Source of the DNA: Luteibacter sp.
GTDB taxonomy: Bacteria; Pseudomonadota; Gammaproteobacteria; Xanthomonadales; Rhodanobacteraceae
Assembly (NCBI RefSeq): GCF_036499525.1
Contig: NZ_DASYDO010000069.1
Location: forward strand, 56,790-120,789
Length of the DNA: 64,000 nucleotides
Direction of reading: 5' to 3'
Shown here one piece after another: positions 1 to 64,000 of this stretch. Under the pieces are notes generated by a model. That model was given only the letters and a program-made list of their open reading frames with translations. It did not search any database and was not told where the DNA came from. Positions within the stretch are counted from its first letter, which is position 1. Every line of letters begins with the position of its first letter. The position numbers were made by a program, and so were the translations under genes.

Positions 1-20
1 TAGTTCACGGCCCCAAAAGC

Positions 21-45
21 TGTCGCGCGCAGGGCGCGCTCCTAC
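21..45. repeat. GTAG-type REP arm (partner arm outside window)
   Basis: tgtcgcgcgcagggcgcgctcctac, identical to the arms at 4681-4705 and elsewhere. Confidence 0.9.
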
Positions 46-2306
46 ACCAGTTCGGATGCGGCCGTGACGATGTCGTCGACGCCCGGAAGAACGAGAAACG
101 CAGCGCCAGCCAGCGGCGTGAATGTGTCGGCACCGACCACGCGACGTAGCGGCAGGTGTCCAAGGCCGGCCTCGACGATGGCGGTGATAATGCCTTCGCC
201 CACGCCCGCGCTCTTGCGGCCCTCATCCACCACCAGGATGCGTTTCGCCGTTGCGGCCTGCTTCGCGATGAAAGCGTCGTTGAGCGGCACCAGCCAGCGC
301 AGGTCCACTACACGCACCTTCCAGCCACGCTCCGCTTCGATGCGGCGGGCGGCGCGCAGGCTCATCGGCACGCCGTTGCCGAAGGTGAAGACCACCAGGT
401 CATCGGCACCTTCGTCGTAGACGCGGCCCTCGCCCAGCTCCATCGCCTCGCCCGGCGCCGGATAGCCGAACTGCCACCGGCCGTCACCGGCCTCGTACAA
501 GTCCTTGGTCATGTACAGCGCGATCGGCTCCAGGAAGGCCGTCACGCGACCGTCCACCTTCGCCAGCGCAGCGAGCGTCCGCAGCATGGTCGCCGCATCG
601 TCGCCGCGACTTGGGCAACCCACCACGAGGCCGGGGATGTCGCGCAGCGCGGCGATCGAATTGTCGTTGTGGAAATGCCCGCCGAAGCCGCGCTGGTAAC
701 CCAGCGACGCCACGCGCATCAGCATCGGATTGCGGTACTGCCCGTTGGAGAAGAACTGCAGCGAAGCGGCCTCGCCACGAATCTGGTCGCAGGCGTTGTG
801 GAAGTACGCGAGGTACTGGATCTCGGGGATGGGCAGCATGCCCATGTTGGCGTAACCCTGGGCCAGGCCAAGGATCATCGTCTCGTCGAGCAGCGTGTTG
901 AACACGCGCGTGTTGCGGAACGCCTTGTGCAGGCCCTTGGTGACCGTATAAACACCGCCCTTCTGCGCCACGTCCTCGCCGAAGAGCAGGCTCTCCGGGT
1001 ACTTGGCCATGAGGTCGTGCAGCGCCTGGCCGATCTGGATGGCGAGATGGCGCGGCGGCTGCCTTTCCGGAAGCTTTTCCGCGCCGCCGAAGACGCGCTC
1101 GCGTTCGGTCGCGTCGCCTGCACGCGCGGCTTCGGCACGTACCGCATCGGGCGTGTACGGCGCCAGAGGCGCCATCACGTCTTCCAGCCTGGTCAGGCGC
1201 GGCCGGCTGCCAGCGTCTTCCGCAGCCTCGTAGCAACGCTTGCGGGTGGACTCGTACAGATCCATCAAGCCTTCGCGATCGTAGAGGCCCGAAGCGAGCG
1301 CGATCGCCGCGCTGCGCAGTAGCGGATCGGTGGCCTCCAGCGCGACGAGTTCCTCCACGGAACGCCATTCGATCTCGAAGTCGGTACCTGCATGGCCCAT
1401 GATGCGCGTGGTGCCGAGATGCAGGAAGGTCGGCCGGCGCGTGTTCCGGCAATGCTCCACCGCGCGCTGCACGTCCGCGTAGCCGCCGGCGAGGTCGAGG
1501 CCGTCGGCATGGAAATAGTCGAGGCCCGGACGATGGCGGAAGTTGTTCGCCACCCAGCCGCCGGGTGTCTTCACCGAGATACCGATGCCATTGTCCTCGC
1601 AGACGAAGAGCACTGGCGCCGGCAGCTTCTGGTAAGCCGTCCACGCGGCAGCATTGAAGGCCGTCTGCGCGGTGGCGTGGTTCGAGGACGCATCACCGAA
1701 CGAGCAGACGGCGATGGCATCTTCCGGTATCGGCAAGGCGTGGCCGATACGACGAGCCTGCTCGATGGCGATGGCCGTGCCCAGCGCTTTCGGAAGGTGC
1801 GAGGCGATCGTCGAGGTCTGCGGCAGCACCCACAACGGCTTGCTGCCCCACACCTTGTGTCGGCCGCCCGACGCGGGATCCTCGCTGCTCGCGGCGAACG
1901 AAAGCGCCGAATCCATGACGGGATCCATGCCCGGAAGCTTGCGGAAACGTTCCGCCATGAAGCCGCCGCTGCGGTAGTGCAGGAACGCAGGATCGGTGTG
2001 CCGCGTAAGGCGGGCGACCATCGCGTTGCCTTCGTGGCCGGATGAACCGATGGTGTAGAACACCTTGTTCTGCACCCGCAACACGCGCGCCATCAGGTCG
2101 AGGTGACGGCTGATCAGCTGCGATTCCAGCAGGTCGCGGAAGCCGCGCGCATCCAGCGCGCTGCCCGGCAGCACCGGTTCGTCCTCACGCGGCGCGCGGG
2201 CGATATCGCCCCGCCATGAGTTCACGAACTCGGCGAAGTTATGGTCGACGATCTCGGCGCGGTTGAAGCCCTTGTGGCGGGCGGCGATGGGTTGCGTGAC
2301 GGACAT
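42..2306 (-). CDS. Fused alpha/beta E1 component of a 2-oxoacid (branched-chain-type) dehydrogenase, TPP-dependent
   Basis: FYTIGSSGHEG, TPP-binding SFGDAS...EDN, beta-domain FGEDVAQKGGVY and FNTLLDE motifs; start trimmed to MSVTQ (ATG 2306); stop TAG lies in a REP GTAG. Confidence 0.88.
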   Translation of the reverse strand: MSVTQPIAARHKGFNRAEIVDHNFAEFVNSWRGDIARAPREDEPVLPGSALDARGFRDLLESQLISRHLDLMARVLRVQNKVFYTIGSSGHEGNAMVARLTRHTDPAFLHYRSGGFMAERFRKLPGMDPVMDSALSFAASSEDPASGGRHKVWGSKPLWVLPQTSTIASHLPKALGTAIAIEQARRIGHALPIPEDAIAVCSFGDASSNHATAQTAFNAAAWTAYQKLPAPVLFVCEDNGIGISVKTPGGWVANNFRHRPGLDYFHADGLDLAGGYADVQRAVEHCRNTRRPTFLHLGTTRIMGHAGTDFEIEWRSVEELVALEATDPLLRSAAIALASGLYDREGLMDLYESTRKRCYEAAEDAGSRPRLTRLEDVMAPLAPYTPDAVRAEAARAGDATERERVFGGAEKLPERQPPRHLAIQIGQALHDLMAKYPESLLFGEDVAQKGGVYTVTKGLHKAFRNTRVFNTLLDETMILGLAQGYANMGMLPIPEIQYLAYFHNACDQIRGEAASLQFFSNGQYRNPMLMRVASLGYQRGFGGHFHNDNSIAALRDIPGLVVGCPSRGDDAATMLRTLAALAKVDGRVTAFLEPIALYMTKDLYEAGDGRWQFGYPAPGEAMELGEGRVYDEGADDLVVFTFGNGVPMSLRAARRIEAERGWKVRVVDLRWLVPLNDAFIAKQAATAKRILVVDEGRKSAGVGEGIITAIVEAGLGHLPLRRVVGADTFTPLAGAAFLVLPGVDDIVTAASELV

Positions 2307-2313
2307 GCGAACC

Positions 2314-3483
2314 TCAGAACGCGTTGATGCCGGTGAGTTCGCGACCGACCACCAGCTGATGGACGGTTTCGGTGCCTTCATAGGTGATGACGGATTCGAG
2401 GTTCAGCGCATGACGGATCGCCGAATGTTCGGTGGTGATGCCGGCGCCGCCGAGGATGTCGCGGCATTCGCGCGCGATGTCCAGCGCCATGCGCACGTTG
2501 TTCCATTTCGCCAGCGACACCTGGGTGGGCTGCAGGCGACCAGCATCCTTCAGCCGGCCCAGCTGCAGCGAAAGCAGTTGCGCGGTGGTGATACGGCGGG
2601 CCATGTCGGCCAGTTTCAGCTGCACCGCCTGGTTGGCCGCGAGCGGGCGGCCGAAGAGCACGCGCTGCGCGGTGTAATCGAGCACTTCCTTGAGGCACGC
2701 CTGCGCCGCGCCGATGGGGCCCCAGGTAATGCCGTAGCGGGCCTGGTTGAGGCAACCCAGTGGGCCTTTCAGGCCCTTCACGTTCGGCAGGCGGGCGCTG
2801 TCCGGCAGGCGCACGTCGTCGAAGAACAGCGCCGAGGTGACCGAGGCGCGCAGGCTCATCTTCTTGTGCACCTCCTGCGCGGCGAAGCCCTTCGTGTCCG
2901 TCGGGACGACGAAGCCCTGGATGCCGTCGTCGGTCTGCGCCCACACGATGGCGATGTGGGCGAGGTTGCCGTTGGTGATCCACATCTTGGCACCGTTGAT
3001 CACCCAGTCGCCGCCGTCCTTGCGCGCGACCGTCTTCATGTTCGCCGGATCGGAGCCGCCGTGTGGCTCGGTGAGGCCGAAGCAGCCGATGATCTCGGCC
3101 GCGGCCATCCGCGGCAGGTATTCGCGCTTCTGCTCTTCCGAGCCGTAGGCGAAGATCGGGTACATGCACAGCGAACTCTGCACGGAGGCGAAGCTGCGCA
3201 GGCCGGAATCCCCGCGCTCCAGTTCCTGGCAGATGAGGCCGTAGCTCACGCCGTTCATGCCGGCGCAGCCGTATTCCTCAGGCAGCGTGGCCCCGAGCAG
3301 ACCCAGCGAGGCGATCTCGGAGACCAGTTCGGATGGGAAGCGGCCCTGGTCGAAGGCGTCACCGATGATCGGCAGGACCTTTTCGTCGACGAAGCGGCCA
3401 ACGGCGTCCTGCACGGCGCGCTCCTCGTCGGTGAGCAGCGAACGGACGTCGTAGAGATCGAGCGGGTCGAGACGGTGGGCCAT
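2314..3483 (-). CDS. Acyl-CoA dehydrogenase, glutaryl-CoA dehydrogenase-like
   Basis: GCFGLTEPHGGSDP, KMWITNG, YEGTETVHQL motifs; LNQARYGITWG and ALNLESVITYEG typical of the GcdH clade. Confidence 0.88.
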   Translation of the reverse strand: MAHRLDPLDLYDVRSLLTDEERAVQDAVGRFVDEKVLPIIGDAFDQGRFPSELVSEIASLGLLGATLPEEYGCAGMNGVSYGLICQELERGDSGLRSFASVQSSLCMYPIFAYGSEEQKREYLPRMAAAEIIGCFGLTEPHGGSDPANMKTVARKDGGDWVINGAKMWITNGNLAHIAIVWAQTDDGIQGFVVPTDTKGFAAQEVHKKMSLRASVTSALFFDDVRLPDSARLPNVKGLKGPLGCLNQARYGITWGPIGAAQACLKEVLDYTAQRVLFGRPLAANQAVQLKLADMARRITTAQLLSLQLGRLKDAGRLQPTQVSLAKWNNVRMALDIARECRDILGGAGITTEHSAIRHALNLESVITYEGTETVHQLVVGRELTGINAF

Positions 3484-3617
3484 GCGGGGACTCGTACTTG
3501 GTCAGCCGGAAAGCTCGTGATTGTAGCCACGGGCCGTCGTCCGGTCATGGCGGGGCGCAACAATCCATGTCACCGGGCGGTCCCATAATGGACCCTCCCC
3601 ACCGCCGGATCCCTCCC

Positions 3618-4493
3618 ATGTTCAAAGGCGTATTCCTGGGTTTCGCCTGCTACGCCGCCTATGCGTGGAGCGATGCCTTCGTGAAGTCGCTCGAAGGCAG
3701 CCTGCCGGCCTATGAGGCGGTCTTCTTCGGGGCGGTCCTGGCCATGGCGGCCCTGCCGTTCCTGAAGAAGCCCGGGGATCGGTGGAGCGAAGCGGTGGTG
3801 TCGAAACTACCCGGACTCTGGCTCCTGCGGGCCGTGGCGGGCGCTATCGGTAACGTGACCGCGGTCATGGCCTTCACCGCCCTGCCGATGGCCGAAGCCT
3901 TTTCACTGATCTTCCTGCTGCCGATCTTCGTAACCATCCTCTCTGTGGTGTTCCTGCGCGAGCATGTGGGCTGGCGGCGCTGGTCGGCCGTGATCGTCGG
4001 CTTCCTGGGCGTGCTGGTGGTGTTGCGCCCCGGCTTCCGCCATCTCGGCACCGGGCATGGGGCCGCCATCGTGTGTGGCCTTGCCGGCGCCTTGTCGATC
4101 GTCGCGCTGCGCATGGCCGGGGCCACGGAGAAGCGCATCACCCTGTACGGCGCGGGGGTTGTCGGTCCGATGGTGGCGGGCTTCATCATGATGCTGCCGC
4201 ACTTCGCCTGGCCCGACGCGCACCAGTGGCTCCTGCTGCTGGGCTACGGGCTGTTCGCCGCGGCCGGTGCCGTGCTGCTGATGCTGGCGACGCAACATGC
4301 GCCGGCCAACCGGGTCGCGCCCACGCAGTACAGCCAGATGCTATGGGCGATCCTGTTCGGCTACCTGCTGTTCCACGACCACCTGGACTGGCCGATGCTG
4401 ATCGGCATCGCGATGATCCTAGGGGCGGGGCTCTTCACCTTCGTGCGCGAGGAGAAGAAGACCCAGTGGTGGCGGTGGACCAATATCGTTTGA
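3618..4493 (+). CDS. DMT/EamA family transporter
   Basis: About 10 hydrophobic segments, FLREHVGWRRW and APTQYSQMLWA EamA-type motifs; start set at MFKG. Confidence 0.85.
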   Translation: MFKGVFLGFACYAAYAWSDAFVKSLEGSLPAYEAVFFGAVLAMAALPFLKKPGDRWSEAVVSKLPGLWLLRAVAGAIGNVTAVMAFTALPMAEAFSLIFLLPIFVTILSVVFLREHVGWRRWSAVIVGFLGVLVVLRPGFRHLGTGHGAAIVCGLAGALSIVALRMAGATEKRITLYGAGVVGPMVAGFIMMLPHFAWPDAHQWLLLLGYGLFAAAGAVLLMLATQHAPANRVAPTQYSQMLWAILFGYLLFHDHLDWPMLIGIAMILGAGLFTFVREEKKTQWWRWTNIV

Positions 4494-4494
4494 C

Positions 4495-4592
4495 CCATGG
4501 ACTTCTTGATCGTCGGCCATGAGCTTCTTGATCGCCTGGCCATGAGCTTCTTGATCGCCTGGCCATGGGCTTCTTGATCGCCTGGCCATGGG
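4495..4592. repeat. Tandem repeat, about 4 copies of a 22-23 bp unit ccatgRgcttcttgatcgcctgg
   Basis: Units read directly: ccatggacttcttgatcgtcgg, ccatgagcttcttgatcgcctgg x2, ccatgggcttcttgatcgcctgg, then ccatggg. Confidence 0.9.
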
Positions 4593-4598
4593 CCTTTC

Positions 4599-4705
4599 GT
4601 AGGAGCGCGCCCTGCGCGCGACATCTTTTCGCGCCGGTCCCCGGGCCGGCGCGCCAGCTCCGGGTCATGGCCTCAAAACATGTCGCGCGCAGGGCGCGCT
4701 CCTAC
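4599..4705. repeat. REP doublet (REPIN), GTAG type
   Basis: gtaggagcgcgccctgcgcgcgaca ... tgtcgcgcgcagggcgcgctcctac inverted arms. Confidence 0.92.
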
Positions 4706-4761
4706 AGGTTCGAGGGCCGTGGTGTGTCGGGAATCTTCGTGACGTCGCGGAGGTGCGGCGA

Positions 4762-5754
4762 TCAGGGATTCGAGACGCCGTGGGGGACGTGGCCGGTGGC
4801 CACGTGCTTGCGGGCCGATTCGACGTTGGCCGGGGAATCGTCGAAGAAGATGTCCGCGCCGAAGGCATCCAGGAACGGACCCTTGTCGCGGCCACCAAGG
4901 AACAGCGCCTCGTCGATGCGCACGCCCCAGCGGCGCAGCGTGAGGATCACGCGCTTGTGCGCCGGCGCGGAACGGGCCGTGACCAGTGCCGTGCGAATGG
5001 GCGACGTCTCGGCGGGGAACGCCGCCTGCAACCGGTGCAGCGCGGCCAGGAAGCCGCGGAATGGCCCACCCGACAAAGGCTCGGCCCAGCGTTCCGACTC
5101 GTTGCGGTGGAAGGCGTCGAGGCCCTGCTCTTTCGACACCCGCTCGCCTTCGTCGCCGAAGATCACGGCGTCGCCGTCAAAGGCGATGCGGAGTTGCTCG
5201 CTGGACCGCTGTGGTGCGGTGGACGGCAGGATCGTGGCCGCCGCCACGCCGGCGCGCAGCGCGCGGCCCACGTCCTCGGCGTTGGCGGAAAGGAAAAGAT
5301 CGGCACGGAACGGGGCGATGTAATCGGATGTGGGCGCGCCACTGGTGAACGCAGCGCGCGAGATGCCCAGTTTGTAGTGCTGGATCGCATTGAAGATGCG
5401 CAGACCCGTGTCGCCCGAGTTACGCGACAGCAGTATCACCTCCACGGCCGGCACATCGCCCGACAACGCGTTCAGCCCGAGCAGCTTCTGTACCAGTGGA
5501 AACGCCACACCCGGCTCCAGCAGATCGTTTTCATGCTCGATCTGATAGGCGCGGTAGGCGTCGAGGCCTTCGCGCTCGAACAGCCCGTGGCTGTCGCCCA
5601 TGTCGAACAGCGCGCGCGAAGAAATGGCGACCACGAGCCGGTTGTCGCTCACGGACGACGACGCGTGCGCACCCTGCGTCGCGTCGGTACCGTCTTCGGG
5701 GACGGTCCGGGCCTCACCGGAACCCTTCGCGCGGCTATGGTCGGGATCGTTCAT
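4762..5754 (-). CDS. 5'-nucleotidase (cytosolic cN-I-like family)
   Basis: LVVAISSRALFD, LLSRNS, LRIAFDGDAVIF, DIFFDD motifs. Confidence 0.88.
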   Translation of the reverse strand: MNDPDHSRAKGSGEARTVPEDGTDATQGAHASSSVSDNRLVVAISSRALFDMGDSHGLFEREGLDAYRAYQIEHENDLLEPGVAFPLVQKLLGLNALSGDVPAVEVILLSRNSGDTGLRIFNAIQHYKLGISRAAFTSGAPTSDYIAPFRADLFLSANAEDVGRALRAGVAAATILPSTAPQRSSEQLRIAFDGDAVIFGDEGERVSKEQGLDAFHRNESERWAEPLSGGPFRGFLAALHRLQAAFPAETSPIRTALVTARSAPAHKRVILTLRRWGVRIDEALFLGGRDKGPFLDAFGADIFFDDSPANVESARKHVATGHVPHGVSNP

Positions 5755-6533
5755 GGGGCGAACTGCTCGTCAAGGATGCGTTGCTGCAGGTTGTGCTCGG
5801 GGTCGAACAGCAGACGAACGGCATTACGCCGCGACTGCCTGATCTCGACGGTGCGGACGTCGCGCACTTCGTGGAAGTCCGCGGTGGCGCTGATCGGCCG
5901 CTTGTTCGGGTCTTTCGTGTCGAAGCCCACCTTCGTCGCATGCGGAAGGATGGCGCCGCGCCAGCGCCTCGGGCGGAACGGGCTGATCGGCGTGAGTGCC
6001 AGAACGTTGGCGTCCAGCGGCAGGATGGGGCCGTGCGCGGACAGGTTATAGGCGGTGGAACCGGCAGGTGTGCAGACGAGGATGCCATCGCAGACCAGTT
6101 CGTCGAGCTTTACCTCGCCGTTGAGGCGGACCTGCAGGTGAGCCGCCTGGTTGCTTTGGCGCAACAGCGCCACTTCATTGAACGCAAGCGCACGATGCTC
6201 CACGCCATCGCAGCAGATGCAGTGCATTTCCAGCGGATGCAGCACGGCCGGATGCGCCTTCTCGATACGCTCGGGAAGATGGTCCACGTCATGCTGGTTC
6301 ATGAGGAAACCGAGACGCCCGAGCTTCATGCCGTAGAACGGCACACCGAGGGTCCTGTGCGCATGCAGGGTGCGCAGCATGAAGCCGTCGCCACCCAGCG
6401 ACACGATGATGTCGGCCTCGCCAGGCTCAAAGCCGTCGTAGCGCTTGATCAGGGCGGCACGGGCGCGTTGGGCAACTTCGGTTTCGCTGGCGACGAAGGC
6501 TAGGCGCATGGGGAATGGGGCATCCGGGTCCAA
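5751..6533 (-). CDS. nadK: NAD kinase
   Basis: LGGDGFML, FNE, TPAGSTAYNLSAHGP motifs; alternative start at 6509; stop overlaps the nucleotidase start. Confidence 0.92.
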   Translation of the reverse strand: MDPDAPFPMRLAFVASETEVAQRARAALIKRYDGFEPGEADIIVSLGGDGFMLRTLHAHRTLGVPFYGMKLGRLGFLMNQHDVDHLPERIEKAHPAVLHPLEMHCICCDGVEHRALAFNEVALLRQSNQAAHLQVRLNGEVKLDELVCDGILVCTPAGSTAYNLSAHGPILPLDANVLALTPISPFRPRRWRGAILPHATKVGFDTKDPNKRPISATADFHEVRDVRTVEIRQSRRNAVRLLFDPEHNLQQRILDEQFAP

Positions 6534-6576
6534 CCGGGAGCTTAGTCCCTAAGGCGGTGCGCCGGATAGGCCAGTT

Positions 6577-6683
6577 GTAGGAGCGCGCCCTGCGCGCGAC
6601 AGCTTTTCGCCTCAGTCCTGAAGCTAGCGCGCCAACTCCAGGGCACGGCCTCAAAAGCTGTCGCGCGCAGGGCGCGCTCCTAC
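6577..6683. repeat. REP doublet (REPIN), GTAG type
   Basis: Same inverted arms as 4599-4705 with a related spacer. Confidence 0.92.
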
Positions 6684-6720
6684 GGGACCGGGCAGGCGGA
6701 TCTTCCGCCTGCCGTATTCC

Positions 6721-9700
6721 TCAGACCGGAATCTGCGCCAACTGGGCCAGGCGGCGGACGGCGACCGAAGCGATCGGGTAGTCCGCGTTCTGGGTGAGGA
6801 TTTCCGCAAGCATGGCGCGGGTGTACTTCAGCGTGGCGTCATCCCGATCCAGCCAGGCCTTGACCGGGCTGATGTCGGTGCGGTCGCCCGCGACGCTGAG
6901 CACTTGCAGGGCAAGGGCGCGGTGCTGGGCGTTGAGCTCGTCCAGCAACGAACCCCGGGCCTGCGCGTGCCATGCGCCTTCCACCGGGAGGGCTTCGATC
7001 TGGCCGCGGAGCCAGTCCAGATCGAGCGCCTCGCCCAGTTCATAGAACACCGTGGCGACGGTGGCGATGCCCTTGCCGCTCTGCTTCGACACTTCAACCA
7101 TGTCGAGCGCAGAGCGCAACACCGGAATGCGGGCGAGGCGGACGGACAGCGTGTTCGGCGCGCCCAGTCCTTCCCACTTTTCCTGGCTGGCGGCAAAGTC
7201 GCCGCGGCCCGTGTCGGTGAGCGCATCAGGCAGCGCCTCGCGCAGCGCGGTGACTTCGCTGGCGTAACGGTCCACGTTGGCTGCGATATCCAGCGAACCG
7301 CCCGGACGGTTGAGCAGCCAGCGGGTAAGGTGGCGCAGCAGCGACCAGATCTGCAGGATCGCGTCGATCTGCGTGTCCTCGGCCACCGTGCCGTCCAGCG
7401 CCTCGATCTCGGCCCATAGGTCGCGGGCATCCAGGATCTCGCGCGCTGCCGTGTAGGCCTTGGCGATGGACGCCGGACCGTGGCCTGTATCCTCCTGCAT
7501 GCGCATCATGAAGGTGGCGCCCATGCGGTTGATCGTCGAGTTGGTCACCGCCGTGGCGATGATCTCGCGCTTCAGGCGATGGCGTTGCATGTGCCCGGCG
7601 TACTTCTCGTGCAGCGGCACGGGGAAGTAGCGCACCAGTTCGCGCGACAGGTACGGATCTTCCGGCACGTCCGATTCCAGCAGCTGCTGGAACAGCCGGA
7701 TCTTGTCGTAGGAGAGCAGCACCGACAGTTCCGGACGGGTCATGCCCTGGCCGCGCTGCTTCCGCTCGGACAGTTCGGCGGCCGTCGGCAGCGACTCCAC
7801 CTGGCGATCGAGCAGGCCCTCGGCTTCCAGCGTACCGATGAAGTGGGCCATGGAGCCCAGGCGGCGCACCGACTGGTGCTCCATCATCGTGATGGCCTGG
7901 TTCTGCCGGTAGTTGTCCCACAGCACGAGGCGCGCCACTTCGTCGGTCATCTCCGCCAGCTGGCGGTTGCGGCCTTCGAAGCTGAGCTCGCCGCGCTGCA
8001 CCGCGTCGTTGAGCAGGATCTTGATGTTCACCTCGTGGTCGGAGGTGTCCACGCCCGCGGAATTGTCGATGAAGTCGGTGTTCAGCAGCACGCCGGCCTG
8101 GCCGGCCTCGATACGGCCCTTCTGGGTCATGCCGAGGTTGCCACCCTCGCCCACCACCTTGCAGCGCAACTCGTTGCCATTTACGCGCAGCGCGTTGTTG
8201 GCGCGATCGCCGGCATCGGCATGCGTCTCGCTGGTGGCCTTCACGTAAGTGCCGATACCGCCGTTCCACAGCAGGTCCACCGGGGCCTTCAGGATCGCCG
8301 AAAGCAGATCGCTCGGCGCCACGTGGGCGACGTCGGCGCGGATAGCGAGCGCGGCGCGCACTTCAGGCGACACCGGAATCGACTTGGCGCTGCGCGGATA
8401 CACGCCACCACCGGCCGAGATCAGCGACTTGTCGTAGTCGTCCCACGAGGAGCGCGGCAGCGCGAACATGCGCTGGCGTTCCGCGAACGACGTCGCCGCA
8501 TCCGGGTTCGGATCGAGGAACACATGGCGATGGTCGAAGGCGGCCAGCAGGCGGATGTGCCCGGAGAGCAGCATGCCGTTGCCGAACACATCGCCGGACA
8601 TGTCGCCCACGCCCACGACGGTGAAGTCCTGCGTCTGTGAATCGCGGCCCATCGCGCGGAAGTGGCGCTTCACCGACTCCCAGGCACCCTTGGCGGTGAT
8701 GCCCATGCCCTTGTGGTCGTAACCGTAGGAGCCGCCGGAGGCGAAGGCATCGTCGAGCCAGAAGCCGTGCTCGGTGGAGATGGCATTGGCGATATCGGAG
8801 AACGTGGCCGTGCCCTTGTCCGCCGCGACCACGAGGTACGGATCGTCCTCGTCATGGCGAACCACGTCGTGCGGCGCCACCACCTTGCCTTCCACGAGGT
8901 TGTCGGTGATGTCGAGCAGGCCATTGATGAACATGCGGTAGCAGGCGATGCCTTCGGCCAGCTGTGCGTCGCGGTCGCCGCCCACCGGCGGGCGCTTCAC
9001 GAAGAAGCCGCCCTTCGAACCGACCGGGACGATGACGGTGTTCTTCACCATCTGCGCCTTCACGAGACCCAGCACTTCCGTACGGAAATCCTCGCGTCGA
9101 TCAGACCAGCGCAGGCCGCCACGGGCCACGGAACCGAAGCGAAGGTGGATGCCCTCGACGCGGGGCGCGCAGACGAATATCTCACGGAACGGCACCGGCT
9201 TGGCCAGGTCCGGCACGCGGTGCGAATCGAACTTGAAGCTGAGGTACGGGCGGAACGCGCCGTCCCAGGCCTGGAAGAAGTTCGTGCGCAAGGTGGCGTA
9301 CACCAGCGCGATGAAGCTGCGCAGGATGCGGTCTTCATCGAGGCTGGACACGTTGTCCAGGAGCGCGTTGATCGCCTCCTCCACCGCGGTGACCTGTTCG
9401 GAGCGCGGAAGGCCGAGCGCGGACACGAGGTTGCCGATGAGGCCCGGATGCGCGGCGAGTACCTCCGCGTCCATGAGCGCGTGCATCTCGTGCGAAAGCA
9501 TGCTCTCCGCGCGCTCGCGCTCGGCTCCGTCGAGGCTCTCGCGGCGCGGGTCGAAGCGTGCGTTGAACAATTCGATGATGAGGCCGGCGATGGCGGGATA
9601 GCGATTCAGCGCGTCTTCCATGTACGCCTGCGAGAACGCCACGCCGGTCTGCAGCAGGTACTTGCAGTAGCTGCGCAGCACCGCGACCTGGCGCCAGCCG

Positions 9701-11640
9701 AGCTTCGCACCGAGGACGAGGCGGTTGAAGCCGTCGTTCTCCGCGCTGCCGCGCCAGATGTGCTCGAACGCGTCTTCGAAGATCGCGCCGACCTGCTTCA
9801 CCTCGAACACGAGGCGGCCCACCGGCTGCACCTCGAAGTCCTGTACGAACAGGCGGCCCTCGCCGAGCTTCACCGCGTACATGTGCTCGGTGAGCACACG
9901 GAGGCCGAGGTTCTCGAGCTGCGGCATCACCTCGGAAAGCGCAATGTCGGAGCCGGAACGGTAGACCTTGAAGCGCAGTTCCTCCGGACGATGCGGCGGA
10001 TGGTAGAACGACATGCTGATGGCGTCGGGGCCGTCCAGGCCGGCCAGCGCCCTCACGTCGGCGGCGGCGACCTCGGGCGACACCTCGTCCACGTAGCCGG
10101 CCGGAAGCGACTTGCCGTAGCGGTTGGCGAGGATGATGCCTTGCTGTTCGCCGGCCAGTTCGATCAGGCGGTCGCGCAGATCGTCGTACCAATTGCGCGC
10201 GATCGACACGATCTTCGCCTCGATGGCGGCCGCGTCGTAGACCGGGTGGTCGCCGATGCGTGGGCGTACCACCACGTGCAGGCGGACCAGGGCGGCCTCG
10301 CCCATCAGCACGGCGGAATCGAGGTGCTCGCCATGGAAGGCGTCGCGCAGAACGTTCTCCACACGCTCGCGCACGCTGGTGTTGAAGCGATCGCGCGGGA
10401 TGTAAACCAGGCAGGAGAAGAACCGGCCGTAACTGTCGCGGCGGATGAACAGGCGGCTGCGCGTGCGCTGGGCCAGCTCAAGGAGGCCCATGGAGAGCGC
10501 GAAGAGTTCGTCGGTGCTGCACTGGAACAGCTCGTCGCGCGGCAACGTATCGAGTATGTGGCGCAGGGCCTTGCCCGAATGTGAGTCGCGCTTCAGGCCC
10601 GAGCGCTTCATCACCGCCTCGCACTTGTCGCGCACCAACGGCACGTGCTGCGGATGGGCCATGTAGGCATTCGAGGAGAACAGGCCGAGGAAGCGCTGCT
10701 CGGCGCTCGGGCGGCCCTGTGCGTCGAACTTGAGCACGCCCACGTAATCCATGTAGCCCGGGCGATGGATCGGCGAACGGGCATTGGTCTTGGTAAGGAT
10801 GATGGCATCGGTGGCACCCGAGCGCGGCAATTCGCTGGCCACCAGGGTGCGCAGCGAACGCGGCGCCACCGAGCGCTCGGCACCGCGCAGGATGCCAAGG
10901 CCGGACCCTTCCACGGCCTTCAGCACCTGGTCGCCCGCGTCGGCGGCCACTTCGTATTCGCGGTAGCCCATGAAAGTGAAGTGATCGTCCGCCACCCAAC
11001 GCAGGAACTCGGTGGCTTCGCTCACCTCCTCGGCCGTGTAGGGCAGCGAGCGCTTGCCGAGTTCGTCGGCGACCTCGACCATCTTGTCGCGCATCGCGCG
11101 CCAGTCGCCCACGGCCTCGCGCACGTCGGCCAGCGCGGCCTCGACATTTGCTTGCAGCGTCTCGAGTTCGGTCTCGTCGATGCGATCGATTTCGAAGCGC
11201 ATGACCGACTCGGTCTTCTCGCCCGCGCCTATCGACTCGAGCACGCCGGACGCCGAGCGCACCACCGGCACCACCGGGTGGATAGTCGCGTGGATCTCCG
11301 CGTGCGCCGCGGCGACCATGGATACCGTGTCCACGAGGAACGGCATGTCGTCGGTCACGACTTCCACCACCGCGCGGGTACCGGAGACGCCGGGGTTGTA
11401 CACCCGCACCTTGGCCCTGCCCGGCGTCCGCTCACGCGCGAAGACGAGCAGGTCTGCGATCAGCGCGGCCCAACGCTCCGGCGCGTGCAGCGCGCAGTCG
11501 GCGGGGGCGATCCGCTCGAAGAAGGCCTCGATAAAAAAGCGCGCCTCGTTGAGGCGCTCCGCGGGGTAGTCGAGCTTTTTCAGTTCATCGAAGACAACGG
11601 CGTGGAATGGGCCGTTTTCGGCAGCGCGAATCGCATTCAT
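6721..11640 (-). CDS. gdhB: Large NAD-specific glutamate dehydrogenase (about 180 kDa class)
   Basis: [59 protein letters not shown] motifs; about 1640 aa; start set at MNAIR. Confidence 0.93.
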   Translation of the reverse strand: [1639 protein letters not shown]

Positions 11641-11849
11641 GGGCGGATTATCGATGTGGGGAGGACGGAAATCCGTGAAAGCATAGCTCCCACCGGCGTC
11701 ATGTAGCCACACCGGCAGGCGTCGTTCGTTGGCGTTTTTTCACTGCGATGCCGCATGGCCGTCGGCGCGTCGTGAAATTGAGTCGGCACTAACGGATAGC
11801 AAGGATGTGTGCATCGCAGCAATTCGCGTGCGAATGTGTAAACGCCCCG

Positions 11850-11879
11850 TTGACGCTGGGCAGCCTGAGATTCTAAACT
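11850..11879 (+). promoter_or_regulatory. Candidate sigma70 promoter for the RND operon
   Basis: TTGACG-18 bp-TAAACT, about 200 bp upstream of the adaptor gene. Confidence 0.4.
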
Positions 11880-12083
11880 GGACGGTATACTTACGTGTTG
11901 AATCAAGCCACGATGGCGCTGGGTATCGGCAGCGTCACGGGCGTCCTGTAAGTGCACGCGAGAGGCCGAAACGCACGGGACGGGTGGCTAGGCACGCGGT
12001 AACCGTATCCACGCATGCGAGCGGCATCATCCCGGTGCGGTAGCGCGATCGAACAAGAAACCTGGAAAAGGAACGAAGTTCTC

Positions 12084-13310
12084 ATGAATCCCCTGCCCTT
12101 GCGCTCGACCCTGCTGGCCTTCGGCCTCGCCGCGGCGCTTGCCGCCTGCCATAAGCAGGAAGCTCCACAGCAGCCGCCTCCGCCGGAAGTCGGTGTCATC
12201 ACGGTCCAGCCCCAGGATGCGCCGCTCGTCCAGGACCAGGTCGGCCGCCTCTCCGCCTATCGCACGGCCGACGTGCGTGCCCGCGTGCCCGGCATCCTGC
12301 TGCATCGGCTGTACGGGGAAGGTACGGACGTGAAGGCGGGCCAGAAGCTGTTCCAGATCGATCCGCAGCCGCTCAAGGCCGAGCTGGATGCCCAGCTGGC
12401 CAACCTCGCCTCCACCCGCGCCACGGCCGTCAACGCCAAGTCGCAGGCGGATCGCGCGCGCGGCCTGATCGGCAAGAACTACGTGTCCCGCCAGGACCTC
12501 GACACCGCCGAGGCCAACGAGCGCACGGCGAACGCGGCGGTCAAGCAGGCCCAGGCGAATGCCGAATCGGCACGGATCAACCTCGGCTTCACCGACGTGG
12601 TTTCGCCGATCGACGGCCGCGCCGGCCAGCAACAGGTCACCGAAGGCGCGCTAGTGGGCCAGGGCGACACCACCCTGCTCACCCGCGTCGACCAGATCGA
12701 CAAGCTCTACGTGAACTTCAGCGTGTCGGTGTCTGACCTCGACGCGATGCGCCGCGCCGCCGCGGCCGGTGCGGCCACGCTGTCGCCGACGGACAAGGCC
12801 ACCGTGCGCATCCAGCTGCCGGACGGCACCGACTTCGGCGAGGAAGGCACGCTCGATTTCTCCTCGGCCACGGTGAATCCGCAGACCGGCACGGTGAACC
12901 TGCGCGCGTTGCTCGACAATCCGGGCGAGCGCCTGCTCCCCGGCCAGTTCGTGACCGTCAAGGCCACCCTGGGCGACCTGCACAACGTCTATCTTGTGCC
13001 GCAGGCCGCCGTGCTGCGCGACGCCAACGACGCCTACGTGATGGTCGTCGGCGAGGGCCACGCCAAGAACCCGCAGACCGGTGCCGACACGACCGTGCCA
13101 TCCGCCGCCATTCGCCGTCCGATCAAGGCCGATCGCCTCAGCGGCGCCAACTGGGTGGTCACGAGCGGCCTCAAGCCGGGTGACCAGATCATCGTCCAGG
13201 GCCTGCCGAAGGCGCGGGAGAACGCGCCCGTGAAGGCGTCCCCCGCCCAGGCCGCTCCTGCTGGCGCGGTGGCGGGTGGCCCCACGGCCGCCCCCGCCGG
13301 CAAGCAGTAA
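12084..13310 (+). CDS. RND efflux periplasmic adaptor (AcrA/MexA-like lipoprotein)
   Basis: Lipobox LAAC, ADVRARVPG, SPIDGRAG, GTVNLRA motifs; start set at MNPLP. Confidence 0.92.
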   Translation: MNPLPLRSTLLAFGLAAALAACHKQEAPQQPPPPEVGVITVQPQDAPLVQDQVGRLSAYRTADVRARVPGILLHRLYGEGTDVKAGQKLFQIDPQPLKAELDAQLANLASTRATAVNAKSQADRARGLIGKNYVSRQDLDTAEANERTANAAVKQAQANAESARINLGFTDVVSPIDGRAGQQQVTEGALVGQGDTTLLTRVDQIDKLYVNFSVSVSDLDAMRRAAAAGAATLSPTDKATVRIQLPDGTDFGEEGTLDFSSATVNPQTGTVNLRALLDNPGERLLPGQFVTVKATLGDLHNVYLVPQAAVLRDANDAYVMVVGEGHAKNPQTGADTTVPSAAIRRPIKADRLSGANWVVTSGLKPGDQIIVQGLPKARENAPVKASPAQAAPAGAVAGGPTAAPAGKQ

Positions 13311-13322
13311 GGGAGTTTCGTC

Positions 13323-16300
13323 ATGCCGAGTTTCTTCATCGACCGCCCCATCTTCGCCTGGGTGGTGGCGATCCTGATCAGCCTATGCGGCACGATCGCC
13401 CTGCTCAACATGGGTATCGAGTCGTATCCGAACATCGCCCCGCCGCAGGTCGTCGTCTCGGCGACCTATCCGGGCGCGAGCGCGGATACCACCGAGAAAA
13501 CCGTGACGCAGGTCATCGAGCAGCAGCTGACAGGTATCGATCACCTGCTCTACTTCTCGTCCTCCTCCAGCTCCAGCGGCAACGCCCAGGTAACGCTGAC
13601 CTTCGAGTCCGGTACCGACCCGGACATCGCCCAGGTGCAGGTGCAGAACAAGGTGGCGCTGGCAACACCGCGCCTGCCCTCGGAAGTGACCCAGCAGGGC
13701 GTCGTGGTGGCCAAGTCCAACCCCGACTTCCTGATGTTCATCGCGCTGACATCGTCGAATCCGGCGATCGACGGCGACCGCCTGACCGACATCGTGTCGT
13801 CGCAGGTGCTCGACCAGATCGCCCGCATTCCTGGCGTCGGCAGCACCCGACAGCTGGGTGCCGAGTACGCCATGCGCGTCTGGCTGAACCCGGACAAGCT
13901 GCGCGGCTACGGTCTGTCCGCCACCGACCTGCGTAGCGCCCTCAGCACGCAGAACGTGCAGTTCGCCGCGGGCTCCATCGGTACGGATCCGGCCGTGAAC
14001 GGCCAGGGCTTCAGTGCCACGGTCTCCGCGGAGGGCCGCTTCACCACGCCTGAGCAGTTTTCCGAGATCATCCTGCGCGCGAACAACGACGGCACCGTGG
14101 TACGCCTGAAGGATGTCGCCCGCGTTGAGCTTGGCCCGCAGAGCTACGGCTTCAATGCGCAGTGGAATGGCACGGCCACCGGTTCGTTCGGCGTGCAGCT
14201 GCTGCCCGGCGCGAACGCGCTGGACGTGGCGAATGCCGTGCGCGCGAAGATGGACGAGCTGGCCAGGAGCTTCCCGGACGGCGTGACCTGGTTCGCCCCG
14301 TACGACACGACGAAGTTCGTGACCATCTCCATCGAGGAAGTGGTCCATACCCTCGTGGAGGCGGTCATCCTCGTCTTCCTCGTGATGCTGCTGTTCCTGC
14401 AGAACTTCCGCGCCACGATCATCCCGACCCTGGTCATCCCGGTGGCCCTGCTTGGCACCTTCCTGGGCCTGTCGCCACTGGGCTTCACGGTCAACCAGCT
14501 GACCCTGTTCGGCATGGTGCTCGCGATCGGCATCGTCGTGGACGACGCCATCGTGGTGATCGAGAACGTCGAACGCATCATGTCCGAGGAAGGACTGTCG
14601 CCGAAGGAAGCCACGCGAAAGGCGATGGGCCAGATCACCGGCGCCGTCATCGCGATCACCGTGGTGCTGGCGGCCGTGTTCGTCCCTTCGGCACTGCAGC
14701 CGGGCGCCTCGGGCATCATCTACAAGCAGTTCGCGCTGACGATCGCGGTGTCGATGGGCTTCTCGGCCTTCCTCGCCCTGTCGTTCACTCCGGCGCTGTG
14801 CGCGACGATCCTCCGGCACGAACCCGCCGAGAAGAAGAAGAACATCGTCTATCGCAAGTTCAACCAGCTGTTCGACTGGGTCACGCATACCTACTCCGGG
14901 CATGTCGGCAGTGCGGTGCGCCACGCGCCGCGCTGGATGGTGATCTTCGTCCTGATCGCGGTCGTCTGCGGCTTCCTCTTCGTCCGCCTGCCGACCAGCT
15001 TCGTGCCGGACGAGGACCAGGGTTACGCGCTGGCCATCGTGCAGTTGCCCCCGGGGTCCAGCCTTGCCCGCACCAAGAAGGTGATGGCCGAACAGCGCGC
15101 GATCCTCATGAAGGATGCGTCGGTGGACGGCATGTTCCAGATCTCCGGCTTCAGCTTCGTGGGCCAGGGCGAGAACGTGGGCATGACCTTCATCCGCCTG
15201 AAGGACTGGGGCGACCGCGAGCTCACTGCCACGCAGTTCATCCAGCAGGCGAACGGCAAGATGCAGGCCGTGCGCGATGCCACGATTTTCGTCGTCAACC
15301 TGCCGACGATCCGTGGCCTGTCGCAGTTCGGCGGTATCGACATGTACCTGCAGGCTCGTGCCGGCCAGAGCCGTCCTGACCTGACCGCCGCCCGCAACAT
15401 GCTGCTGGGTGCCGCCGCGCAGAACAGCGCGCTGGTGGGTGTGCGTCCGAACACGCTGGAAGACGCACCGCTGCTGCAGCTGCACGTGGATCGTACCCAG
15501 GCACAGACGATGGGCCTCTCGGTCAGCGACATCTACACCGCCATCCAGCTCACGCTGGCACCGGTGTATGTCAACGACTTCTCCTACGAGGGGCGCGTGA
15601 AACGCGTGATGCTGCAGGCCGATGCGCCCTACCGCATGGGCACGGATGCGTTCTCGCACATCTTCACGCCGAGCATACTCGCCGCCGCATCGCCGGATAC
15701 CTCGACGGATGGCTCGAACGTCGCCAGCACCACGTCGTCGGTCGACAATGCCATGATTCCGCTGTCCACCGTGGTGGACTCGAAGTGGATGATGGCGGCG
15801 CCGACGCTCAACCGCTACAACGGCTACTCCGCGGTGGAAATTGTCGGTAACCAGGCGCCGGGCTATTCCACCGGCCAAGCCATGAAGATCGTGGAAGGCA
15901 TCGTCAACGACAAGCTGCCCAAGGGCTTCGGTTACGACTGGACCGGCCAGTCGTATCAGGAAATCCTCTCGGGCAACTCGTCGACGATGCTGCTGGCCTT
16001 GTCGGTGGTCATCGTGTTCCTCTGCCTTGCCGCCCTGTACGAGAGCTGGTCGATTCCGGTCTCGGTGCTGCTGGTGGTGCCGCTGGGTATCCTGGGCACG
16101 GTGGTGTTCTCGATGCTGCGTGGCTTGCCGAACGATATCTATTTCAAGATCGGCATGATCACCGTCATCGGCCTTGCGGCGAAGAACGCGATCCTGATCG
16201 TGGAATTCGCGGTGGAGCAGCAACAGAGGGGCACGACGCTCCGCGACGGCGTGGTCGAAGCGGCCCGTCTGCGACTGCGTCCGATCCTGATGACCTCGAT

Positions 16301-16664
16301 GGCCTTCATCCTCGGCGTGTTCCCGCTGGCGATCTCCACCGGCGCGGGTGCGAACTCCCGGCATGCGATCGGTACCGGCGTCATCGGCGGCATGCTGTTC
16401 GCCACTTTCCTGGGCCTTCTGCTGATCCCGGTGTTCTACGTGTCGGTGCGCCGCATGCTGGGCGACAAGCTGGACGAGGTGTCGCAAACCATCCGCCAGG
16501 GCCATGGTCCCGACGATCGTCCGGACGGCGGCGGCCATGGGCCGCACGGCGGCGGCGATCCGCACGGCGGCAACCCGTCGACGAACGTCGGCCCCCACGC
16601 ACCGAACGTCGGCGACGTGCCAGCCTTCGACTCGGACCCGCGACGGGGTACCGACCGCCCGTAA
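13323..16664 (+). CDS. HAE1 RND efflux transporter (AcrB/MexB-like)
   Basis: MPSFFIDRPIFAWV, IGIVVDDAIVVIENVER, GLAAKNAILIVEFA, RLRPILMTS proton-relay motifs. Confidence 0.95.
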   Translation: MPSFFIDRPIFAWVVAILISLCGTIALLNMGIESYPNIAPPQVVVSATYPGASADTTEKTVTQVIEQQLTGIDHLLYFSSSSSSSGNAQVTLTFESGTDPDIAQVQVQNKVALATPRLPSEVTQQGVVVAKSNPDFLMFIALTSSNPAIDGDRLTDIVSSQVLDQIARIPGVGSTRQLGAEYAMRVWLNPDKLRGYGLSATDLRSALSTQNVQFAAGSIGTDPAVNGQGFSATVSAEGRFTTPEQFSEIILRANNDGTVVRLKDVARVELGPQSYGFNAQWNGTATGSFGVQLLPGANALDVANAVRAKMDELARSFPDGVTWFAPYDTTKFVTISIEEVVHTLVEAVILVFLVMLLFLQNFRATIIPTLVIPVALLGTFLGLSPLGFTVNQLTLFGMVLAIGIVVDDAIVVIENVERIMSEEGLSPKEATRKAMGQITGAVIAITVVLAAVFVPSALQPGASGIIYKQFALTIAVSMGFSAFLALSFTPALCATILRHEPAEKKKNIVYRKFNQLFDWVTHTYSGHVGSAVRHAPRWMVIFVLIAVVCGFLFVRLPTSFVPDEDQGYALAIVQLPPGSSLARTKKVMAEQRAILMKDASVDGMFQISGFSFVGQGENVGMTFIRLKDWGDRELTATQFIQQANGKMQAVRDATIFVVNLPTIRGLSQFGGIDMYLQARAGQSRPDLTAARNMLLGAAAQNSALVGVRPNTLEDAPLLQLHVDRTQAQTMGLSVSDIYTAIQLTLAPVYVNDFSYEGRVKRVMLQADAPYRMGTDAFSHIFTPSILAAASPDTSTDGSNVASTTSSVDNAMIPLSTVVDSKWMMAAPTLNRYNGYSAVEIVGNQAPGYSTGQAMKIVEGIVNDKLPKGFGYDWTGQSYQEILSGNSSTMLLALSVVIVFLCLAALYESWSIPVSVLLVVPLGILGTVVFSMLRGLPNDIYFKIGMITVIGLAAKNAILIVEFAVEQQQRGTTLRDGVVEAARLRLRPILMTSMAFILGVFPLAISTGAGANSRHAIGTGVIGGMLFATFLGLLLIPVFYVSVRRMLGDKLDEVSQTIRQGHGPDDRPDGGGHGPHGGGDPHGGNPSTNVGPHAPNVGDVPAFDSDPRRGTDRP

Positions 16665-16668
16665 CGAC

Positions 16669-16694
16669 AGAAGCCCGGCGAAAGCCGGGCTTCT
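16669..16694. terminator. Intrinsic terminator hairpin between convergent genes
   Basis: agaagcccggc-gaaa-gccgggcttct followed by a T-rich tail. Confidence 0.8.
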
Positions 16695-16766
16695 TCTTTG
16701 ACCCTGGGAAAGATTTCACGGCGCCTCATGGCACGGGCGGCCTGTGTCGCTGGGGAGCTTAGCGCA

Positions 16767-17927
<1,161 letters not shown>

Positions 17928-18040
17928 GGGGTGTTCCTCTCGCCGGCCTGACGGGCGGCAATCGTGGGGTGGGGTGGAAACAAGCCCACCATTTTAACGG
18001 CCTTTCGACGCCTTGCCGCCGTGCACTGCAACATCCCGGC

Positions 18041-18092
18041 TTGACGGGCGCACGCGCGGGCCGCATCCTGCGTATCTCTATATCGCGATATA
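18041..18092 (+). promoter_or_regulatory. Promoter plus palindromic operator upstream of the ArsR-methyltransferase/metH operon
   Basis: TTGACG (18041)-17 bp-CATCCT; perfect 14-bp palindrome tatatcgcgatata at 18079-18092. Confidence 0.6.
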
Positions 18093-18102
18093 AGGATGTT
18101 GG

Positions 18103-19047
18103 ATGGACCTGTCGACGGCCTCCACGGCGCTCCGGCTCCTGGCCGATCCCACCCGCGTCCGCCTCCTCGCCCTGCTCGATCGCGAGGAACTGACCGTGGC
18201 GGAACTGGCCGCCGTGCTGCACCTGGCCCAGCCGCGCGTGTCCACCCACCTTGCCAAACTCAAGGAAGCTGAGCTGGTGCGCGACCGCCGCGCGGGCGTA
18301 TCCGCCTATTATCGGGCCAACGCCGAAGCCGATCCCACGCTCGCCGCCCTGGTTGCCTCCCTGCGCGACACCTTGAGCGACGCCCTGCTTCGCGAGGACG
18401 CCGAGCGCCTGCCCGCCGTGCTCGCCCAGCGCGCACGCGCCGAAGGGTGGGCCGACACTGTCGCGGGCGACATGGAACGCCATTATTCGCCGGGCCGCAC
18501 CTGGGAAACCCTCGCCCGTTCGCTGCTCCAGCTGCTCGCCACCGGCGACGTGCTGGACATTGCTTCCGGCGACGGTGTCACCGCCGAGCTGCTTGCCCCG
18601 CATGCGCACTCCATCGTCTGCATCGACAGCTCGGACCGCGTGGTCGACGCGGCGCGCCAGCGCCTCTCCGGCTTTGCCAACGTCGAGGTCCGCACCGGTG
18701 ATATGCATGCGCTGGACCTTCGCGACCATCAGTTCGACCTTGTCCTCCTCCTGCACGCCCTCACCTACGCGACGGATCCGCAGAAAGTGTTCGGCGAAGT
18801 CGCGCGCGTGCTGAAACCCGGTGGCCGCGTGCTCGCGTCGACCCTCGGCGAACACGACCACCGCGCCGTCGTGGAGCCCTTCGACCACCGCAACCTCGGC
18901 TTCAGCTGCGCCGGCCTCACGGACATGGCCAGGAACGCCGGGCTCGACGTGGTGAGTTGCGATCGCCTGAGTCGCGAGCGCCGCGCTCCGCATTTCGAAG
19001 TCATCAGCCTGCTTGCACGCAAGCCTTTCGTAGAGGATGCCCCATGA
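18103..19047 (+). CDS. ArsR-family HTH fused to a SAM-dependent methyltransferase-like domain (SahR/SamR-type methionine regulator)
   Basis: [10 protein letters not shown]...[17 protein letters not shown]; [12 protein letters not shown] motif; overlaps the downstream metH gene. Confidence 0.85.
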
Positions 19048-20122
19048 GCCAACTTCCCTGGCTTCACCCTGATCGTGTCGCCCTCATCCAGAAGGGTCTC
19101 GCCGAGCGCATCATGATCCTCGACGGTGGCATGGGCACCATGCTCCAGGGCCACAGGCTCGACGAGTCCGGTTATCGCGGGGAGCGCTTCGCCGGCGGTC
19201 ACGACAGCACGCATGACCATGGCCACGACCATCCGGGCGAGTGCGACCTGAAAGGCAACAACGACCTGCTCCTGCTCAGCCAGCCGGAGATCATCCGCGG
19301 GGTGCACACCGCCTATCTGGAGGCCGGCGCGGACTTCGTCGAAACGAATACCTTCAACGCCACGCGCGTAAGCCAGGCGGATTACCACCTTGGGCACCTC
19401 GTGCCCGAACTGAACCGTGAAGGCGCCCGCATCGCGCGCGAAGCCTGCGATGCGATGACCGCACGCACACCCGACAGGCCGCGTTTCGTCATCGGCGTGC
19501 TCGGTCCGACCAGCCGCACGGCGTCGATCTCGCCCGACGTGAACGACCCGGGCTTTCGCAATGTCTCCTTCGAGGAACTGAAGACAAACTATATCGAGTC
19601 CGCCCGCGCCCTCATCGAAGGCGGCGCCGACACGATCATGGTCGAAACCATCTTCGACACGCTTAACGCGAAGGCCGCGCTGTTCGCCTTGAGCGAGCTT
19701 TTCCACGAGCTTGGCGCGCGCGTGCCGGTGATGATCTCGGGCACGATCACCGATCGCTCCGGACGCACGCTCTCGGGACAGACCGCCGAGGCATTCTTCT
19801 ACTCGGTCGAACACATCCAGCCACTGTCCGTGGGTTTGAATTGCGCGCTCGGCGCCGAAGACCTGCGCCCGCACGTGCAGATGCTGGCGCGCATCGCGGG
19901 CAGCGCCGTTAGCACACACCCGAATGCGGGCCTGCCCAACGCCTTCGGCGAGTACGACGAGACGCCGGAAAGCATGGCCGAGACCATTCGCGGCTTCGCG
20001 GCCGATGGCCTCATCAATATCGTGGGCGGGTGTTGTGGCACCACGCCCGCCCATATCGCGGCGATCGCCGCCGCCGTGGCGCCGTACGCGCCGCGCACTT
20101 ACAGGGACACCGCGCAAGCCGC

Positions 20123-20126
<4 letters not shown>
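19044..20126 (+). CDS. metH: Split cobalamin-dependent methionine synthase, homocysteine-binding part
   Basis: [46 protein letters not shown]; start set at MSQLP. Confidence 0.93.
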
Positions 20127-22822
<2,696 letters not shown>

Positions 22823-22824
22823 CT

Positions 22825-22931
22825 GTAGGAGCGCGCCCTGCGCGCGACATGTTTTGAGGCCGAAACCGGGAACTGGCGCGCCAGCTTGCCGACCGGGGCG
22901 AAAACATGTCGCGCGCAGAGCGCGCTCCTAC
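22825..22931. repeat. REP doublet (REPIN), GTAG type
   Basis: gtaggagcgcgccctgcgcgcgaca ... tgtcgcgcgcagagcgcgctcctac. Confidence 0.92.
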
Positions 22932-22939
22932 GGATGGGC

Positions 22940-23269
22940 TCAATCCTCGGGGCCGCCAGGCTTGACCGTCTCCTGCCTGTCCTTGTGCTTCAGGTGCGCG
23001 AAGACGTTGTAGAACGACACCAGCATCGGGAAGGCCGTCTGGATGATGCCTACCGAGTCGTTCTTGCCCCAGATGAAGTAGGCCAGGGTCAGCACGCTGC
23101 CGCTGACCGACAGGTACCAGAAGGACATGGGCACCGTGACCTTCTTGTTCTTCTTCGTGGCGTAGAACTGGACGAACCAGCGCGCCGTGAAGAGCAAGGT
23201 GCCGAGAAGACCGATGATCTTCCAGGGGGTGAGGGTCAGCAGGTGGAAATCGGCTAGGGCTTCATGCAT
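22940..23269 (-). CDS. Small membrane protein, lipid-A-disaccharide synthase N-terminal (LAB_N)-like domain
   Basis: IGLLGTLLFTARWFVQF and VPMSFWYLSVSG motifs; start uncertain (MHEAL at 23269 chosen). Confidence 0.75.
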   Translation of the reverse strand: MHEALADFHLLTLTPWKIIGLLGTLLFTARWFVQFYATKKNKKVTVPMSFWYLSVSGSVLTLAYFIWGKNDSVGIIQTAFPMLVSFYNVFAHLKHKDRQETVKPGGPED

Positions 23270-23362
23270 GGCGGTGTCCGGGGCGTGCGAGGCGGCCCAT
23301 TCTAAGGGGCTGGCCCCTTGATGGCGGCTTAGCACCGGAAAAGACCTTGCCGCGACTCAAAG

Positions 23363-23389
23363 AAAAAACCCGGCGCGAGGCCGGGTTTT
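23363..23389 (-). terminator. Intrinsic terminator downstream of tRNA-Val
   Basis: aaaacccggc-gcgag-gccgggtttt hairpin with A/T tails. Confidence 0.8.
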
Positions 23390-23398
23390 CGAAATCGA

Positions 23399-23473
23399 TG
23401 GTGGGCGGTACAAGGATCGAACTTGTGACACCTGCCGTGTGAAGGCAGTGCTCTACCGCTGAGCTAACCGCCC
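23399..23473 (-). tRNA. tRNA-Val (CAC)
   Basis: Reverse complement GGGCGGTTAGCTCAGCGGTAGAGCACTGCCTTCACACGGCAGGTGTCACAAGTTCGATCCTTGTACCGCCCACCA: cloverleaf, anticodon CAC, CCA end. Confidence 0.95.
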
Positions 23474-23524
23474 ATCGAGCTGGGCATTTTAAGGGCTTGC
23501 CCGAGGCAGGTCAATCACCCGGGA

Positions 23525-24127
23525 CTACCCCGCCGACAGGCAACTCGCGGAACTGGTCAGCTTCGTATTGATCAGCGAGCCGGAGACTCCCAGTGCCACC
23601 CGCGAGCCCGGAGATTCGCTGTTGTTCTCGCCCGGATCCTTCGTCTTTCCGGCCTGGCGGGAGCAGAAAACGAACTCCATGGCCGTCCGCGTGCCGTTGG
23701 TAGCCGGGAGACCGGTCTGCCCGAAGGTCAGCACGTCGCCGTCCGTCGCCTGGATGGATACGTCCGAGGTAATAGGTGTGGTCCGCAGCAACTCGTGCGT
23801 CGAATCGCTGGCATCGTAGGTCTGATTGGGGCCGTCCGCCGTGGCGTCGTAAGCGTAGATGATGTAACCGACGTCGTAATTCGACCCGTCGTTCGCGCAT
23901 TCCTTGCCATCGATGCTGCGGCACACCGAGACGAACTTGTGGCGCATCGCCGCCTCGGAGCGCGCAAACTGGAGGTCGCCCACCAGCGTATTGACGCTGT
24001 CGCTGAGGTGGGCCCGGCGCATCGTCCCACGGAAGGTCGGCACGGCGATGGCCATGAGCACGGCCAGCACGGTCACCGTGACGATCAGCTCGAGGATCGT
24101 GAAGCCCTTGTTCTTCCGGATAGTCAT
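23525..24127 (-). CDS. fimT: GspH/FimT-family minor pilin
   Basis: KGFTILELIVTV prepilin motif; LQFARSEA FimT motif. Confidence 0.85.
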   Translation of the reverse strand: MTIRKNKGFTILELIVTVTVLAVLMAIAVPTFRGTMRRAHLSDSVNTLVGDLQFARSEAAMRHKFVSVCRSIDGKECANDGSNYDVGYIIYAYDATADGPNQTYDASDSTHELLRTTPITSDVSIQATDGDVLTFGQTGLPATNGTRTAMEFVFCSRQAGKTKDPGENNSESPGSRVALGVSGSLINTKLTSSASCLSAG

Positions 24128-24134
24128 CGCCGCG

Positions 24135-24563
24135 TCACCAGCAACGGCCGTTGGCCGTGTTCAACCCGGACTGCGACTTATTGCCGCGCGAATCCAATGT
24201 CAGGTCGCCGCAGCTGTCGCCCTTCTGGCTGCCGGCCGCCTGGGCGGTGGCAATGTAACCCGTCGCGAACGTCGTACCGTCGAGTTGCTCGAGCTTGATC
24301 TTGTAATAGCCGCCAGCGCTCACGTCCGAAGCGAACTTCAGGTCTGTCACCGGATCCTGCGCGTACTTGTTGTATGTGGCGTAGTAACGCTCCTGCGCAT
24401 TGGCGAGGCGAAGCAGCAGCTCCTGCCCTTCGCCGCGACGCGCGCGGAACGTGTACTTTGTGTAGGAAGGCAAGGCGATCATCACGAGCACCGCGATCAC
24501 GGTGACCACGATCATCAACTCGATCAGGGTGAAACCCTTCTCCGGCAATCGGAACCGACGCAT
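24135..24563 (-). CDS. pilE: Type IV minor pilin PilE
   Basis: KGFTLIELMIVV; ARRGEGQELL...QERYY; C-terminal CGDLTLD...CW. Confidence 0.88.
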   Translation of the reverse strand: MRRFRLPEKGFTLIELMIVVTVIAVLVMIALPSYTKYTFRARRGEGQELLLRLANAQERYYATYNKYAQDPVTDLKFASDVSAGGYYKIKLEQLDGTTFATGYIATAQAAGSQKGDSCGDLTLDSRGNKSQSGLNTANGRCW

Positions 24564-24579
24564 CGGCACGCTCCCCCTG

Positions 24580-27500
24580 TTACAGGCCATTGTTGAGCTC
24601 CCGCCAGGAGCGGCGGCGCCAGACTGCGTCGTCGATGCCGAACGAGTTGCCGCCTTCGCCACCACCGCCACCGCCACCATCGCTGTTGATGATAAGTCCA
24701 GGCAAGACGATCCTGCCGCCGCCAATGGAGGTGGCTGCGGGCAACGATCCCGAAATCGGCACGTTCTCCACCCGGATACCCGCCGCGACGGTTCCGCTAC
24801 CGAAACTGCCCGACCCGACATCCACGCCGCTGGCCGCGCCACCGGTGGCCGCATCGATCACGAGGATGGCGCCGCGGCGAACCGGATTGCAGGGATCGTC
24901 GTTCCCTGGAATGAGGCTCGTGATGATCGCGCGGCCGCTATCGAAGAGGGCCGTGGCATCGACTACCACGCGCTCGCCCTTGTTGGTTTGCGACGCGCCC
25001 GACCCGGTCTTCAGGTCGATGTACCAGCCGTCGATGGTGTCTCCCTCCTCGGAAGTGGCTGGGACCGGCCGCTGGGTCAGCCCGCGCGCGTCACCCGACT
25101 CCGACAGGAGCTGCGGGATCAGCGTAGAGCGCCCTGCCACGGTGACACTGTCCGGACCCCGATCGCGGATGCCGTAGACCGACTGCACCTTGGTCGCGTC
25201 CGTGGCGGTATTGTCGGTCACGCTAAGGTACTTGCCGGTGCCGAAGACCACCATGAAACGGGAGGACGTCGGGTCCGGGAACAGGCGGGGCATGACTGTG
25301 ATCGGCTGGTCTTCCGGAGCCGGATTGCCATCGGTCCCGTCGCCGTTCGGTTTGTAGAGAAGCTTCACCTTCCAATTGGCGGGGTCCGCGTCGGAGAGAT
25401 CGAAGCGCCAGAGATTGCCCACGAGGTCGCCCGCGAAGGCGACGTCGTCCACCTGGTCGTTTTCGTAGTCGCCGATGACGGGAGTGGACAAGCCATAGCT
25501 GGTATCGCCATCCGGAGTAACCAGCTCTTTGATCACCTCACCGGTTTGGGCATCCAGCACGAACAGCGAACTCTGAGTACGTTTTGCCGCGTCGTCGGAA
25601 GCGTACTTATCGTACGGCTTGCTCGTCGTATCCGACGGGAAATAGCCCGACGGAACAAGCACCACCCACTTACCATTGGCCAGTCGGCCGATATTCGGGC
25701 GACCGTAGGTGTATCCGAGGTTCGCACCACCCGTGCTGGTGTTGTTGAACTCCCAGAGGACCTTCGTTTTCGCATCCGCTTCGGACGCGGATGCTTCGGT
25801 GACATCGAGCGCATACACGCCGCGGCCGCCCAGGCGGAGTCCGCCAACCAGGATCGTATGCCAACCCTTGTCGCCGTTACGGAAGAAGACGTCCCTGGTC
25901 ACGGGCGCGCCGTCGACCGTCGGGCGGAAGGTGAAATTCGAAACCGGCGTGAGGTAGCTCAGCTTGTCGTAGACGGTGAACGGCACATAGGCCCAGCGCT
26001 CCTTGCCCGGATTTGGCGGCAGGTCGAATTCGTCGGACTTGGTCGAAGGCAGCGTCGCGTCGAATGCGTGCAACATGCCGTCGTTGGCACCGACATAGAC
26101 GGTGGGCGCACGCTTGGCATGGTCGCTGACGAATTTCTCGTAGCTGTACTTCAGGGCTCCGTTCTCGGTCTCCATTTCGGCGGAGCCCGCCGGAAACGTG
26201 TCCTTGTAACCACCGGTGGGGGCGCCGACGTACGCGACCTGTGAATTGATGATCGCGCCCAGCGTAGAGGCGCGCACGCGGAACAGCGTGCCCTCGTTGG
26301 AGGTATCGCCCCGGAGGTAAGCGATCATGTTGGCGTCGATGGTCGGGTCGGCGGCCGTGAGAGCAGTGCCCGCCCCCGTGCTGGTGAAGGCGGCGCCGTT
26401 CCCTGCTCCCACCGCCGTACTGGTGATGATGACACGGCTATCGCCCGCCTTGGCGCGCGCCGCCAGCAAGTCGCCCGCGCTCCAAAGGGCGTTGGTGCTG
26501 ACGTTGCCGTCGACATCGACGGTCTTGGCCTTGAGCGAGCCGCTGTAGTTCGCGCTGTTGTATCCGGTTTCGTATACCACGCCATCGCCCGTCAGCACCG
26601 CGGTGCTCAGTGCACCCGGGGCACCCGAACTATTGCGGCCGAGGATGCGGCTGAGGAGCGTCTGCAGGGCAGTCGACAGCGTAGCGGGATCGCGCGCGCT
26701 GAAGTATTGGCCTCGGCTGTTGATCGCCGCGTGCCACGTGTCGTCCAGGTTCTCGGGAACTGTGTTGCCTTGGGTCGAAGGCTTCGGCCACTGCTTTGTG
26801 CCGGCGCGGAGTTGCGCATAGTCGCCGGGGAAGTTGAGCGTGCCACTGATGCCCAGTGCAATCATATACTGGACCACGTGCGGCCACGTGGCAACGTCGT
26901 TTGCAGGATTGAAATAGATCGAATCCGGCATGGTGCCCGTGCCATCCCACTTCACCGCTTTTCCGTTCTCGTCGGTATAGTCCGTGATCGACGGCGGCAC
27001 ATCGAGCTTGGCGGTTCCATCCGCTTTCTTGAAATCCGGACGCAGGTTGGTGGCCCAATAGTAGAGGGCGATATCCGCCATCGTGGTTATTCCCGATGTG
27101 GGAACATTCCAGAAGATCTTCGATGCAGTACTGCCGCCGGTACCCGGATAAGTCACCCCATCGGGCAAAGAGATCTTCCCGCGGGAGTAGTCGGCTGTGG
27201 GTGTCAGATTGCTAGCCGAGCCATTCCAATAACCGTCCGTCACCAGCAGGCTATAGTTCAGACGACAGCTCAGCTCGGAACCCTTGCTCGAATCGCTTGG
27301 ATCCACCTCCCAATAGGGGTTGGTGGAACCCTTAACACCCTTACCGTAGGAAAATACCTTACCAACGGCGTCGATTCTCGAACGGGATTCGGTACCGCTA
27401 TTGTTGCCCACCGCGTAGAGCCAGCTGAAGAATTGCAACCGCGAGTCGCCCGCGAATGGCTGAAACTTGGTCGTTCCCGTCGCGAGCTTCGTGCCTGTGT

Positions 27501-28269
27501 TGATGGTCTGCCAGACGACGCGGATATTTGATTTCAACGTAGCGAACACATTTGCAATGGCGCTGCGCGAGGAGAGGTTGCGGGTACGATAATAGCTGTA
27601 CCAGTTCGCAAAGTTCTGTTCCTCCGCATCCGTTATTGTGAAGAGAGTGCAATTCGAATTGCTGTTCACCGTCGGGCACTTGTAGTAGAACGCTGCGCTG
27701 CTGTTCTTGGGGCCGATCGATGTATCGATGTTCGCGGTACCCGGAAGGCTCGCGGCACGCGTGGGGCTCGTGGCCATGCCAAAACCCGAGCGGAAGTTCG
27801 ACGACAGGTCGACGAGGAAGGTGTCAGTGTCGTTCCTTCCCGCACAGGTCGTCACGGCGGCGCTGTTGGACCCATTCACCGCATAGCAGATGCCGTCTCT
27901 GGGTGCGTTCATGTACTTGGAGTCCGGGAAGCGGGTGACTCCGTCGGACTGCAACGGCGGCTGGTACGTGATGGCAGGGTTGTAATACTGCGAGTTACTG
28001 TTTGATGAGAAGTAATACTGCGTTTTTATCTTGCCGCTCGAGACCAGCGAGTCCAGCCCATCCGGTAGGTGCGTCGAACCCATCGAACCCGAATCGTCGA
28101 ACGTCACCGCGATGTTGGGCGCGACGCTGATCGCGACGTCCGGCGGGGTCGTGGCCAGATCGGTCGTATTCGCGTAGGCCGTCCCCATGGGCGCTGCCAG
28201 GCCGCAAAGCGCCAGCGTCGCGATGAAGGAACCGAAACCGTGGAGCTTTGATGTCGCAGACATGGTCAT
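24580..28269 (-). CDS. pilY1: Type IV pilus tip adhesin PilY1 with N-terminal vWA domain
   Basis: Signal peptide; FDDSGSM MIDAS-like motif; VYVGANDGMLHAFD, GLRLGGRGVYALD, AGDLVGNLWRFD beta-propeller motifs; start MTMSAT overlaps the pilX stop. Confidence 0.9.
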   Translation of the reverse strand: MTMSATSKLHGFGSFIATLALCGLAAPMGTAYANTTDLATTPPDVAISVAPNIAVTFDDSGSMGSTHLPDGLDSLVSSGKIKTQYYFSSNSNSQYYNPAITYQPPLQSDGVTRFPDSKYMNAPRDGICYAVNGSNSAAVTTCAGRNDTDTFLVDLSSNFRSGFGMATSPTRAASLPGTANIDTSIGPKNSSAAFYYKCPTVNSNSNCTLFTITDAEEQNFANWYSYYRTRNLSSRSAIANVFATLKSNIRVVWQTINTGTKLATGTTKFQPFAGDSRLQFFSWLYAVGNNSGTESRSRIDAVGKVFSYGKGVKGSTNPYWEVDPSDSSKGSELSCRLNYSLLVTDGYWNGSASNLTPTADYSRGKISLPDGVTYPGTGGSTASKIFWNVPTSGITTMADIALYYWATNLRPDFKKADGTAKLDVPPSITDYTDENGKAVKWDGTGTMPDSIYFNPANDVATWPHVVQYMIALGISGTLNFPGDYAQLRAGTKQWPKPSTQGNTVPENLDDTWHAAINSRGQYFSARDPATLSTALQTLLSRILGRNSSGAPGALSTAVLTGDGVVYETGYNSANYSGSLKAKTVDVDGNVSTNALWSAGDLLAARAKAGDSRVIITSTAVGAGNGAAFTSTGAGTALTAADPTIDANMIAYLRGDTSNEGTLFRVRASTLGAIINSQVAYVGAPTGGYKDTFPAGSAEMETENGALKYSYEKFVSDHAKRAPTVYVGANDGMLHAFDATLPSTKSDEFDLPPNPGKERWAYVPFTVYDKLSYLTPVSNFTFRPTVDGAPVTRDVFFRNGDKGWHTILVGGLRLGGRGVYALDVTEASASEADAKTKVLWEFNNTSTGGANLGYTYGRPNIGRLANGKWVVLVPSGYFPSDTTSKPYDKYASDDAAKRTQSSLFVLDAQTGEVIKELVTPDGDTSYGLSTPVIGDYENDQVDDVAFAGDLVGNLWRFDLSDADPANWKVKLLYKPNGDGTDGNPAPEDQPITVMPRLFPDPTSSRFMVVFGTGKYLSVTDNTATDATKVQSVYGIRDRGPDSVTVAGRSTLIPQLLSESGDARGLTQRPVPATSEEGDTIDGWYIDLKTGSGASQTNKGERVVVDATALFDSGRAIITSLIPGNDDPCNPVRRGAILVIDAATGGAASGVDVGSGSFGSGTVAAGIRVENVPISGSLPAATSIGGGRIVLPGLIINSDGGGGGGGEGGNSFGIDDAVWRRRSWRELNNGL

Positions 28270-28895
28270 TCGGCCTTCGCGGCAAACGTGGTTTCGATGA
28301 TGCGGATGGCATTGGGGTTGTTGCCCATGCCGCGCGCTGTGATGCGGTACAGGTGCCGGGCGGTGCTGGTGTTGCCCGTTCCCGTGGACGAGGTCACGCC
28401 AGACTCGTGTTGCGGACCCGAGTTCTGCGGCAGGTCGAGGCCGAGGTCCTCGATGATGTAGTAGGGATTGCTGCCCAGCGCGAACGTCTTGTCCGAGCTT
28501 GCCTTCGTGAGGTCCGTGGCGTCGTACTCCGTCGCGCCGTCCGTCACCCATCCGGTCGAATTGCGGAACACTTGTACCTTGGAGGTCGCCGGTGCATCGG
28601 GATCGTACTGGTAGCAGCTCGAGTACGCGCCGCTGCCGCACTGGATCTGTGCCGAGTTGCTCGAGCTGGAACGCCACAGGCGCCATTCCACGCCGCGGAT
28701 GGCGGACTCGGCGCTCCACTCGGCAAGCTGCGCGTTGCGCAAGCCGCCGGCGAGCTTCTGCTGCAGCAGCGAGGTTCCCGAGGCGCTGACCGCGAGCATC
28801 GTGATCAGCAGCAGGAAGATCAGGGCGACGACGAGCACCACGCCACGCTGGTGGCGGGAGGCGTCGAAGCGTACCGGTGTGAGGTGTCGGTTCAT
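28266..28895 (-). CDS. pilX: Type IV minor pilin PilX
   Basis: QRGVVLVVALIFLLLITMLA (no Glu at +5); YIIEDL and YRITARG C-terminal motifs. Confidence 0.88.
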   Translation of the reverse strand: MNRHLTPVRFDASRHQRGVVLVVALIFLLLITMLAVSASGTSLLQQKLAGGLRNAQLAEWSAESAIRGVEWRLWRSSSSNSAQIQCGSGAYSSCYQYDPDAPATSKVQVFRNSTGWVTDGATEYDATDLTKASSDKTFALGSNPYYIIEDLGLDLPQNSGPQHESGVTSSTGTGNTSTARHLYRITARGMGNNPNAIRIIETTFAAKAE

Positions 28896-28913
28896 GGCGT
28901 CGTGTCCTCGCCG

Positions 28914-30239
28914 TTACGGGTTGTAGTTGCGCATCATGACGAGCGTGCCGAACTGTCGGCGCAGCATCTGGTTGGCGAAGCCCTGGTCGGCGGGCGCAAT
29001 GCCGTTGTCGCCGCGATCGTCGGGAGCTCTCGGCGTCGTATTGCCTTCGGGCGCATACGCATAGGCGATATCCGGACCCTGCAGCGTATAGAGAGGCGCC
29101 TGCCCATCCATCAGCAGGTTCACTTCCACCGTCTTCAGCGCGCGCCAGAGGCAGCCCTGGTCGGTCGCCGTCGAACCCGGCGGGCCTGTCGGACAATCGA
29201 TCGCCTTATCGGCGCGCGAGTCCACCTCGGCTGCGGTCAGGTAGTGCAGGAGGCCATTGCTATCCTCGACGCCGTAGCTGAAGTCCAGACGCTCGGCGCC
29301 GCGCACCAGTTCCTGGCACGCCGGCGTATTGCCACTGTCGCAGCGCATCAGTGCGCCCGTCTTGGCGCCTGTTTCCGTGCCGTCGTCGCTGACCACCTGG
29401 AGGAAATAGGTGATGGTGCGGAAATCGGTCTTCATCCGGAAGAAGCGCGGAGCCGACTGCGGTGTGAGCGCGCGCGGCGCGGAGAAATTACCCGCGGTAT
29501 CAACCGGCACGAAATCCGGATTGCCGGTGGTCTGGAAGATCTGCGCCGTGGAGCAGTCGGCCAGCATCATGAACTCGTTGTCGGCGATGCCGGTGAGCGG
29601 CTGCTCGCCCAATGCGAGCTTCGGCGCGATGTGGATCGAACTGACGACACCGTTGTTACCGACCACCGTACTAGCGCCGCCGATCGCCCAGCCGCGGCCT
29701 GAATCCACATAGCGCAGTTGCAACACCGCCGCTCCCTTCACGCGGTCGCCGACCTTGTCGCCCATGGCCGGAACGCCATCGTCCGCCGTCGGAGGGCTCG
29801 CAGGGGCACAGTCGCTCTTGGTGCAATCGAAACCACGCATGTAAAAGAACGACGGAAGCGAATAGGCTGCCGTGGGCTTCGCGGGATAGGGGTCGCCCCA
29901 GGGCGTGGTGTTCTGGGGAAACGTCAGGTCCTTGGCAAGCACGGTCGGCGAGCGCAGGGAGTCCAGTGCTACACCGCTTTTATCGGCCACTGTGGCCACG
30001 CCACTGGTCCCGCTGCAGTATTGCGCGCCCCCCATCTTCAGGTCGGTGGCGATGCGCGTGACCGCGAAGCGCCCTTCTTCCTGCAGGCGCGCCAACTGCG
30101 TCTGTGCGCGATTGCTCGACGAGGTCGACAGGAACACGGTGACGATGCCGCCCGCGACGATGAGGCCGAGCACCAGTGCCACCATCAGTTCGATCAGGGT
30201 GACACCGCGAATGCGCTGGAAGGATCGGAACGTGCTCAT
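28914..30239 (-). CDS. pilW: Type IV minor pilin PilW
   Basis: RGVTLIELMVAL; LQEEGRFA; ELVRGAERLDFSYGV motif. Confidence 0.88.
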   Translation of the reverse strand: MSTFRSFQRIRGVTLIELMVALVLGLIVAGGIVTVFLSTSSSNRAQTQLARLQEEGRFAVTRIATDLKMGGAQYCSGTSGVATVADKSGVALDSLRSPTVLAKDLTFPQNTTPWGDPYPAKPTAAYSLPSFFYMRGFDCTKSDCAPASPPTADDGVPAMGDKVGDRVKGAAVLQLRYVDSGRGWAIGGASTVVGNNGVVSSIHIAPKLALGEQPLTGIADNEFMMLADCSTAQIFQTTGNPDFVPVDTAGNFSAPRALTPQSAPRFFRMKTDFRTITYFLQVVSDDGTETGAKTGALMRCDSGNTPACQELVRGAERLDFSYGVEDSNGLLHYLTAAEVDSRADKAIDCPTGPPGSTATDQGCLWRALKTVEVNLLMDGQAPLYTLQGPDIAYAYAPEGNTTPRAPDDRGDNGIAPADQGFANQMLRRQFGTLVMMRNYNP

Positions 30240-30772
30240 GGCTCGAACACCCAGGTGAAGGATTGCAGGTTCCCGGAAGCGACCTTGTCGTCGCCTCCGG
30301 TGAGGCCGCGCTCGGCCCAGGTGATCGTCATCGTGCAGGTGCCGTTAAAGGGAGGCCGTTTGGAATACATCGATGAGTCGGGAGGGTTGCCGCCCTTCAC
30401 GCAGTTGATGCTGCTCGGTCCCACGGCAGGGAGCGAGTCCTTGAGTTGCTGGCTCCACACGACCTGGTCGCGCAGGGCGACCTCCGACGGTGTACAGCCT
30501 TTATCGCAGTCGGGCACCGTGTCGTCGATGGGGTATCCCGTGGAATTGTAATTGTCGTTCCACAGCCCCAACGGGTTCGCGCGCATGCGGTCGCCCATGG
30601 TGCCGGCCAGGAACGTGACCTGCGTGCGGACCAGAGCGGACGCGTTGGACTTCGTGGCGGTGATCAGGAGTCCGCCCAGGCCGATCAGGCCGACCGTGAA
30701 GATCAGCACCGCGACAAGGACTTCGATCATCGACACACCGCGCTGCACGCGCGGCGATGGGATGTGGATCAC
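30236..30772 (-). CDS. pilV: Type IV minor pilin PilV
   Basis: QRGVSMIEVLVAVLIF; DRMRANP; ITW motif; GTG start with upstream GGGGGAAG. Confidence 0.88.
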   Translation of the reverse strand: MIHIPSPRVQRGVSMIEVLVAVLIFTVGLIGLGGLLITATKSNASALVRTQVTFLAGTMGDRMRANPLGLWNDNYNSTGYPIDDTVPDCDKGCTPSEVALRDQVVWSQQLKDSLPAVGPSSINCVKGGNPPDSSMYSKRPPFNGTCTMTITWAERGLTGGDDKVASGNLQSFTWVFEP

Positions 30773-30824
30773 GCTGGCTTCCCCCCAACAACCATTTGGA
30801 CGACCTGACACTAACCAAGCCTGA

Positions 30825-31139
<315 letters not shown>

Positions 31140-31257
31140 ACCGCAATCGACCGACGCGACGCCGCGGGTTTCACAGACACGACGGCGTCGCCTCCGCATA
31201 ACGCAACGGTCACGAAAGCGCGGGGACAATGAGCGGGCTAAGAAGGGAGTTCGTTCC

Positions 31258-31518
31258 GTGCTCGCGCAGTATGTCTATTCGTCACCCGAAGCCCCGTTCC
31301 GCATCGTTAGCCACGGCCACCGCTGGCGCGCGCTGCGCGACGACGTCGAGGTCGGTCGGTACGACCTTCCCGAAGATGCCCTTCGCGATCTCCGCGATCG
31401 GCATGCGTCGGCGCGCCTGCCCCGCCGACTGTGCGATTGGCGATTCATTCCGGACGCGCCCTTGCGCCACCTGCCGCCGCCCAGTGCCGCGGTGATGGCG
31501 CGGCTGTCCGTGGCCTAG
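31258..31518 (+). CDS. Hypothetical protein (86 aa)
   Basis: GTG start after AAGGGAG; fills the gap between neighbours; no recognised motif. Confidence 0.5.
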   Translation: MLAQYVYSSPEAPFRIVSHGHRWRALRDDVEVGRYDLPEDALRDLRDRHASARLPRRLCDWRFIPDAPLRHLPPPSAAVMARLSVA

Positions 31519-31533
31519 TGGCTTGATGCCCGC

Positions 31534-32089
31534 CTATACGTGAAGCCGTTCGCGAGCCAGCATCGCGAACACCACGTCGTCCGTCCATTCGCCACGCACG
31601 AGGCAGCTTTCCACGTGGTGCGCTTCCTTGCGAAATCCCAGCGACCGCAGAAGCGCCATGCTCGCAACGTTGCGCGGGTCGACGGAACCCAGGGCGCGAC
31701 GATAGCCCCATGTGCCGAAGGCAAGATCAAGCATCGCGTTCAACGCTTCGTGCATACCCCCTACCCTGCCGCTCGGGCTTAAGTGTGACGCCGAATTCGA
31801 TGGCGTCGACATGGCTGCCGGGGAAGTGGATACCGAGGTCGCCGACCAGATCGCCGGATGGCCGTTCGCGGACGGCTAGCTGGAACCAGCTGTCGGGTTC
31901 GGCGAACGCCTGCACGTCCTGCTTCGCGATGAAGGCCTCGACCTCCGCCAGTTCGGCGGGCTTCCACCCCTGGAAGCGCGCCACTGCATCGTCCCCGCGA
32001 TAAGCGAGCAGCGATGGGGCATCGGCGGGCAAGAGCCGGTCCAGACGCAACCGGGGCGTGGCGATGGCGGTAAATTCGGGATGGTCCAT
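31534..32089 (-). pseudogene. Frameshifted RimJ/RimL-type GNAT acetyltransferase
   Basis: N-half TPRLRLDRL...EFGVTLKPERQGRGYA in one frame; C-half EALNAMLDLAF...VDPRNVASMALLRSLGFRKEA...GEWTDD in another; shift near 31750. Confidence 0.8.
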
Positions 32090-32138
32090 TCCGGTATCCT
32101 CAGCGGATTCGGCTTCCCCTGCAAGCAAAGGGACCCTC

Positions 32139-32270
32139 TTGAATACGATTTCCGGCGGCTGCCGCTGTGGGCAGGTGAGGTACGTGCTTTCCGTAGAGAC
32201 CTTGCCGGCAAGCTACGCCTGCCATTGCCTCGATTGCCAGACCTGGACGGGCGTCGCCTTCAGGAAATAA
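32139..32270 (+). pseudogene. Truncated GFA (CENP-V/GFA) family fragment
   Basis: GGCRCGQVRY and CHCLDCQ Zn motifs; stop after only 43 aa. Confidence 0.7.
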
Positions 32271-32334
32271 AACCGAACGGCGACTTTTACGGTTTCGGTC
32301 CCGCGAAAGCGCTTTCCCCGCGCAGTTTCTTTAC

Positions 32335-32362
32335 AAAAAAACCCGCGTGAGCGGGTTTTTTT
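32335..32362. terminator. Intrinsic (bidirectional) terminator downstream of tRNA-Thr
   Basis: aaaaaaacccgc-gtga-gcgggttttttt. Confidence 0.85.
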
Positions 32363-32405
32363 GTTTCCTCCGGGACCGCGCAGCGGCAGTCCGGGAAGTA
32401 ATCGG

Positions 32406-32481
32406 TGGTGCCGGAAATAGGAATCGAACCTACGACCTCATCATTACGAATGACGCGCTCTACCAACTGAGCTATTCCGGC
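32406..32481 (-). tRNA. tRNA-Thr (CGT)
   Basis: Reverse complement GCCGGAATAGCTCAGTTGGTAGAGCGCGTCATTCGTAATGATGAGGTCGTAGGTTCGATTCCTATTTCCGGCACCA. Confidence 0.95.
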
Positions 32482-32524
32482 GAGAAGCGGAATTCTAGGG
32501 GAAGCCCGGTGCGCGGTGCAACCC

Positions 32525-33466
32525 TCAGCCGGCCATCCTCAGCTCCTTGGGGAGCGCAAAAGTGATGTTCTCGGCCTCGCCGTCGAGTTCGCGGACGCTG
32601 CCAGAGCCCCAGGACTGCAGGCGGGCGATCACCTCCTGCACCAGCTTCTCCGGGGCCGACGCGCCGGCGGTCACGCCGATACGCGATTTGCCGTCCAGCC
32701 AGCTGCGCTCGATGTGCTCGGCACCGTCGATGAGGTAGGACGTGACGCCCTGCTTTTCGGCCAACTCCTTCAGTCGATTGGAATTGGAGCTGTTGACCGA
32801 GCCCACGACGAGCACGAGGTCTACGGCATCGGCAAGACGGCGCACGGCATCCTGACGGTTCTGTGTGGCGTAGCAGATATCGTCCTTGCGCGGGCCTTCG
32901 ATGGTGGCAAACCTCGCCCGCAGTGCACCGATGATGGCGATGGTGTCGTCCACCGATAGCGTGGTCTGGGTGACGAAGGCCAGCTTGTCCGGCTGGCTGG
33001 GGTGCAAGGCCGCGACGTCCTCCACGGATTCGACGAGGTAGATGATGCCGCTGTTGGCCGGGTTCCACTGCCCCATCGTGCCTTCCACCTCCGGATGCCC
33101 GGCATGGCCGATCAGCACCACGTCGTGGCCGGCGCGCCCGAGGCGCGCGACTTCCATGTGCACCTTGGTCACCAGCGGACAGGTGGCATCGAACACGTTG
33201 AGGCGACGGCGGTCGGCTTCTTCGCGCACGGACTTCGGCACGCCGTGGGCGCTGAAGATGACCGTGGAGCCATCGGGTACCTCGTCCAGCTCCTCGACGA
33301 ACACCGCGCCATCGGCGCGCAGGCGTTCCACGACGTAGCGGTTGTGCACGACCTCGTGGCGCACGTAGATGGGCGCGCCATAGGACTCGAGGGCGCGCTC
33401 GACGATGGCGATGGCGCGATCGACGCCGGCGCAGAAACCGCGGGGATTGGCGAGGACGATGTCCAA
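32525..33466 (-). CDS. ispH: 4-hydroxy-3-methylbut-2-enyl diphosphate reductase
   Basis: [46 protein letters not shown]; TTG start inferred. Confidence 0.95.
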
Positions 33467-33533
33467 GAGGAGCCTCGGGGCCACACGGGCCATGGTAGGG
33501 AACCCCGGCATTATCGCACGGCCCGGAATGGGT

Positions 33534-34049
33534 TCAGGGCGTGGCGGGCTTTTGCTGGCCGAACATGCTGAACACGATCAGGGCCACGGCGCCCACGCTG
33601 ATGGCTGAATCGGCGACGTTGAAGACCGGAAAGGGGTAGCTGCCCAGGAAGACCTGGATGAAATCGGTGACCTTGGCCGCATGCAACCGGTCAATGACGT
33701 TGCCGAAGGCCCCGCCGAGGATCAGCGACAGGGGCGCCGCGGTGCGCCAGTCGCCGCGTGGCGTGCGGGAAAGCCAAACGCCCAGGGTGGCGCTGACCGC
33801 CACGGCCAGGAGTACGAAGAACCAGCGCTGCCAGCCGGCGCTGTCCGCCAGGAAACTGAACGCCGCCCCCGTATTGAAGGTGAGCGTCCAGTTCAGTATC
33901 CCCGGGATTACCGCATGCGGCGTCTCTGCCGGCTGCAAGGCCATGAGCGCCCACCACTTCGTCAGCTGGTCGAGCGCGATCATGGCGGCGGCGAGCCAGA
34001 GCCATGACAGGGCGTTGGGTTTTGGGCGTACGGTCATTCGGGAAGCCAT
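33534..34049 (-). CDS. lspA: Lipoprotein signal peptidase II
   Basis: LDQLTK, NTGAAFS, GNVIDR, VTDF, FNVAD motifs. Confidence 0.95.
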
Positions 34050-34104
34050 TTGCTGATGGAAACCCGCGTCGCGGGGCGCGCGGGGTGCGTCGGGTGTCGA
34101 CCGG

Positions 34105-36963
34105 TCAGAACCAGAGGCGGTCCTCGCCCGGCCCCGTCACGTTCTCCACGCAGCGGCCGCAGATCTGGGGATGTGCCGAGGCCACGCCGACATCCGTCCG
34201 ATGCTGCCAGCAACGGATGCATTTGACAGCCTCGCTGACCGCCGCGGACACGTAAACCTCTGCCCCATCGAGCTCCACGCGCTCCGCCTCGGCCGGGCGA
34301 CCCTCCAGCGGGGCGAGCGCAACATCCGACGTGATGAAGAAGAAACGCAGTTCGGAAGCGGACTCGGCCAGGGCCGATTGCGTGGCGAGATCGGCGTGGA
34401 TGGTGAGCGTGGCATCAAGCGACGCGCCGATCTGGCCGGCCTTGCGCATGCCCTCGAGCACGCGCGAAGCCGTCTCGCGGATGGCCAGCAAGGTCGCCCA
34501 CCAGCCGCGCGTGTCGCCGTCCTGGCGCACGTCGATGCCTTCGTAGAAGGTCTCGAACAGCACCGACTCATCGCGCGAGCCGGGCATGTGCGCCCAGGCC
34601 TCCTCAGCGGTGAAGCTGACGATCGGCGCGAGCCAGCGCAGCATCGACTCAAGGATCCGGTACATCGCGCTCTGCGCGCTGCGACGGCCGACGCTGTCTG
34701 TCGGCATCGTGTAGAGACGGTCCTTGGTGATGTCCAGATACAGCGCACCCAGTTCGTTGGTGCAGAAGTTCTGCACGCGCTGGACGATCTCGGGGAAATC
34801 GTAGCGCTCGTACGCGGCTACGATGGCTGCCTGGGTATCGGCTGCCTGCTGCACCGCCCAGTGGTCGAGTGGGAGGCAGGCGTCGGTGGCAAGCAGGTGC
34901 TTGTCCGGATCGAATCCGTCGAGGTTGCCGAGCAGGAAGCGCGTGGTGTTGCGGATGCGCCGATAGGTATCCGCCACGCGCTTCAGGATCTCGTCCGAGA
35001 GCGACATCTCGTTGCGGTAGTCGGTGGAGCAGATCCACAGGCGCAGGATGTCGGCGCCGAGAGTCTTCATGATGTCCTGCGGCTCGATGCCGTTGCCCAT
35101 CGACTTGGACATCTTGCGGCCCTGCGCGTCCACGGTGAAACCGTGGGTCAGCACATGGTCGTACGGCGCGCGACCGTGGATGGCCGCCGACGTCAGCAGC
35201 GAGGACTGGAACCAGCCGCGGTGCTGGTCGGAGCCCTCCAGGTACATCACCTTGTATTCGCGGGCGTCCCCCGCCCTCAGTTCGGGACGCGCACTCAGCA
35301 CGGCGAAGTGGCTTACGCCGGAGTCGAACCATACGTCGAGGACATCGGTCACTTTTTCGTACTTGTCCGCGTCGTCGCCGAGCAGTTCGCGCGCATCCAG
35401 CGTAAACCAGCTGTCGATGCCCTCGAGCGCGACTTTCTGCGCCACCTTTTCCATCAGCGGAACGGTGTCGGGATGCGGTTCGTGCGTGTCCTTGTCGATG
35501 AACAGCGTGATCGGCACGCCCCAGGTGCGCTGACGCGAGATGCACCAGTCCGGACGACCGTCGACCATGCCCGCGATGCGTTCCTCGCCCCAGCCCGGCA
35601 CCCAGCGCACGGACTTGATCGAGGTGAGCGCGGTGCGGCGCAGGTCGGCCTGCTCCATGCCGATGAACCATTGCGGCGTGGCACGGAAGATCACCGGCGT
35701 CTTGTGCCGCCAGCAATGTGGATAGCTGTGCGTGAGCTTCGCCGAAGCGAGCAGCACGCTGCGGTCGCGCAGCAGGTCAACGATCAGGTCGTTGGCCTTC
35801 CAGATGTGCATGCCGGCGAAGGACACGTCGCCCGCCAGCGGAAGGTCGGCACGGTAGACGCCGCGGCCATCGACGTAATTGAGCGTGCCGATGCCGTAGT
35901 GCTGGCCCGCGACGAAGTCTTCCGCGCCATGATCGGGCGACGTATGCACGGCACCGGTGCCATCCTCGTCGGACACGTGATCCGCCAGGATGATCGGTAC
36001 GCGCTTATCGTAGAACGGATGGTGCAACGGCTGGTTCTCGAGCACGACACCCTGCACGCGGCCGAGCACGTTCACCGTCTCCATGCCGTAGCGTGCGAGC
36101 GCCTTTTCCACCAGGGCCGAGGCGATCACCAGCAGCAGCGGCTTGCCGTTGCGCGAGGGACCTTCGACGAGCGCGTATTCAATTTCCCCGCCGAGCGAGA
36201 CGGCCTGGCTGGACGGCAGCGTCCATGGCGTGGTCGTCCAGATGGGCACGGCGATGTTAGCGTCGCCGGCGGCGATACCGAACAACGCACCGAAGGACAC
36301 CGGATCGACGGCGTCGTAAGCCACGTCGATGGCGGGCGAGGTCTTGTCGGCGTATTCGATCTCCGCCTCGGCGAGCGCCGAGCCGCAGTCGAAGCACCAG
36401 TACACCGGCTTGGCGCCGCGCACGACGTGGCCGTTGGCGACGATACGCGCCAGCGCGCGGATCATGTCCGCTTCATAAGTGAAGTCGAGCGTGCGGTACG
36501 GCTTTTCCCAGTCGCCGAGGACGCCCAGGCGTTTGAAGTCCACGCGCTGCAGGTCGATCTGCGCTATCGCGTATTCGCGGCATTTCTGCCGGAACGCGGC
36601 GGCATCGAGCTTGTCGCCCGCCTTGCCGAACTTCTTCTCGATCGCGATCTCGATGGGCAGGCCATGGCAGTCCCAGCCCGGCACATACGGCGCGCGGTAA
36701 CCAGCCATCAGCTTGGACTTCACCACCACGTCCTTGAGCACCTTGTTGACCGCATGGCCCAGGTGGATGGCGCCGTTCGCATACGGCGGGCCGTCGTGCA
36801 GCACGAAGACCCTGTCGCGCCCGGCGGTGCGCTCCTGGATCCGGGCGTAGCGGCCCACGCGTTCCCACGTCGCCAGCCAGCCCGGCTCGCGCTTTGGCAG
36901 GTCGCCGCGCATCGGGAACGCCGTCTGCGGCAGGTTGATGGTGTTCTTGTAATCCTGGGTCAT
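34105..36963 (-). CDS. ileS: Isoleucyl-tRNA synthetase (type 1)
   Basis: [31 protein letters not shown]-terminal CxxC...CxxC zinc finger. Confidence 0.97.
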
Positions 36964-37940
36964 CGCTGGGAACCGTAAGCTTCTGGGACATCGACAAGTA
37001 TGGGGTTCATCCCAAGGGCCTGCCGGGCGGCGATCTCGTCCTGGCGCATCTGCGCGGTCAGGGCGTCCAGACCGTCGAATTTTTCTTCGTCACGCAGTTT
37101 CCGCACGAACTCCACGCCGATGCGCTGGCCGTAAAGGTCGCCGGAGAAATCGAACAAGTGGGCTTCGAGCAGCGGCTCGCGCACTTCGTTCACCGTCGGG
37201 CGAAAACCGAGGCTGGCCACGCCGGGCCAGCTGCACGGACCGTCGCCCACGCCGATGCGCACAGCGAAGATGCCGAGGATCGGGCTGACACGGTCGCCGA
37301 GGTGCACGTTGGCGGTGGGATAACCGAGGGTGCGGCCGAGTTGTTTGCCGCGCTCCACGTGGCCATCGATCACGAAAGGCCGGCCTAGCAGGCGCGTGGC
37401 CCCGGCGAAGTCGCCTTCGGCCAGCAACATGCGCACGCGGGATGAGGACACGCGTTCGCCATCGACGACCACCGGCGCCACCGCATGCGCAGTGAAGCCG
37501 AGTTCGGCGCCCATGGACTGCAGGAGGGCGAAATCGCCGCCACGGCGGTGGCCGAAGCGGAAATCCTCGCCCACCCAGACCTCGCGAGCGGACATCCGTC
37601 CGACGATGACCTTGCGCACGAAGTCTTCCGCGGACATTTCGGTAAGCGCGCGGTCGAAACGCAGCGACAGCAATTCGCGGATACCGGCGGCGGTCATGCC
37701 CTCGGCCTTCTCGCGCACGCCGGAAAGACGCGGCACCGGCTCCTTCGAAAAGAAGGCGCGCGGCAGAGGATCGAAGGTGATCACGGCCGGAAGCAGTCCC
37801 GCGGCTTCGGCACGCCGACGCACCTCGAAGAGGATGGCCTGGTGGCCCAGGTGCAGCCCATCGAAAGCGCCGATCGCCACAATGCTGCCATCGGGCGCGA
37901 GGCACGGCCCGTCGACGTCGCGATGGAGTCGCAGCGTCAT
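36960..37940 (-). CDS. ribF: Bifunctional riboflavin kinase/FAD synthetase
   Basis: [38 protein letters not shown]. Confidence 0.95.
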
Positions 37941-37981
37941 GCCGGGGGGCCCTGGAATCGATGCGGAATGAAAGCCATCGG

Positions 37982-38016
37982 GCCAGTATAGCGGCCCGCA
38001 GGGCCGCTGTACTGGC
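37982..38016. other. GC-rich hairpin between murJ and ribF
   Basis: gccagtatagcggccc-gca-gggccgctgtactggc near-perfect inverted repeat next to a REP. Confidence 0.55.
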
Positions 38017-38119
38017 GTAGGAGCGGACCTGTCCGCGACAGCTGTTGAGGACGTGCCTTGGAGAGCACGCGTGAGTCAGGACCGAGGCGAAGAGCTGTCG
38101 CGGACAAGTCCGCTCCTAC
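38017..38119. repeat. REP doublet, variant family (GTAGGAGCGGAC..GTCCGCGA)
   Basis: gtaggagcggacctgtccgcgaca ... tgtcgcggacaagtccgctcctac. Confidence 0.88.
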
Positions 38120-39723
38120 ACCGCGCGCAGTTCGCGCAGGCGGAACCCAAGGGCGAAGAGCGTGGCGACGTAGGCGCCGCCGCCCGCACCGACCAGCACC
38201 GCCAGGCGCCATACCCGTTCCCACTTCTCGACGCCGCTCCAGTCTGGCCAGATGTACAGGCCGGCCAGGAGGACCACCACCATCACCGCACACGACACCC
38301 CGAGGCGGACCAGATGACGCCCCCACCCTGGCTGGCGCGTGTATACGCCGGCCTTGCCGAGCCAGCGCCAGAGCAGGATCAGGTTGAGATAGCTGGCCAC
38401 CGCGCTCGCCATGCCCAGGGCCATGTGCAGGCCCGGGATCGTGGCGATCGCCTCCATCCACGAACCCGCTTTCTGTTCGGGACTTGCCCACAGGAAGAAC
38501 AGGAGGGCAAGGAAGGCCATGTTGAAAACCATGTTCGCCACCAGCGACGCCACGCCGGCCCGCACGGGGGTCTTCGTGTCCTTGCGCGAGTAGAAGGCCG
38601 GCAGCACCACTTTGACCAGGGCGAAGGCCGGCAGACCGAAGCTCAGGGCTGAAATGGACAGCGACGCCATCTTCGTGTCGAAAGCGGTAAACCGGCCATG
38701 CTGGAAGATCGTCGCCACGAGGGGCACGGACAGGATCATCAACGCGAACATCGCAGGCACGGCGATCAGCAGCGTCGTGCGCAAGCCCCAGTCGAGCGCG
38801 CGCGAGAAGCCTTCCTTGTCCGTCGCCACATGGTGGCGCGACAGCGAAGGCAGGATCACCGTGCCGAGGGCCACGCCGAACACACCCAGCGGCAGCTCGA
38901 GGAAGCGATCGGCCTGCGACAGCCAGCTCTGCGAGCCGGCGATCAGCAGCGAGGCGATCACCGTGTCCAGCAACAGGTTGATCTGGGCCACCGAGGAGCC
39001 GAACAGGGTTGGCACCATCAGCGTCATGATCCGGCGCACGTCCGGCGAACTCCAGCCCCACCGGGGCAGCGCCAGCAGGTCCAGTCCGCGCAACGCCGGC
39101 AGCTGGAAGGCCAGCTGCAGCATGCCTGCGAGCAGAATCGCCCAGCCCATCGCCATGATCGGCGTCTGCAGCCGCGGCGCCAGCCACAGCGCGCCGGCGA
39201 TCATGCACAGGTTGAGGATCACCGGCGTGAGCGCTGGCAGGCCGAAGCGATGGAAGCTGTTGAGCGCCCCGCCGCATAACGCGGTAAGCGAAACGAACAG
39301 CAGGAACGGAAAGGTCAGGCGCAACAGGTTGACCGTGAGTCCGAACTTCTCGGGTGTCTCGATGGCGCCCGGGGAGAACAGCGCGGTGACCTGTGGCGCG
39401 AAGATCACGCCGAGCGCGACCACCACCAGCAGCACCCCACCCAGCGTGCCCGCGGTGAGCGACATGAGCCGCTTCAGGTCCTCGTGGGGCCGGGTTTCTT
39501 TCACTTCGGTGAAGACGGGCACGAAGGCCGTCGAGAAGGAACCTTCGGCGAACAGCCGGCGCATGAAGTTGGGGATGCGGAAGGCAACCCAGAACGCGTC
39601 GGTGGCCGCATTGGCGCCGAACGAAGCATTGATCGCCATGTCCCGCACCAGCCCGAGCACGCGCGACACCATGGTCATGCCGCTGAAGCTGAGCATGCCG
39701 CGAAGGAGGCTGGGGGTTTTCAT
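38116..39723 (-). CDS. murJ: Lipid II flippase MurJ
   Basis: TMVSRVLGLVRD, AFRIPNFMRRLFAEG, ADRFLELPLG, PAFYSRKDTKTPV; start set at MKTPS. Confidence 0.95.
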   Translation of the reverse strand: MKTPSLLRGMLSFSGMTMVSRVLGLVRDMAINASFGANAATDAFWVAFRIPNFMRRLFAEGSFSTAFVPVFTEVKETRPHEDLKRLMSLTAGTLGGVLLVVVALGVIFAPQVTALFSPGAIETPEKFGLTVNLLRLTFPFLLFVSLTALCGGALNSFHRFGLPALTPVILNLCMIAGALWLAPRLQTPIMAMGWAILLAGMLQLAFQLPALRGLDLLALPRWGWSSPDVRRIMTLMVPTLFGSSVAQINLLLDTVIASLLIAGSQSWLSQADRFLELPLGVFGVALGTVILPSLSRHHVATDKEGFSRALDWGLRTTLLIAVPAMFALMILSVPLVATIFQHGRFTAFDTKMASLSISALSFGLPAFALVKVVLPAFYSRKDTKTPVRAGVASLVANMVFNMAFLALLFFLWASPEQKAGSWMEAIATIPGLHMALGMASAVASYLNLILLWRWLGKAGVYTRQPGWGRHLVRLGVSCAVMVVVLLAGLYIWPDWSGVEKWERVWRLAVLVGAGGGAYVATLFALGFRLRELRAV

Positions 39724-39883
39724 CCGGTCGAAGGCTACCTTGGGGCGATCGGAGCGGCCCTGGGGGCCGCCACAAACCCCTAGTTTGACAGCGCGGCCCG
39801 GGCGGAGGACAGTCCGTCCGCTGGAAATCTGCAGGCGATGTCGCCCTACCCGCCCCGGACCCGCTCGCGCGGGGCCTAAGCTA

Positions 39884-39912
39884 TTGACGCGGCCCGCCTT
39901 TGGTTCCAAAAT
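39884..39912 (+). promoter_or_regulatory. Candidate sigma70 promoter of rpsT
   Basis: TTGACG-17 bp-CAAAAT. Confidence 0.6.
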
Positions 39913-39953
39913 GGGCGTCTTTTTTAAAACCAACCGAACTCTGGAGCTTTACC

Positions 39954-40217
39954 TTGGCCAACATCAAGTCCGCGAAGAAGCGTGCGCGTCAGTCGGAGCA
40001 GCGCCGTCTGCGCAACGTCAGCGCGCGTTCCATGGTGCGTTCCGCACTGAAGAAGGTCGTCAAGGCGATCGACGCCAAGGATAAGGCCGGTGCCGTCAGC
40101 GCCTATGCCGTCGCCGTGCCGGTCATGGACCGTTACGCCGCCCGTGGCCTGATCCACAAGAACAAGGCCGCCCGTCACAAGAGCCGCCTGAACGCGAAGA
40201 TCCGCGACCTGGCGTAA
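39954..40217 (+). CDS. rpsT: 30S ribosomal protein S20
   Basis: TTG start, [12 protein letters not shown]...[13 protein letters not shown]. Confidence 0.97.
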
Positions 40218-40238
40218 GCCTGCGCGACATCGCTTCAC

Positions 40239-40266
40239 AAAAAAGCCGGCTGACGCCGGCTTTTTT
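40239..40266. terminator. rpsT terminator
   Basis: aaaaaagccggc-tgac-gccggctttttt. Confidence 0.85.
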
Positions 40267-40277
40267 GTTGCCTTGAT

Positions 40278-41515
<1,238 letters not shown>

Positions 41516-41534
41516 TTATCGCGTCGGGTGAGGC

Positions 41535-41792
41535 TTATGCCTGGACGACGTCGACGAACTTGCGGCCCTTGTCGCCGCGGGTCTTGAACGACACGGTGCC
41601 GTCGACCAGCGCGAACAGGGTGTGGTCGCGGCCGAGGCCGACGCCCACGCCGGCGTGGAACTTGGTGCCACGCTGACGAACGATGATGTTACCGGCTTCG
41701 ACAGCCTGGCCACCGTAGATCTTCACGCCGAGATACTTCGGGTTCGAATCGCGGCCGTTACGGCTGGAACCTACGCCTTTTTTATGTGCCAT
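41535..41792 (-). CDS. rpmA: 50S ribosomal protein L27
   Basis: [16 protein letters not shown]...RQRGTKFH. Confidence 0.98.
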
Positions 41793-41812
41793 GACTTATA
41801 TCCTCCGGCGAC

Positions 41813-42127
41813 TCAGGCGTTGATGCCCGTGATCTCGATTTCGGTGTAGTGCTGACGGTGTCCCTGCGTACGCTTGTAGTGCTTGCGACGACGGAACTTG
41901 ACGATGCGGATCTTATCGGCGCGGCCGTGGGCGCGAACCTTCGCGCTGACGGTGGCACCGGCGACCAGGGGGGCGCCGACGGTGATCGACTCACCTTCGC
42001 CGACGAGGAGGACCTGGTCGAACTGGATGGTGGCATCGACTTCGGCGTTGAGCAGCTCGACGCGCAGGACTTCGCCTGCCATCACGCGATACTGCTTGCC
42101 ACCGGTCTTGATGACTGCGTAGCTCAT
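41813..42127 (-). CDS. rplU: 50S ribosomal protein L21
   Basis: [13 protein letters not shown]...[13 protein letters not shown]. Confidence 0.98.
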
Positions 42128-42189
42128 GGTTAATTCCTGTTGCTGTTTATGTAGTTCTTTTTTGGTGTTGCGGGTGTTGCGAATCGCGA

Positions 42190-42219
42190 ATTATAGCGGG
42201 CCGCAAAAGGCAAGGTCAA
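42190..42219 (-). promoter_or_regulatory. Sigma70 promoter of rplU-rpmA
   Basis: Minus strand TTGACC-18 bp-TATAAT. Confidence 0.7.
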
Positions 42220-42384
42220 TCAGGCGGTTATAGGCGGCCACAGGCCCTGCGCCCGGCCCCGCGAACCCCACTCGCCCTTAACTATCAATCACTTGACCCA
42301 CCCAACCTTCAGGTAGAGGCACGCTCGCGCCGCCGCAGGTTCGGACGGCGAGGCGCAGAGCTTCACGTTCGGGCGGCGAGGCGC

Positions 42385-42527
42385 AGAGCCTTCGGTGTCC
42401 ACCCTCGCTGCTCAGACAGGTCCTCCGCGTTCGATAAGGAAGGCCGCTACCGCGGCCCTTGTATCTGTATGGCCTACGGCCGCTCTCTTGTGCGGAACTC
42501 GCCTCGAGGGTGGACACCGAAGGCTCT
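42385..42527. repeat. 143-bp structured element, copy A, with perfect 23-bp terminal inverted repeats
   Basis: agagccttcggtgtccaccctcg / cgagggtggacaccgaaggctct flanking a 97-bp core. Confidence 0.9.
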
Positions 42528-42741
42528 CCCGATCCCTGAGGCTGACTGCTCGGAGAGCCGCCACCGTGCTAGCCGGGTTGTGGAGCCCCACCCTGCGGAT
42601 TGATACCCGCGTCGGGTACGACCCGTCCGGGCGGAGCCTTGTGCGGCACACGGCGCACCCGCTTAGGTCGAGCAAAAGCCCGTGCCGGCGACAACATTGC
42701 ACGCCAACGGCTCGCCCACCATGCAACCGTATCGCCCGGAA

Positions 42742-42882
42742 GAGAGCTTGGGGCCCACCCTCGAGGCGAGTTCCGCACAAGAGAGCGGCCGTAGGCCATA
42801 TAAGTACATGGGCCGCGGTAGCGGCCTTCCTTATCGAACGCGGAGGACCTGTCTGAGCAGCGAGGGTGGGCCCCAAGCTCTC
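42742..42882. repeat. 141-bp structured element, copy B (inverted relative to A), with perfect 22-bp terminal inverted repeats
   Basis: gagagcttggggcccaccctcg / cgagggtgggccccaagctctc; core is the reverse complement of the A core with 4 mismatches. Confidence 0.9.
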
Positions 42883-43019
42883 CCCGCGAAACGCTCACGT
42901 GTAAAGCGCGATGGCGAACGCCGAGCCTCCGCCCCGAAGCCGAAGGCGAGCCTGATCGCGCGAGACGACACGACCGCCCGCCTGAAGACCGTCCTCGTCC
43001 CCGGTAATGCGTGAAGAAT

Positions 43020-43520
43020 CTATTTCTTCGGGGCGGGCGCGGGCTTGGCCGCGCCGGTAGCGGGGCACTGGCCCTGCGGGTTCAGGGTGCCCTGGCTCTG
43101 CAGCTGGGAGATCATCTGCTTGCCGCGCTCCTGGCCCCACTGCCTGCCGATCTGCATGCCCTCGGCCATGGTGGCCGGCATCTGCGTGATCACCTTCTGG
43201 CCCAGGGGCGAGCGGTAGAACTTGAGCAGGCCGTCGATGTCCTCGGACGTGAAGTGCTTCTGGTAGACCGGAACCATGCGGCCGATCAGCTGGTTGGTGG
43301 CGTTGGCGTCCACGAAACCCTGCCAATAGCTGGCCGGTACGCAGGGCAGCGCGCTTTGCATCACACCCGCCATCTGGCTGTTCATCTGGCTGAGCATGCG
43401 CCCCATGCCGACGGCGTCCATCAGCTGGCGTACCTGCTGCTCGGACGGCACCGCCGCCAGGGCCTGCCCCGCACAACCCGCCAGCACGAGGCCGGCGGCA
43501 ATCCCTGTCCACTTACGCAT
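43020..43520 (-). CDS. DUF2059-family exported protein
   Basis: Signal peptide; VYQKHFTSEDIDGLLKFYRSPLGQK motif; start set at MRKWT. Confidence 0.8.
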   Translation of the reverse strand: MRKWTGIAAGLVLAGCAGQALAAVPSEQQVRQLMDAVGMGRMLSQMNSQMAGVMQSALPCVPASYWQGFVDANATNQLIGRMVPVYQKHFTSEDIDGLLKFYRSPLGQKVITQMPATMAEGMQIGRQWGQERGKQMISQLQSQGTLNPQGQCPATGAAKPAPAPKK

Positions 43521-43721
43521 GCGTGTCTTCCTCTTCGGATGATTGGCTGTGATCCCCCCAGGGGGCCGCGTCATGGTAGCCCCGCCGGGGCCTTGTGGCT
43601 AACCGGCGCGGGACGTCTGCCTGTCCCTCATAACAAATGTGATGAATCGTCAAAAGTCCATGCGGGATGAAGGCCGAAGACCCTTGGTATAGTCGTCGAC
43701 TTCCCCCATTAACGTCGGCAC

Positions 43722-46633
<2,912 letters not shown>

Positions 46634-46637
<4 letters not shown>

Positions 46638-47074
46638 GCACCGAAGCCTCGCTTGACCCGTCGCCCATCCCGCTATTCATCACGCCGATGGACGTGCGCT
46701 GGCAGGACCTCGACGCGTACAACCACGTGAACAACGCCAACTACCTCGTCTACCTGCAGGAAGCGCGGTTGCAGTGGCTGAAGGACGTTCCGGGCGAGTG
46801 GTACAGCCCCGAGGCGGCGCCGGTCATGGCGCACAGCGAGTTGAACTACAGGCTGCCCATCGAGTGGCCGGCGGACATCCAGATCGAACTGTTCGTCAAC
46901 CGTATCGGCAACAGTTCGATGACCATCGGTCATCGCATCCTCGACAGCAACGATCCGACGCGCGTCCACTGCGACGGCAGCATCACCATGGTGTGGATCG
47001 ACACCCGCAGCGGCCGCCCGGTGCCGCTGCCGCAGGCGATCCGCGACGCGGCTGCGGAAGCGGAAAGGGCTTGA
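46634..47074 (+). CDS. Acyl-CoA thioesterase (4HBT/YbgC hot-dog family)
   Basis: [25 protein letters not shown] motif. Confidence 0.88.
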
Positions 47075-47099
47075 GGCCTTCGAACGCGCCCGGGGCTTT

Positions 47100-47207
47100 G
47101 TAGGAGCGCGCCCTGCGCGCGACATGTTTTCGCCCCGGTCCCGGAGTTCACGCGCCAGCTCCGAGGTCACGGCCTCAGAACATGTCGCGCGCAGGGCGCG
47201 CTCCTGC
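47100..47207. repeat. REP doublet (REPIN)
   Basis: gtaggagcgcgccctgcgcgcgaca ... tgtcgcgcgcagggcgcgctcctgc. Confidence 0.9.
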
Positions 47208-47298
47208 AAAAGGCGACGCAGGCCGCACGCTTTCGCAAAAGATCGCGAACGTTCAGTCCTCCCCGGTATGATCCGCCAGGGTCACCACGGAGAGCATC

Positions 47299-48756
47299 AT
47301 GCTGCAACGTTCCCTCGTCCTTGCGATCGCCTGTGCCGTCGCCCTTCCCGCTTTCGCCGCCGATGAGCGCACCGCGCTCACGCTTTATCGCGCCGACGGC
47401 GACCAGCTGTTCTCCACCGGTGGCGACGCCGTCTCTGGCGATGGCTACGCGGTCGTCCACGAACGCCGCGCCTTCGACCTGAAGGGCGGCACGCAGGACC
47501 TGGCGATCGACGGCCTGCCCGCCGCGCTCGACAGCGAGGCCCTTTCCCTGCGCTTTCCCGGCAAGGAAACCCGCGTGGTCTCACAGCGCCTGCTGCTCGG
47601 CCAGGGATTCGACGGCGCCGTGGCCGGGCTCGTGGGCCGTAACGTCAGCGTGATCGGCGAGAGCGGCCAGCCCATCGCCAGCGGCACGCTGGTCCGCGGT
47701 GGCGACGCCCTCGTCGTGCGGGAAGCGAACGGCCAGGCGACCCTCGTGCGCCAGTACGCCGCGCTGCGCGCCGCGGACAGCACCGATTTCGCCCGCGGAT
47801 CGACCCTGCAGGTACGTGTCACCGGCAGCGGCGCGGGCCATGCGAACGCCCAGCTGGACTATCCCACCTCCGGCCTCGGCTGGCGCGGTGCCTATGTCGC
47901 CACCCTCCAGCCCGGCAATGCCTGCCGCATGAGCTTCGATGCCGCCGCGAGCATCGCCAACCGCAGTGGCCGCGACTGGGAGGACGTAACGCTGAAGCTC
48001 GTCGCCGGGGAGGCGCGCCGGGCCAAGATGCCGCCGCAGCCAAAGATGTTCGATCGCGGCATGGTGGCGATGGCCAAGGCCGCGCCGCCGATGCCGGCCC
48101 AGGCCACGCTTGGCGATCTGCGCACCTATACCCTCCCCGCCGCCGTGGACCTGCCGGATGGCAGCGTCACGCAGACGCCTCTGTACGACCGCCGCACCCT
48201 CGACTGCGAACGCGAGGCAGTGTACGACTCGCAGACCGGGGGCTGGTTTCCGCCGCGTCCGAATCTGGAACGGCAGACGATTCCTCCCGCCAATGGCGTG
48301 CCCATCATTTCCAACCTGCGCTTCAAGGCTTTCGACAGCCTGCCCGCTGGCTACGTGCGCGTGCTGGCCACCGATCGTGACGGCAATGCCGAACTGCTTG
48401 GCGAGGGTCGCATCGACGACACGCCAAAGGGTCAGGAGAGCACCGTTTCGCTCGGCAACGCGTTCGATCTCACGGCCACGCGCGAGCAGACGGCCTTCAC
48501 CGCGGATGCGAATGCGCACCGTATCGAGGAAGGCTTCCGCATCATGCTTTCCAATGCGGGCGACACGGCCCGCACGATCACCGTGCACGAGCACCCGAAC
48601 CGCTGGAGGGCGTGGAGGGTGACGTCGTCTTCCACCAGGCCGACCAAGGTGTCGCCCGAACTGCTGGAGTTCAAGGTACAGGTGCCGGCCAATGGAAATG
48701 TCACGCTGGACTACGCGGTGCAATACACCTGGGTGGATGCGGATATCCCGCGATAA
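47299..48756 (+). CDS. DUF4139-domain exported protein
   Basis: Signal peptide; YAVVHERR, LDYPTSGLGW, TLKLVAGE, YTLPAAVDL pattern. Confidence 0.75.
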   Translation: MLQRSLVLAIACAVALPAFAADERTALTLYRADGDQLFSTGGDAVSGDGYAVVHERRAFDLKGGTQDLAIDGLPAALDSEALSLRFPGKETRVVSQRLLLGQGFDGAVAGLVGRNVSVIGESGQPIASGTLVRGGDALVVREANGQATLVRQYAALRAADSTDFARGSTLQVRVTGSGAGHANAQLDYPTSGLGWRGAYVATLQPGNACRMSFDAAASIANRSGRDWEDVTLKLVAGEARRAKMPPQPKMFDRGMVAMAKAAPPMPAQATLGDLRTYTLPAAVDLPDGSVTQTPLYDRRTLDCEREAVYDSQTGGWFPPRPNLERQTIPPANGVPIISNLRFKAFDSLPAGYVRVLATDRDGNAELLGEGRIDDTPKGQESTVSLGNAFDLTATREQTAFTADANAHRIEEGFRIMLSNAGDTARTITVHEHPNRWRAWRVTSSSTRPTKVSPELLEFKVQVPANGNVTLDYAVQYTWVDADIPR

Positions 48757-48841
48757 CTGCGGCAAGCCCATCGCCGGCAGGGTCGGCTCCCACCGAGCTT
48801 TATCCGACCACATCAGACTCATCATTCCGGGGACAAGCACC

Positions 48842-49597
48842 ATGCTCGATATCCTTCCGCACGACGGCGGCATCCACGAAATCCGCCTGGCGCGCGCGCC
48901 AGTGAACGCGTTCGACATCGGCCTGCTCCAGGCGTTGCGCGAAGCTATCGTCGAGGCACCGTCCAACGGCGCCCGGGGCATCGTGATTTCGGGGGCGCAG
49001 GGCATGTTCTCCGCTGGCGTGGACGTGCCCGCCCTTATCCAGCGCAACCGCGCCGGCGTGAAGGAATTCTGGAACGAATTCTTCGCCCTTTGCGGTGCCA
49101 TCGCGACCTCGAGCGTACCGACGGTCGCCGCCATCACCGGGCACAGCCCGGCCGGCGGCGCGGTGGTGTCGCTGTTCTGCGACTACCGGATCATGGCGCA
49201 CGGCGTTTACAAGATCGGCCTCAATGAGGTTCAGGTCGGTCTTTCCGTTCCCGAACCGATCCAGTTCGCCATGCGCCGCATCGTCGGCGCGTACCGCGCC
49301 GAGCGCCTGCTGGTGGCGGGCGCCATGGTCGACGCGGAACAGGCGCATGCGATCGGACTGGTCGACGAACTGTCCACGGTGGAGCAGGTGGTGACGCGCT
49401 CGGTGCTATGGCTCGAAGATCTGCTGAAGCTGCCACCGAAAGCCATGCTGCGCACCCGCGCCATCGCCCGCGCCGACCTCGTCGCCGTCTGGGGCGACAC
49501 GACCAACCTGCTCGACCCGGGGTTCATCGACGACTTCTTCGCCGAGGAAACCCAGACGGTGCTGAAGGCCCTGGTGGCCCGGCTGAAATCGAAATAG
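48842..49597 (+). CDS. Enoyl-CoA hydratase/isomerase
   Basis: FSAGVDV, AAITGHSPAGG, IGLNEVQVGL, AIGLVDE; start set at MLDIL. Confidence 0.88.
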   Translation: MLDILPHDGGIHEIRLARAPVNAFDIGLLQALREAIVEAPSNGARGIVISGAQGMFSAGVDVPALIQRNRAGVKEFWNEFFALCGAIATSSVPTVAAITGHSPAGGAVVSLFCDYRIMAHGVYKIGLNEVQVGLSVPEPIQFAMRRIVGAYRAERLLVAGAMVDAEQAHAIGLVDELSTVEQVVTRSVLWLEDLLKLPPKAMLRTRAIARADLVAVWGDTTNLLDPGFIDDFFAEETQTVLKALVARLKSK

Positions 49598-49601
49598 AAC
49601 C

Positions 49602-49709
49602 GTAGGAGCGCGCCCTGCGCGCGACAGCTTTTGAGGCCCTGTCTTGGAGCGGGCGCGCCAGCACCGGGAACCGGCGCGAAAGTCTGTCGCGCGCAGGGCG
49701 CGCTCCTAC
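49602..49709. repeat. REP doublet (REPIN)
   Basis: Canonical inverted arms. Confidence 0.92.
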
Positions 49710-50632
49710 AGGAACGCTCCGATGCCTGCGACGCCCTGGCCGGCGTGCATTCTGGCCTCGGCCACATCGCCGGGACCAAGGCCACCCAAGGCGTAGACGG
49801 GCAGCGAGGCGGCTTCCGCCAGCCGGGCGAAACGCGGCCAGCCAATCGGTTCCGCGTCCGGATGGCGCACCGTCGCAAGAACCGGCGAAAGCGTCGCAAA
49901 ATCACACCCGAGGCGTGAGGCGAGTTCCAGCTCCCGGGCATCGTGGCAGGAGACGCCGACCGCCACGGAAAGCGGCAGCGGCCTGGCGGCGAGTTCGTCC
50001 AGCTGTGACGACGCCAGGTGCACGCCGGTACCGAGCTCCAGCGCGCCCTCGATGTCACGGTTCAGCAGAAGCTGCGCGCCGACCCGGCGAACCGCCGGCA
50101 AGACTTCCGCAGCCACCGCGCGCACCGTCTCGACCGGCAAGGCCGGAAGCCGCCATTGCAACAAGCGCTCGCCCCGCGCCAGCGCCGCCAGTACCCATGC
50201 GGCCGCCTCGTCAGGGGAGGCGTCGGCCGGACTGATCGGGTAATGCGGGGGCAGGCGTAACGCCGCAAGGATCGGCCGGTCCGCGGGCGCCAGGAGGGCT
50301 GGGGCAATGGACGAAGGCGCGTGCCAGGCGATCGCCGCGGCGTCGAGCGCCGCTGGCTCACCCGTCCAACCTCGCACGAGCACCGCTTCCAGCAACATCT
50401 CACGCTCACCGTATCGCCAGGGTACCCGTATCAGGGCCTCGAAGGAGGCCGGATCGACCACGATGCCGAGTTCCTCGTCCAACTCGCGCTCAAGGGCCGC
50501 CATGGCGGCCTCACCCGGCTCAAGCTTGCCACCCGGGAATTCCCACATGCCCGCCAGGTGCTTTCCCGCCGGGCGCTGCGCGATGAGGATCCGTCCGCTG
50601 CCGTCGACGAGAACGCCGGCGACTACGTGCAT
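49706..50632 (-). CDS. Nudix hydrolase (MutT-like) fused to a thiamine-phosphate-synthase-like (TenI) domain
   Basis: WEFPGGKLEPGE...RELDEELG Nudix box; VSCHDAREL, ATLSPV, PVYALGG TenI motifs. Confidence 0.88.
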   Translation of the reverse strand: MHVVAGVLVDGSGRILIAQRPAGKHLAGMWEFPGGKLEPGEAAMAALERELDEELGIVVDPASFEALIRVPWRYGEREMLLEAVLVRGWTGEPAALDAAAIAWHAPSSIAPALLAPADRPILAALRLPPHYPISPADASPDEAAAWVLAALARGERLLQWRLPALPVETVRAVAAEVLPAVRRVGAQLLLNRDIEGALELGTGVHLASSQLDELAARPLPLSVAVGVSCHDARELELASRLGCDFATLSPVLATVRHPDAEPIGWPRFARLAEAASLPVYALGGLGPGDVAEARMHAGQGVAGIGAFL

Positions 50633-51162
50633 CAGCGACCCCGGTGCTGGTCGTGATCCTTGTGATGGCCTACCGGGTCCTTCCTGACGTATTCGACCAT
50701 ATCGAATGAGTAGGGGTGATCCGCGTCCTTCTTATGGTGTATGCGGGATACCTCGTCCCAATCCTTGAAATCGATGCCTGGGAAGAACACGTCGGCGCCT
50801 TCCACGGCCGCGAAGACCCAGGTCAGGTACAGGGTGCTGGCCAGAGGCAAGGCCTCCCGGAACACCTCGCCTCCACCGATCACCATGAGCCCGGTGTGTC
50901 CACAGCTGGCCTGGGCTTCCTGGATCGAACGCACCGTGACCTGGCCCACATACGGGGCGTTGCCCTTGCGCGTCAGCACGTAGTTGTCGCGGTCGGGCAA
51001 TGGCTTGCCGATCGACTCGGCCGTCTTCCGGCCCATCAGCACGGCCTTGTCCTTGGTGAGTTTCTTGAAATATTTCAGATCGTCCGGAAGGTGCCAGGGC
51101 AAGCCGCCCTTTCTGCCGATGGCAAAGTTTTCGTCGAGCGCGGCAACCAGGTGAACAGCCAT
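50632..51162 (-). CDS. folA: Dihydrofolate reductase
   Basis: AIGRKGGLPWHLPDDLKYFK, MGRKTAESI, PLPDR, IGGGEVF, DVFFP; start set at MAVHL. Confidence 0.9.
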   Translation of the reverse strand: MAVHLVAALDENFAIGRKGGLPWHLPDDLKYFKKLTKDKAVLMGRKTAESIGKPLPDRDNYVLTRKGNAPYVGQVTVRSIQEAQASCGHTGLMVIGGGEVFREALPLASTLYLTWVFAAVEGADVFFPGIDFKDWDEVSRIHHKKDADHPYSFDMVEYVRKDPVGHHKDHDQHRGR

Positions 51163-51387
51163 GGAACATCCTTCGCGGTGAGTTGTAACGATCGGGCGCG
51201 TACGGCCCTGCGGGGCAAATAGTAGTCCTCTGTGTGTTAGTGCGAAACCATATCGTCCAAGACGATATCCTCGACAACGTGACGCCATGCCGCCCCGAAG
51301 AGCTGGGCCGAAGGGAGATCATGTCGCGGCCTGGGAGCAGCCCGAAGTCTTCGTCAGCGACTCCAGGGCTTCGTTCAAGACGATGCG

Positions 51388-51870
51388 CTACGCGTCGCTT
51401 TCCTTACCGCTGTAAGCGGTGATCGGCTTTTCGGGCGTTGGCCGCGCCATGGCGCGGCCGAAGATGCCGATCGCGCGGGCCAGCGGCGTCAAGGTCTGCC
51501 ATAGCTCGTCGTCGTTGAGCAGGCGGTAGATGCCACGTACACCGGGCGCCGCATCGTCCGGTTCGTGCCGCCCGGCTTCGAGTACCTGCGCGGCTTCGCG
51601 AATGGCCTCCGCGAATTTGTAGACGGCTCCCGGTGGCACCTTGCCAAGCACCATCGCAAGCGCCGAGAGGTTCTGCATGACGTTACGCGCGCCGTCGGTT
51701 TCCAGCCCTTTCACCACGATGGCGGCGATACCCTGGTTAGCTGCGACGATGTCGTTCGCCAGGCGCAGCACGCCGTGTTCGTGCAGGGTTTCCACGAGCC
51801 TGTCCAGTTCCTCGCGCGCTGTGGCATGCGTGCGGACGGGCGTGGGTTTGAAATTGAGGGGCTCGGCCAT
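51388..51870 (-). CDS. DUF1641-family protein (YjgD/ForE-like partner of the molybdoenzyme)
   Basis: Helical 160 aa protein; VETLHEHGVL and GIYRLLNDDEL pattern; start overlaps the molybdoenzyme stop (TGATG). Confidence 0.75.
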   Translation of the reverse strand: MAEPLNFKPTPVRTHATAREELDRLVETLHEHGVLRLANDIVAANQGIAAIVVKGLETDGARNVMQNLSALAMVLGKVPPGAVYKFAEAIREAAQVLEAGRHEPDDAAPGVRGIYRLLNDDELWQTLTPLARAIGIFGRAMARPTPEKPITAYSGKESDA

Positions 51871-54842
51871 CACAGCGTCTCCGGATGCTCGATGTGCCGG
51901 GGCGGTTGTTCGTATTCCGGACGTTCCCACTTCGCCCGCGCATCCGGGCCGCCGTTCGGCGTGCGCCGGCCGTAGCGGAAATTGCGATAGGGCAAGGCAG
52001 GCTCCCCTTTGGGGCGGGGCAGCTTCTCGATGCGCACGGCAAGCTCCTTGTAGCCGGGCGTGTTGACGTCGGGATCGTGGTGCTCGCCGGTGAGCGCGTT
52101 CACACCCGGCTTCGAGTGATGGATGGGCAAGAACAACGTATTGCCCTGCACCCGATCGGTAACCACGGCGCGCACTTCCACGCTGGCGCGTCGCGACGTC
52201 ACCTTCAACCAGGTACCGTCCTCGATACCGCGCTCGCGCGCGAGATCCGTACCGATTTCCACGAACCAGTCCGGCGACAGATGGTCGATGCGACCGCCGC
52301 GTCCCGTCTGGTTCCTGGACTGGAAGTGTTCAAGCAACCGGCCGTTGTCGAGCATGAGGTCGTAGGTTTCGTCGGCTTCCTCACCTGGCGCCTTCCATTC
52401 CAGGGGGTACAGCTTCGCCTTGCCGTCGGGGAACTTGAACTTCTCCGTGTAGAGAAGTGGCGTGTCCTTGCCGTCGGCCGTGACGGGCCACTGCAGGGAC
52501 TTCCAACCCTCGAGCCGCTCGTAGCTCACCCCGGCGAACATCTCGGCGATGCCGGCGCATTCGCGCATGATGTCCGCCGGCCCCGTATAGCCCCAGTCAT
52601 GACCAAGACGCTTTGCCACCTCGTTGAGGATCCACCAGTCCGGCCGGCTGTCACCCAACGGCGGCATCACCTGGTGGAAGCGCTGGATGCGTCGTTCGGT
52701 GTTGGTGAACGTACCGTCCTTCTCCACGCTGGGGCATGCGGGCAGCACCACGTCGGCGAATTGCGCCGTCCGGCTCAGGAACATGTCCTGCACCACGAAG
52801 AAGTCCATGCCGGAGAAAGCTTTCTCCACATTCGAGGTATCCGCGTCGGAAATGGCAGTTTCCTCGCCGATGACCCACATCGCCTTGACCTTGCCCTTCC
52901 CCGCTTCCACGACCATGGCGAAATTGTCGAGTCCGGGTTCGTTCGAGAGGCGCTCCACGGGGACGCCCCAGGCTTTCGCCCATTTCGCCCGCACGGCTTC
53001 GTCGGTCACCTTCTCGTAACCGGGATAGATGTCCTTCAGGCAGCCGAAATCGCTGGCGCCCTGCACGTTGTTGTGGCCGCGCATGGGGTAGCCGCCCGTA
53101 CCGGGCCGCCCATAATTGCCCGTGACCAGGAGCAGGTTCGACAAGGCCGTGCTCGTGTCCGACCCATGCGTATGCTGGGTGATGCCCATGGCCCAGAGCA
53201 GGCAGACGCTTCCGGCACCCGCGATCATCCGGGCCGCTTCCTCGAGCTGCGCGCGCGGTACCCCCGTCATCGCTTCCGCGAACTCCATCGTGAAGGGCGC
53301 CAGCGAGCGCCGGTACTCATCCAGCCCGTTCACGCGCTGCGCCAGGAAGTCCATGTCGGCCAGCCCTTCGTCCAGGATGTAACGCGCCGTCGCGCTGGCC
53401 CATACGAGGTCCGTGCTCGGCGTCAGCTGAAGAAACACATTCGCGCGATCCGCCATTTCATGACGACGCGGATCGACCACCAGCAATTTCTGCCCACGTA
53501 GCTTGTGCGCCCGTTTGATCCGCGTGGCGATCACCGGATGACATTCGGCCGTGTTGGAGCCCACGAGCACCACCAGTTCGGCCTTCTCGATATCCTTGAT
53601 CGATCCGGCATCGCCACCGTAACCGACGGTACGGAACAGGCCCATGGTCGCGGGGTTCTGGCAGTAACGCGACGAGTTGTCCACGCTGTTGGTGCCGAAG
53701 ATCGAACGCGCGATCTTCTGGGTGAGATAGGCCTCTTCGTTGCTGGCCTTGCTCGAACCGATGAAGCCCATCGCCTTGGGGCCGTGCTGCGCGTGCACTT
53801 CGCGGAGGCGGTTCGCCACGAGGTCCAGCGCCTCGTCCCAGCTTGCCTCGCGGAAGGCGCCGTTATCCCGGATCAGGGGTCGGGTGAGACGGTCCGGGCT
53901 GTTGACGAAATCCCAGCCGAACTTGCCTTTCACGCAGGTAGAGATGCCATTCGCAGGGGCATCGATGACCGGCTGCACCTTCAGGATATGCCGGTCACGC
54001 GTGACCATCTCGAAGGCACAACCCACGCCGCAATACGTGCACACAGTCTTCGTGCGGCGGACCTCGGCCTGCCGCATCGTCGCGTCGATCTCCGAAAGCG
54101 CCGTGACCGGCCGCGCGCCAGTGGTGTTCTCCAGCGCCTTCACCAAGTCGATCAGCGGACGTTTCACCCGCTCTTCCATGGCGGTGAACGGTCCTGCATC
54201 CGGTTGCATGGTCTTTTCCAGCAACGCGTTGCACGGACAGACGGTGACGCAATGACCGCAGGACACGCAGCTGGACTGATCGATGGGGCGGCCGCCGTCC
54301 CAGAGCACGCGCGGATGCTCCGCCGTGTAATCGATGCTGAGGGTTTCGTTGACCTCGACATTCTGGCATGCCTCGACGCAGCGCCCGCAGAGGATGCACT
54401 GGTCGGGATCGTACGTGTAGAACGGATTGCTCGTGTCCTTCGCGTAAGGCTTGCGTACGAAGGGATAGCGCTGGATCGGCATGTCCATCGCGGCGACGGT
54501 GTTGTGCAAGGTACAGTCGCCGAGGTTATGTTCGCAGACGGTGCAATACAACTCGTGCTTGGCAAGCAGGCGATCCATGCCTTCCTCACGTGCTGCCGCT
54601 GCCTTCTCGCCGCGCGTGTCGACATGACTTCCGGGCTGTGCGACGTGATCGCAACTGCGGACCAGCTCGCCATCCACCTCGACCCAGCACGTGTCGCACG
54701 TCTTCAGTGGACCGAGTGCCTCGTTGTAGCAGACGCGCGGCACCTCGATGCCATGGCGGATGAACAGGTCAACCAGTCGTTCGCCTTCCTGGACAACGCG
54801 CGGAAGACCGTCGATGACGATGGTGGGGGCAATGACGGACAT
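51870..54842 (-). CDS. FdhF/YjgC(ForC)-like molybdopterin formate dehydrogenase alpha subunit with NuoG-like Fe-S N-terminus
   Basis: 2Fe-2S C..TCDTC..C; HELYCTVC...C; two ferredoxin motifs (CILCGRCVEAC, CVSCGHCVTVCP); CTYCGVGC; CVKGKFG; SSRYCQ; RGHNNVQG; no Tat signal; start set at MSVIA. Confidence 0.88.
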   Translation of the reverse strand: MSVIAPTIVIDGLPRVVQEGERLVDLFIRHGIEVPRVCYNEALGPLKTCDTCWVEVDGELVRSCDHVAQPGSHVDTRGEKAAAAREEGMDRLLAKHELYCTVCEHNLGDCTLHNTVAAMDMPIQRYPFVRKPYAKDTSNPFYTYDPDQCILCGRCVEACQNVEVNETLSIDYTAEHPRVLWDGGRPIDQSSCVSCGHCVTVCPCNALLEKTMQPDAGPFTAMEERVKRPLIDLVKALENTTGARPVTALSEIDATMRQAEVRRTKTVCTYCGVGCAFEMVTRDRHILKVQPVIDAPANGISTCVKGKFGWDFVNSPDRLTRPLIRDNGAFREASWDEALDLVANRLREVHAQHGPKAMGFIGSSKASNEEAYLTQKIARSIFGTNSVDNSSRYCQNPATMGLFRTVGYGGDAGSIKDIEKAELVVLVGSNTAECHPVIATRIKRAHKLRGQKLLVVDPRRHEMADRANVFLQLTPSTDLVWASATARYILDEGLADMDFLAQRVNGLDEYRRSLAPFTMEFAEAMTGVPRAQLEEAARMIAGAGSVCLLWAMGITQHTHGSDTSTALSNLLLVTGNYGRPGTGGYPMRGHNNVQGASDFGCLKDIYPGYEKVTDEAVRAKWAKAWGVPVERLSNEPGLDNFAMVVEAGKGKVKAMWVIGEETAISDADTSNVEKAFSGMDFFVVQDMFLSRTAQFADVVLPACPSVEKDGTFTNTERRIQRFHQVMPPLGDSRPDWWILNEVAKRLGHDWGYTGPADIMRECAGIAEMFAGVSYERLEGWKSLQWPVTADGKDTPLLYTEKFKFPDGKAKLYPLEWKAPGEEADETYDLMLDNGRLLEHFQSRNQTGRGGRIDHLSPDWFVEIGTDLARERGIEDGTWLKVTSRRASVEVRAVVTDRVQGNTLFLPIHHSKPGVNALTGEHHDPDVNTPGYKELAVRIEKLPRPKGEPALPYRNFRYGRRTPNGGPDARAKWERPEYEQPPRHIEHPETL

Positions 54843-54960
54843 AGGGTCAGCGTGAGCGCGAATCCGGCCACGTTCGGTGTACGCCGCGCGTTTCCCGGCT
54901 TCACGAATCCCGCACGGGCCCACGAATAGCGTGAACGCGTTAGGCCGGTACGAGAGGGAG

Positions 54961-55611
54961 ATGGCACAGATTTTCCACCCGCGCTCCGGCCTCTACGCCA
55001 AGCTGGCGATGCTGGGCATGCTGGTGGCCGCCGTCACCGCCGTCTTCGTCTGGCGCGGCGTCACCGCGGAGCCGGACAGGGAAAACGAGGCCGTGGAACA
55101 GCCGGTACCTTTCAGCCACCAGCACCATGTAGGCGAGGTCGGCATCGACTGCCGCTACTGCCATGCGGGCGTGGAGACCGATGCATTCGCCGGCATACCG
55201 CCGATATCGACGTGCATGACATGTCATTCGCAACTTTTTATGGATCAGCCGCCGCTGGCACCTTTGATTGAAAGCTGGCGCACCGGCGTACCCCTGCACT
55301 GGAACCGGGTCAACGACCTTCCCGACTTCGTGTACTTCGACCATTCCATTCATGTGGCAAAAGGTGTTGGCTGCGTTTCCTGCCACGGACGGGTGGACCG
55401 CATGCCGTTGATGCGCCGCGTCGCCTCGCTGTCGATGAAGTGGTGCCTGGAGTGCCATCGCCATCCGGAACGCTTCGTGCGCCCACGGGACCAGGCGTTC
55501 GCCATGGACGACCGCCATCCCGGCGCCGACGATGCGCTTGGCATACACCTCGTCGACGCGTATCGGATCGACCGGCGTCGCCTGACGGATTGTTCGATAT
55601 GCCACCGGTGA
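54961..55611 (+). CDS. actA: Alternative complex III pentaheme cytochrome c subunit
   Basis: Five CxxCH (CRYCH, CMTCH, CVSCH, CLECH, CSICH); N-terminal TM; PVPFSHQHH, LPDFVYFDHSIH. Confidence 0.88.
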   Translation: MAQIFHPRSGLYAKLAMLGMLVAAVTAVFVWRGVTAEPDRENEAVEQPVPFSHQHHVGEVGIDCRYCHAGVETDAFAGIPPISTCMTCHSQLFMDQPPLAPLIESWRTGVPLHWNRVNDLPDFVYFDHSIHVAKGVGCVSCHGRVDRMPLMRRVASLSMKWCLECHRHPERFVRPRDQAFAMDDRHPGADDALGIHLVDAYRIDRRRLTDCSICHR

Positions 55612-58481
55612 GCGCCCTCGATGCATTGCGTGAAGCGTTGCCCCCGCCGGGTTCGCCGCGGTTCTGGCGGGCACTGGACGAGCTCGCCGACGATCCTGCG
55701 CGCCGTGCTCTGGTGGCCGCCGCGTGGCCTCCGCTGGCCGACCTAGAACCCGCCCTCGATCGACGCGGGTTCCTGCGCCTGCTGGGCGCCTCCCTGGCAT
55801 TCGCCGGTCTCGCCGGCTGTTCGGGGCCACCGCCCGGGCGCATCGTGCCGCAGGTCGGTCGCGACGGCCGCTCCGTCCCCCACGCTGCCCGCTATGCGAC
55901 GGCGCTCGCCACCGGTGGCGACGTGGTAGGTGTCTTGGTCGAGCTGCGGGATGGACGCCCGGTCAAGCTGGAGGGCAATCCCCGCCACCCGGCCAGCTAC
56001 GGCGGCAGCGACCCGCGCATGCAGGCAGCGGTACTCGACCTGTGGGATCCGGCCCGCTCAGACGCGCCGCGCCGGCAAGGTGCTCCATCGAGCTGGGCTG
56101 CCTTCGAAGGCGAAGCGGCGGCGTGGCGCCGACGCTTCGGTGAACGTGGCGACGGCCTGCGCATCCTTTCCGGAACCATCGCTTCGCCAACGCTGGCGCG
56201 TCAACGCGACGCGTTACTCGCACGCTATCCGGGCGCTCGCTGGCATGTGCACGACCCTGCGGGCGGGCGCCCGGGCCGGGTGTGGCCGGACATGTCCAGG
56301 GCACGCACGATCGTCGCACTCGATGCAGACCCCTTGGGTGCGTTCCCGGGGCACGTCCGTCATGCGCGAGACTTCGCTGAGGCGCGCCGGACAGCCGATA
56401 CGATGTCCCGCCTCTACGCGATCGAGCCGACGCCGTCGCTCACCGGACGCAATGCGGACCACCTGTGGCCAGCGGCGGCGACCGAGATACCGAAAATCGC
56501 CGCGGCGCTGGCCTCGGCCCTTGGAGTGGCCGTCGATGTTCCCGGGCTGGACGCGTTCTCCCACGGACGGATCGCGGCCATGGCCGGGGATCTGCGCGCG
56601 AATGCGGGTGCGTCGCTGGTACTCGCCGGGCCTTATCAGCCTGCAGTGGTTCACGACCTCGTACGCGCGATGAACCGGCTTTTGGGTAACGACAAGACGG
56701 TGCTGCGCGAACTCGCGACGCAGAGCGATGACGAACCGCTCGAGGACCTCGTCGCCGACATGCACGCAGGCCATGTGGACACGCTGGTCCTGCTGGAAAC
56801 GAACCCGCTGTATACGGCACCGGTTTTCGCGGAAGCACTGCGCCACGTGGCACACACAGCACACCTCGGCCGTTATCGCGACGAAACGGCGGAGGCCGTG
56901 CAATGGCATTTGCCCGCGTTACATCCCTTTGAAACCTGGTCGGACCTGCTCACGCTGGATGGCATCGCGAGCATCGTGCAGCCGGTGCTTGCACCGTTGT
57001 CGGATGCGCGCTCGATGCATGACGTGATGGACCTGTTGCTGGGTGGCGTGCCGAACGATGCGCGCGAGCGTGTGCGCTCGACGTGGCCGCAACTGGACGA
57101 GGAGGCGTGGACATCGGCGCTGCGCGATGGTGTTTTCGAATCCACGCCGCCCCCCGTAGGGGCGCGCCCTGCGCACGACAGCCTATCGCGAAACCCCACA
57201 AGGCCCGATGCCTCACCGCAAGAAGCTGTCGCGCGCAGGGCGCGCTCCTACATGCCCAACGCATTGGAACTGCTGTTCCGCCCCGACGAACACCTGTGGG
57301 ACGGTCGCCATGCGCATAACGCCTGGTTGCAGGAACTACCGCGCCCCGTGACATCGCTCACCTGGGGCAACGCCGCCTGGATCTCACCCGCGCTCGCCGC
57401 GGAGCGCGACCTGCGTGACGGTGATGCCGTTCGCCTGGAGGCGAACGGACGACACGTCGAGGCACCGGTGCTCGTCGTGCCGGGACAGGCGACGAACAGC
57501 GTCACCGTGACGCTCGGCTATGGACGGCGCAGCGGGATCGCCGAAGGACTCGGTTATGACGCCTACACTCTGCGCGACAGCGACGACACCTGGCACATCG
57601 GCGGGCTGGTGCTGACGAAGCTGGATCGCCGCGACATGCTTGCATCCACCCAGGCCCAACAAGACATGGGCCGTCGCGACATCGTCCGCACGGGAACGCC
57701 TGCGCATCCACCCAAAGGCGGAAGTACCGTACCGTCCAGTCTTTACCCCGACGTGGCGCACGGCGAGTACCGCTGGGCCATGAGCATCGATTTAAATGCC
57801 TGTATCGGCTGCAACGCTTGTACGATCGCCTGCCAGGCCGAAAACAATATTCCCGTGGTCGGCAAGGAAGAAGTCGCCCGCGGGCGGCGCATGCACTGGA
57901 TACGCGTGGACCGCTATCACGAAGGGTCGCCCGCCGCGCCGCTTACCTATCACCAGCCGGTGCCCTGCATGCACTGCGAGCATGCACCGTGCGAGGTCGT
58001 CTGCCCCGTCGAGGCGACCGTGCACGACAGTGAAGGCCTCAACCTGCAGGTCTACAACCGCTGCGTCGGCACGCGCTTCTGCTCGAACAACTGTCCGTAC
58101 AAGGTGCGCCGGTTCAACTTCCTGCAGTACGCGGACCTCGCCAGCGAAAGCCTGAAGGCCATGCGCAATCCGGACGTCACCGTCCGCTCCCGCGGCGTCA
58201 TGGAGAAATGCACGTACTGCGTGCAGCGTATCGAGCGCGCCCATATCGCCGCCGACCGCGATAGCCGGCGCATCGCCGAAAACGAGGTGACGACAGCCTG
58301 CCAGGACGCCTGCCCCACCCGGGCGATCGTCTTCGGCGACCTGGGCGACGAGGCCAGCGCGGTCGCAAAGGCGAACCGGTCGACGCGTCGTTACGTCCTG
58401 CTCGAGGAATTGAACACACGGCCGCGCACGACTTACCTGGGCGCCTTGCGCAATCCGAATCCGGCGTGGGGGGAGTCGTGA
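55608..58481 (+). CDS. actB: Alternative complex III subunit B (molybdoenzyme-like domain fused to Fe-S domain)
   Basis: FWRALDEL; Tat motif RRGFLRL with LAGC lipobox; WLQELP; [43 protein letters not shown]; GTG start inferred. Confidence 0.87.
57156..57251. repeat. REP doublet inserted in frame within actB
   Basis: gtaggggcgcgccctgcgcacgaca ... tgtcgcgcgcagggcgcgctcctac; 96 bp, no stop in the actB frame. Confidence 0.9.
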
Positions 58482-59821
58482 CCGACCGCGAGCCCGCCCA
58501 TTTCGCCACACCCGCCGAAGTCACTGACATCGTGACCGGCCTCGTACTGGTGCATCGCGCCGGCCTCCGATGGAAGCTGGCCTTCGGCGCGGCGGCGCTG
58601 CTCACTGCCCTGCTGGTCGTCGCCATCGTCGTACTGCTGGTACGCGGCGTGGGCATCTGGGGGGTGAGCATGCCCGTGGCCTGGGGTTTCGCCATCGCCA
58701 ACTATGTCTGGTGGATCGGCATCGGCATGGCGGGTACCTTCATCTCCGCCGCGCTCTACCTCACGCGGCAGGGCTGGCGCTCCGCCCTGAACCGGTTCGC
58801 CGAGGCGATGACCGTGTTTGCCCTGGCCGTCTCGTCACTGTTCCCCATCTTCCATCTCGGCCGGCCGTGGTTTTCCTACTGGCTGGCCCCCTACCCCGAC
58901 CGCATGGGCCTGTGGCCGCAATGGCGCAGCGCGCTCGTCTGGGATTTCTTCGCGATCGGTGCGTACGTGATCGTGTCGGTGATCTATTTCTATGTCGGAC
59001 TCATCCCGGATCTGGCGGCGGTGCGCGATCGCGCGAGCTCGCGCGGACAACAGGTGTTTTATGGCCTGCTGGCGATCGGCTGGCGTGGCGAGGCGCGCCA
59101 ATGGGAACGGCATGCGACCCTGGTGAAGATCCTCGCGGGCCTGGCCGTGCCGCTCGTGTTCTCGGTGCACAGCATGGTGGCGCTGGATTTCTCCGAAGGG
59201 CTCCTGCCGGGCTGGCATTCGACGATTTTCCCGCCGTTCTTCGTGGCCGGTGCACTGTTCTCCGGCGCGGCGATGGTCATCGTGCTGGCCGTGCCGCTGC
59301 GTAAAGCTTACGCGCTGGAGGAATTCATCACGGACGAACACCTCGACAAGCTCGCGAAAATGATGCTCGCCGTAGGCTGGGTGGTGACCTATGGTTATGC
59401 CGCCGAAATCTTCACCGCATATGTCGGCGGCGATCCGTACGACACCGCCCTGCAACGCCATCGCATGCAAGGCGCGTACGCATGGCTGTTCTGGGCCACC
59501 ATCGCTTGCAACAGCCTTTCCATCCAGGCCCTGTGGTGGCCTCGGGTACGCACCAGCCCCCTCGCGCTCGTCGTCATCGCCCTGCTGGTGCTCACGGGCA
59601 TGTGGATGGAACGCTTCATGCTCATCGTCACCAGCCTGTACCGCGATTTCCTGCCGTCGAGCTGGGGCATGTTCCACCCCACGGTATGGGATGGCGCCTT
59701 CCTGCTGGGGTCGATCGGCCTGTTCGCGCTGCTCTTCCTCATTTTCGTTCGCCTCGTTCCCGTCCTGTCGATCGCCGAACTTCGCCGGCACGCGGCCGAA
59801 CGCGTGGATACCCGGCCATGA
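58478..59821 (+). CDS. actC: Alternative complex III subunit C (NrfD/polysulfide reductase family, quinol-binding)
   Basis: NYVWWIGIGMAGT, FHLGRPW, WDFFAI, PLVFSVHS, WHSTIFPPFFVAGA. Confidence 0.9.
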   Translation: MTDREPAHFATPAEVTDIVTGLVLVHRAGLRWKLAFGAAALLTALLVVAIVVLLVRGVGIWGVSMPVAWGFAIANYVWWIGIGMAGTFISAALYLTRQGWRSALNRFAEAMTVFALAVSSLFPIFHLGRPWFSYWLAPYPDRMGLWPQWRSALVWDFFAIGAYVIVSVIYFYVGLIPDLAAVRDRASSRGQQVFYGLLAIGWRGEARQWERHATLVKILAGLAVPLVFSVHSMVALDFSEGLLPGWHSTIFPPFFVAGALFSGAAMVIVLAVPLRKAYALEEFITDEHLDKLAKMMLAVGWVVTYGYAAEIFTAYVGGDPYDTALQRHRMQGAYAWLFWATIACNSLSIQALWWPRVRTSPLALVVIALLVLTGMWMERFMLIVTSLYRDFLPSSWGMFHPTVWDGAFLLGSIGLFALLFLIFVRLVPVLSIAELRRHAAERVDTRP

Positions 59822-60345
59822 GCGTGCATGGCCGCCTTCTCCAGTTGCACGACGCGCACGAACTGGCCTCCGCGGTCGACGCGCTGCATGCGCTCGGCTA
59901 CACCCGGCTCGAAGCTTTTTCGCCCTATGCGGTGGACGGACTGATGGAAAAGCTGGGGTCGCCGCCGAAACGCATTCCGCCCGCGATGCTCACGGGCGGC
60001 CTGATCGGTGGTATCGGCATGCTCTGGCTGCAATACCACGCCGCCGCGGTGGACTATCCGCTCAACGTCGGCGGGCGTCCTGCGGCGAGCTGGCCGGCCT
60101 TCATGCCATCGGCCGTGGAAGTCGTCATCCTGCTCGCCGTCGTCGCCGGCTTCGTGGCGTTCCTGGTGGGCAGCCGCCTGCCCACTCTCTACCGGCCGGA
60201 GTTCAACGTGGCGTGGTTCGAGGAAGCGAGCCGCGACGGATTCCTGCTGCTCATCCGCGCGGACGACCCGAGGTGGAATGATCATCAGGTGGCCGAAGAC
60301 GTTGCCGCGCTGGAGCCGTTACGTCATGCGGACGTTCCGTCATGA
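59818..60345 (+). CDS. actD: Alternative complex III subunit D (DUF3341)
   Basis: EAFSPYAVDGL, YPLNVGGRP, two TM helices, position in operon. Confidence 0.87.
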   Translation: MSVHGRLLQLHDAHELASAVDALHALGYTRLEAFSPYAVDGLMEKLGSPPKRIPPAMLTGGLIGGIGMLWLQYHAAAVDYPLNVGGRPAASWPAFMPSAVEVVILLAVVAGFVAFLVGSRLPTLYRPEFNVAWFEEASRDGFLLLIRADDPRWNDHQVAEDVAALEPLRHADVPS

Positions 60346-60893
60346 GGCGCGTAGCCATCCTGCTGATCGCCCTCCTGCCGGTGACCGGCTGCGAACGCGG
60401 CATGCACCAGATGTACGACCAGCCGCGTTACGAGCGCGGTGGCGAGGCCCCGCTGTTCGCCGATGGTGTCGCTTCCCGCATACCGCCTCGCGGCACGGTA
60501 CCGACCTCCGACCCGGAAGCGATGCCGGCGCCACCGGCCGTCACTGAAGGCTTGCTCGAGCGGGGACGCGATCGCTACACCATCTATTGCACGCCCTGCC
60601 ACGGTGTGGGCGGCGACGGTGACGGCATGGTGGTGCGGCGCGGTTTTCCGGGACCACCGAGCTACCACGAGCAACGGCTGCGCGACGCCGATGACCGGCA
60701 CCTTTACGATGTCATCACCCGTGGTTGGGGTGTCATGTATCCCTATGCGGATCGCATTGCGCCGGCTGACCGGCAAGCCATCGTCGCTTATATCCGTGCC
60801 CTGCAGTTCAGCCGCCACGCACCCGTGGACCGCTTGGAACCGGAGGACCTCTCACGGCTCCGCGACCTGCCCAGCGAGGGAGCCCGGCAATGA
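60342..60893 (+). CDS. actE: Alternative complex III monoheme cytochrome c lipoprotein
   Basis: Lipobox VTGC, MYDQPRY, CTPCH, GWGVMYPY, IVAYIRALQ. Confidence 0.87.
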   Translation: MRRVAILLIALLPVTGCERGMHQMYDQPRYERGGEAPLFADGVASRIPPRGTVPTSDPEAMPAPPAVTEGLLERGRDRYTIYCTPCHGVGGDGDGMVVRRGFPGPPSYHEQRLRDADDRHLYDVITRGWGVMYPYADRIAPADRQAIVAYIRALQFSRHAPVDRLEPEDLSRLRDLPSEGARQ

Positions 60894-61702
60894 TCCTGCA
60901 CGCATGGCTTGCGGCATGGTTGTTGTTCACCGGCGCGAGCGTCGGCGCCATTGCCTGGCAGGCCATCCACCGGCTCACCGGCGGCGCATGGGGCGGCGTC
61001 CTGGCAACGCGCTGGAGAATGCTGCGCATGTTACTGCCCCTGGCCGCGCTTGCGAGCGCGCCCATGCTGATCGCCGCGCCACACCTTTTCCCATGGATCC
61101 ACCATCCGGTGGAGGAAGCGCGGCGCTGGTACCTCAGTTATCCGTTCCTCGCCTGGCGGACCGCCGGCTGCTTCGTCGCGTGGGCGATCGCGTGGCGGCT
61201 GGCGACGCGTGCGCCCGCCGCGAGCCTGATCGTCTGGCTGTTCGCCTGCGGTGTGTTCGCGAACGACTGGATCGTTTCGCTCTCGCCCGAGTGGCGATCC
61301 TCAGCGATAGGACTGGTGCTCGCGCTCGGCCAGTTGCTGGTGGCCCTGTCCACGGCCGTACTCTTGCGAACACCCCGGGAATCCTCGGTCGTGCCGCCCA
61401 TCTTCCGCGGCGACCAGGCCTCGTTGCTCTTCGCCGCCTGCCTCGGCTGGGCCTATCTCGCCGGCATCGATTACCTCACCGCCTGGATGGCCGACCTGCC
61501 GTACGAAACCGCTTGGTACCTGCCCCGCACGCAGGGCTCTTGGGCCGCGCTGGCAATCGCAGCGATCGTGTTCCAACTCGTCGTGCCTTTCGTGCTGCTT
61601 CTCTCGCGCAAGGCGAAGGCCAGGGTCCATGTGTTGCGGGCAGCCGCCGCCTCTGTGTTGCTGGGCCAGGCCTGCCATGTCGCATGGATGGTGATGCCGT
61701 GA
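60890..61702 (+). CDS. actF: ActF-like membrane protein (short, 270 aa)
   Basis: LTGGAWG, DWIVSLSPEWRSS, WMADLPYE..WY, VPFVLLL; operon position. Confidence 0.72.
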   Translation: MILHAWLAAWLLFTGASVGAIAWQAIHRLTGGAWGGVLATRWRMLRMLLPLAALASAPMLIAAPHLFPWIHHPVEEARRWYLSYPFLAWRTAGCFVAWAIAWRLATRAPAASLIVWLFACGVFANDWIVSLSPEWRSSAIGLVLALGQLLVALSTAVLLRTPRESSVVPPIFRGDQASLLFAACLGWAYLAGIDYLTAWMADLPYETAWYLPRTQGSWAALAIAAIVFQLVVPFVLLLSRKAKARVHVLRAAAASVLLGQACHVAWMVMP

Positions 61703-62010
61703 CGCATGAACCGCAGGGCCTCGCCACTCGCCGGCTCGCGTCCCTGGCAGCGCTGCTCGCGGGGTCGACCATGGTCGTGCTGGTGGCCTGTTTCTTCCTT
61801 TGGCGCGGCTGGGTCACCGCCCCTGTGCCGTCGCCCCGCGCCGGCGAACCGAAACTCCAGCCGGAACCGCGCCGCGACATGGAGATGTTCCGCCGCCGGC
61901 AGCGCAACGCGAACGAGTGGGGCTGGGTCGATCGCGAACGCGGCGTCGCGCGGATTCCGGTGGAACGCGCGATGCGGCTGATGGCGAAGGAAGGAGATCG
62001 AAAGCCATGA
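61699..62010 (+). CDS. ActG-like small membrane protein
   Basis: One TM; WGWVDRERGVARIPVERAM motif; GTG start overlaps the actF stop. Confidence 0.65.
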   Translation: MTHEPQGLATRRLASLAALLAGSTMVVLVACFFLWRGWVTAPVPSPRAGEPKLQPEPRRDMEMFRRRQRNANEWGWVDRERGVARIPVERAMRLMAKEGDRKP

Positions 62011-62786
62011 TACGGCTCCTCGTATCCGCCTTCTTGCTGCTCTTGCTCGCGCCCGCCTTCGCAGCCGTTCCGCCGCCGCGCGACCTCGACCGGCGTGCCG
62101 GCTTCGATCAACATATCGGTGCGCGGGTGCCCATGGATGTGCCGCTTACCGACGCGGATGGCCATGCAAAAACGCTCGCGACGATCGCGGACGGCAAACC
62201 CCTGCTGCTCGCCTTCGGCTATTACCGCTGTCCCAACCTCTGCGACCTCACGTTGCGCGGCATCGCCTCAGCCGTAGCGCGGGTACCGCTGGGGGTGGGC
62301 GCCGATTACCAAGTGGCCTTCGTGAGCATCGCGCCTAACGAAACCGCACTCGATGCGCGGGAGGCGCGCGACCTGGTCGCCCGCATGGAACCCCAGGGCC
62401 AGGCGATACGCTGGACCTGGGCAACGGCGGCGCCACCGTCCGTCGCCACGCTTACCCATACTGTGGGTTTCCGTTACTTCAGGGACCCGCGCGACGGCCA
62501 GTACGTGCACCCCGCCGGTTTCGTCGTCGTGGCGCCGGACGGGCGCGTGGCACAGTACTTCTTCGGCGTGGACTACGATGCGCACGCCTTGCGCCTCGCG
62601 CTGGTCGACGCCTCACACGGGCGGCTGGGCACCGTCATCGATCGGCTCGTCCTGCTCTGCTGCGGGTACGACCCTGCCACCGGTCGCTACAGCCTGCTGG
62701 TGTCGCGCCTCATGATGGCGCTGGGCTGTGCCTTCCTCGTCGTCATGGCCGCCGGCGCGCTGTGGCTGCGAAGGAGGACACCATGA
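62007..62786 (+). CDS. SCO1/SenC copper chaperone
   Basis: YYRCPNLC (CxxxC), YVHPAG, C-terminal LLCCGYDP TM region. Confidence 0.85.
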   Translation: MIRLLVSAFLLLLLAPAFAAVPPPRDLDRRAGFDQHIGARVPMDVPLTDADGHAKTLATIADGKPLLLAFGYYRCPNLCDLTLRGIASAVARVPLGVGADYQVAFVSIAPNETALDAREARDLVARMEPQGQAIRWTWATAAPPSVATLTHTVGFRYFRDPRDGQYVHPAGFVVVAPDGRVAQYFFGVDYDAHALRLALVDASHGRLGTVIDRLVLLCCGYDPATGRYSLLVSRLMMALGCAFLVVMAAGALWLRRRTP

Positions 62787-63721
62787 CCTTCCTGCCTGAG
62801 GCATCCAGCTTCGCCGGTCGGGTCGATGGCCTGTTCTATGCGATGCTCGGCCTGTCGACGGTCGTGGTGCTGGGCGTGTTCACCACGATGCTGGTGTTCG
62901 CCATTCGTTTCCGGCGCGGCCGCCATGTGGACCGCAGCGGCGAATCGCACCGGGAACTCGGCATCGAGATGGTCTGGACGCTCGTGCCGTTCGCGATGTT
63001 CCTCGCCATCTTCGTCTGGAGCATCCGCCTCTGGATCGTCATGCGAACGCCGCCGGCAAACGCATCGACGATCCACGTGGTCGGTAAGCAGTGGATGTGG
63101 GAATTCGAACATCCCGACGGCCAGCGCGAGATCGACACGCTGCACGTGGCAACGGGCCAGCCCATTCGCCTGGTGATGATTTCGCAGGACGTGATCCACG
63201 ATGTGTCCATTCCGGCCTTCCGGGTGAAACAGGACGTGCTGCCCGGCCGCTATACGCAGCTGTGGTTCACGCCCACGCGCACGGGCACGTACAACCTCTT
63301 CTGCGCGGAGTATTGCGGTACCGATCATTCCCGGATGGGCGGGGTCGTCGTCGTCCAGACGCCGGCGGGCCACGCACGCTGGCTGGCCAGCCATGCCAGT
63401 GGATCGCTCGCCGACCAGGGCCGGATGCTGTTTACCCGCTTCGGGTGCGCGGGTTGCCACGACGCTGGTTCCTCCGTGCATGCCCCCCGTCTGGACGGCC
63501 TCTATGGAAGCACGGTGCCACTGGCCGACGGCCGCCAGGTGCTAGCCGACGAGCGCTACCTGCACGACGCGATCACCTTGCCCGGCAGCGAGGTTGCGGC
63601 GGGCTATGCGCCGCTGATGCCCAGTTACAAGGACCGGATCGACGAAGCAGACATTCTCGCACTGGTCGCCTACCTCAAGGTCCGTGGCACGGACAGGGAG
63701 ATACCCCATGCAGCCCGCTGA
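62783..63721 (+). CDS. coxB: Cytochrome c oxidase subunit II with fused cytochrome c (caa3 type)
   Basis: [25 protein letters not shown] CuA motif; C-terminal CAGCH. Confidence 0.92.
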
Positions 63722-64000
63722 ACACGTCCCGCCCAGCTACCTCACGGACGGCAACACGCTCCGGTCCTGGCTGGCAACGCACGATCACAAGCGAATCGCG
63801 ATCCTTTACGCAGTCTCGATCACGTTCTTTTTCTTCCTGGGCGGCATCGCCGCGGCGCTCATGCGCCTCGAACTGGCCACGCCGGCGGGCGACGTGATGA
63901 GCGCGGAAACCTACAACAAGACTTTCACCTTCCATGGCGTGGTGATGGTGTGGTTCTTCCTCATTCCCTCCATTCCCGCCACGTTGGGCAATTTCCTCCT
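63708..64000 (+). CDS. coxA: Cytochrome c oxidase subunit I, N-terminal part (runs off the window)
   Basis: MQPAEH...DHKRIAILY...MRLEL...[15 protein letters not shown]...GNFL. Confidence 0.88.

Follow-up and report, generated by a model that had tools for sequence, protein, structure and literature searches.

The closest described case concerns the GTAG REPs surveyed by Di Nocera, De Gregorio and Rocco (2013, BMC Genomics 14:522; PMC3733652): the passages of that paper on which we draw state that the GTAG termini of REPs often give a TAG stop, and that REPs lie between convergent or unidirectional genes within 20 bp of their 3' ends. The phenomenon described here is the same, in the same superfamily, although those passages devote to it a single qualitative sentence, without counts, a chance test or an orthologue comparison. 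The supply of stops by REPs has been known since 2013, and the present case is a quantified example; what is added is the scale (some 20% of the units are involved, and 26% of all TAG stops), the position of the TAG at the ancestral stop, the occurrence of both fused and spaced states at orthologous REPINs, and the recurrence of fused sites across species with different families.

The traits of REPtrons have been set out by Nunvar et al. (2010; PMC2817692), Ton-Hoang et al. (2012; PMC3333891), Corneloup et al. (2021; PMC8266576) and Bertels and Rainey, and the elements in the Luteibacter sp. genome share with these REPIN–RAYT systems the GTAG head, GA dinucleotide and GC-rich palindrome of the Xanthomonas/Pseudomonas type, the arrangement as inverted doublets, and the presence of one rayt gene with REPs of its own on either side. 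A CT-like dinucleotide 5' of GTAG would be compatible with the published CT cleavage site. Those papers are concerned with recognition, cleavage and population dynamics, and not with the supply of stop codons; here, in contrast, even the rayt gene takes its stop from a flanking REP.

The repeat unit, GAGCGCGCC(C)TGCGCGCGAC, is a GC-rich palindrome of high copy number and mostly extragenic location. A Hamming scan with a 25-mer, allowing up to 5 mismatches, returned 589 REP units genome-wide against about 4 expected false matches, and 97–100% of them carry the GTAG head at the 5' foot of the palindrome. The genome holds 257 inverted doublets (REPINs) of 95–108 bp, with GTAG facing outward at both outer ends; the two that were folded form single long hairpins (−69.6 kcal/mol, z-score −5.9, and −78.2 kcal/mol, z-score −8.0), and reading frames enter the REP at only some 20 units. 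Across the units, the base at position −1 of GTAG is T in 48–57% and C in 25–35%, and that at −2 is C in about 40%, giving a pyrimidine-rich, CT-like dinucleotide with which CT is compatible but in which it is not fixed. No fixed target beyond the pyrimidine at −1 was found in the flanks of the REPINs, and a model in which one of the two flanks is always the bearer of a T or CT target was rejected, as the flanks vary independently. The sequence-only reading of this DNA had tied these GTAG-type REPs to a RAYT transposase, and the genome bears this out: its lone Y1_Tnp gene has the same REPs on both sides.

C73:21467-21727, RAYT gene (PF01797, 26.9 bits against a cut-off of 23, the one match in the genome), whose own stop is the TAG of a flanking REP
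L161 1268-1374, REPIN upstream of the RAYT gene
L161 1884-2010, REPIN downstream of the RAYT gene

The elements are GTAG-headed REP doublets, that is, REPINs, of a RAYT-associated family.

Within the window, the whole 64,000-nucleotide stretch that was analysed, four genes had been noted to end NTG-TAG-GAG, and all four indeed do so, with a TAG made up of the final three bases of a REP arm's GTAG head. The genes and their REPINs are as follows (sequences are those of the minus strand).

1..45, minus strand, right arm of the REPIN at the E1 gene, with GTAG at 42-45; this REPIN begins 52 bases upstream of the window
42..2381, minus strand, E1 gene, a fused alpha/beta 2-oxoacid dehydrogenase of 779 aa, stop at 42-44, ending ..CTG GTG TAG GAGCGCGCC
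38017..38119, REPIN separating the murJ stop from the ribF start, with the variant stem CGGAC..GTCCG
38116..39933, minus strand, murJ, stop at 38116-38118, ending ..GCG GTG TAG GAGCGGAC; the actual start probably lies downstream of 39933
40278..40385, REPIN separating the rpsT terminator from the end of obgE, RNA fold −69.6 kcal/mol
40382..41449, minus strand, obgE, 355 aa, stop at 40382-40384, ending ..GAT CTG TAG GAGGGCGCC
49602..49709, REPIN between two convergent genes; its right end is the Nudix-TenI stop, and its left end lies 4 nt past the TAG of the gene 48692-49597
49706..50632, minus strand, Nudix-TenI fusion gene, 308 aa, stop at 49706-49708, ending ..TTC CTG TAG GAGCGCGCC

Their identities are given by Pfam matches: E1_dh, Transket_pyr and Transketolase_C for E1, MurJ for murJ, GTP1_OBG and MMR_HSR1 for obgE, and NUDIX and TMP-TENI for the Nudix-TenI gene. 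The earlier count of four among eight non-internal elements also holds, as the window contains eight extragenic doublets and one intragenic one; the remaining elements are listed next, the first four of them belonging to the same family.

4599..4705, REPIN that supplies no stop
6577..6683, REPIN that supplies no stop
22825..22931, REPIN; a TGA closes the upstream gene, and only the two bases CT part it from the REP (TGA-CT-GTAG, distance −6)
47100..47207, REPIN whose right head has decayed to GCAG
57156..57251, REPIN inside a long ORF, the 'internal' element left out of the eight

A 109-aa ORF (46774-47103) ends on the TAG of the REPIN at 47100..47207, but the scorer preferred a gene read in a different frame (46634-47074). 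Immediately beyond the window there is a fifth case, in which the left arm of the first doublet provides the stop of a convergent GGDEF gene. In the fold prediction for the murJ REPIN as RNA (−78.2 kcal/mol), the UAG is paired in the stem base; we infer that in such genes the UAG would be paired at the foot of a hairpin of some −70 to −78 kcal/mol, which a terminating ribosome would have to open.

The fusion of REP and stop is shown to be genome-wide and far above chance. With gene ends called by a purpose-built codon-usage ORF scorer rather than a standard gene finder, a coding frame ends exactly on the TAG of the unit at 118–126 units. Coding sequence that extends up to GTAG shares the frame of the TAG in 126 cases and falls in the other two frames in 6 and 14 (binomial 5e-40). 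The distribution of stop-to-GTAG distances is equally lopsided, and bears out the excess of overlap for which a genome-wide count had been proposed: 118 units lie at distance 0, against 196 over distances −3 to −30, or 7.0 per nucleotide (Poisson P ~1e-98). About 20% of REP units are involved in stop supply; at least one stop is given by 98 of the 257 REPINs, nine of which provide the stops of both convergent genes, and REPs account for 120 of the 452 predicted TAG stops (26.5%). In the terminal GTAG, the TAG is the first in-frame stop of real flanking genes. The fused genes have no evident functional theme, with essential genes, transporters and the RAYT gene among them.

Comparison with orthologues indicates what the REP has replaced. 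A look-up of the exact S20 protein, aimed at closer strains, yielded genomes of no more than 87–90% identity and thus no empty sites within the species; the genome under study is denoted G000, and the related genomes named below are G003, G006, G007 and G009. Set against REP-free orthologues from the five closest genomes, 19 of the 27 genes compared have a modal length difference of 0; in the other eight it is 1–8 residues. In all four named genes, which are counted among the 19, the REP TAG occupies the codon position of a TGA, TAA or TAG in REP-free orthologues, which fits the earlier suggestion that TAG stops are reconstituted without disruption of the genes. The murJ stop position matches that of 15 of 15 relatives, all of which end ..LRA(H/Q/R), 14 with TGA and one with TAG; for obgE, the match is with 10 of 15, the other five being one residue longer, and for the Nudix-TenI gene with two of three. 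The E1 orthologues of G006 and G007 have TGA at the same codon position, whereas those of G003 and G009 are also REP-fused but 5 aa longer. The competing suggestion, that arrival of the REP had trimmed the C-termini, is not supported, as only the last one or two residues are altered: H/Q to V in murJ (CAC to GTG), GE to DL in obgE (GGC GAA to GAT CTG, giving ..RMRDL for the ..RMRGE of relatives) and A to V in E1. These comparisons show that the REP TAG usually takes the place of the ancestral stop, codon for codon, and does not truncate the protein.

The same REPIN may be found in either state. At locus C10:10785 (g22), the distal junction of the REPIN is the same in G000, G003 and G009, and the protein has equal length in all three; G000 and G003 are fused, and G009 has a TAA followed by a 28-nt spacer. 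Three further gene ends are fused in G000: the GGDEF gene has TAA and 25–27 nt before the REPIN in G003 and G009, gene g1 reads CGG TAG GTAGGAG in G003, and obgE has its REPIN 35–50 nt downstream in G003 and at locus L163. Moreover, G007 carries a different GTAG REP family (GTAGGAGCCGCTATAGCGGC) with a spike of its own (25 fused units, against 8 at −3 to −10). Of its 23 fused gene ends, nine are fused in G000 and seven have a REP nearby; for its 292 REP-free gene ends, the corresponding numbers are three and nine (Fisher 2e-9). The same gene ends are thereby shown to tend to carry a REP, often fused, in a related species with a different REP family. About 30% of the ends that are fused in G007 are unfused in G000, so that fusion may not be strictly permanent, a point against the mechanism favoured below.

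We favour the reading in which long-lived REPIN sites take over the stop once a short spacer is lost, with a probability of about 0.5, because orthologous REPINs are fused in one species and lie 25–30 nt downstream of the stop in another; on this point, the evidence leans towards loss of the spacer rather than towards insertion that itself targets stops. REPINs would hold short spacers 3' of genes over long evolutionary periods, and the few to ~30 nucleotides between the old stop and GTAG would later be lost together with the old stop, the only tolerated products being those that keep the protein length. Once the REP TAG was the only stop, purifying selection on the gene would lock that end of the REP in place, so that fused ends would accumulate. 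Keeping the exact protein length demands very specific deletions, which speaks against spacer loss, and no general microhomology that would make them precise was shown, since most ancestral stops are TGA (40/73). The murJ REPIN, too, tells against it: in all 15 relatives, the site carries neither a REP nor an unfused intermediate. By nearest-copy divergence, fused REPINs are not more diverged than unfused ones (P = 0.89), although this is a weak clock, all REPINs being ~90% identical to their nearest copy. In G007, GTGG-headed REPs, which cannot fuse, do not pile up at stops, the closest being at −6, and a simple gradual ratchet towards the stop is therefore not visible in that genome.

Alternatively, the REPIN might integrate beside, or 3' of, an existing G-TAG or similar tetranucleotide, the gene keeping its own stop; we regard this as possible, if rather doubtful. 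Elements of the IS200/IS605 family integrate 3' of a fixed target tetranucleotide, as in the TTAC model of IS608. Common to them and to the REPINs is a tetranucleotide 5' of a subterminal hairpin that is central to the enzyme's choice of site, but the REPIN flanks, unlike the fixed target of IS200/IS605, have nothing constant beyond the pyrimidine described above; to our knowledge, REPIN integration has never been reconstituted. Direct targeting would account for the mostly unchanged protein lengths, for the fused murJ REPIN with no intermediate state, and for gene ends that are fused to one REP family in G000 and to another in G007. It would also suit the fate of the old stop: with the flanks joined, a remnant (a third base plus old stop directly after the REPIN) is present in just 4 of 107 cases, the chance level, and this candidate signature was rejected, as was the CTGA at E1, which is the conserved end of the GGDEF gene seen on the opposite strand. 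Similarly, 11 of 73 REP-free orthologues of fused genes end in G-TAG, compared with 4.3% of genes genome-wide (P = 3e-4, the orthologues not being independent), and GTAG guides the choice of cleavage site in RAYT biochemistry (PMC8266576). However, the published cleavage occurs at CT dinucleotides and not after GTAG (PMC8266576), and the REP-free orthologues mostly end in TGA. Simple insertion after an existing GTAG would not predict the frequent rewriting of the final one or two codons, nor does it sit well with orthologous REPINs that share a distal junction and yet, depending on the species, are either fused or spaced. A preference of orientation at fused ends was likewise rejected, the TTTTCGC arm and the TTTTGAGG arm being used without bias (odds ratio 1.0), which further counts against targeting.

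A related and speculative proposal, to which we give somewhat less weight than to one chance in three, is that G-TAG stops and REP heads are interchangeable landing or retention sites, whose occupancy outlives any one REP family, a new family overwriting the old with the GTAG/stop kept. Were this so, REP turnover would drive the choice of stop codon, with about a quarter of TAG stops owed to REPs and ~4% of genes tied to a selfish repeat.

Adaptive regulation, in which a stem-buried stop tunes termination, stalling and tmRNA tagging, or 3' mRNA stability in some 120 genes, is improbable as the cause. It is consistent with the predicted pairing of the UAG and with a report that SMAG REPs change the stability of upstream transcripts (PMC3184786). 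REPs in E. coli no more than 15 nt from a stop are reported to stall ribosomes, by Liang, Rudd and Deutscher (2015) as cited in PMC12306157; that citation and the present case have in common a stable REP hairpin within reach of the terminating ribosome, but the E. coli REP lies 1–15 nt past the stop, whereas here the stop is inside the REP stem. Furthermore, REPs are depleted at spacers of 0–7 nt, yet frequent at 0. Nevertheless, the fused genes lack an evident functional theme, and regulation of this kind would account for persistence and not for origin.

Random insertion followed by purifying selection alone, the survivors being those with an in-frame TAG at the gene end, is very improbable. 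Selection can account for the frame bias of 126 : 6 : 14, as the other two frames read 10–30 residues into the REP, and also for the rarity of short truncations. It cannot, however, yield 118 units at one position when neutral downstream positions hold ~7 per nucleotide, and under it the old stop should have left remnants beyond the REPIN, which are found at chance level. Finally, although gene ends were taken from a purpose-built scorer, an ORF-calling artefact or a coincidence limited to the window can be set aside, given the full-length Pfam matches of the four genes and their orthologues ending at the same residue, the internal control provided by the other two reading frames, and the replication of the effect in G007.

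About 120 genes (~4%) of a soil bacterium, essential ones included, thus stop on a selfish or domesticated repeat, and since REPs supply the stops of ~4% of genes, stop-codon usage in REP-rich, high-GC genomes is partly a by-product of repeat dynamics. Fused REP ends cannot be lost without damage to the gene, which may help to explain the persistence of REPIN populations. Annotation should treat genes ending within a 'repeat' as real and leave their ends unclipped. If the buried stop alters termination or mRNA decay, these REPs would constitute a genome-wide layer of expression control.

In four genes of the window, each identified by Pfam, a GC-rich palindrome follows a terminal NTG TAG GAG, the stop being the TAG of the GTAG head of a REP:

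E1 gene, minus strand, stop at 42-44
murJ, minus strand, stop at 38116-38118
obgE, minus strand, stop at 40382-40384
Nudix-TenI gene, minus strand, stop at 49706-49708

The REP unit in the genome under study (G000) is GTAGGAGCGCGCC(C)TGCGCGCGACA, and the units are paired in inverse orientation, at 95-108 bp per pair, with a GTAG at each outer end; the pairs are therefore REPINs. The window holds eight extragenic pairs and one intragenic pair (57156-57251, within a long ORF), in agreement with the count made by the sequence-only reading. The first REPIN (C69:56737-56834, reaching from 52 bases upstream of the window to position 45) occupies the entire gap between the convergent E1 and GGDEF genes and provides both stops: its far end is the stop of the GGDEF gene, and two genes are thus terminated by a single element. 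An ORF ending on GTAG is not always a gene: a 109-residue ORF at 46774-47103 has the REP TAG at 47100 as its stop, and the codon-usage scorer preferred another frame there, ending at 47074.

Across the 3.84 Mb assembly (65% G+C), in which the window is C69:56790-120789, there are 589 REP units with at most five mismatches to the 25-mer, versus ~4 in a reversed-sequence control; they comprise 257 pairs and 75 unpaired units. Their head-GA-palindrome layout is common to the type given for Xanthomonas and Pseudomonas by Nunvar et al. (PMC2817692). A T or a C precedes GTAG in 80% of units, with the two ends varying independently, which is compatible with the CT reported as the cleavage site of the REP-associated transposase, RAYT (PMC8266576). 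The single IS200-like Y1 transposase gene of the assembly, on contig C73, has REPINs of this family on either side, and this is a REPtron arrangement. The gene itself (locus L161, 1435-1887, outside the window) ends TGG CTG TAG GAGCGCGCC, its stop being the TAG of the flanking REP; that downstream REP carries an insert, TTTATGCCCGCG, and ~20 further genomic copies of this variant are present.

For the genome-wide comparison, gene ends were taken from a codon-usage scorer trained on G000, the end of the nearest well-scoring same-strand ORF being assigned to each unit. Where coding sequence reaches the GTAG, it does so in the TAG frame in 126 cases, versus 6 and 14 for the other two frames (binomial 5e-40). 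The stop coincides with the REP TAG (distance 0, here termed fused) in 118 units, whereas distances of -3 to -30, at which the gene's own stop precedes the TAG by that many nucleotides, together account for 196 units, or 7.0 per nucleotide, with a largest count of 26 at -14; only seven ORFs read into the REP. The Poisson probability of the spike at 0 is ~1e-98. Given the spike and the frame bias, the overlap between REPs and stops suspected from the four genes exceeds chance throughout the genome. At least one stop is supplied by 98 of the 257 REPINs, and both stops of two convergent genes by nine; REPs provide 120 of 452 predicted TAG stops (26.5%) and terminate ~4% of predicted genes.

To compare protein lengths, 28 fused genes were represented by their last 70 residues, joined into a single query that served to locate orthologues in the five genomes of the genus closest to G000; the gene ends of these were set against those of G000 for 27 genes. 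The REP TAG occupies the codon position of the stop of REP-free orthologues (TGA 40, TAG 17, TAA 16) in 19 of these, so the proteins were not trimmed at their C-termini by REP arrival, which had been one of two earlier suggestions; the other eight are 1-8 residues longer or shorter, with C-termini that vary among the relatives too. Among the four window genes, murJ ends LRA(H/Q/R) in 15 of 15 relatives (14 TGA, one TAG) and LRAV TAG in G000; obgE ends RMRGE in ten relatives, RMRGED in five and RMRDL TAG in G000; E1 ends LA TGA in G006 and G007 and LV TAG in G000; and the stop position of the Nudix-TenI gene is equal in two of three relatives. The old stop has been replaced in place, the final one or two codons often being rewritten. 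Some REP-free orthologues (e.g. L062 of G006, TTG TAG gtctcctat) have G-TAG followed by a short CTCCTAC-like stretch, possibly a trace of a REPIN whose interior has been lost.

Two relatives, G003 and G009, possess the same REP family, and orthologous gene ends were compared ('spaced' denotes a gene with its own stop and a gap before the REP):

C10:10785: one distal junction shared by three species; fused in G000 and G003, but with TAA and a 28-nt gap ahead of GTAG in G009; proteins of equal length in all three
GGDEF gene: fused in G000; in G003 and G009, a gap of 25-27 nt
another gene: CGG TAG GTAGGAG in G003, fused in G000
obgE: REPIN 35-50 nt downstream in G003, fused in G000
E1: fused in G003 and G009, where the protein is five residues longer than in G000

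Orthologous REPINs are therefore spaced in one species and fused in another, so that changes between the two states occur after insertion. In loci L164 and L170 of relatives, the rpsT-obgE spacer, a REPIN site in G000, contains three to four tandem terminator-like units of ~45 bp (AAAAGCAGGC..GCCGGCTTTTTTTG).

A 2 Mb portion of G007 was also scanned, and its gene ends were compared with the entire G000 genome. Its REP family differs (GTAGGAGCCGCTATAGCGGC) and is accompanied by units with a GTGG head. The stop-codon spike of G000 is seen again among the GTAG-headed units, with 25 of 231 fused versus 8 at -3 to -10 and 63 at -11 to -20; the 90 GTGG-headed units, which are unable to supply a stop, show no pile-up against stops in the 2 Mb, the closest lying at -6. 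In both genomes, and for both heads, REPs are rare 0-7 nt past a stop and commonest 8-12 nt past it (distance -11 to -15, peak -14); the ribosome footprint is one possible limit behind this scarcity. The G007 ends correspond to those of G000 as follows:

fused to a REP in G007 (n = 23): 9 fused in G000, 7 with a REP within 60 nt
REP 3-30 nt downstream in G007 (n = 144): 22 fused in G000, 52 with a REP within 60 nt
REP-free in G007 (n = 292): 3 fused in G000, 9 with a REP within 60 nt

These counts (Fisher's test, fused versus REP-free, 2e-9) show that the occupation of individual 3' spacers by REPs is retained, or arises repeatedly, in different species. To a degree this holds for the fused state too, despite the corresponding fused ends in G000 bearing the other REP family. 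Spacers that hold a REP in G007 hold one of a different family in G000 in 51-70% of cases, versus 4% for REP-free spacers, a sign either of in-place replacement or of hot spots that are hit repeatedly.

The reading that fits best, to which we give a probability of about one half, is that REPIN sites in 3' spacers would be long-lived, the spacer and old stop being lost secondarily; the products would be filtered by purifying selection on protein length, and the REP TAG would be locked in once it became the sole stop. The main rival, in which REPINs integrate directly at G-TAG or a similar site, seems rather unlikely: TGA forms the majority of ancestral stops, final codons are rewritten, and REPINs sharing a junction differ in state, even if G-TAG is in excess in REP-free orthologues (11 of 73 versus 4.3%; P = 3e-4, the orthologues not being independent), two REP families occur at the same gene ends, murJ has no visible intermediate state, and old-stop remnants are absent beyond chance. 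The last point disposes of plain insertion between bases two and three of the last codon, as the 'third base plus old stop' predicted directly after the REPIN was found in 4 of 107 cases, the chance level. Fused ends show no bias in arm orientation, and fused and unfused REPINs do not differ in nearest-copy identity. An adaptive role for a stop buried in a predicted hairpin of -70 to -78 kcal/mol is a possible candidate. Random insertion and selection alone cannot produce the spike at distance 0.

A statement in Di Nocera et al. (2013; PMC3733652) holds that GTAG termini of REPs often provide a TAG stop. Our gene ends come from a codon-usage scorer, and what we add to that statement calls for standard annotation and more genomes. 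G000 thus offers a clear and quantified example of what was already in print, to which we make the modest additions of an effect size, the in-place replacement of stops, changes of state at orthologous REPINs and recurrence across REP families.

Follow-up and report, generated by a model that had tools for sequence, protein, structure and literature searches.

A probable truncated Luteibacter MITE with ISL3-type ends and two inverted hairpin modules between rplU and a DUF2059 gene

The insertion between rplU and the DUF2059 gene

The window, by which we mean the whole stretch of 64,000 nucleotides analysed here, comes from a draft genome of Luteibacter sp. in 81 contigs. Pfam searches place the Obg gene (40382–41449), the L27 gene (41535–41792) and the L21 gene (rplU, 41813–42127) on one side of the feature and a DUF2059 gene (43020–43574) on the other, all on the minus strand. 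The spacer between rplU and the DUF2059 gene is 892 bp long here, compared with 190–430 bp in 29/29 other Luteibacter genomes. A near-consensus sigma-70 promoter (TTGACC-18-TATAAT, 42219–42190, minus strand, 11/12) lies upstream of rplU (start 42127). It is the sole promoter-like site in 42000–43200 and is located outside the element described below, the remnant of which begins about 110 bp further upstream.

The long spacer contains two hairpin modules in opposite orientation. Module A (42385–42527, plus strand) has a perfect stem of 23 bp (42385–42407 paired with 42505–42527), a 97-nt core and two small internal hairpins, and module B (42742–42882, minus strand) is the same module inverted, with a B-type stem of 22 bp (42742–42763 paired with 42861–42882). 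The covariance model R1, described below, scores them at 173.8 bits and, on the minus strand, 171.8 bits, respectively. An inverted-repeat search found the arms to be 100% complementary in both modules, with 97 nt between the arms each time. The cores are reverse complements of each other except for four bases within about 13 nt (CTTGTATCTGTAT vs CATGTACTTATAT). These results bear out an earlier note on this DNA, which had described two inverted copies sharing a 97-bp core with four mismatches, placed there within about 10 bp, and perfect terminal stems of 23 and 22 bp. The internal hairpins that it named for the core, GGCCGC-TACC-GCGGCC and GGCC-TAC-GGCC, were found in both A and B. The fold of each module is far more stable than that of shuffled sequences on either strand (z = −6.5 to −8.8; 0/200 shuffles equal it). 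The inverted similarity extends past the stems, giving 189-nt arms (42381–42569 and 42699–42887) with 81% complementarity. Across species, the A-type stem (AGAGCCTTCGGTG..) consistently belongs to the left module and the B-type stem (GAGACCTTGGTG..) to the right one, as seen in an alignment of 12 A...B pairs.

Modules A and B are not separate elements but internal parts of one insertion of about 693 bp (about 42328–43020). Its left part is an IRL-side subterminal remnant (42328–42384, plus strand, left edge approximate), which is followed by module A and a central spacer of 214 bp (42528–42741). Only about 40 bp of the spacer beside each module is conserved between species, and the spacer has no protein-family match. 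Between module B and the right end lies an IRR-side subterminal segment (42883–42998, minus strand), which is conserved across species. The right end itself, outside the A...B pair, is an IRR-type terminal inverted repeat of 22 bp (42999–43020, minus strand), which reads GATTCTTCACGCATTACCGGGG from the end inward and has one mismatch to the GGTTCTTCACGCATTACCGGGG of this genome. The same IRR type is present on other copies in the genome and matches the IRR of ISL3 insertion sequences. The last base of the IRR doubles as the C in the stop codon of the DUF2059 gene (43020–43022, which reads CTA on the plus strand). In an alignment with seven empty sites, the right junction coincides exactly with the end of the IRR at this stop codon, where the relatives read cTACTTCTT. 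The same alignment identifies a remaining 8-bp target copy, TATTTCTT (43021–43028), where the relatives have TACTTCTT. Comparison of empty sites in relatives, which the earlier note had proposed, thus located an unoccupied counterpart: the stretch of about 693 bp is absent from the rplU/DUF2059 site in all 29 of the other Luteibacter genomes.

The left end of the insertion is incomplete. Host-like sequence continues up to about 42297. The window aligns with intact copies in its own genome (on contigs C22, C21, C42, C2, C15, C18 and C60) only from about GGTTCGGACGGCGAGGCGCAGAGC, and its similarity to the copies of genome G003 goes back to GCGCCGCCG at about 42328. As homology to intact copies starts only at about 42328–42338, the IRL and the adjoining 50–70 bp are missing. 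Having lost its IRL, the copy can no longer move and is a truncated fossil of about 693 bp. On the other side, the own-genome copies on C16, C19, C8, C62 and C46 are homologous up to window position 42958, and the centre of the window element has no other copy in the own assembly. With one terminal repeat and no second target copy, the window copy owes its status as a transposon to its sister copies and to the empty site.

A 28-bp tandem duplication (42336–42361 and 42364–42389) repeats the outer base of module A. The same position carries a variable-number tandem repeat of 25–30-bp units in 2 to 5 copies (L090:~1900–2011; L081 downstream of 4154; window 42336–42389), in which each unit consists of the first 13 nt of the stem plus 12–17 nt upstream; copies other than that in the window have 3 to 5 such units. 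This repeat may have arisen by slippage at a DNA hairpin. The orthologous empty spacers of G003 and G009 (L223 and L224) contain a REPIN-like inverted pair, gggagccgcttcagcggcgatgggtgc...ggcacagccggctccca, which is absent from the window. The rplU–DUF2059 spacer turns over quickly between species.

A genus-restricted family with ISL3-type ends

Searches of this and related genomes, which the earlier note had suggested, retrieved further copies, and in many Luteibacter genomes A and B come back together as a single unit. With the 143-nt module, 19 matches were obtained in the own draft genome. Most of them lie at contig ends, indicating that the repeat breaks the assembly. Module matches were found in 16/25 Luteibacter genomes, at 3 to 36 per genome, and in 0/16 genomes from other families of the order. 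The cultured strain CT11-34 (CP168517) has at least 22 copies. The covariance model R1, built from 148 distinct module copies, recovered the module in 7/9 Luteibacter genomes. The same model found it in 0/142 genomes when applied to 29 other genera of the family, so that, within the genomes searched, the module is restricted to Luteibacter.

The full layout of the element consists of an IRL (GGTTCTTCACGGAAGTCCGGGG), about 100 bp, a module on the plus strand, a variable centre of 200–250 bp, a module on the minus strand, about 100 bp, and an IRR (GGTTCTTCACGCATTACCGGGG). The IRL is on the A side and the IRR on the B side, and each abuts an A or T run. Around some 260 module copies, an inward-facing terminal repeat is located 60–165 bp upstream, and the inverted partner is usually about 180–260 bp downstream. 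Full copies are about 650–800 bp long. We delimited 45 distinct elements bounded by terminal repeats, with a modal length of 650–750 bp, and shorter derivatives of 195–507 bp also exist. The modal length exceeds the size usual for MITEs (below about 500 bp), which is a matter of convention and not of mechanism. The 8-bp flanks match at six or more of eight positions in 34/45 elements and perfectly in nine. Target duplications other than simple homopolymer runs include TTTTTGTT, ACAAAAAA, CTTTTTTA, AAGAAAAA and AAAAAAAG. A/T makes up 89% of the flank positions, against a genomic G+C content of 65.5%, and many flanks are the T-tract of an obvious hairpin-plus-T terminator.

A Pfam search of the ORFs in the element, including those spanning the central spacer, gave no match. 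A coding element was considered and rejected: the palindrome gives rise to ORFs of 153 and 154 aa that mirror each other and match nothing in Pfam, and the ATG in the module is not conserved. The family thus has the marks of a MITE, namely IS-type terminal repeats, 8-bp duplications, no transposase gene, multiple copies, and both filled and empty sites. The proposal in the earlier note of a non-autonomous mobile element holds for the whole unit of about 0.7 kb and fails for the 141–143-bp hairpins as mobile units, since their stems are not transposon ends. A literature search for a published Luteibacter MITE returned nothing relevant.

The ends of the family (GGTTCTTCRCGG..CCGGGG, 22 bp) are the IRL and IRR of 1.3-kb insertion sequences of the ISL3 family. 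A pattern search across the order showed that 1.3-kb elements with the same ends are present in other genera. They encode transposases of 406–428 aa with the Zn_ribbon_ISL3, HTH_Tnp_ISL3 and DDE_Tnp_ISL3 domains (E about 1e-67), and the transposases L194 and L195 match PF01610, PF13542 and PF14690. One 1.3-kb ISL3 element has a clean 8-bp duplication, ACAAAAAA. A whole insertion sequence of 1306 bp makes up contig C80 of Luteibacter genome G021, and its transposase is 73% identical to that of G136 (L181 vs L194). In the own genome, a remnant of the cognate insertion sequence on contig C50 consists of an IRR and about 68 C-terminal codons. A strong ISL3 transposase match was obtained only in G000 and G021 among the 31 Luteibacter genomes scanned, indicating that most MITE-bearing genomes lack any ISL3 transposase. 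A comparison of the MITE with four ISL3 insertion sequences showed that only the terminal 22 bp is common to them; therefore, the MITE is not a simple deletion derivative of the insertion sequence.

Several other relationships were considered and rejected. An ISL3 insertion sequence on C12 of the own genome has different ends (GGCTCTCTCTCGATCC..), and its transposase is only 28% identical to the cognate one, arguing against it as the partner. This ISL3-family element (C12:~43980–44808), with the different end GGCTCTCTCTCGATCCGTGTGG, is cut by the contig end. The terminal repeats are all that the MITE shares with the four ISL3 insertion sequences, which speaks against an antisense function towards the transposase. 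As for extra transposase-binding sites in the module, the best IRL/IRR match lies at the 95th percentile of shuffles and in a variable stretch. Finally, a remnant of a hairpin-bracketed gene cassette for a four-helix-bundle protein (PF05635) was discounted, as such genes show no similarity to the element. Single PF05635 genes (23S rRNA intervening-sequence protein) occur in 5/31 Luteibacter genomes (L258–L262 in G019, G001, G002, G009 and G008), and the loci L258 and L260 are bracketed by inverted GGGAGATGGGA-type repeats.

The own genome also has a second MITE family with ISL3-type ends. Its representative (C63:8471–9267) is 797 bp long, with 89-nt inverted ends and an IRR-type repeat at both termini, and relatives are found at C57:1727–2192, C71:108180–108467 and C68:32923–33223. 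The hairpin of the second family is another one, about 240 nt long with a perfect 25-bp stem (CCAGCAGCCGTCGCCCTCGCCGCGA...), and is accompanied by REP-like sequences. Part of this hairpin recurs in G003, within the right half of its MITEs, and in a long module variant of genome G001.

Taking the anatomy, ends, duplications and empty site together, we consider it about 80% probable that the feature is a copy of a Luteibacter-specific ISL3-type MITE, mobilised by an ISL3 transposase, with the two modules as integral passengers. The transposase assigned to it, like any role of the hairpin, is an inference.

The fold of the module and its relation to the element

Covariation was scored on an alignment of 148 distinct copies (A1) against 500 shuffles, and the partner columns were slid by 1–3 as a control. 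In the proposed structure, 97.2% of the cells are paired. Thirteen pairs have changed on both sides (276 cells); none of the 500 shuffles reaches any of the measures, and slid partners give 4–24 such cells. The pattern seen in the two window copies, whose stems diverge in sequence without loss of pairing, therefore extends to the family. The covarying positions of the terminal stem are 3, 5, 7, 9, 12, 14 and 17. The internal hairpin GGCCGC/GCGGCC covaries as well (TGCGCC/GGCGCA, TGCCGC/GCGGCA, GTCCGC/GCGGAC and GGCTGC/GCAGCC), whereas a long-range helix (columns 41–45 with 118–122) and the GGCC-NNN-GGCC hairpin are invariant and thus uninformative on pairing. Several unpaired segments, such as the loop segments CTGCTCAGACAGGTCCTCCGCG and CTTGTGCGGAACTCGCCT, are nearly invariant among the 148 distinct copies.

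The mismatches of the terminal stem are distributed unequally between the strands. On the plus strand of the module, 175 cells are of the C·A type and 21 of the G·T type. At stem positions 5 and 14, the intermediates between Watson–Crick states are C·A in 71 and 57 copies, respectively, compared with T·G in one copy each. Parsimony on a maximum-likelihood tree counts 78 vs 18 events (C·A vs G·T), and 28 vs 16 without positions 5 and 14; two stem positions thus account for most of the one-sided signal, which also depends on a tree inferred from sequences of 143 nt. C·A mismatches on the plus strand correspond to G·U (or G·T) wobbles on the complementary strand, and the consensus-fold energy (RNAalifold) is −65 kcal/mol on the minus strand vs −48 kcal/mol on the plus strand. 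A one-sided distribution of mismatches fits selection of the fold in one single strand; neither a protein-binding site in duplex DNA nor a symmetric cruciform would predict such a bias. The comparison of copies therefore points to selection acting on a fold in single-stranded RNA or DNA. Because the orientation of the module is fixed relative to the nearer end, the favoured strand reads outward and has its 3' end at the nearer terminus. This polarity would be compatible with outward or read-through transcripts, and equally with the transferred strand of DDE transposition.

No evidence was obtained that the module moves alone. In six genomes, a joined-flank query (105 bp upstream plus 120 bp downstream) retrieved more than 100 matches, none of which extends across the junction, where each of them stops or starts. 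No MITE lacking the module was thus seen among them; likewise, there is no target duplication flanking the module itself. Genome G001 has at least 21 modules, and the ISL3-type end pattern has no match there. Two GTAG-type REPs in direct orientation bracket its module, at about −59 and +56 to +69, and the unit has a different end, GGTTCGCCGC.., and begins with GGTTCGCCGCTTCGCGGCGCATGCC. Hence, the module persists in scaffolds with diverged or different ends. The REPs flanking the G001 modules read GTAGGAGCGCGCCTGCGCGCGA. The long module variant of about 260 nt in this genome (L201, L208 and L219) lies about 500–760 nt downstream of a standard module; it keeps the stem-proximal boxes (CCCTCGAGGCGAGTTC ... 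CTGTCTGAGCAGCGAGGG) and has a longer loop with an extra GGGGGCCGGCC-NNNN-GGCCGGCC hairpin.

These observations bear on an alternative in which the 143-bp hairpin is an old, smaller mobile element, with the 22–23-bp stems as its ends, that was nested in an ancestral ISL3-type MITE and is now a passenger, its stems being kept complementary by intrastrand repair or gene conversion in an extruded hairpin and not by functional selection. The perfect terminal inverted repeats of the module would fit such an origin, as would its presence in two or more scaffolds that differ in their outer ends (ISL3-type and G001-type). The further hairpin in the loop of the long G001 variant indicates that nesting does happen, and the second ISL3-ended MITE family of the own genome carries a different hairpin with a 25-bp stem. 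However, the more than 100 matches in six genomes included no MITE without the module, no duplication flanks the module, stem repair leaves the near-invariant loops (CTGCTCAGACAGGTCCTCCGCG and CTTGTGCGGAACTCGCCT) unexplained, and symmetric repair does not predict one-sided mismatches. We therefore regard a nested element as improbable.

Considerably less probable still is that a single-strand (HUH/Y1) transposase acts on the modules, which would then resemble REPINs moved by RAYTs or palindromic elements derived from IS200/IS605, with the ISL3-type ends being incidental. Elements moving as single-stranded DNA typically have hairpins with compensatory changes and a strand-specific constraint, and the G001 module has GTAG-type REPs on its flanks and no ISL3-type ends. 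However, most copies sit at a fixed distance and orientation within ISL3-type repeats and 8-bp duplications, the mark of a DDE transposase, and the module was never seen alone. IS200/IS605-type elements have subterminal hairpins without terminal repeats or duplication, which differs from the organisation of the family. The suggestion of an HUH-transposase substrate in the earlier note is thus contradicted by the outer 22-bp repeats and 8-bp duplications, while its view that the element is distinct from REPs proved correct: GTAG-type REPs are a different sequence family. REPs and REPINs are short GTAG palindromes, in inverted pairs, without terminal repeats or duplication; the family is built differently, and the GTAG REPs of G001 are separate sequences flanking the module.

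In the least probable alternative, the locus would mainly encode a structured non-coding RNA, belonging to a new family of sRNAs or cis-regulatory RNAs, and the repeats would be gene copies. This reading could draw on the strongly covarying fold, the conserved unpaired segments and module-bearing contigs in public runs labelled RNA, including a root metatranscriptome, but these contigs are unstranded, showing presence at most, and some of the runs may contain DNA. In addition, transposon ends and target duplications delimit the copies, which are absent from orthologous sites. Rfam gave no match to the modules (at E up to 10 for the window region and up to 1 for five related loci), and the only promoter-like site in 42000–43200 is that of rplU, which the element does not include. 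In the inward direction, weak terminator-like scores were obtained for the small internal hairpins.

Proposed course of events and comparison with known systems

We propose the following pathway for the ISL3-type MITE with its integral modules. An ISL3-family DDE transposase would act in trans on the protein-less element by recognising its 22-bp ends. The element would insert into 8-bp A/T-rich targets, which would be duplicated; in a genome of 65% G+C, these would mostly be terminator T-tracts. The window copy would have inserted where the DUF2059 gene ends, at its stop codon, some 110 bp upstream of the rplU promoter, and the later loss of the IRL and about 50–70 bp would have rendered it immobile. 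Both 141–143-bp hairpins would travel as integral passengers, with stems that stay paired through compensatory changes, and the tolerated mismatches, nearly all of which are assigned to the outward-reading strand, would reflect a selected single-stranded fold. If this fold forms in RNA, through read-through or outward transcription, the 22–23-bp duplex would suit RNase III-type processing or a structure at the transcript end. Alternatively, it may form in the transferred DNA strand during transposition.

More tentatively, the 143-nt module could be a functional single-stranded nucleic acid needed for the spread or persistence of the element, either as an outward-strand RNA or as the folded transferred DNA strand in ISL3 transposition; we consider this extension of the proposal rather improbable. 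Such a module might recruit the transposase or a host factor, or, as a signal of the RNase III or terminator-like type, it might allow insertions behind genes to be tolerated.

ISL3-mobilised MITEs are already known as a kind of selfish DNA; what is new here is a genus-restricted MITE family of Luteibacter, and the unusual feature is that its hairpins stay paired through many compensating changes. For annotation, the family explains the repeat that breaks the own-genome assembly at a dozen or more contig ends, as well as the large unannotated spacer beside the rplU–rpmA–obg operon. For the biology of mobile elements, it adds a genus-wide, ISL3-ended MITE family that lands in terminator T-tracts and whose transposase is gone from most carriers. 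Almost all full copies contain the 143-nt fold twice, and the fold appears to be selected on one strand. Should it be required in cis, the family would offer a tractable system for studying the use of structured single strands by ISL3 transposases or by host RNA processing.

Among known systems, the Correia, ERIC and RUP-type MITEs are small, non-autonomous and located near gene ends, and their transcripts are able to form long duplexes, which are potential targets of RNase III. Their likeness to the Luteibacter element is a functional analogy only; the sequence, the ends and the likely mobilising transposase family all differ. REPINs, which are moved by RAYT transposases, have inverted arms that are paired via compensatory changes, are abundant in intergenic DNA and are apparently constrained as a single-stranded fold. 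The Luteibacter modules likewise have two inverted arms, compensatory pairing, an abundance in intergenic DNA and an apparent single-stranded constraint. However, their stems close a conserved 97-nt core and not a short variable spacer, and the element has DDE-type terminal repeats and duplications.

Relatives by their ends are the ISL3 insertion sequences with GGTTCTTC.. ends (the 1306-bp element in G021 and those in G136, G165 and G315), which have the same 22-bp IRL and IRR types, 8-bp A/T-rich duplications and sites beside A/T runs. In contrast to the MITE, they have a gene for a transposase of 406–428 aa and no hairpin module, the terminal 22 bp being all that the two share. A further close counterpart is an ISL3-mobilised MITE of Microcystis aeruginosa, which is 187 nt long with GGCTCTTCG ends and 8-nt target duplications (PMC11448079). 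Both elements are non-coding and multi-copy, have a stem-loop fold and 8-nt duplications, and end in sequences that match ISL3 (GGCTCTTCG there and GGTTCTTCR here) (PMC11448079). The Luteibacter element differs in being about four times longer, with two inverted halves that each contain a covarying hairpin module of 141–143 nt, in having an interior unrelated to the insertion sequence, and in being limited to one gammaproteobacterial genus.

Follow-up and report, generated by a model that had tools for sequence, protein, structure and literature searches.

Organization of the locus

In a soil Luteibacter, two genes for a predicted ForCE-type formate dehydrogenase lie back-to-back with an operon predicted to encode an alternative complex III (ACIII) and a caa3-type oxidase. 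The window, that is, the whole stretch of 64,000 nucleotides that was analysed, ends within this operon (Table 1). Genes were called from the open reading frame listing, a check of GC3 by frame and a reading of the junctions. These calls confirm the divergent arrangement and the spacing described in an earlier, sequence-only reading of the window: the minus-strand genes are forC (990 aa) and forE (160 aa), and 118 bp separate forC from a plus-strand operon of overlapping genes in the order actABCDEF, a small ORF, sco, coxB and coxA. Most junctions are 4-bp ATGA or GTGA overlaps, and the start of forE shares one base with the stop of forC at 51870 in an ATGA start/stop junction. The start of actC is probably the GTG at 58478, as judged from the sequence around the junction. 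Past the window the operon goes on to coxC and coxD: the contig carries the rest of coxA (540 aa in full), a coxC of 214 aa and a 97-aa subunit IV of the COX4_pro type.

Table 1. Genes and features of the divergent locus (window coordinates).
Feature	Position	Strand	Description
forE	51388-51870	-	160 aa; cofactor-less partner subunit, DUF1641/HMP family
forC	51870-54842	-	990-aa catalytic subunit
intergenic region	54843-54960		exactly 118 bp, divergent
actA	54961-55611	+	pentahaem cytochrome c, N-terminal TM anchor
actB	55608-58481	+	fusion of B1 (molybdopterin-like) and B2 (4Fe-4S), Tat motif RRGFLRL
actC	58466 or 58478 to 59821	+	NrfD/PsrC-type quinol-binding membrane subunit
actD	59818-60345	+	Pfam PF11821 ActD, 1.5e-41
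actE	60342-60893	+	monohaem cytochrome c
actF	60890-61702	+	270-aa short form, ~6 TM helices
103-aa ORF	61699-62010	+	single TM, family-less, between actF and sco
sco	62007-62786	+	SCO1/SenC-type copper chaperone for CuA assembly
coxB	62783-63721	+	subunit II, CuA site and fused C-terminal cytochrome c (caa3 type)
coxA	63708-64000, continues off window	+	subunit I, Pfam COX1

The formate dehydrogenase genes

The molybdoenzyme is, by sequence comparison, a true orthologue of Bacillus subtilis YjgC/ForC1. It matches that protein (8rqz_C) over its full length (residues 6-980) with 1278 bits, and its scores against FdsA chains (572-580 bits) are less than half of this value. ForC also passes the TIGR01591 Fdh-alpha model with 828 bits (cut-off 666). 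Its Pfam domains follow the order Fer2_4, NADH-G_4Fe-4S_3, two Fer4, Molybdop_Fe4S4, Molybdopterin and Molydop_binding; the Mo-bisPGD domain is thus preceded by an N-terminal part with one [2Fe-2S] and four [4Fe-4S] domains. A signal peptide is absent. The motifs SRYCQNPA and PMRGHNNVQG at the active site correspond to the CQ…RGH signature, defined as a Gln after the Mo-ligand Cys together with an Arg-Gly-His triplet (PMC8808070). Together with the YjgC score and the profile match of the small subunit described below, this signature supports the earlier assignment of the enzyme as a ForC with a ForE partner.

The DUF1641 label that the small gene had been given stands only in part. Homologues of ForE are named DUF1641/YjgD by NCBI and JGI, but the Pfam model DUF1641 (PF07849) gave no match to ForE at E<=10, whatever the threshold. 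A profile built from 18 homologues found a sole match in the PDB, to B. subtilis ForE1 (8rqz_A, E=2.6e-6, positions 20-142), where the single sequence reached E=0.024. Because the Pfam model misses the protein, family membership rests on this profile and on synteny, the order forC then forE being kept in every locus with a detected forE homologue. The AlphaFold2 monomer is all-helical, at low confidence (pLDDT 56, pTM 0.25). The concept of a helical tube protein that joins a soluble oxidoreductase to the membrane quinone is also known from HucM of the Huc hydrogenase and from the Ndh-Ncp/YjlC filaments, where the partner enzyme differs; PDB searches with the single ForE sequence and with the profile returned neither HucM nor YjlC chains.

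Compared with B. subtilis ForCE1 (YjgC/YjgD; 8RQZ/8RR0/9GZQ; Arias-Cartin et al. 2021, PMC8808070), the Luteibacter pair has the same gene order, the same series of Fe-S domains and the same non-canonical active site. It differs by a very divergent ForE, recognisable by profile, by its Gram-negative gammaproteobacterial host and by the attachment of an ACIII-caa3 operon, an arrangement of which the accounts of ForCE (PMC8808070) and of HMP proteins consulted here make no mention. The NAD-dependent FdsABG enzymes (Rhodobacter capsulatus, 6TGA; Cupriavidus necator) also have an alpha subunit with a NuoG-like N-terminal Fe-S extension. However, fdsB, fdsG and fdsD are not adjacent to Luteibacter forC, and the active site of FdsA is of the CH type whereas that of ForC is CQ. 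We assign forCE to the B. subtilis ForCE type, with a predicted function as a cytoplasm-facing, peripheral formate:quinone oxidoreductase.

The ACIII and caa3 oxidase genes

Each of ActA to ActF matches the corresponding chain of a solved ACIII or, for ActD, the Pfam model. ActA contains five CXXCH motifs and one TM helix, and aligns over its full length with ActA of solved complexes (8k9e_A, 8e-64). ActB matches PDB ActB chains at 1.9e-232 and carries a TIGR04519 Tat-variant signal; ActC matches its PDB counterparts at 3.6e-140 and is recognised by Pfam NrfD. ActE, with one CXXCH motif and a Cytochrome_CBB3/Cytochrom_C domain, is probably a lipoprotein. ActF is shortened: it has 270 aa compared with 411-464 aa in the solved structures, falls short of the full 10-TM ActC-paralogue form, and aligns through residues 111-270 with positions 181-345 of the ActF chains (6lod_F at 2e-18). 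Since its length is conserved across the genus, we take it for a short variant rather than a pseudogene. The 103-aa ORF that follows has a GC3 of 0.81 and a GTGA overlap, and is present in all loci of the genus at 39-71% identity; searches of Pfam, NCBIfam and the PDB returned no match. It occupies the place expected for ActG, a single-TM accessory subunit that is not universal, and the ActG label that the sequence-only reading gave it is putative.

Sco is recognised by Pfam SCO1-SenC (8.7e-8) and contains a CPNLC motif. CoxB scores above the cut-off of TIGR02866 CoxB and combines COX2 and Cytochrom_C domains with CuA and CAGCH motifs. A subunit II with CuA and a fused cytochrome c, accompanied by subunits I, III and IV, places the oxidase in the caa3 type (A-family). 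The matches to structure chains, the Pfam domains and the haem motifs all agree with the sequence-only description of the operon as an ACIII followed by a caa3-type oxidase. Besides a complete ACIII (ActABCDEF) and a caa3 cytochrome c oxidase, the operon is thus predicted to encode a copper chaperone of its own.

Characterised ACIII complexes (Rhodothermus marinus, 6F0K; Chloroflexus, 8K9E; Roseiflexus, 6LOD; Flavobacterium, 6BTM) likewise have ActA-F in the canonical order, a five-haem ActA, a one-haem ActE and a Tat-exported B1B2 fusion as ActB. Many known clusters also have oxidase genes directly downstream, and electron transfer from ACIII to caa3 is direct (PMC5928083). Luteibacter departs from these systems by the short ActF, by the insertion of the 103-aa ORF and the SCO chaperone between actF and coxB, by a ubiquinone-using host that keeps bc1, and by the pairing with forCE.

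The divergent intergenic region

The intergenic region was compared in an alignment of 11 act loci. A forC-proximal block, CGGCCACGT-N3-GTRTA-N3-CGCGC, is found only in forCE-bearing loci and is conserved across species whose ForC is 81-93% identical to that of the window. An act-proximal block, TTCAC-N4-C-N-CGCAC…(A/C)TAG, is shared by all 11 loci, whether or not they carry forCE. A genome search returned no further copies of either motif, and a sigma-70 consensus was not found in the 118-bp region. The 11-locus alignment and the genome search gave no motif common to both sides and no regulator site or regulon common to forCE and act. Coordinated expression of forCE and act-cox from back-to-back promoters is possible, and the shared control region proposed in the sequence-only reading is hypothetical.

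Respiratory background of the host

As the sequence-only reading had expected of this lineage, the genome contains bc1 (petABC); a second aa3 oxidase and a cyo-type quinol oxidase are also present. The ACIII is therefore accessory. FdhD, MobA and MoeA, the subject of a check suggested in the same reading, are encoded elsewhere in the genome. The genome search detected no MenD above the cut-off, and the acceptor of ForCE should therefore be ubiquinone and not the menaquinone used by the B. subtilis enzyme. To our knowledge, all characterised examples of ForCE and of ACIII use menaquinone.

Inheritance of the block and ForC neighbourhoods

The adjacency is not unique to one strain, a case that the sequence-only reading had named as one that would refute its proposal. 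ForC is present in 6 of 38 Luteibacter species, and all six have the divergent ACIII pairing, with ForC ~3.6 kb from ActC; Luteibacter sp. CQ10 is a named isolate with the block. Between two genomes (G140 and G122), homology covers a 14.8-kb block with limits at exactly the end of forE and the end of coxD. The block occupies two different chromosomal contexts, its distance to ileS being ~18 kb in one clade and 740-810 kb in the other, and a relative (G147) has an empty site. ACIII-caa3 occurs without ForCE, next to varied upstream neighbours, in half (6/12) of the ACIII-bearing species, and in one genome (G091) forCE is deleted while ACIII-caa3 is kept intact. The genes that flank the block (folA, or genes for an epoxide hydrolase, a cupin or an IclR-type regulator) include neither a formate transporter nor an enzyme that produces formate. 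Within Luteibacter, the two operons have mostly been acquired, relocated and lost together.

The neighbourhoods of ~115 ForC loci overall were surveyed, those of other lineages within 8-10 kb. Outside the genus, ACIII genes were missing near 78/80 and 8/8 ForC loci, and near 29/29 in Halomonadaceae. The synteny search proposed in the sequence-only reading thus recovers the block in one genus, but ~110 ForC loci of other lineages lack ACIII with a single exception, Pistricoccus, where forC-forE-fdhD is tail-to-tail (convergent) with cox-act. In two Halomonadaceae, forCE is divergent from cyoABCD. Counted independently of Luteibacter, the ~110 loci therefore give one ACIII case and one cyo case. 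The usual neighbour of ForC is fdhD, and an oxidase is found now and then. By a rough estimate, one extra ACIII adjacency among ~110 loci is only weakly above chance.

Discussion

We favour, with a probability of roughly 0.6, the view that forCE and ACIII-caa3 form one heritable 14.8-kb respiratory block of two operons, acting as an accessory branch coupled through the quinone pool. ForC would oxidise cytoplasmic formate and its electrons would run along the five Fe-S clusters to ubiquinone-8 held in the ForE tube. The quinol would then join the membrane pool and be oxidised by ACIII at ActC, after which electrons would travel through the haems of ActA and ActE straight to the cytochrome c fused to CoxB, and from there to O2. 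Coupling of ForCE to ACIII would be non-exclusive, through a common pool that bc1 with the second aa3 oxidase, and cyo, may also use. Electrons from formate are likely to reach O2 by way of ubiquinone in the shared pool; this is the expected biochemistry, and the flow need not run specifically through ACIII. The two operons most likely cluster because they are inherited together as a self-sufficient accessory branch, and not because their partnership is obligate.

The two units could instead be fortuitous neighbours, independent accessory operons that met by chance in a variable region of an ancestral Luteibacter genome and hitchhiked from then on, neither co-regulated nor preferentially coupled, with the electrons of ForCE passing mainly through bc1/aa3 or cyo. 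The near absence of the adjacency from other ForC lineages, the ACIII-bearing species without ForCE, the forCE deletion that left act-cox in place, the act-proximal motif that is independent of forCE and the other quinol-oxidising routes in the genome all speak for this explanation. However, mere neighbours would not be expected to form a block whose limits are exactly those of the two operons in two chromosomal contexts. Two further points against it are that the forC-side motif is conserved across species and that, in Pistricoccus and two Halomonadaceae, ForCE has independently come to be linked to an oxidase branch that oxidises quinol. We regard this explanation as rather unlikely.

A stronger form of the preferred reading appears improbable. 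It would make forEC<>actABCDEF-sco-coxBACD a horizontally exchangeable, self-contained 'formate oxidase' island that offers any ubiquinone host a private route from formate to O2, co-regulated from overlapping back-to-back promoters, with ForE possibly delivering quinol preferentially to ACIII by local channelling. If true, ForCE would be seen linked to ubiquinone for the first time, and so would an ACIII served by a dedicated donor.

It is very unlikely that ForCE serves mainly in formate detoxification, as a redox-balancing valve or in CO2 reduction, the oxidase branch being a low-yield O2-consuming sink or a protection for an O2-exposed molybdoenzyme: electron transfer from formate to ubiquinone is strongly exergonic, the reverse reaction from ubiquinol is thermodynamically implausible, caa3 oxidases are proton pumps by family, and a chain that is complete in itself, SCO chaperone included, resembles a respiratory investment. 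Such a role would fit a peripheral ForCE that has no proton-translocating subunit, a block that adjoins no formate transporter or formate-producing enzyme, and a physiological role that is not settled in the accounts of ForCE consulted here (PMC8808070 among them).

What is new is the genomic arrangement; its parts were already known. The arrangement bears on two questions: what ForCE does in the cell, and why some bacteria keep ACIII beside bc1. Even a purely historical link would leave a map of the genes around ForCE over ~115 loci. Luteibacter is a cultivable, genetically ordinary genus that carries both systems as one block, and its species include natural controls: ACIII-only relatives, one forCE deletion and some with neither. 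It would thus provide a clean system for studying the use of ubiquinone by ForCE, ACIII-caa3 as a preferred outlet and the value of an accessory complex III.

Gene organization of the forCE and act-cox operons

Genes were called by combining the list of ORFs with third-position GC and a reading of the junctions, in a region of 63-68% G+C. The forC/forE junction is an ATGA start/stop with one base in common, and the spacer between forC and the divergent operon is exactly 118 bp. Within the latter, most junctions are 4-bp ATGA/GTGA overlaps. Beyond the window end, the contig holds the coxA remainder (540 aa), coxC (214 aa) and a gene for a 97-aa COX4_pro subunit IV. The gene list and coordinates of the sequence-only reading were right apart from three corrections, which concern the DUF1641 label, the gene called ActG and the length of ActF.

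Downstream of the gene for subunit IV the sequence no longer resembles that of relatives, and a stretch of lower GC reaches the contig end, possibly a mobile element at which the assembly broke. At the other side, forE and folA are separated in relatives (loci L001, L017, L018 and L003) by two genes, one for a secreted protein of ~470 aa resembling epoxide hydrolases and one for a cupin of ~190 aa. Both are absent from the window's genome, where 99 bp remain.

Coordinates of the features discussed
Feature	Sequence	Position	Strand	Description
Remainder between forE and folA	window	51289-51387		
forE	window	51388-51870	-	160 aa; downstream of forC
forC	window	51870-54842	-	990 aa
Spacer	window	54843-54960		
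act-cox operon	window		+	actA, actB, actC, actD, actE, actF, 103-aa ORF, sco, coxB, coxA
ActB linker	window	57156-57251		ActB residues ~516-548
actF	window	60890-61702	+	270 aa, ~6 TM
103-aa ORF	window	61699-62010	+	single TM; GC3 0.81
Rejected ORF	window	61706-61981		
Lower-GC stretch	C69 (window's contig)	123030-123613		
Molybdoenzyme gene and fdhD	C68 (own genome)	40827-46053		molybdoenzyme 783 aa
forCE remnant	L003, G091:C20	9888-10186		
Pistricoccus aurantiacus locus	L077, NZ_JBHUIC010000003.1	10001-22859		
forCE/cyoABCD locus	L132	8516-15973		

ForC and ForE

Residues 6-980 of ForC align to B. subtilis YjgC (ForC1, PDB 8RQZ) with 1278 bits, compared with 572-580 bits for the FdsA subunits of NAD-dependent enzymes. 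The Fe-S domain series is complete (Pfam). ForC carries both motifs that define the ForC subfamily (Arias-Cartin et al., PMC8808070): SRYCQ, with Cys-Gln at the Mo ligand, and MRGHNN, with Arg-Gly-His. Score and motif rule out an FdsABG-type NAD-dependent formate dehydrogenase, and ForC is, as first proposed, a genuine ForCE-type catalytic subunit. It has no signal peptide and therefore faces the cytoplasm.

The Pfam DUF1641 model matched neither ForE nor anything in the whole genome. The DUF1641 label given to the small protein rests instead on a profile search and on ForE homologues, which carry DUF1641/YjgD names at NCBI and JGI; L. yeojuensis and Luteibacter sp. Lutesp34 are among the organisms with such homologues. 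The single ForE sequence matched ForE1 (chain 8rqz_A) weakly (E=0.024). When a profile of 18 homologues was searched against the whole PDB, ForE1 was the sole match (2.6e-6). The AlphaFold monomer (18 sequences) is all-helical, at a confidence (pLDDT 56) too low to support a search by fold.

ACIII and caa3 oxidase

ActA, ActB, ActC and ActF each match the corresponding chains of four solved ACIII structures, and ActD matches its own Pfam family. ActA contains five CXXCH motifs, ActB a Tat motif and ActE one haem. CoxB combines a CuA motif with a C-terminal fused cytochrome c, so the oxidase is of the caa3 type. Together these matches bear out the initial description of the operon as ACIII followed by a caa3 oxidase. 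Oxidase genes after ACIII clusters and direct electron transfer from ACIII to caa3 have already been described (PMC5928083).

ActF was correctly named but is a short form: it aligns to positions 181-345 of its counterparts in the solved structures, which have 411-464 aa. The short length is kept in all Luteibacter loci, and the Pistricoccus protein has 364 aa. An ORF considered as the ActF C-terminus was rejected as an Arg-rich junk translation; the true gene lies in another frame and encodes a conserved 103-aa protein, between actF and sco, with the C-terminal motif WGWVDRERGVARIPVERAMRLMAKEG. It had been called ActG, a putative assignment, and searches of Pfam, NCBIfam and the PDB returned no match to it. 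A stretch of ActB that had been read as a REP doublet inserted in frame and worth 32 aa proved on alignment to be the hypervariable B1-B2 linker, only ~8-9 residues longer than in genomes G131 and G140 and shorter than in G142.

Host genome

The window comes from a Luteibacter-like bacterium of the Rhodanobacteraceae whose genome was assembled from a soil metagenome; a search of sequencing runs for RNA-seq support found the sequence in one soil-metagenome DNA run only. The sequence-only reading described the lineage as normally using bc1, and petABC are indeed present, on contig C27. A second aa3-type oxidase (C25) and a cyo-type quinol oxidase (C28) are also encoded; ACIII-caa3 is therefore an accessory branch. 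On C68, the gene of a YdeP/FdhF-family molybdoenzyme is followed by fdhD, with mobA and moeA just downstream on the opposite strand, so that ForC can be matured. This FdhD is the sole one in the genome and presumably also serves ForC. The quinone of Luteibacter is probably ubiquinone-8. A MenD model found nothing above cut-off in the genome of the window's organism, whose quinone is thus presumably ubiquinone.

The block within Luteibacter

Among 38 Luteibacter species, ForC occurs in 6 and ActC in 12. The adjacency is not confined to one strain: in all six ForC genomes, ActC lies ~3.6 kb off on the opposite strand, in identical gene order. When G140, a close relative, was compared with the distant G122 by blastn, homology was confined to 14.8 kb, from the forE end to that of the gene for subunit IV, and the ~12 kb to each side had none. 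Members of the window's clade have the block next to folA, ~18 kb from ileS; G122 and G138 have it beside an IclR-type regulator gene, with ileS 740-810 kb away. G147, which has neither unit, shows an empty site, with the flanking gene only ~280 bp from folA. The confined homology, the two contexts and the empty site indicate that the two operons behave as one discrete, relocatable unit. Both enzyme systems are identified and complete, and they are co-inherited within the genus.

Six Luteibacter species carry ACIII-caa3 without ForCE, with varied upstream neighbours. In one of these, the close relative G091, 73 N-terminal forC codons are joined to the last 29 forE codons beside an intact actA…coxA operon, a natural internal deletion that spared ACIII-caa3. 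These cases count against an obligate pairing. A concatenated Act/Cox tree, with poorly resolved deep branches and a very long Pistricoccus outgroup, is not decisive on whether the ForCE-linked ACIII operons form one clade.

The intergenic region

In block-bearing Luteibacter the spacer measures 118-150 bp. We aligned 11 act upstream regions, with and without forCE. The block TTCAC-N4-C-N-CGCAC…(A/C)TAG stands 30-65 bp before actA in all 11, whether forCE is present or not, and belongs to the act operon. About 10 bp farther from actA, CGGCCACGT-N3-GTRTA-N3-CGCGC is confined to those aligned loci that have forCE or its remnant, and presumably represents the forC promoter region. Given the closeness of the two blocks, divergent promoters would stand back-to-back. 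A sigma-70 scan of the 118 bp found no consensus. Genome-wide, the full motifs occur at this locus only, and shortened, degenerate versions gave a few matches elsewhere. The act promoter of the window also holds an inverted repeat, TTCACG…CGTGAA, which was discarded as a conserved element, as it is not kept in other loci. Shared control of the forCE and act operons, which the sequence-only reading had proposed, is therefore an inference.

ForC loci outside the genus

ForC was found in 3 of 121 genomes of the family sample, the window's own included, and in 7 of 400 of the class sample. Eight ForC-bearing genomes were examined, two others of the family and six others of the class: ACIII is absent from six, and in two it is megabases away or on another contig. 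Of 80 ForC loci, taken at species level with flanks of 10 kb, two had ACIII-caa3 nearby, those of Luteibacter sp. CQ10 and Pistricoccus aurantiacus (Halomonadaceae). In the latter, forC-forE-fdhD lie tail-to-tail with coxD-coxC-coxA-coxB-sco-…-actF-E-D-C, an arrangement that differs from the window's, and ForC (57% identity) and ActC (48%) are both distant. Pistricoccus is thus a second, independently arranged adjacency in a distant gammaproteobacterium.

None of 29 further Halomonadaceae ForC loci has ACIII nearby. In two of them forCE and a ubiquinol oxidase operon, cyoABCD, are divergent, which is another pairing of ForCE with a terminal oxidase. At these loci (L132 and L134, genomes G553 and G595) the distance is ~390 bp, and genes for a CYP152 peroxygenase and an Fnr-family regulator lie beyond. 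Some Pantoea strains carry forCE on plasmids (L027, pC3_1; L036, pAPP145_2), in keeping with a patchy distribution of ForCE among Proteobacteria and with its horizontal spread.

The commonest ForC neighbour overall is fdhD (~26 of 115 loci). By a rough estimate, ~0.1 chance ForC-ACIII adjacencies would be expected over ~110 loci, so one independent recurrence is suggestive, not compelling; adjacency of ForC to any haem-copper oxidase was observed at near-chance frequency. Pure hitchhiking, in which ForCE and ACIII-caa3 merely travel together, is the stronger rival reading, though we think it less likely than the reading favoured below.

Proposed electron route

From what is known of the ForCE and ACIII families (PMC8808070; PMC5928083), ForC4E4 would oxidize cytoplasmic formate and pass the electrons to a quinone inside the ForE tube. 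ACIII would then oxidize the quinol at ActC, and the electrons would move through the ActA/ActE haems and the cytochrome c fused to CoxB to O2. Because the link would be a common quinone pool, bc1/aa3 and cyo would compete for the same quinol. That ForCE is mainly detoxifying or a redox valve is improbable. We favour a co-inherited accessory branch with non-exclusive coupling, at a probability of about 0.6.

The components of the block and the ACIII-oxidase arrangement are known, and a 2021 paper already noted proteobacterial sequences similar to ForC (PMC8808070). In our literature search no publication connected ForCE to ACIII or described ACIII in Luteibacter or Rhodanobacteraceae, although such absence is not proof. 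G091 offers a ready-made control strain for forCE loss. What is new is a discrete two-operon ForCE and ACIII-caa3 block, its patchy gain and loss inside one genus, and its presence in an organism that presumably uses ubiquinone and keeps bc1.

Follow-up and report, generated by a model that had tools for sequence, protein, structure and literature searches.

The actB gene of this Luteibacter sp. carries a REP doublet (REPIN) in frame, and the question raised is how the element came to lie within a respiratory gene and what it does there. It was followed through the window, that is, the whole stretch of 64,000 nucleotides that was analysed, and through the source genome and its relatives. The element is very probably a tolerated, translated passenger in a disordered linker, with no domain function of its own, in an ActB that is full length and functional. 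We infer that the peptide is neutral and that it is actually translated. The gene and its neighbours are the following:

54877 to 55611, + strand: actA-like multihaem cytochrome c gene (QrcA-like hit at 1.1e-21)
55599 to 58481, + strand: actB, subunit B of Alternative Complex III (ACIII), 960 aa, start ATG 55599 (PDB, Pfam, NCBIfam and gene caller; protein P0002)
58466 to 59821, + strand: actC-like NrfD/DsrP-type membrane subunit gene
59818 to 60345, + strand: actD (PF11821 ActD at 3.6e-42)
60342 to 60893, + strand: monohaem cytochrome c gene, actE-like (PF13442)

The element and the parts of actB around it are laid out as follows:

57132 to 57263, + strand: ActB inter-domain linker, VFESTPPP + REPIN + MPNA, 44 aa (between the anchors W..AL..G and LELLFRPD)
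57156 to 57251, + strand: REPIN of family 1, 96 bp, in frame (sequence, inverted repeat and family match)
57156 to 57179, + strand: left REP arm GTAGGGGCGCGCCCTGCGCACGAC, 2 mismatches to the family consensus
57180 to 57227, + strand: spacer (loop), the variable part of the family
57228 to 57251, - strand: right REP arm, found by arm search as a perfect match to the consensus GTAGGAGCGCGCCCTGCGCGCGAC
57366 to 57578, + strand: Molydop_binding segment (domain IV, beta-barrel), directly downstream of the linker (PF01568, residues 643-713)

As the initial annotation had described, both arms lie inside the open reading frame 55440-58481 (+). Since 57156-55440 = 1716 = 3 x 572, the first nucleotide of the element opens a codon, and the insert encodes 32 residues (573-604 of the long frame, which are 520-551 of the called protein). 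Both arms and the family consensus start with GTAG; the left arm is read GTA-GGG, so the TAG within GTAG falls out of frame and the frame stays open, as had been proposed. The inverted repeat covers 57156-57190 and 57217-57251 (35 nt, 86% complementary). The copy is the most diverged among the 82 of its short size class (76% identity to the consensus vs a median of 89%), and with a predicted fold of -63.2 kcal/mol a strong hairpin is still present. The effect that an mRNA hairpin of about -63 kcal/mol has on translation is counted as a caveat to the reading of the element as a passenger.

The identity of the gene is clear. ActB matches chain B of the solved ACIII structures along its full length (8k9e_B at 1.9e-232, also 6lod_B, 6f0k_B and 6btm_B; PDB 6F0K, 6BTM, 6LOD and 8K9E), with profile hits to TIGR04519 (TAT-variant leader), PF01568 and Fer4 (4Fe-4S module), so that the leader, the molybdopterin-like module and the 4Fe-4S module are present, and the act operon is intact (actA-B-C-D-cytochrome c). 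The 53 codons upstream of the start, from 55440, overlap actA and show no coding constraint in that frame; dN/dS is above 1 for codons 1-55 of the long frame. In comparisons with three species, at dS of 0.9-1.4, dN/dS is 0.14-0.15 before the insert and 0.09-0.11 after it. The possibility that actB is a relaxed pseudogene, raised at the outset, is opposed by this purifying selection on both flanks, and with no stop in the frame the insert would be translated in a functional gene, as far as the sequence can tell.

A decaying actB or a mis-assembly would be a very improbable explanation of the insert. It could be suspected from the origin of the genome, which is a MAG (81 contigs binned from a metagenome, with a completeness of 91.6%), and from the public sequencing runs that hold the sequence, which were only the DNA of the source soil metagenome, with no RNA run. 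The Logan unitigs end within the right REP arm, and reading 64% of the run did not bring up the left part, so that the junctions are not confirmed by a second assembly. Nevertheless, actB continues collinearly and in one frame across both flanks, isolate genomes carry in-frame REPINs at the same place (among them Luteibacter sp. Lutesp34, with the complete chromosome CP168517, and the L. jiangsuensis type strain), and dN/dS and the operon speak against decay.

The element belongs to an abundant family. Within the window, 15 family-1 arms were found at up to 3 mismatches vs 0.01 expected, and the other copies are these:

22 to 45: half family-1 doublet, cut by the window start
4599 to 4705, unstranded: family-1 REPIN, 107 bp (arm search)
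6577 to 6683: family-1 copy
22825 to 22931: family-1 copy
38017 to 38119: doublet of a related third REP type
40278 to 40385: family-1 copy
47100 to 47207: family-1 copy
49602 to 49709: family-1 copy

The eight other copies counted in the initial annotation are thus six full doublets, the half doublet and the doublet of the third type. They had been described as intergenic or as touching only a stop codon, and in none of them was a coding GC3 pattern seen in one frame on both sides. The genome (3.84 Mb) contains 529 family-1 arms, 495 of them at up to 2 mismatches, and 222 doublets, with conserved arms and a variable spacer. The GTAG-type REPIN is its dominant repeat family. Of the two size classes of doublets, one has 82 members of about 95-98 bp, among which 20 measure exactly 96 bp, and the other has 106 members of about 105-108 bp. 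The actB element is, as had been said, a true REP doublet placed in frame, and its family is associated with a RAYT, but a length of 96 bp is not peculiar to actB. A special deletion as the source of this length was rejected, 96 bp being common in the family.

PF01797 (Y1_Tnp) has one match in the genome, a RAYT frame at C73:21185-21853 with HWH and YVVANP motifs. The Pfam-matched stretch starts at 21467, 127 bp past a perfect doublet (21234-21340 on C73), and the stop codon of the RAYT, TAG, is supplied by an overlapping REP. The family is presumably mobilised by this single RAYT (Y1/HUH) transposase, which would have moved a REPIN that landed in the permissive linker of actB. There the element could survive because the reading phase (GTA-GGA) dodges the TAG of GTAG, the spacer has no stop and the 32 residues may replace most of the native linker.

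Concerning the linker itself, the placement first suggested, before the C-terminal barrel, agrees with the PF01568 match that follows directly. A clean gap of 32 aa in the orthologues was expected and was not seen. Across all of them the linker is unalignable, unconserved and variable in length, with 26-34 aa in the REP-free proteins vs 36-54 aa in the REPIN-bearing ones, and in the solved ActBs this place is taken by an unrelated linker of about 25-30 aa. The statement that the element adds 32 amino acids was therefore too strong, the net gain being about 10-18 aa (44 vs 26-34 aa). The REPIN appears to stand in largely for the native linker. The AlphaFold model of P0002, made for the single protein, has a mean pLDDT of 83 and a pTM of 0.85, with pLDDT below 50 at residues 521-538. 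Its 10-residue block means are 44 and 42 (521-540), 54 (541-550) and 83 from 551, with 75-83 in the flanks, and the insert region is coil with one weak helix, although a low pLDDT does not prove that the segment is exposed once the complex is assembled. The linker is predicted to be disordered and, in the favoured reading, is the only part of actB that tolerates changes of both length and sequence.

The closest relatives had been expected to be without the insert, but what they carry at this position is a REPIN from a different family. The nearest ActB in a large protein database is about 80% identical, with none closer. Four sister Luteibacter lineages have the different-family element at the linker, inverted in one and decaying in another. 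This second family (GTAGGAGCCGCCATGGCGGCGAG) was found there in frame in L. jiangsuensis, Lutesp34, G037, NPDC031894 and a JGI metagenome contig. Together with the window, the REPIN-bearing genes form a clade with 99/99 support. The clade is a polytomy in which P0004 (79% identical) also falls, and no REP can be recognised in the P0004 linker; in a search for a remnant, local alignments of this linker to REPIN-bearing ones were no better than shuffles (p 0.14-0.57). A degenerate scan of metagenome contigs gave one contig, the JGI one, with a P0006-like gene that carries a decaying family-2 REPIN, and an exact 29-mer scan of such contigs for an empty-site allele of the same species found nothing. 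The site is occupied across species with synonymous divergence near saturation.

These observations could reflect a replacement in place, in which the ancestor of the clade had a family-2 REPIN and family 1 took its place at the same boundaries in the window lineage, either by gene conversion from another copy or via the RAYT at the GTAGGAGC/GCTCCTAC termini that the two families share. Such a history is possible but rather doubtful. The gap from the G anchor to the element is 8 codons in the window, L. jiangsuensis and G037 and 9 in Lutesp34, and the gap from the element to the LE codons is 12-13 nt in all of these. This coincidence and the single clade are consistent with replacement, even if the shared flank lengths may just mark the onset of ordered structure (pLDDT 75-83). 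The family-2 arms, reduced to 7 degenerate ones in the window genome vs 20-50 in the sister genomes, agree with it too, as do the REPINs that persist and alter in place: the element of L. jiangsuensis is inverted relative to its sisters, and the JGI copy is decaying and losing arm complementarity. However, no family-2 remnant was detected beside the window element, where local alignments were again no better than shuffles, the mechanism of REPIN replacement is not established, and the REP-free P0004 within the polytomy and the distinct NPDC031894 copy (another subtype, 89 bp, flanks of 11 and 13 aa) do not fit. The idea that the NPDC031894 family-2 element is nested in an old family-1 arm (GCACGCCCT just before GTAG) was dropped, since no alignment was significant.

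The P0004 linker and the different subtype, size and position of the NPDC031894 element are more easily accommodated if family-1 and family-2 REPINs entered the linker separately, the redundant native linker being lost later under a constraint on length. This is quite possible, if short of probable. The native linker would have been lost in each REPIN-bearing case, because these linkers measure 36-54 aa and the REP-free ones 26-34 aa, and the hrpA linker likewise shows REP gain with partial deletion. The cost of this history is that two or three hits are needed within about 100 nt of one gene, and that the deletions must end at near-identical flanks in the window and the jiangsuensis group.

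The element of actB as a tolerated insert is not a unique case. The proposed genome scan for other in-frame REPs gave at least five more genes: hrpA, folC, a cobD-like aminotransferase, a heme oxygenase and an NRPS-PKS. In these five, Pfam domains of one protein flank the REPIN on both sides. The frames at C59:43662, C63:5874 and C80:34729, which also span REPINs, were discarded as antisense or non-coding by their GC3 pattern and translations. All six coding REPINs are read in phase 0 (VGARPARD...), although phase 2 is open no less often (300 vs 252 of 444 readings), so that six out of six in phase 0 has a chance of about 0.009, computed from the open-phase counts. The actB REPINs of both families also use one phase. 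A weaker mRNA structure in the coding copies was considered and rejected, as the six rank 8th to 216th of 222 by fold energy.

So strict a bias of phase is a hint that the peptide itself is of importance. It could mean that the REPIN has been exapted, with a functional peptide or mRNA hairpin that serves as a linker of selected composition or as a site where translation pauses after the body of the molybdopterin-like module and before domain IV. Near-perfect arms beside the most diverged spacer of the class, and the hairpin that is kept, would agree with this. Exaptation is nonetheless improbable: the peptide at the site differs completely between REPIN families and between orientations, arm complementarity is fading in the JGI copy, and the REP-free orthologues and the solved ActBs work with unrelated linkers. 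The phase bias can also reflect avoidance of the alternative reading, which contains Cys.

With regard to known systems, the GTAG tags, the two inverted REPs about 100 bp apart, the hundreds of copies and the single-copy RAYT flanked by the same REPs place the family among the GTAG-type REPIN-RAYT systems. The literature on these systems places REPINs 'almost exclusively in extragenic space' (Bertels and Rainey 2011, PMC3116915, PMC3337134; Bertels et al. 2017, PMC5581495; bioRxiv 10.1101/2021.07.10.451892). Unlike those, at least 6 of the 222 doublets here seem to form translated parts of genes, the actB copy and at least five others lying in frame. This intragenic location departs from the usual placement of the family and leaves its identity as a sequence family unaffected.

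The novelty attributed to an in-frame REP was overrated. GTAG REP dimers of RAYT-associated families, wholly inside the frames of known proteins and encoding 20-30 aa, were already published and were proposed to occupy flexible linkers or loops (Di Nocera, De Gregorio and Rocco 2013, BMC Genomics 14:522, PMC3733652). Luteibacter and ACIII are outside the coverage of that survey, and its text does not use 'orthologous', 'same position' or 'hot spot'. Two families at one orthologous site, the inversion in place and the common reading phase appear to be additions to it. The actB REPIN thus reveals no new kind of system, the kind of event being already documented.

The initial annotation also compared the element with the coding palindromes of Rickettsia, and the likeness is one of kind, given the open frame and the dN/dS of 0.09-0.15. 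The Rickettsia palindromic elements (RPE), reportedly described by Ogata and colleagues in Science in 2000, are said to be selfish sequences that insert in frame in genes which stay functional, adding a peptide segment. Their hosts are AT-rich and obligately intracellular, and they are not known to have a dedicated RAYT. The host of the actB REPIN, unlike these, is a free-living gammaproteobacterium from soil, GC-rich and equipped with a RAYT. RPE-4 and RPE-6 count as CGTC repeats (PMC3733652), and the actB element, GTAG-tagged and GC-rich, is not in the RPE family by sequence (CGTC-type or long RPE-1). It works like an RPE and is not one.

A further, speculative view, unlikely as it stands, is that the ActB linker is a fixed slot for REPINs, with a swap of families at the same boundaries, a flip in place, and selection that keeps the frame and the single phase. 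If true, the slot would supply evidence from nature that REPINs are exchanged in a site-specific way, via RAYT or gene conversion at the shared GTAGGAGC termini, and REP-encoded peptides would be interchangeable linker modules across genes (actB, hrpA, folC and others). The actB site offers a test of REPIN exchange or flipping in place.

Six or more REPINs of this genome lie in housekeeping or respiratory genes despite the description of these elements as extragenic, and masking of REPs or the assumption of an extragenic location can mislead gene calling in such genomes. In-frame REPINs also provide a way to map the protein linkers that tolerate arbitrary inserts. Finally, the actB series, with intact, inverted and decaying elements, an element of another family and REP-free linkers, is material on how selfish palindromes become coding sequence.

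The 96 bp element at 57156-57251, described in the initial annotation as a REP doublet lying in frame inside actB, the gene for subunit B of Alternative Complex III (ACIII), was recovered with exactly the sequence claimed. It is bounded by a 35-nt inverted repeat with 86% complementarity and opens at codon 573 of the ORF 55440-58481, which stays open across it, in agreement with the codon-boundary start, 96 bp length and stop-free reading that had been proposed. Allowing ≤3 mismatches, the window has 15 occurrences of the 24-nt arm GTAGGAGCGCGCCCTGCGCGCGAC, where shuffled sequence predicts 0.01; these make up seven doublets and, at the window edge, one half doublet. Under relaxed criteria, a REP doublet of a third, related type (GTAGGAGCGGACCTGTCCGCGAC) was also found at 38017-38119; its inner stem is unlike that of the main family. 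The eight other copies counted previously are accounted for by the remaining doublets, the half doublet and this one.

The window belongs to a 3.84 Mb Luteibacter metagenome-assembled genome of 81 contigs, in which the main GTAG-type family (family 1) comprises 529 arms (≤4 mismatches) and 222 inverted doublets (REPINs). These doublets show two size classes, 95-98 bp (n = 82) and 105-108 bp (n = 106). Since 20 copies of the short class are exactly 96 bp long, this size is ordinary for the family and a frame-restoring deletion was ruled out. Within the short class, the actB copy lies furthest from the consensus (76% identity, median 89%); its arms are nearly perfect and its predicted fold still reaches -63 kcal/mol. 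The genome has a single Y1/HUH transposase gene:

C73:21185-21853, RAYT (REP-associated Y1/HUH transposase; PF01797, Y1_Tnp), carrying HWH and Y..NP motifs

The Pfam-matched stretch of this gene begins at 21467, 127 bp after a perfect doublet (C73:21234-21340), and the TAG stop of RAYT is the TAG of a downstream GTAG, supplied by a REP. Such an arrangement is canonical for REPIN-RAYT systems. The actB element has every sequence-level trait of the GTAG REP/REPIN-RAYT kind and belongs to it, departing solely in its location, as REPINs are described in the literature as almost exclusively extragenic.

Concerning the host gene, its product matches chain B of four solved ACIII structures, 8k9e_B (1.9e-232) being followed by 6lod_B, 6f0k_B and 6btm_B. 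It carries a TAT-variant leader, a Molydop_binding segment (residues 643-713) and a 4Fe-4S module, and the gene is flanked by an actA-like multihaem cytochrome gene on one side and by actC-like, actD and cytochrome c genes on the other. The true start is the ATG at 55599, and the gene caller's product has 960 aa. The preceding 53 codons (55440-55598) overlap the end of actA and are non-coding in the actB frame, as their dN/dS against relatives is 4-7. Further 5' of actA, at 51870-54929, there are large ORFs on both strands (1017 aa on the minus strand; 538 and 474 aa on the plus strand), and the two plus-strand products gave no NCBIfam match at E ≤ 1e-5. In comparisons with three sister species, codons 130-560 of actB have a dN/dS of 0.14-0.15 and codons 612-1010 one of 0.09-0.11 (dS 0.9-1.4), so that strong purifying selection in this frame acts on both sides of the insert. 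Hence actB is no relaxed pseudogene, a possibility raised earlier, and on this comparative evidence the REPIN must be read through by translation.

The insert lies in a linker bounded by the conserved anchors W..AL..G and LE[LI][LV]FRPD, between which the orthologues are Pro/Ala-rich and unalignable. This linker measures 26-34 aa in REP-free Rhodanobacteraceae and more distant phyla and about 25-30 aa in the solved ActBs; in the window it has 44 aa (8 native, 32 from the REPIN and 4 native). The 32 residues initially taken as added thus amount to a net gain of about 10-18 aa, since REP-free linkers are already 26-34 aa long, and the REPIN occupies the place of the native free linker. In an AlphaFold2 model built from 66 homologues (mean pLDDT 83, pTM 0.85), the insert (residues 520-551) has pLDDT below 50 at 521-538 and about 54 at 541-550, with flanks at 75-83, which fits a disordered loop.

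A gap of about 32 aa had been expected in the orthologues. Instead, DNA alignment and direct reading revealed that this linker is itself occupied in several relatives by an in-frame REPIN, but of another family (family 2, arm GTAGGAGCCGCCATGGCGGCGAG); L-numbers denote sequences of these relatives:

L. jiangsuensis, L021:3217-3287: 71 bp family-2 REPIN, in the opposite orientation to its sisters
Luteibacter sp. Lutesp34, L056:3220-3290: 71 bp family-2 REPIN
Genome G037, L104 about 1948-2017: family-2 REPIN of about 70 bp
Luteibacter sp. NPDC031894: 89 bp element of the GCTACAGC subtype, with different flank lengths
JGI metagenome contig Ga0065165_1001431 (P0006-like gene), L123:1690-1765, minus strand: family 2, right arm decayed, frame kept

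The JGI copy looks like a decaying coding REPIN that has lost the complementarity of its right arm. Family-1 and family-2 arms number 495 and 7 (degenerate) in the window's genome, 411 and 50 in Lutesp34, 112 and 20 in L. jiangsuensis, and 0 and 35 in NPDC031894. Compared with the elements of Lutesp34 and G037, that of L. jiangsuensis is reverse-complemented (62/71 identities; score 53 versus 28.5 for the direct orientation). Because the JGI copy, which branches earlier, is oriented as in Lutesp34, it was in the jiangsuensis lineage that the REPIN was flipped at its site, with the frame retained. Among public sequencing runs, the only one found to contain the window's sequence was the DNA of the source soil metagenome. 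Source-run unitigs end within the REP arm, and neither the metagenome contigs nor the large protein database searched yielded a same-species actB allele; nevertheless, mis-assembly is very unlikely given that isolate genomes hold in-frame REPINs at the same site.

With the linker columns left out of the ActB tree, the carriers group together in one clade (support 99/99), internally an unresolved polytomy, and no REP was found at this linker in the more distant Luteibacter examined. This single clade would suit an exchange of a resident REPIN at the same linker, as would the flank lengths shared by the window and the jiangsuensis group (8 codons before the element, 9 in Lutesp34, and 12-13 nt after it). 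We regard such a replacement as possible, though tentative. Independent insertion into a permissive linker has close to an even chance of being correct: the clade also holds P0004, a Logan-assembled gene (79% identical) with a 34-aa linker and no recognisable REP; the NPDC031894 copy is distinct in subtype, size and flanks; and no family-2 remnant was detected beside the window's copy, where alignments did not exceed shuffles. Moreover, the common flank lengths end where the AlphaFold2 model turns ordered, so that structure alone could set the shared boundaries. Under both readings the site has been repeatedly or persistently occupied with the frame preserved.

Among the copies in the window, that in actB had been considered the only coding one. 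All 222 doublets of the genome were screened for an open frame and coding GC3 on both sides, followed by translation and Pfam searches, and five further in-frame family-1 REPINs were found, each flanked on both sides by Pfam matches of one protein, so actB is not the only gene affected:

C12:2470-2565, 96 bp, hrpA: between the HA2 and OB domains
C71:19586-19692, 107 bp, folC: between Mur_ligase_M and Mur_ligase_C
C45:8583-8679, 97 bp, cobD-like aminotransferase gene: splits the Aminotran_1_2 match in two
C74:4313-4409, 97 bp, heme oxygenase gene: inside the Heme_oxygenase domain match
C62:48825-48928, 104 bp, NRPS-PKS gene: between carrier and aminotransferase domains

The six coding copies are all entered in a single phase, GTA GGA GCG ..., read as VGARPARD (phase 0), and the family-2 elements of actB likewise enter as (V/A)GA.... 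In phase 1 the TAG of GTAG acts as a stop. Phase 2 (GT AGG AGC...) is open in 300 of 444 readings of family-1 doublets, slightly more often than phase 0 (252 of 444), yet no verified coding copy uses it; from these counts, the probability that all six would fall in phase 0 by chance is about 0.009.

To sum up, actB is under purifying selection, and its variable, low-confidence linker contains a RAYT-associated REPIN that is read in the phase common to all coding copies. The RAYT pathway would have inserted it there, and it may have been retained because in phase 0 the TAG is not read as a codon and the encoded peptide, hydrophilic and Gly/Ala/Arg/Pro-rich, is one that the linker tolerates. Surplus native linker could have been lost afterwards, or a resident REPIN exchanged, and the hairpin would be unwound by the ribosome. 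A function of the peptide or the hairpin is improbable, because the peptide changes wholly with family and orientation at one site and one of the copies shows decay, though the phase bias and the good preservation of the arms leave it some room.

GTAG and CGTC REPs, mostly dimers, have already been reported within ORFs of known proteins, where they encode 20-30 aa and were suggested to form flexible linkers or loops; that work identifies its intragenic Rickettsia copies with RPE-4 and RPE-6 (Di Nocera et al. 2013, PMC3733652). The initial comparison with Rickettsia was right in kind, as the actB element behaves like an RPE, but it belongs to no RPE family. In a limited literature search, no report was found of an orthologous coding site occupied by two REPIN families, of a coding REPIN inverted in place or of a common reading phase. 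In-frame coding REPs being known, this comparative aspect is modestly novel.

The hrpA orthologues retain the left arm only, perfect in Lutesp34 (L115:1705-1728) and with 3 mismatches in G037 (L121:1706-1729); in G037 and L. jiangsuensis this arm is decayed and read as AGARPARD, and NPDC031894 has no REP arm at the corresponding site. As these arms range from perfect to decayed to absent, REP-derived coding sequence in linkers both endures and erodes across the species of the genus.
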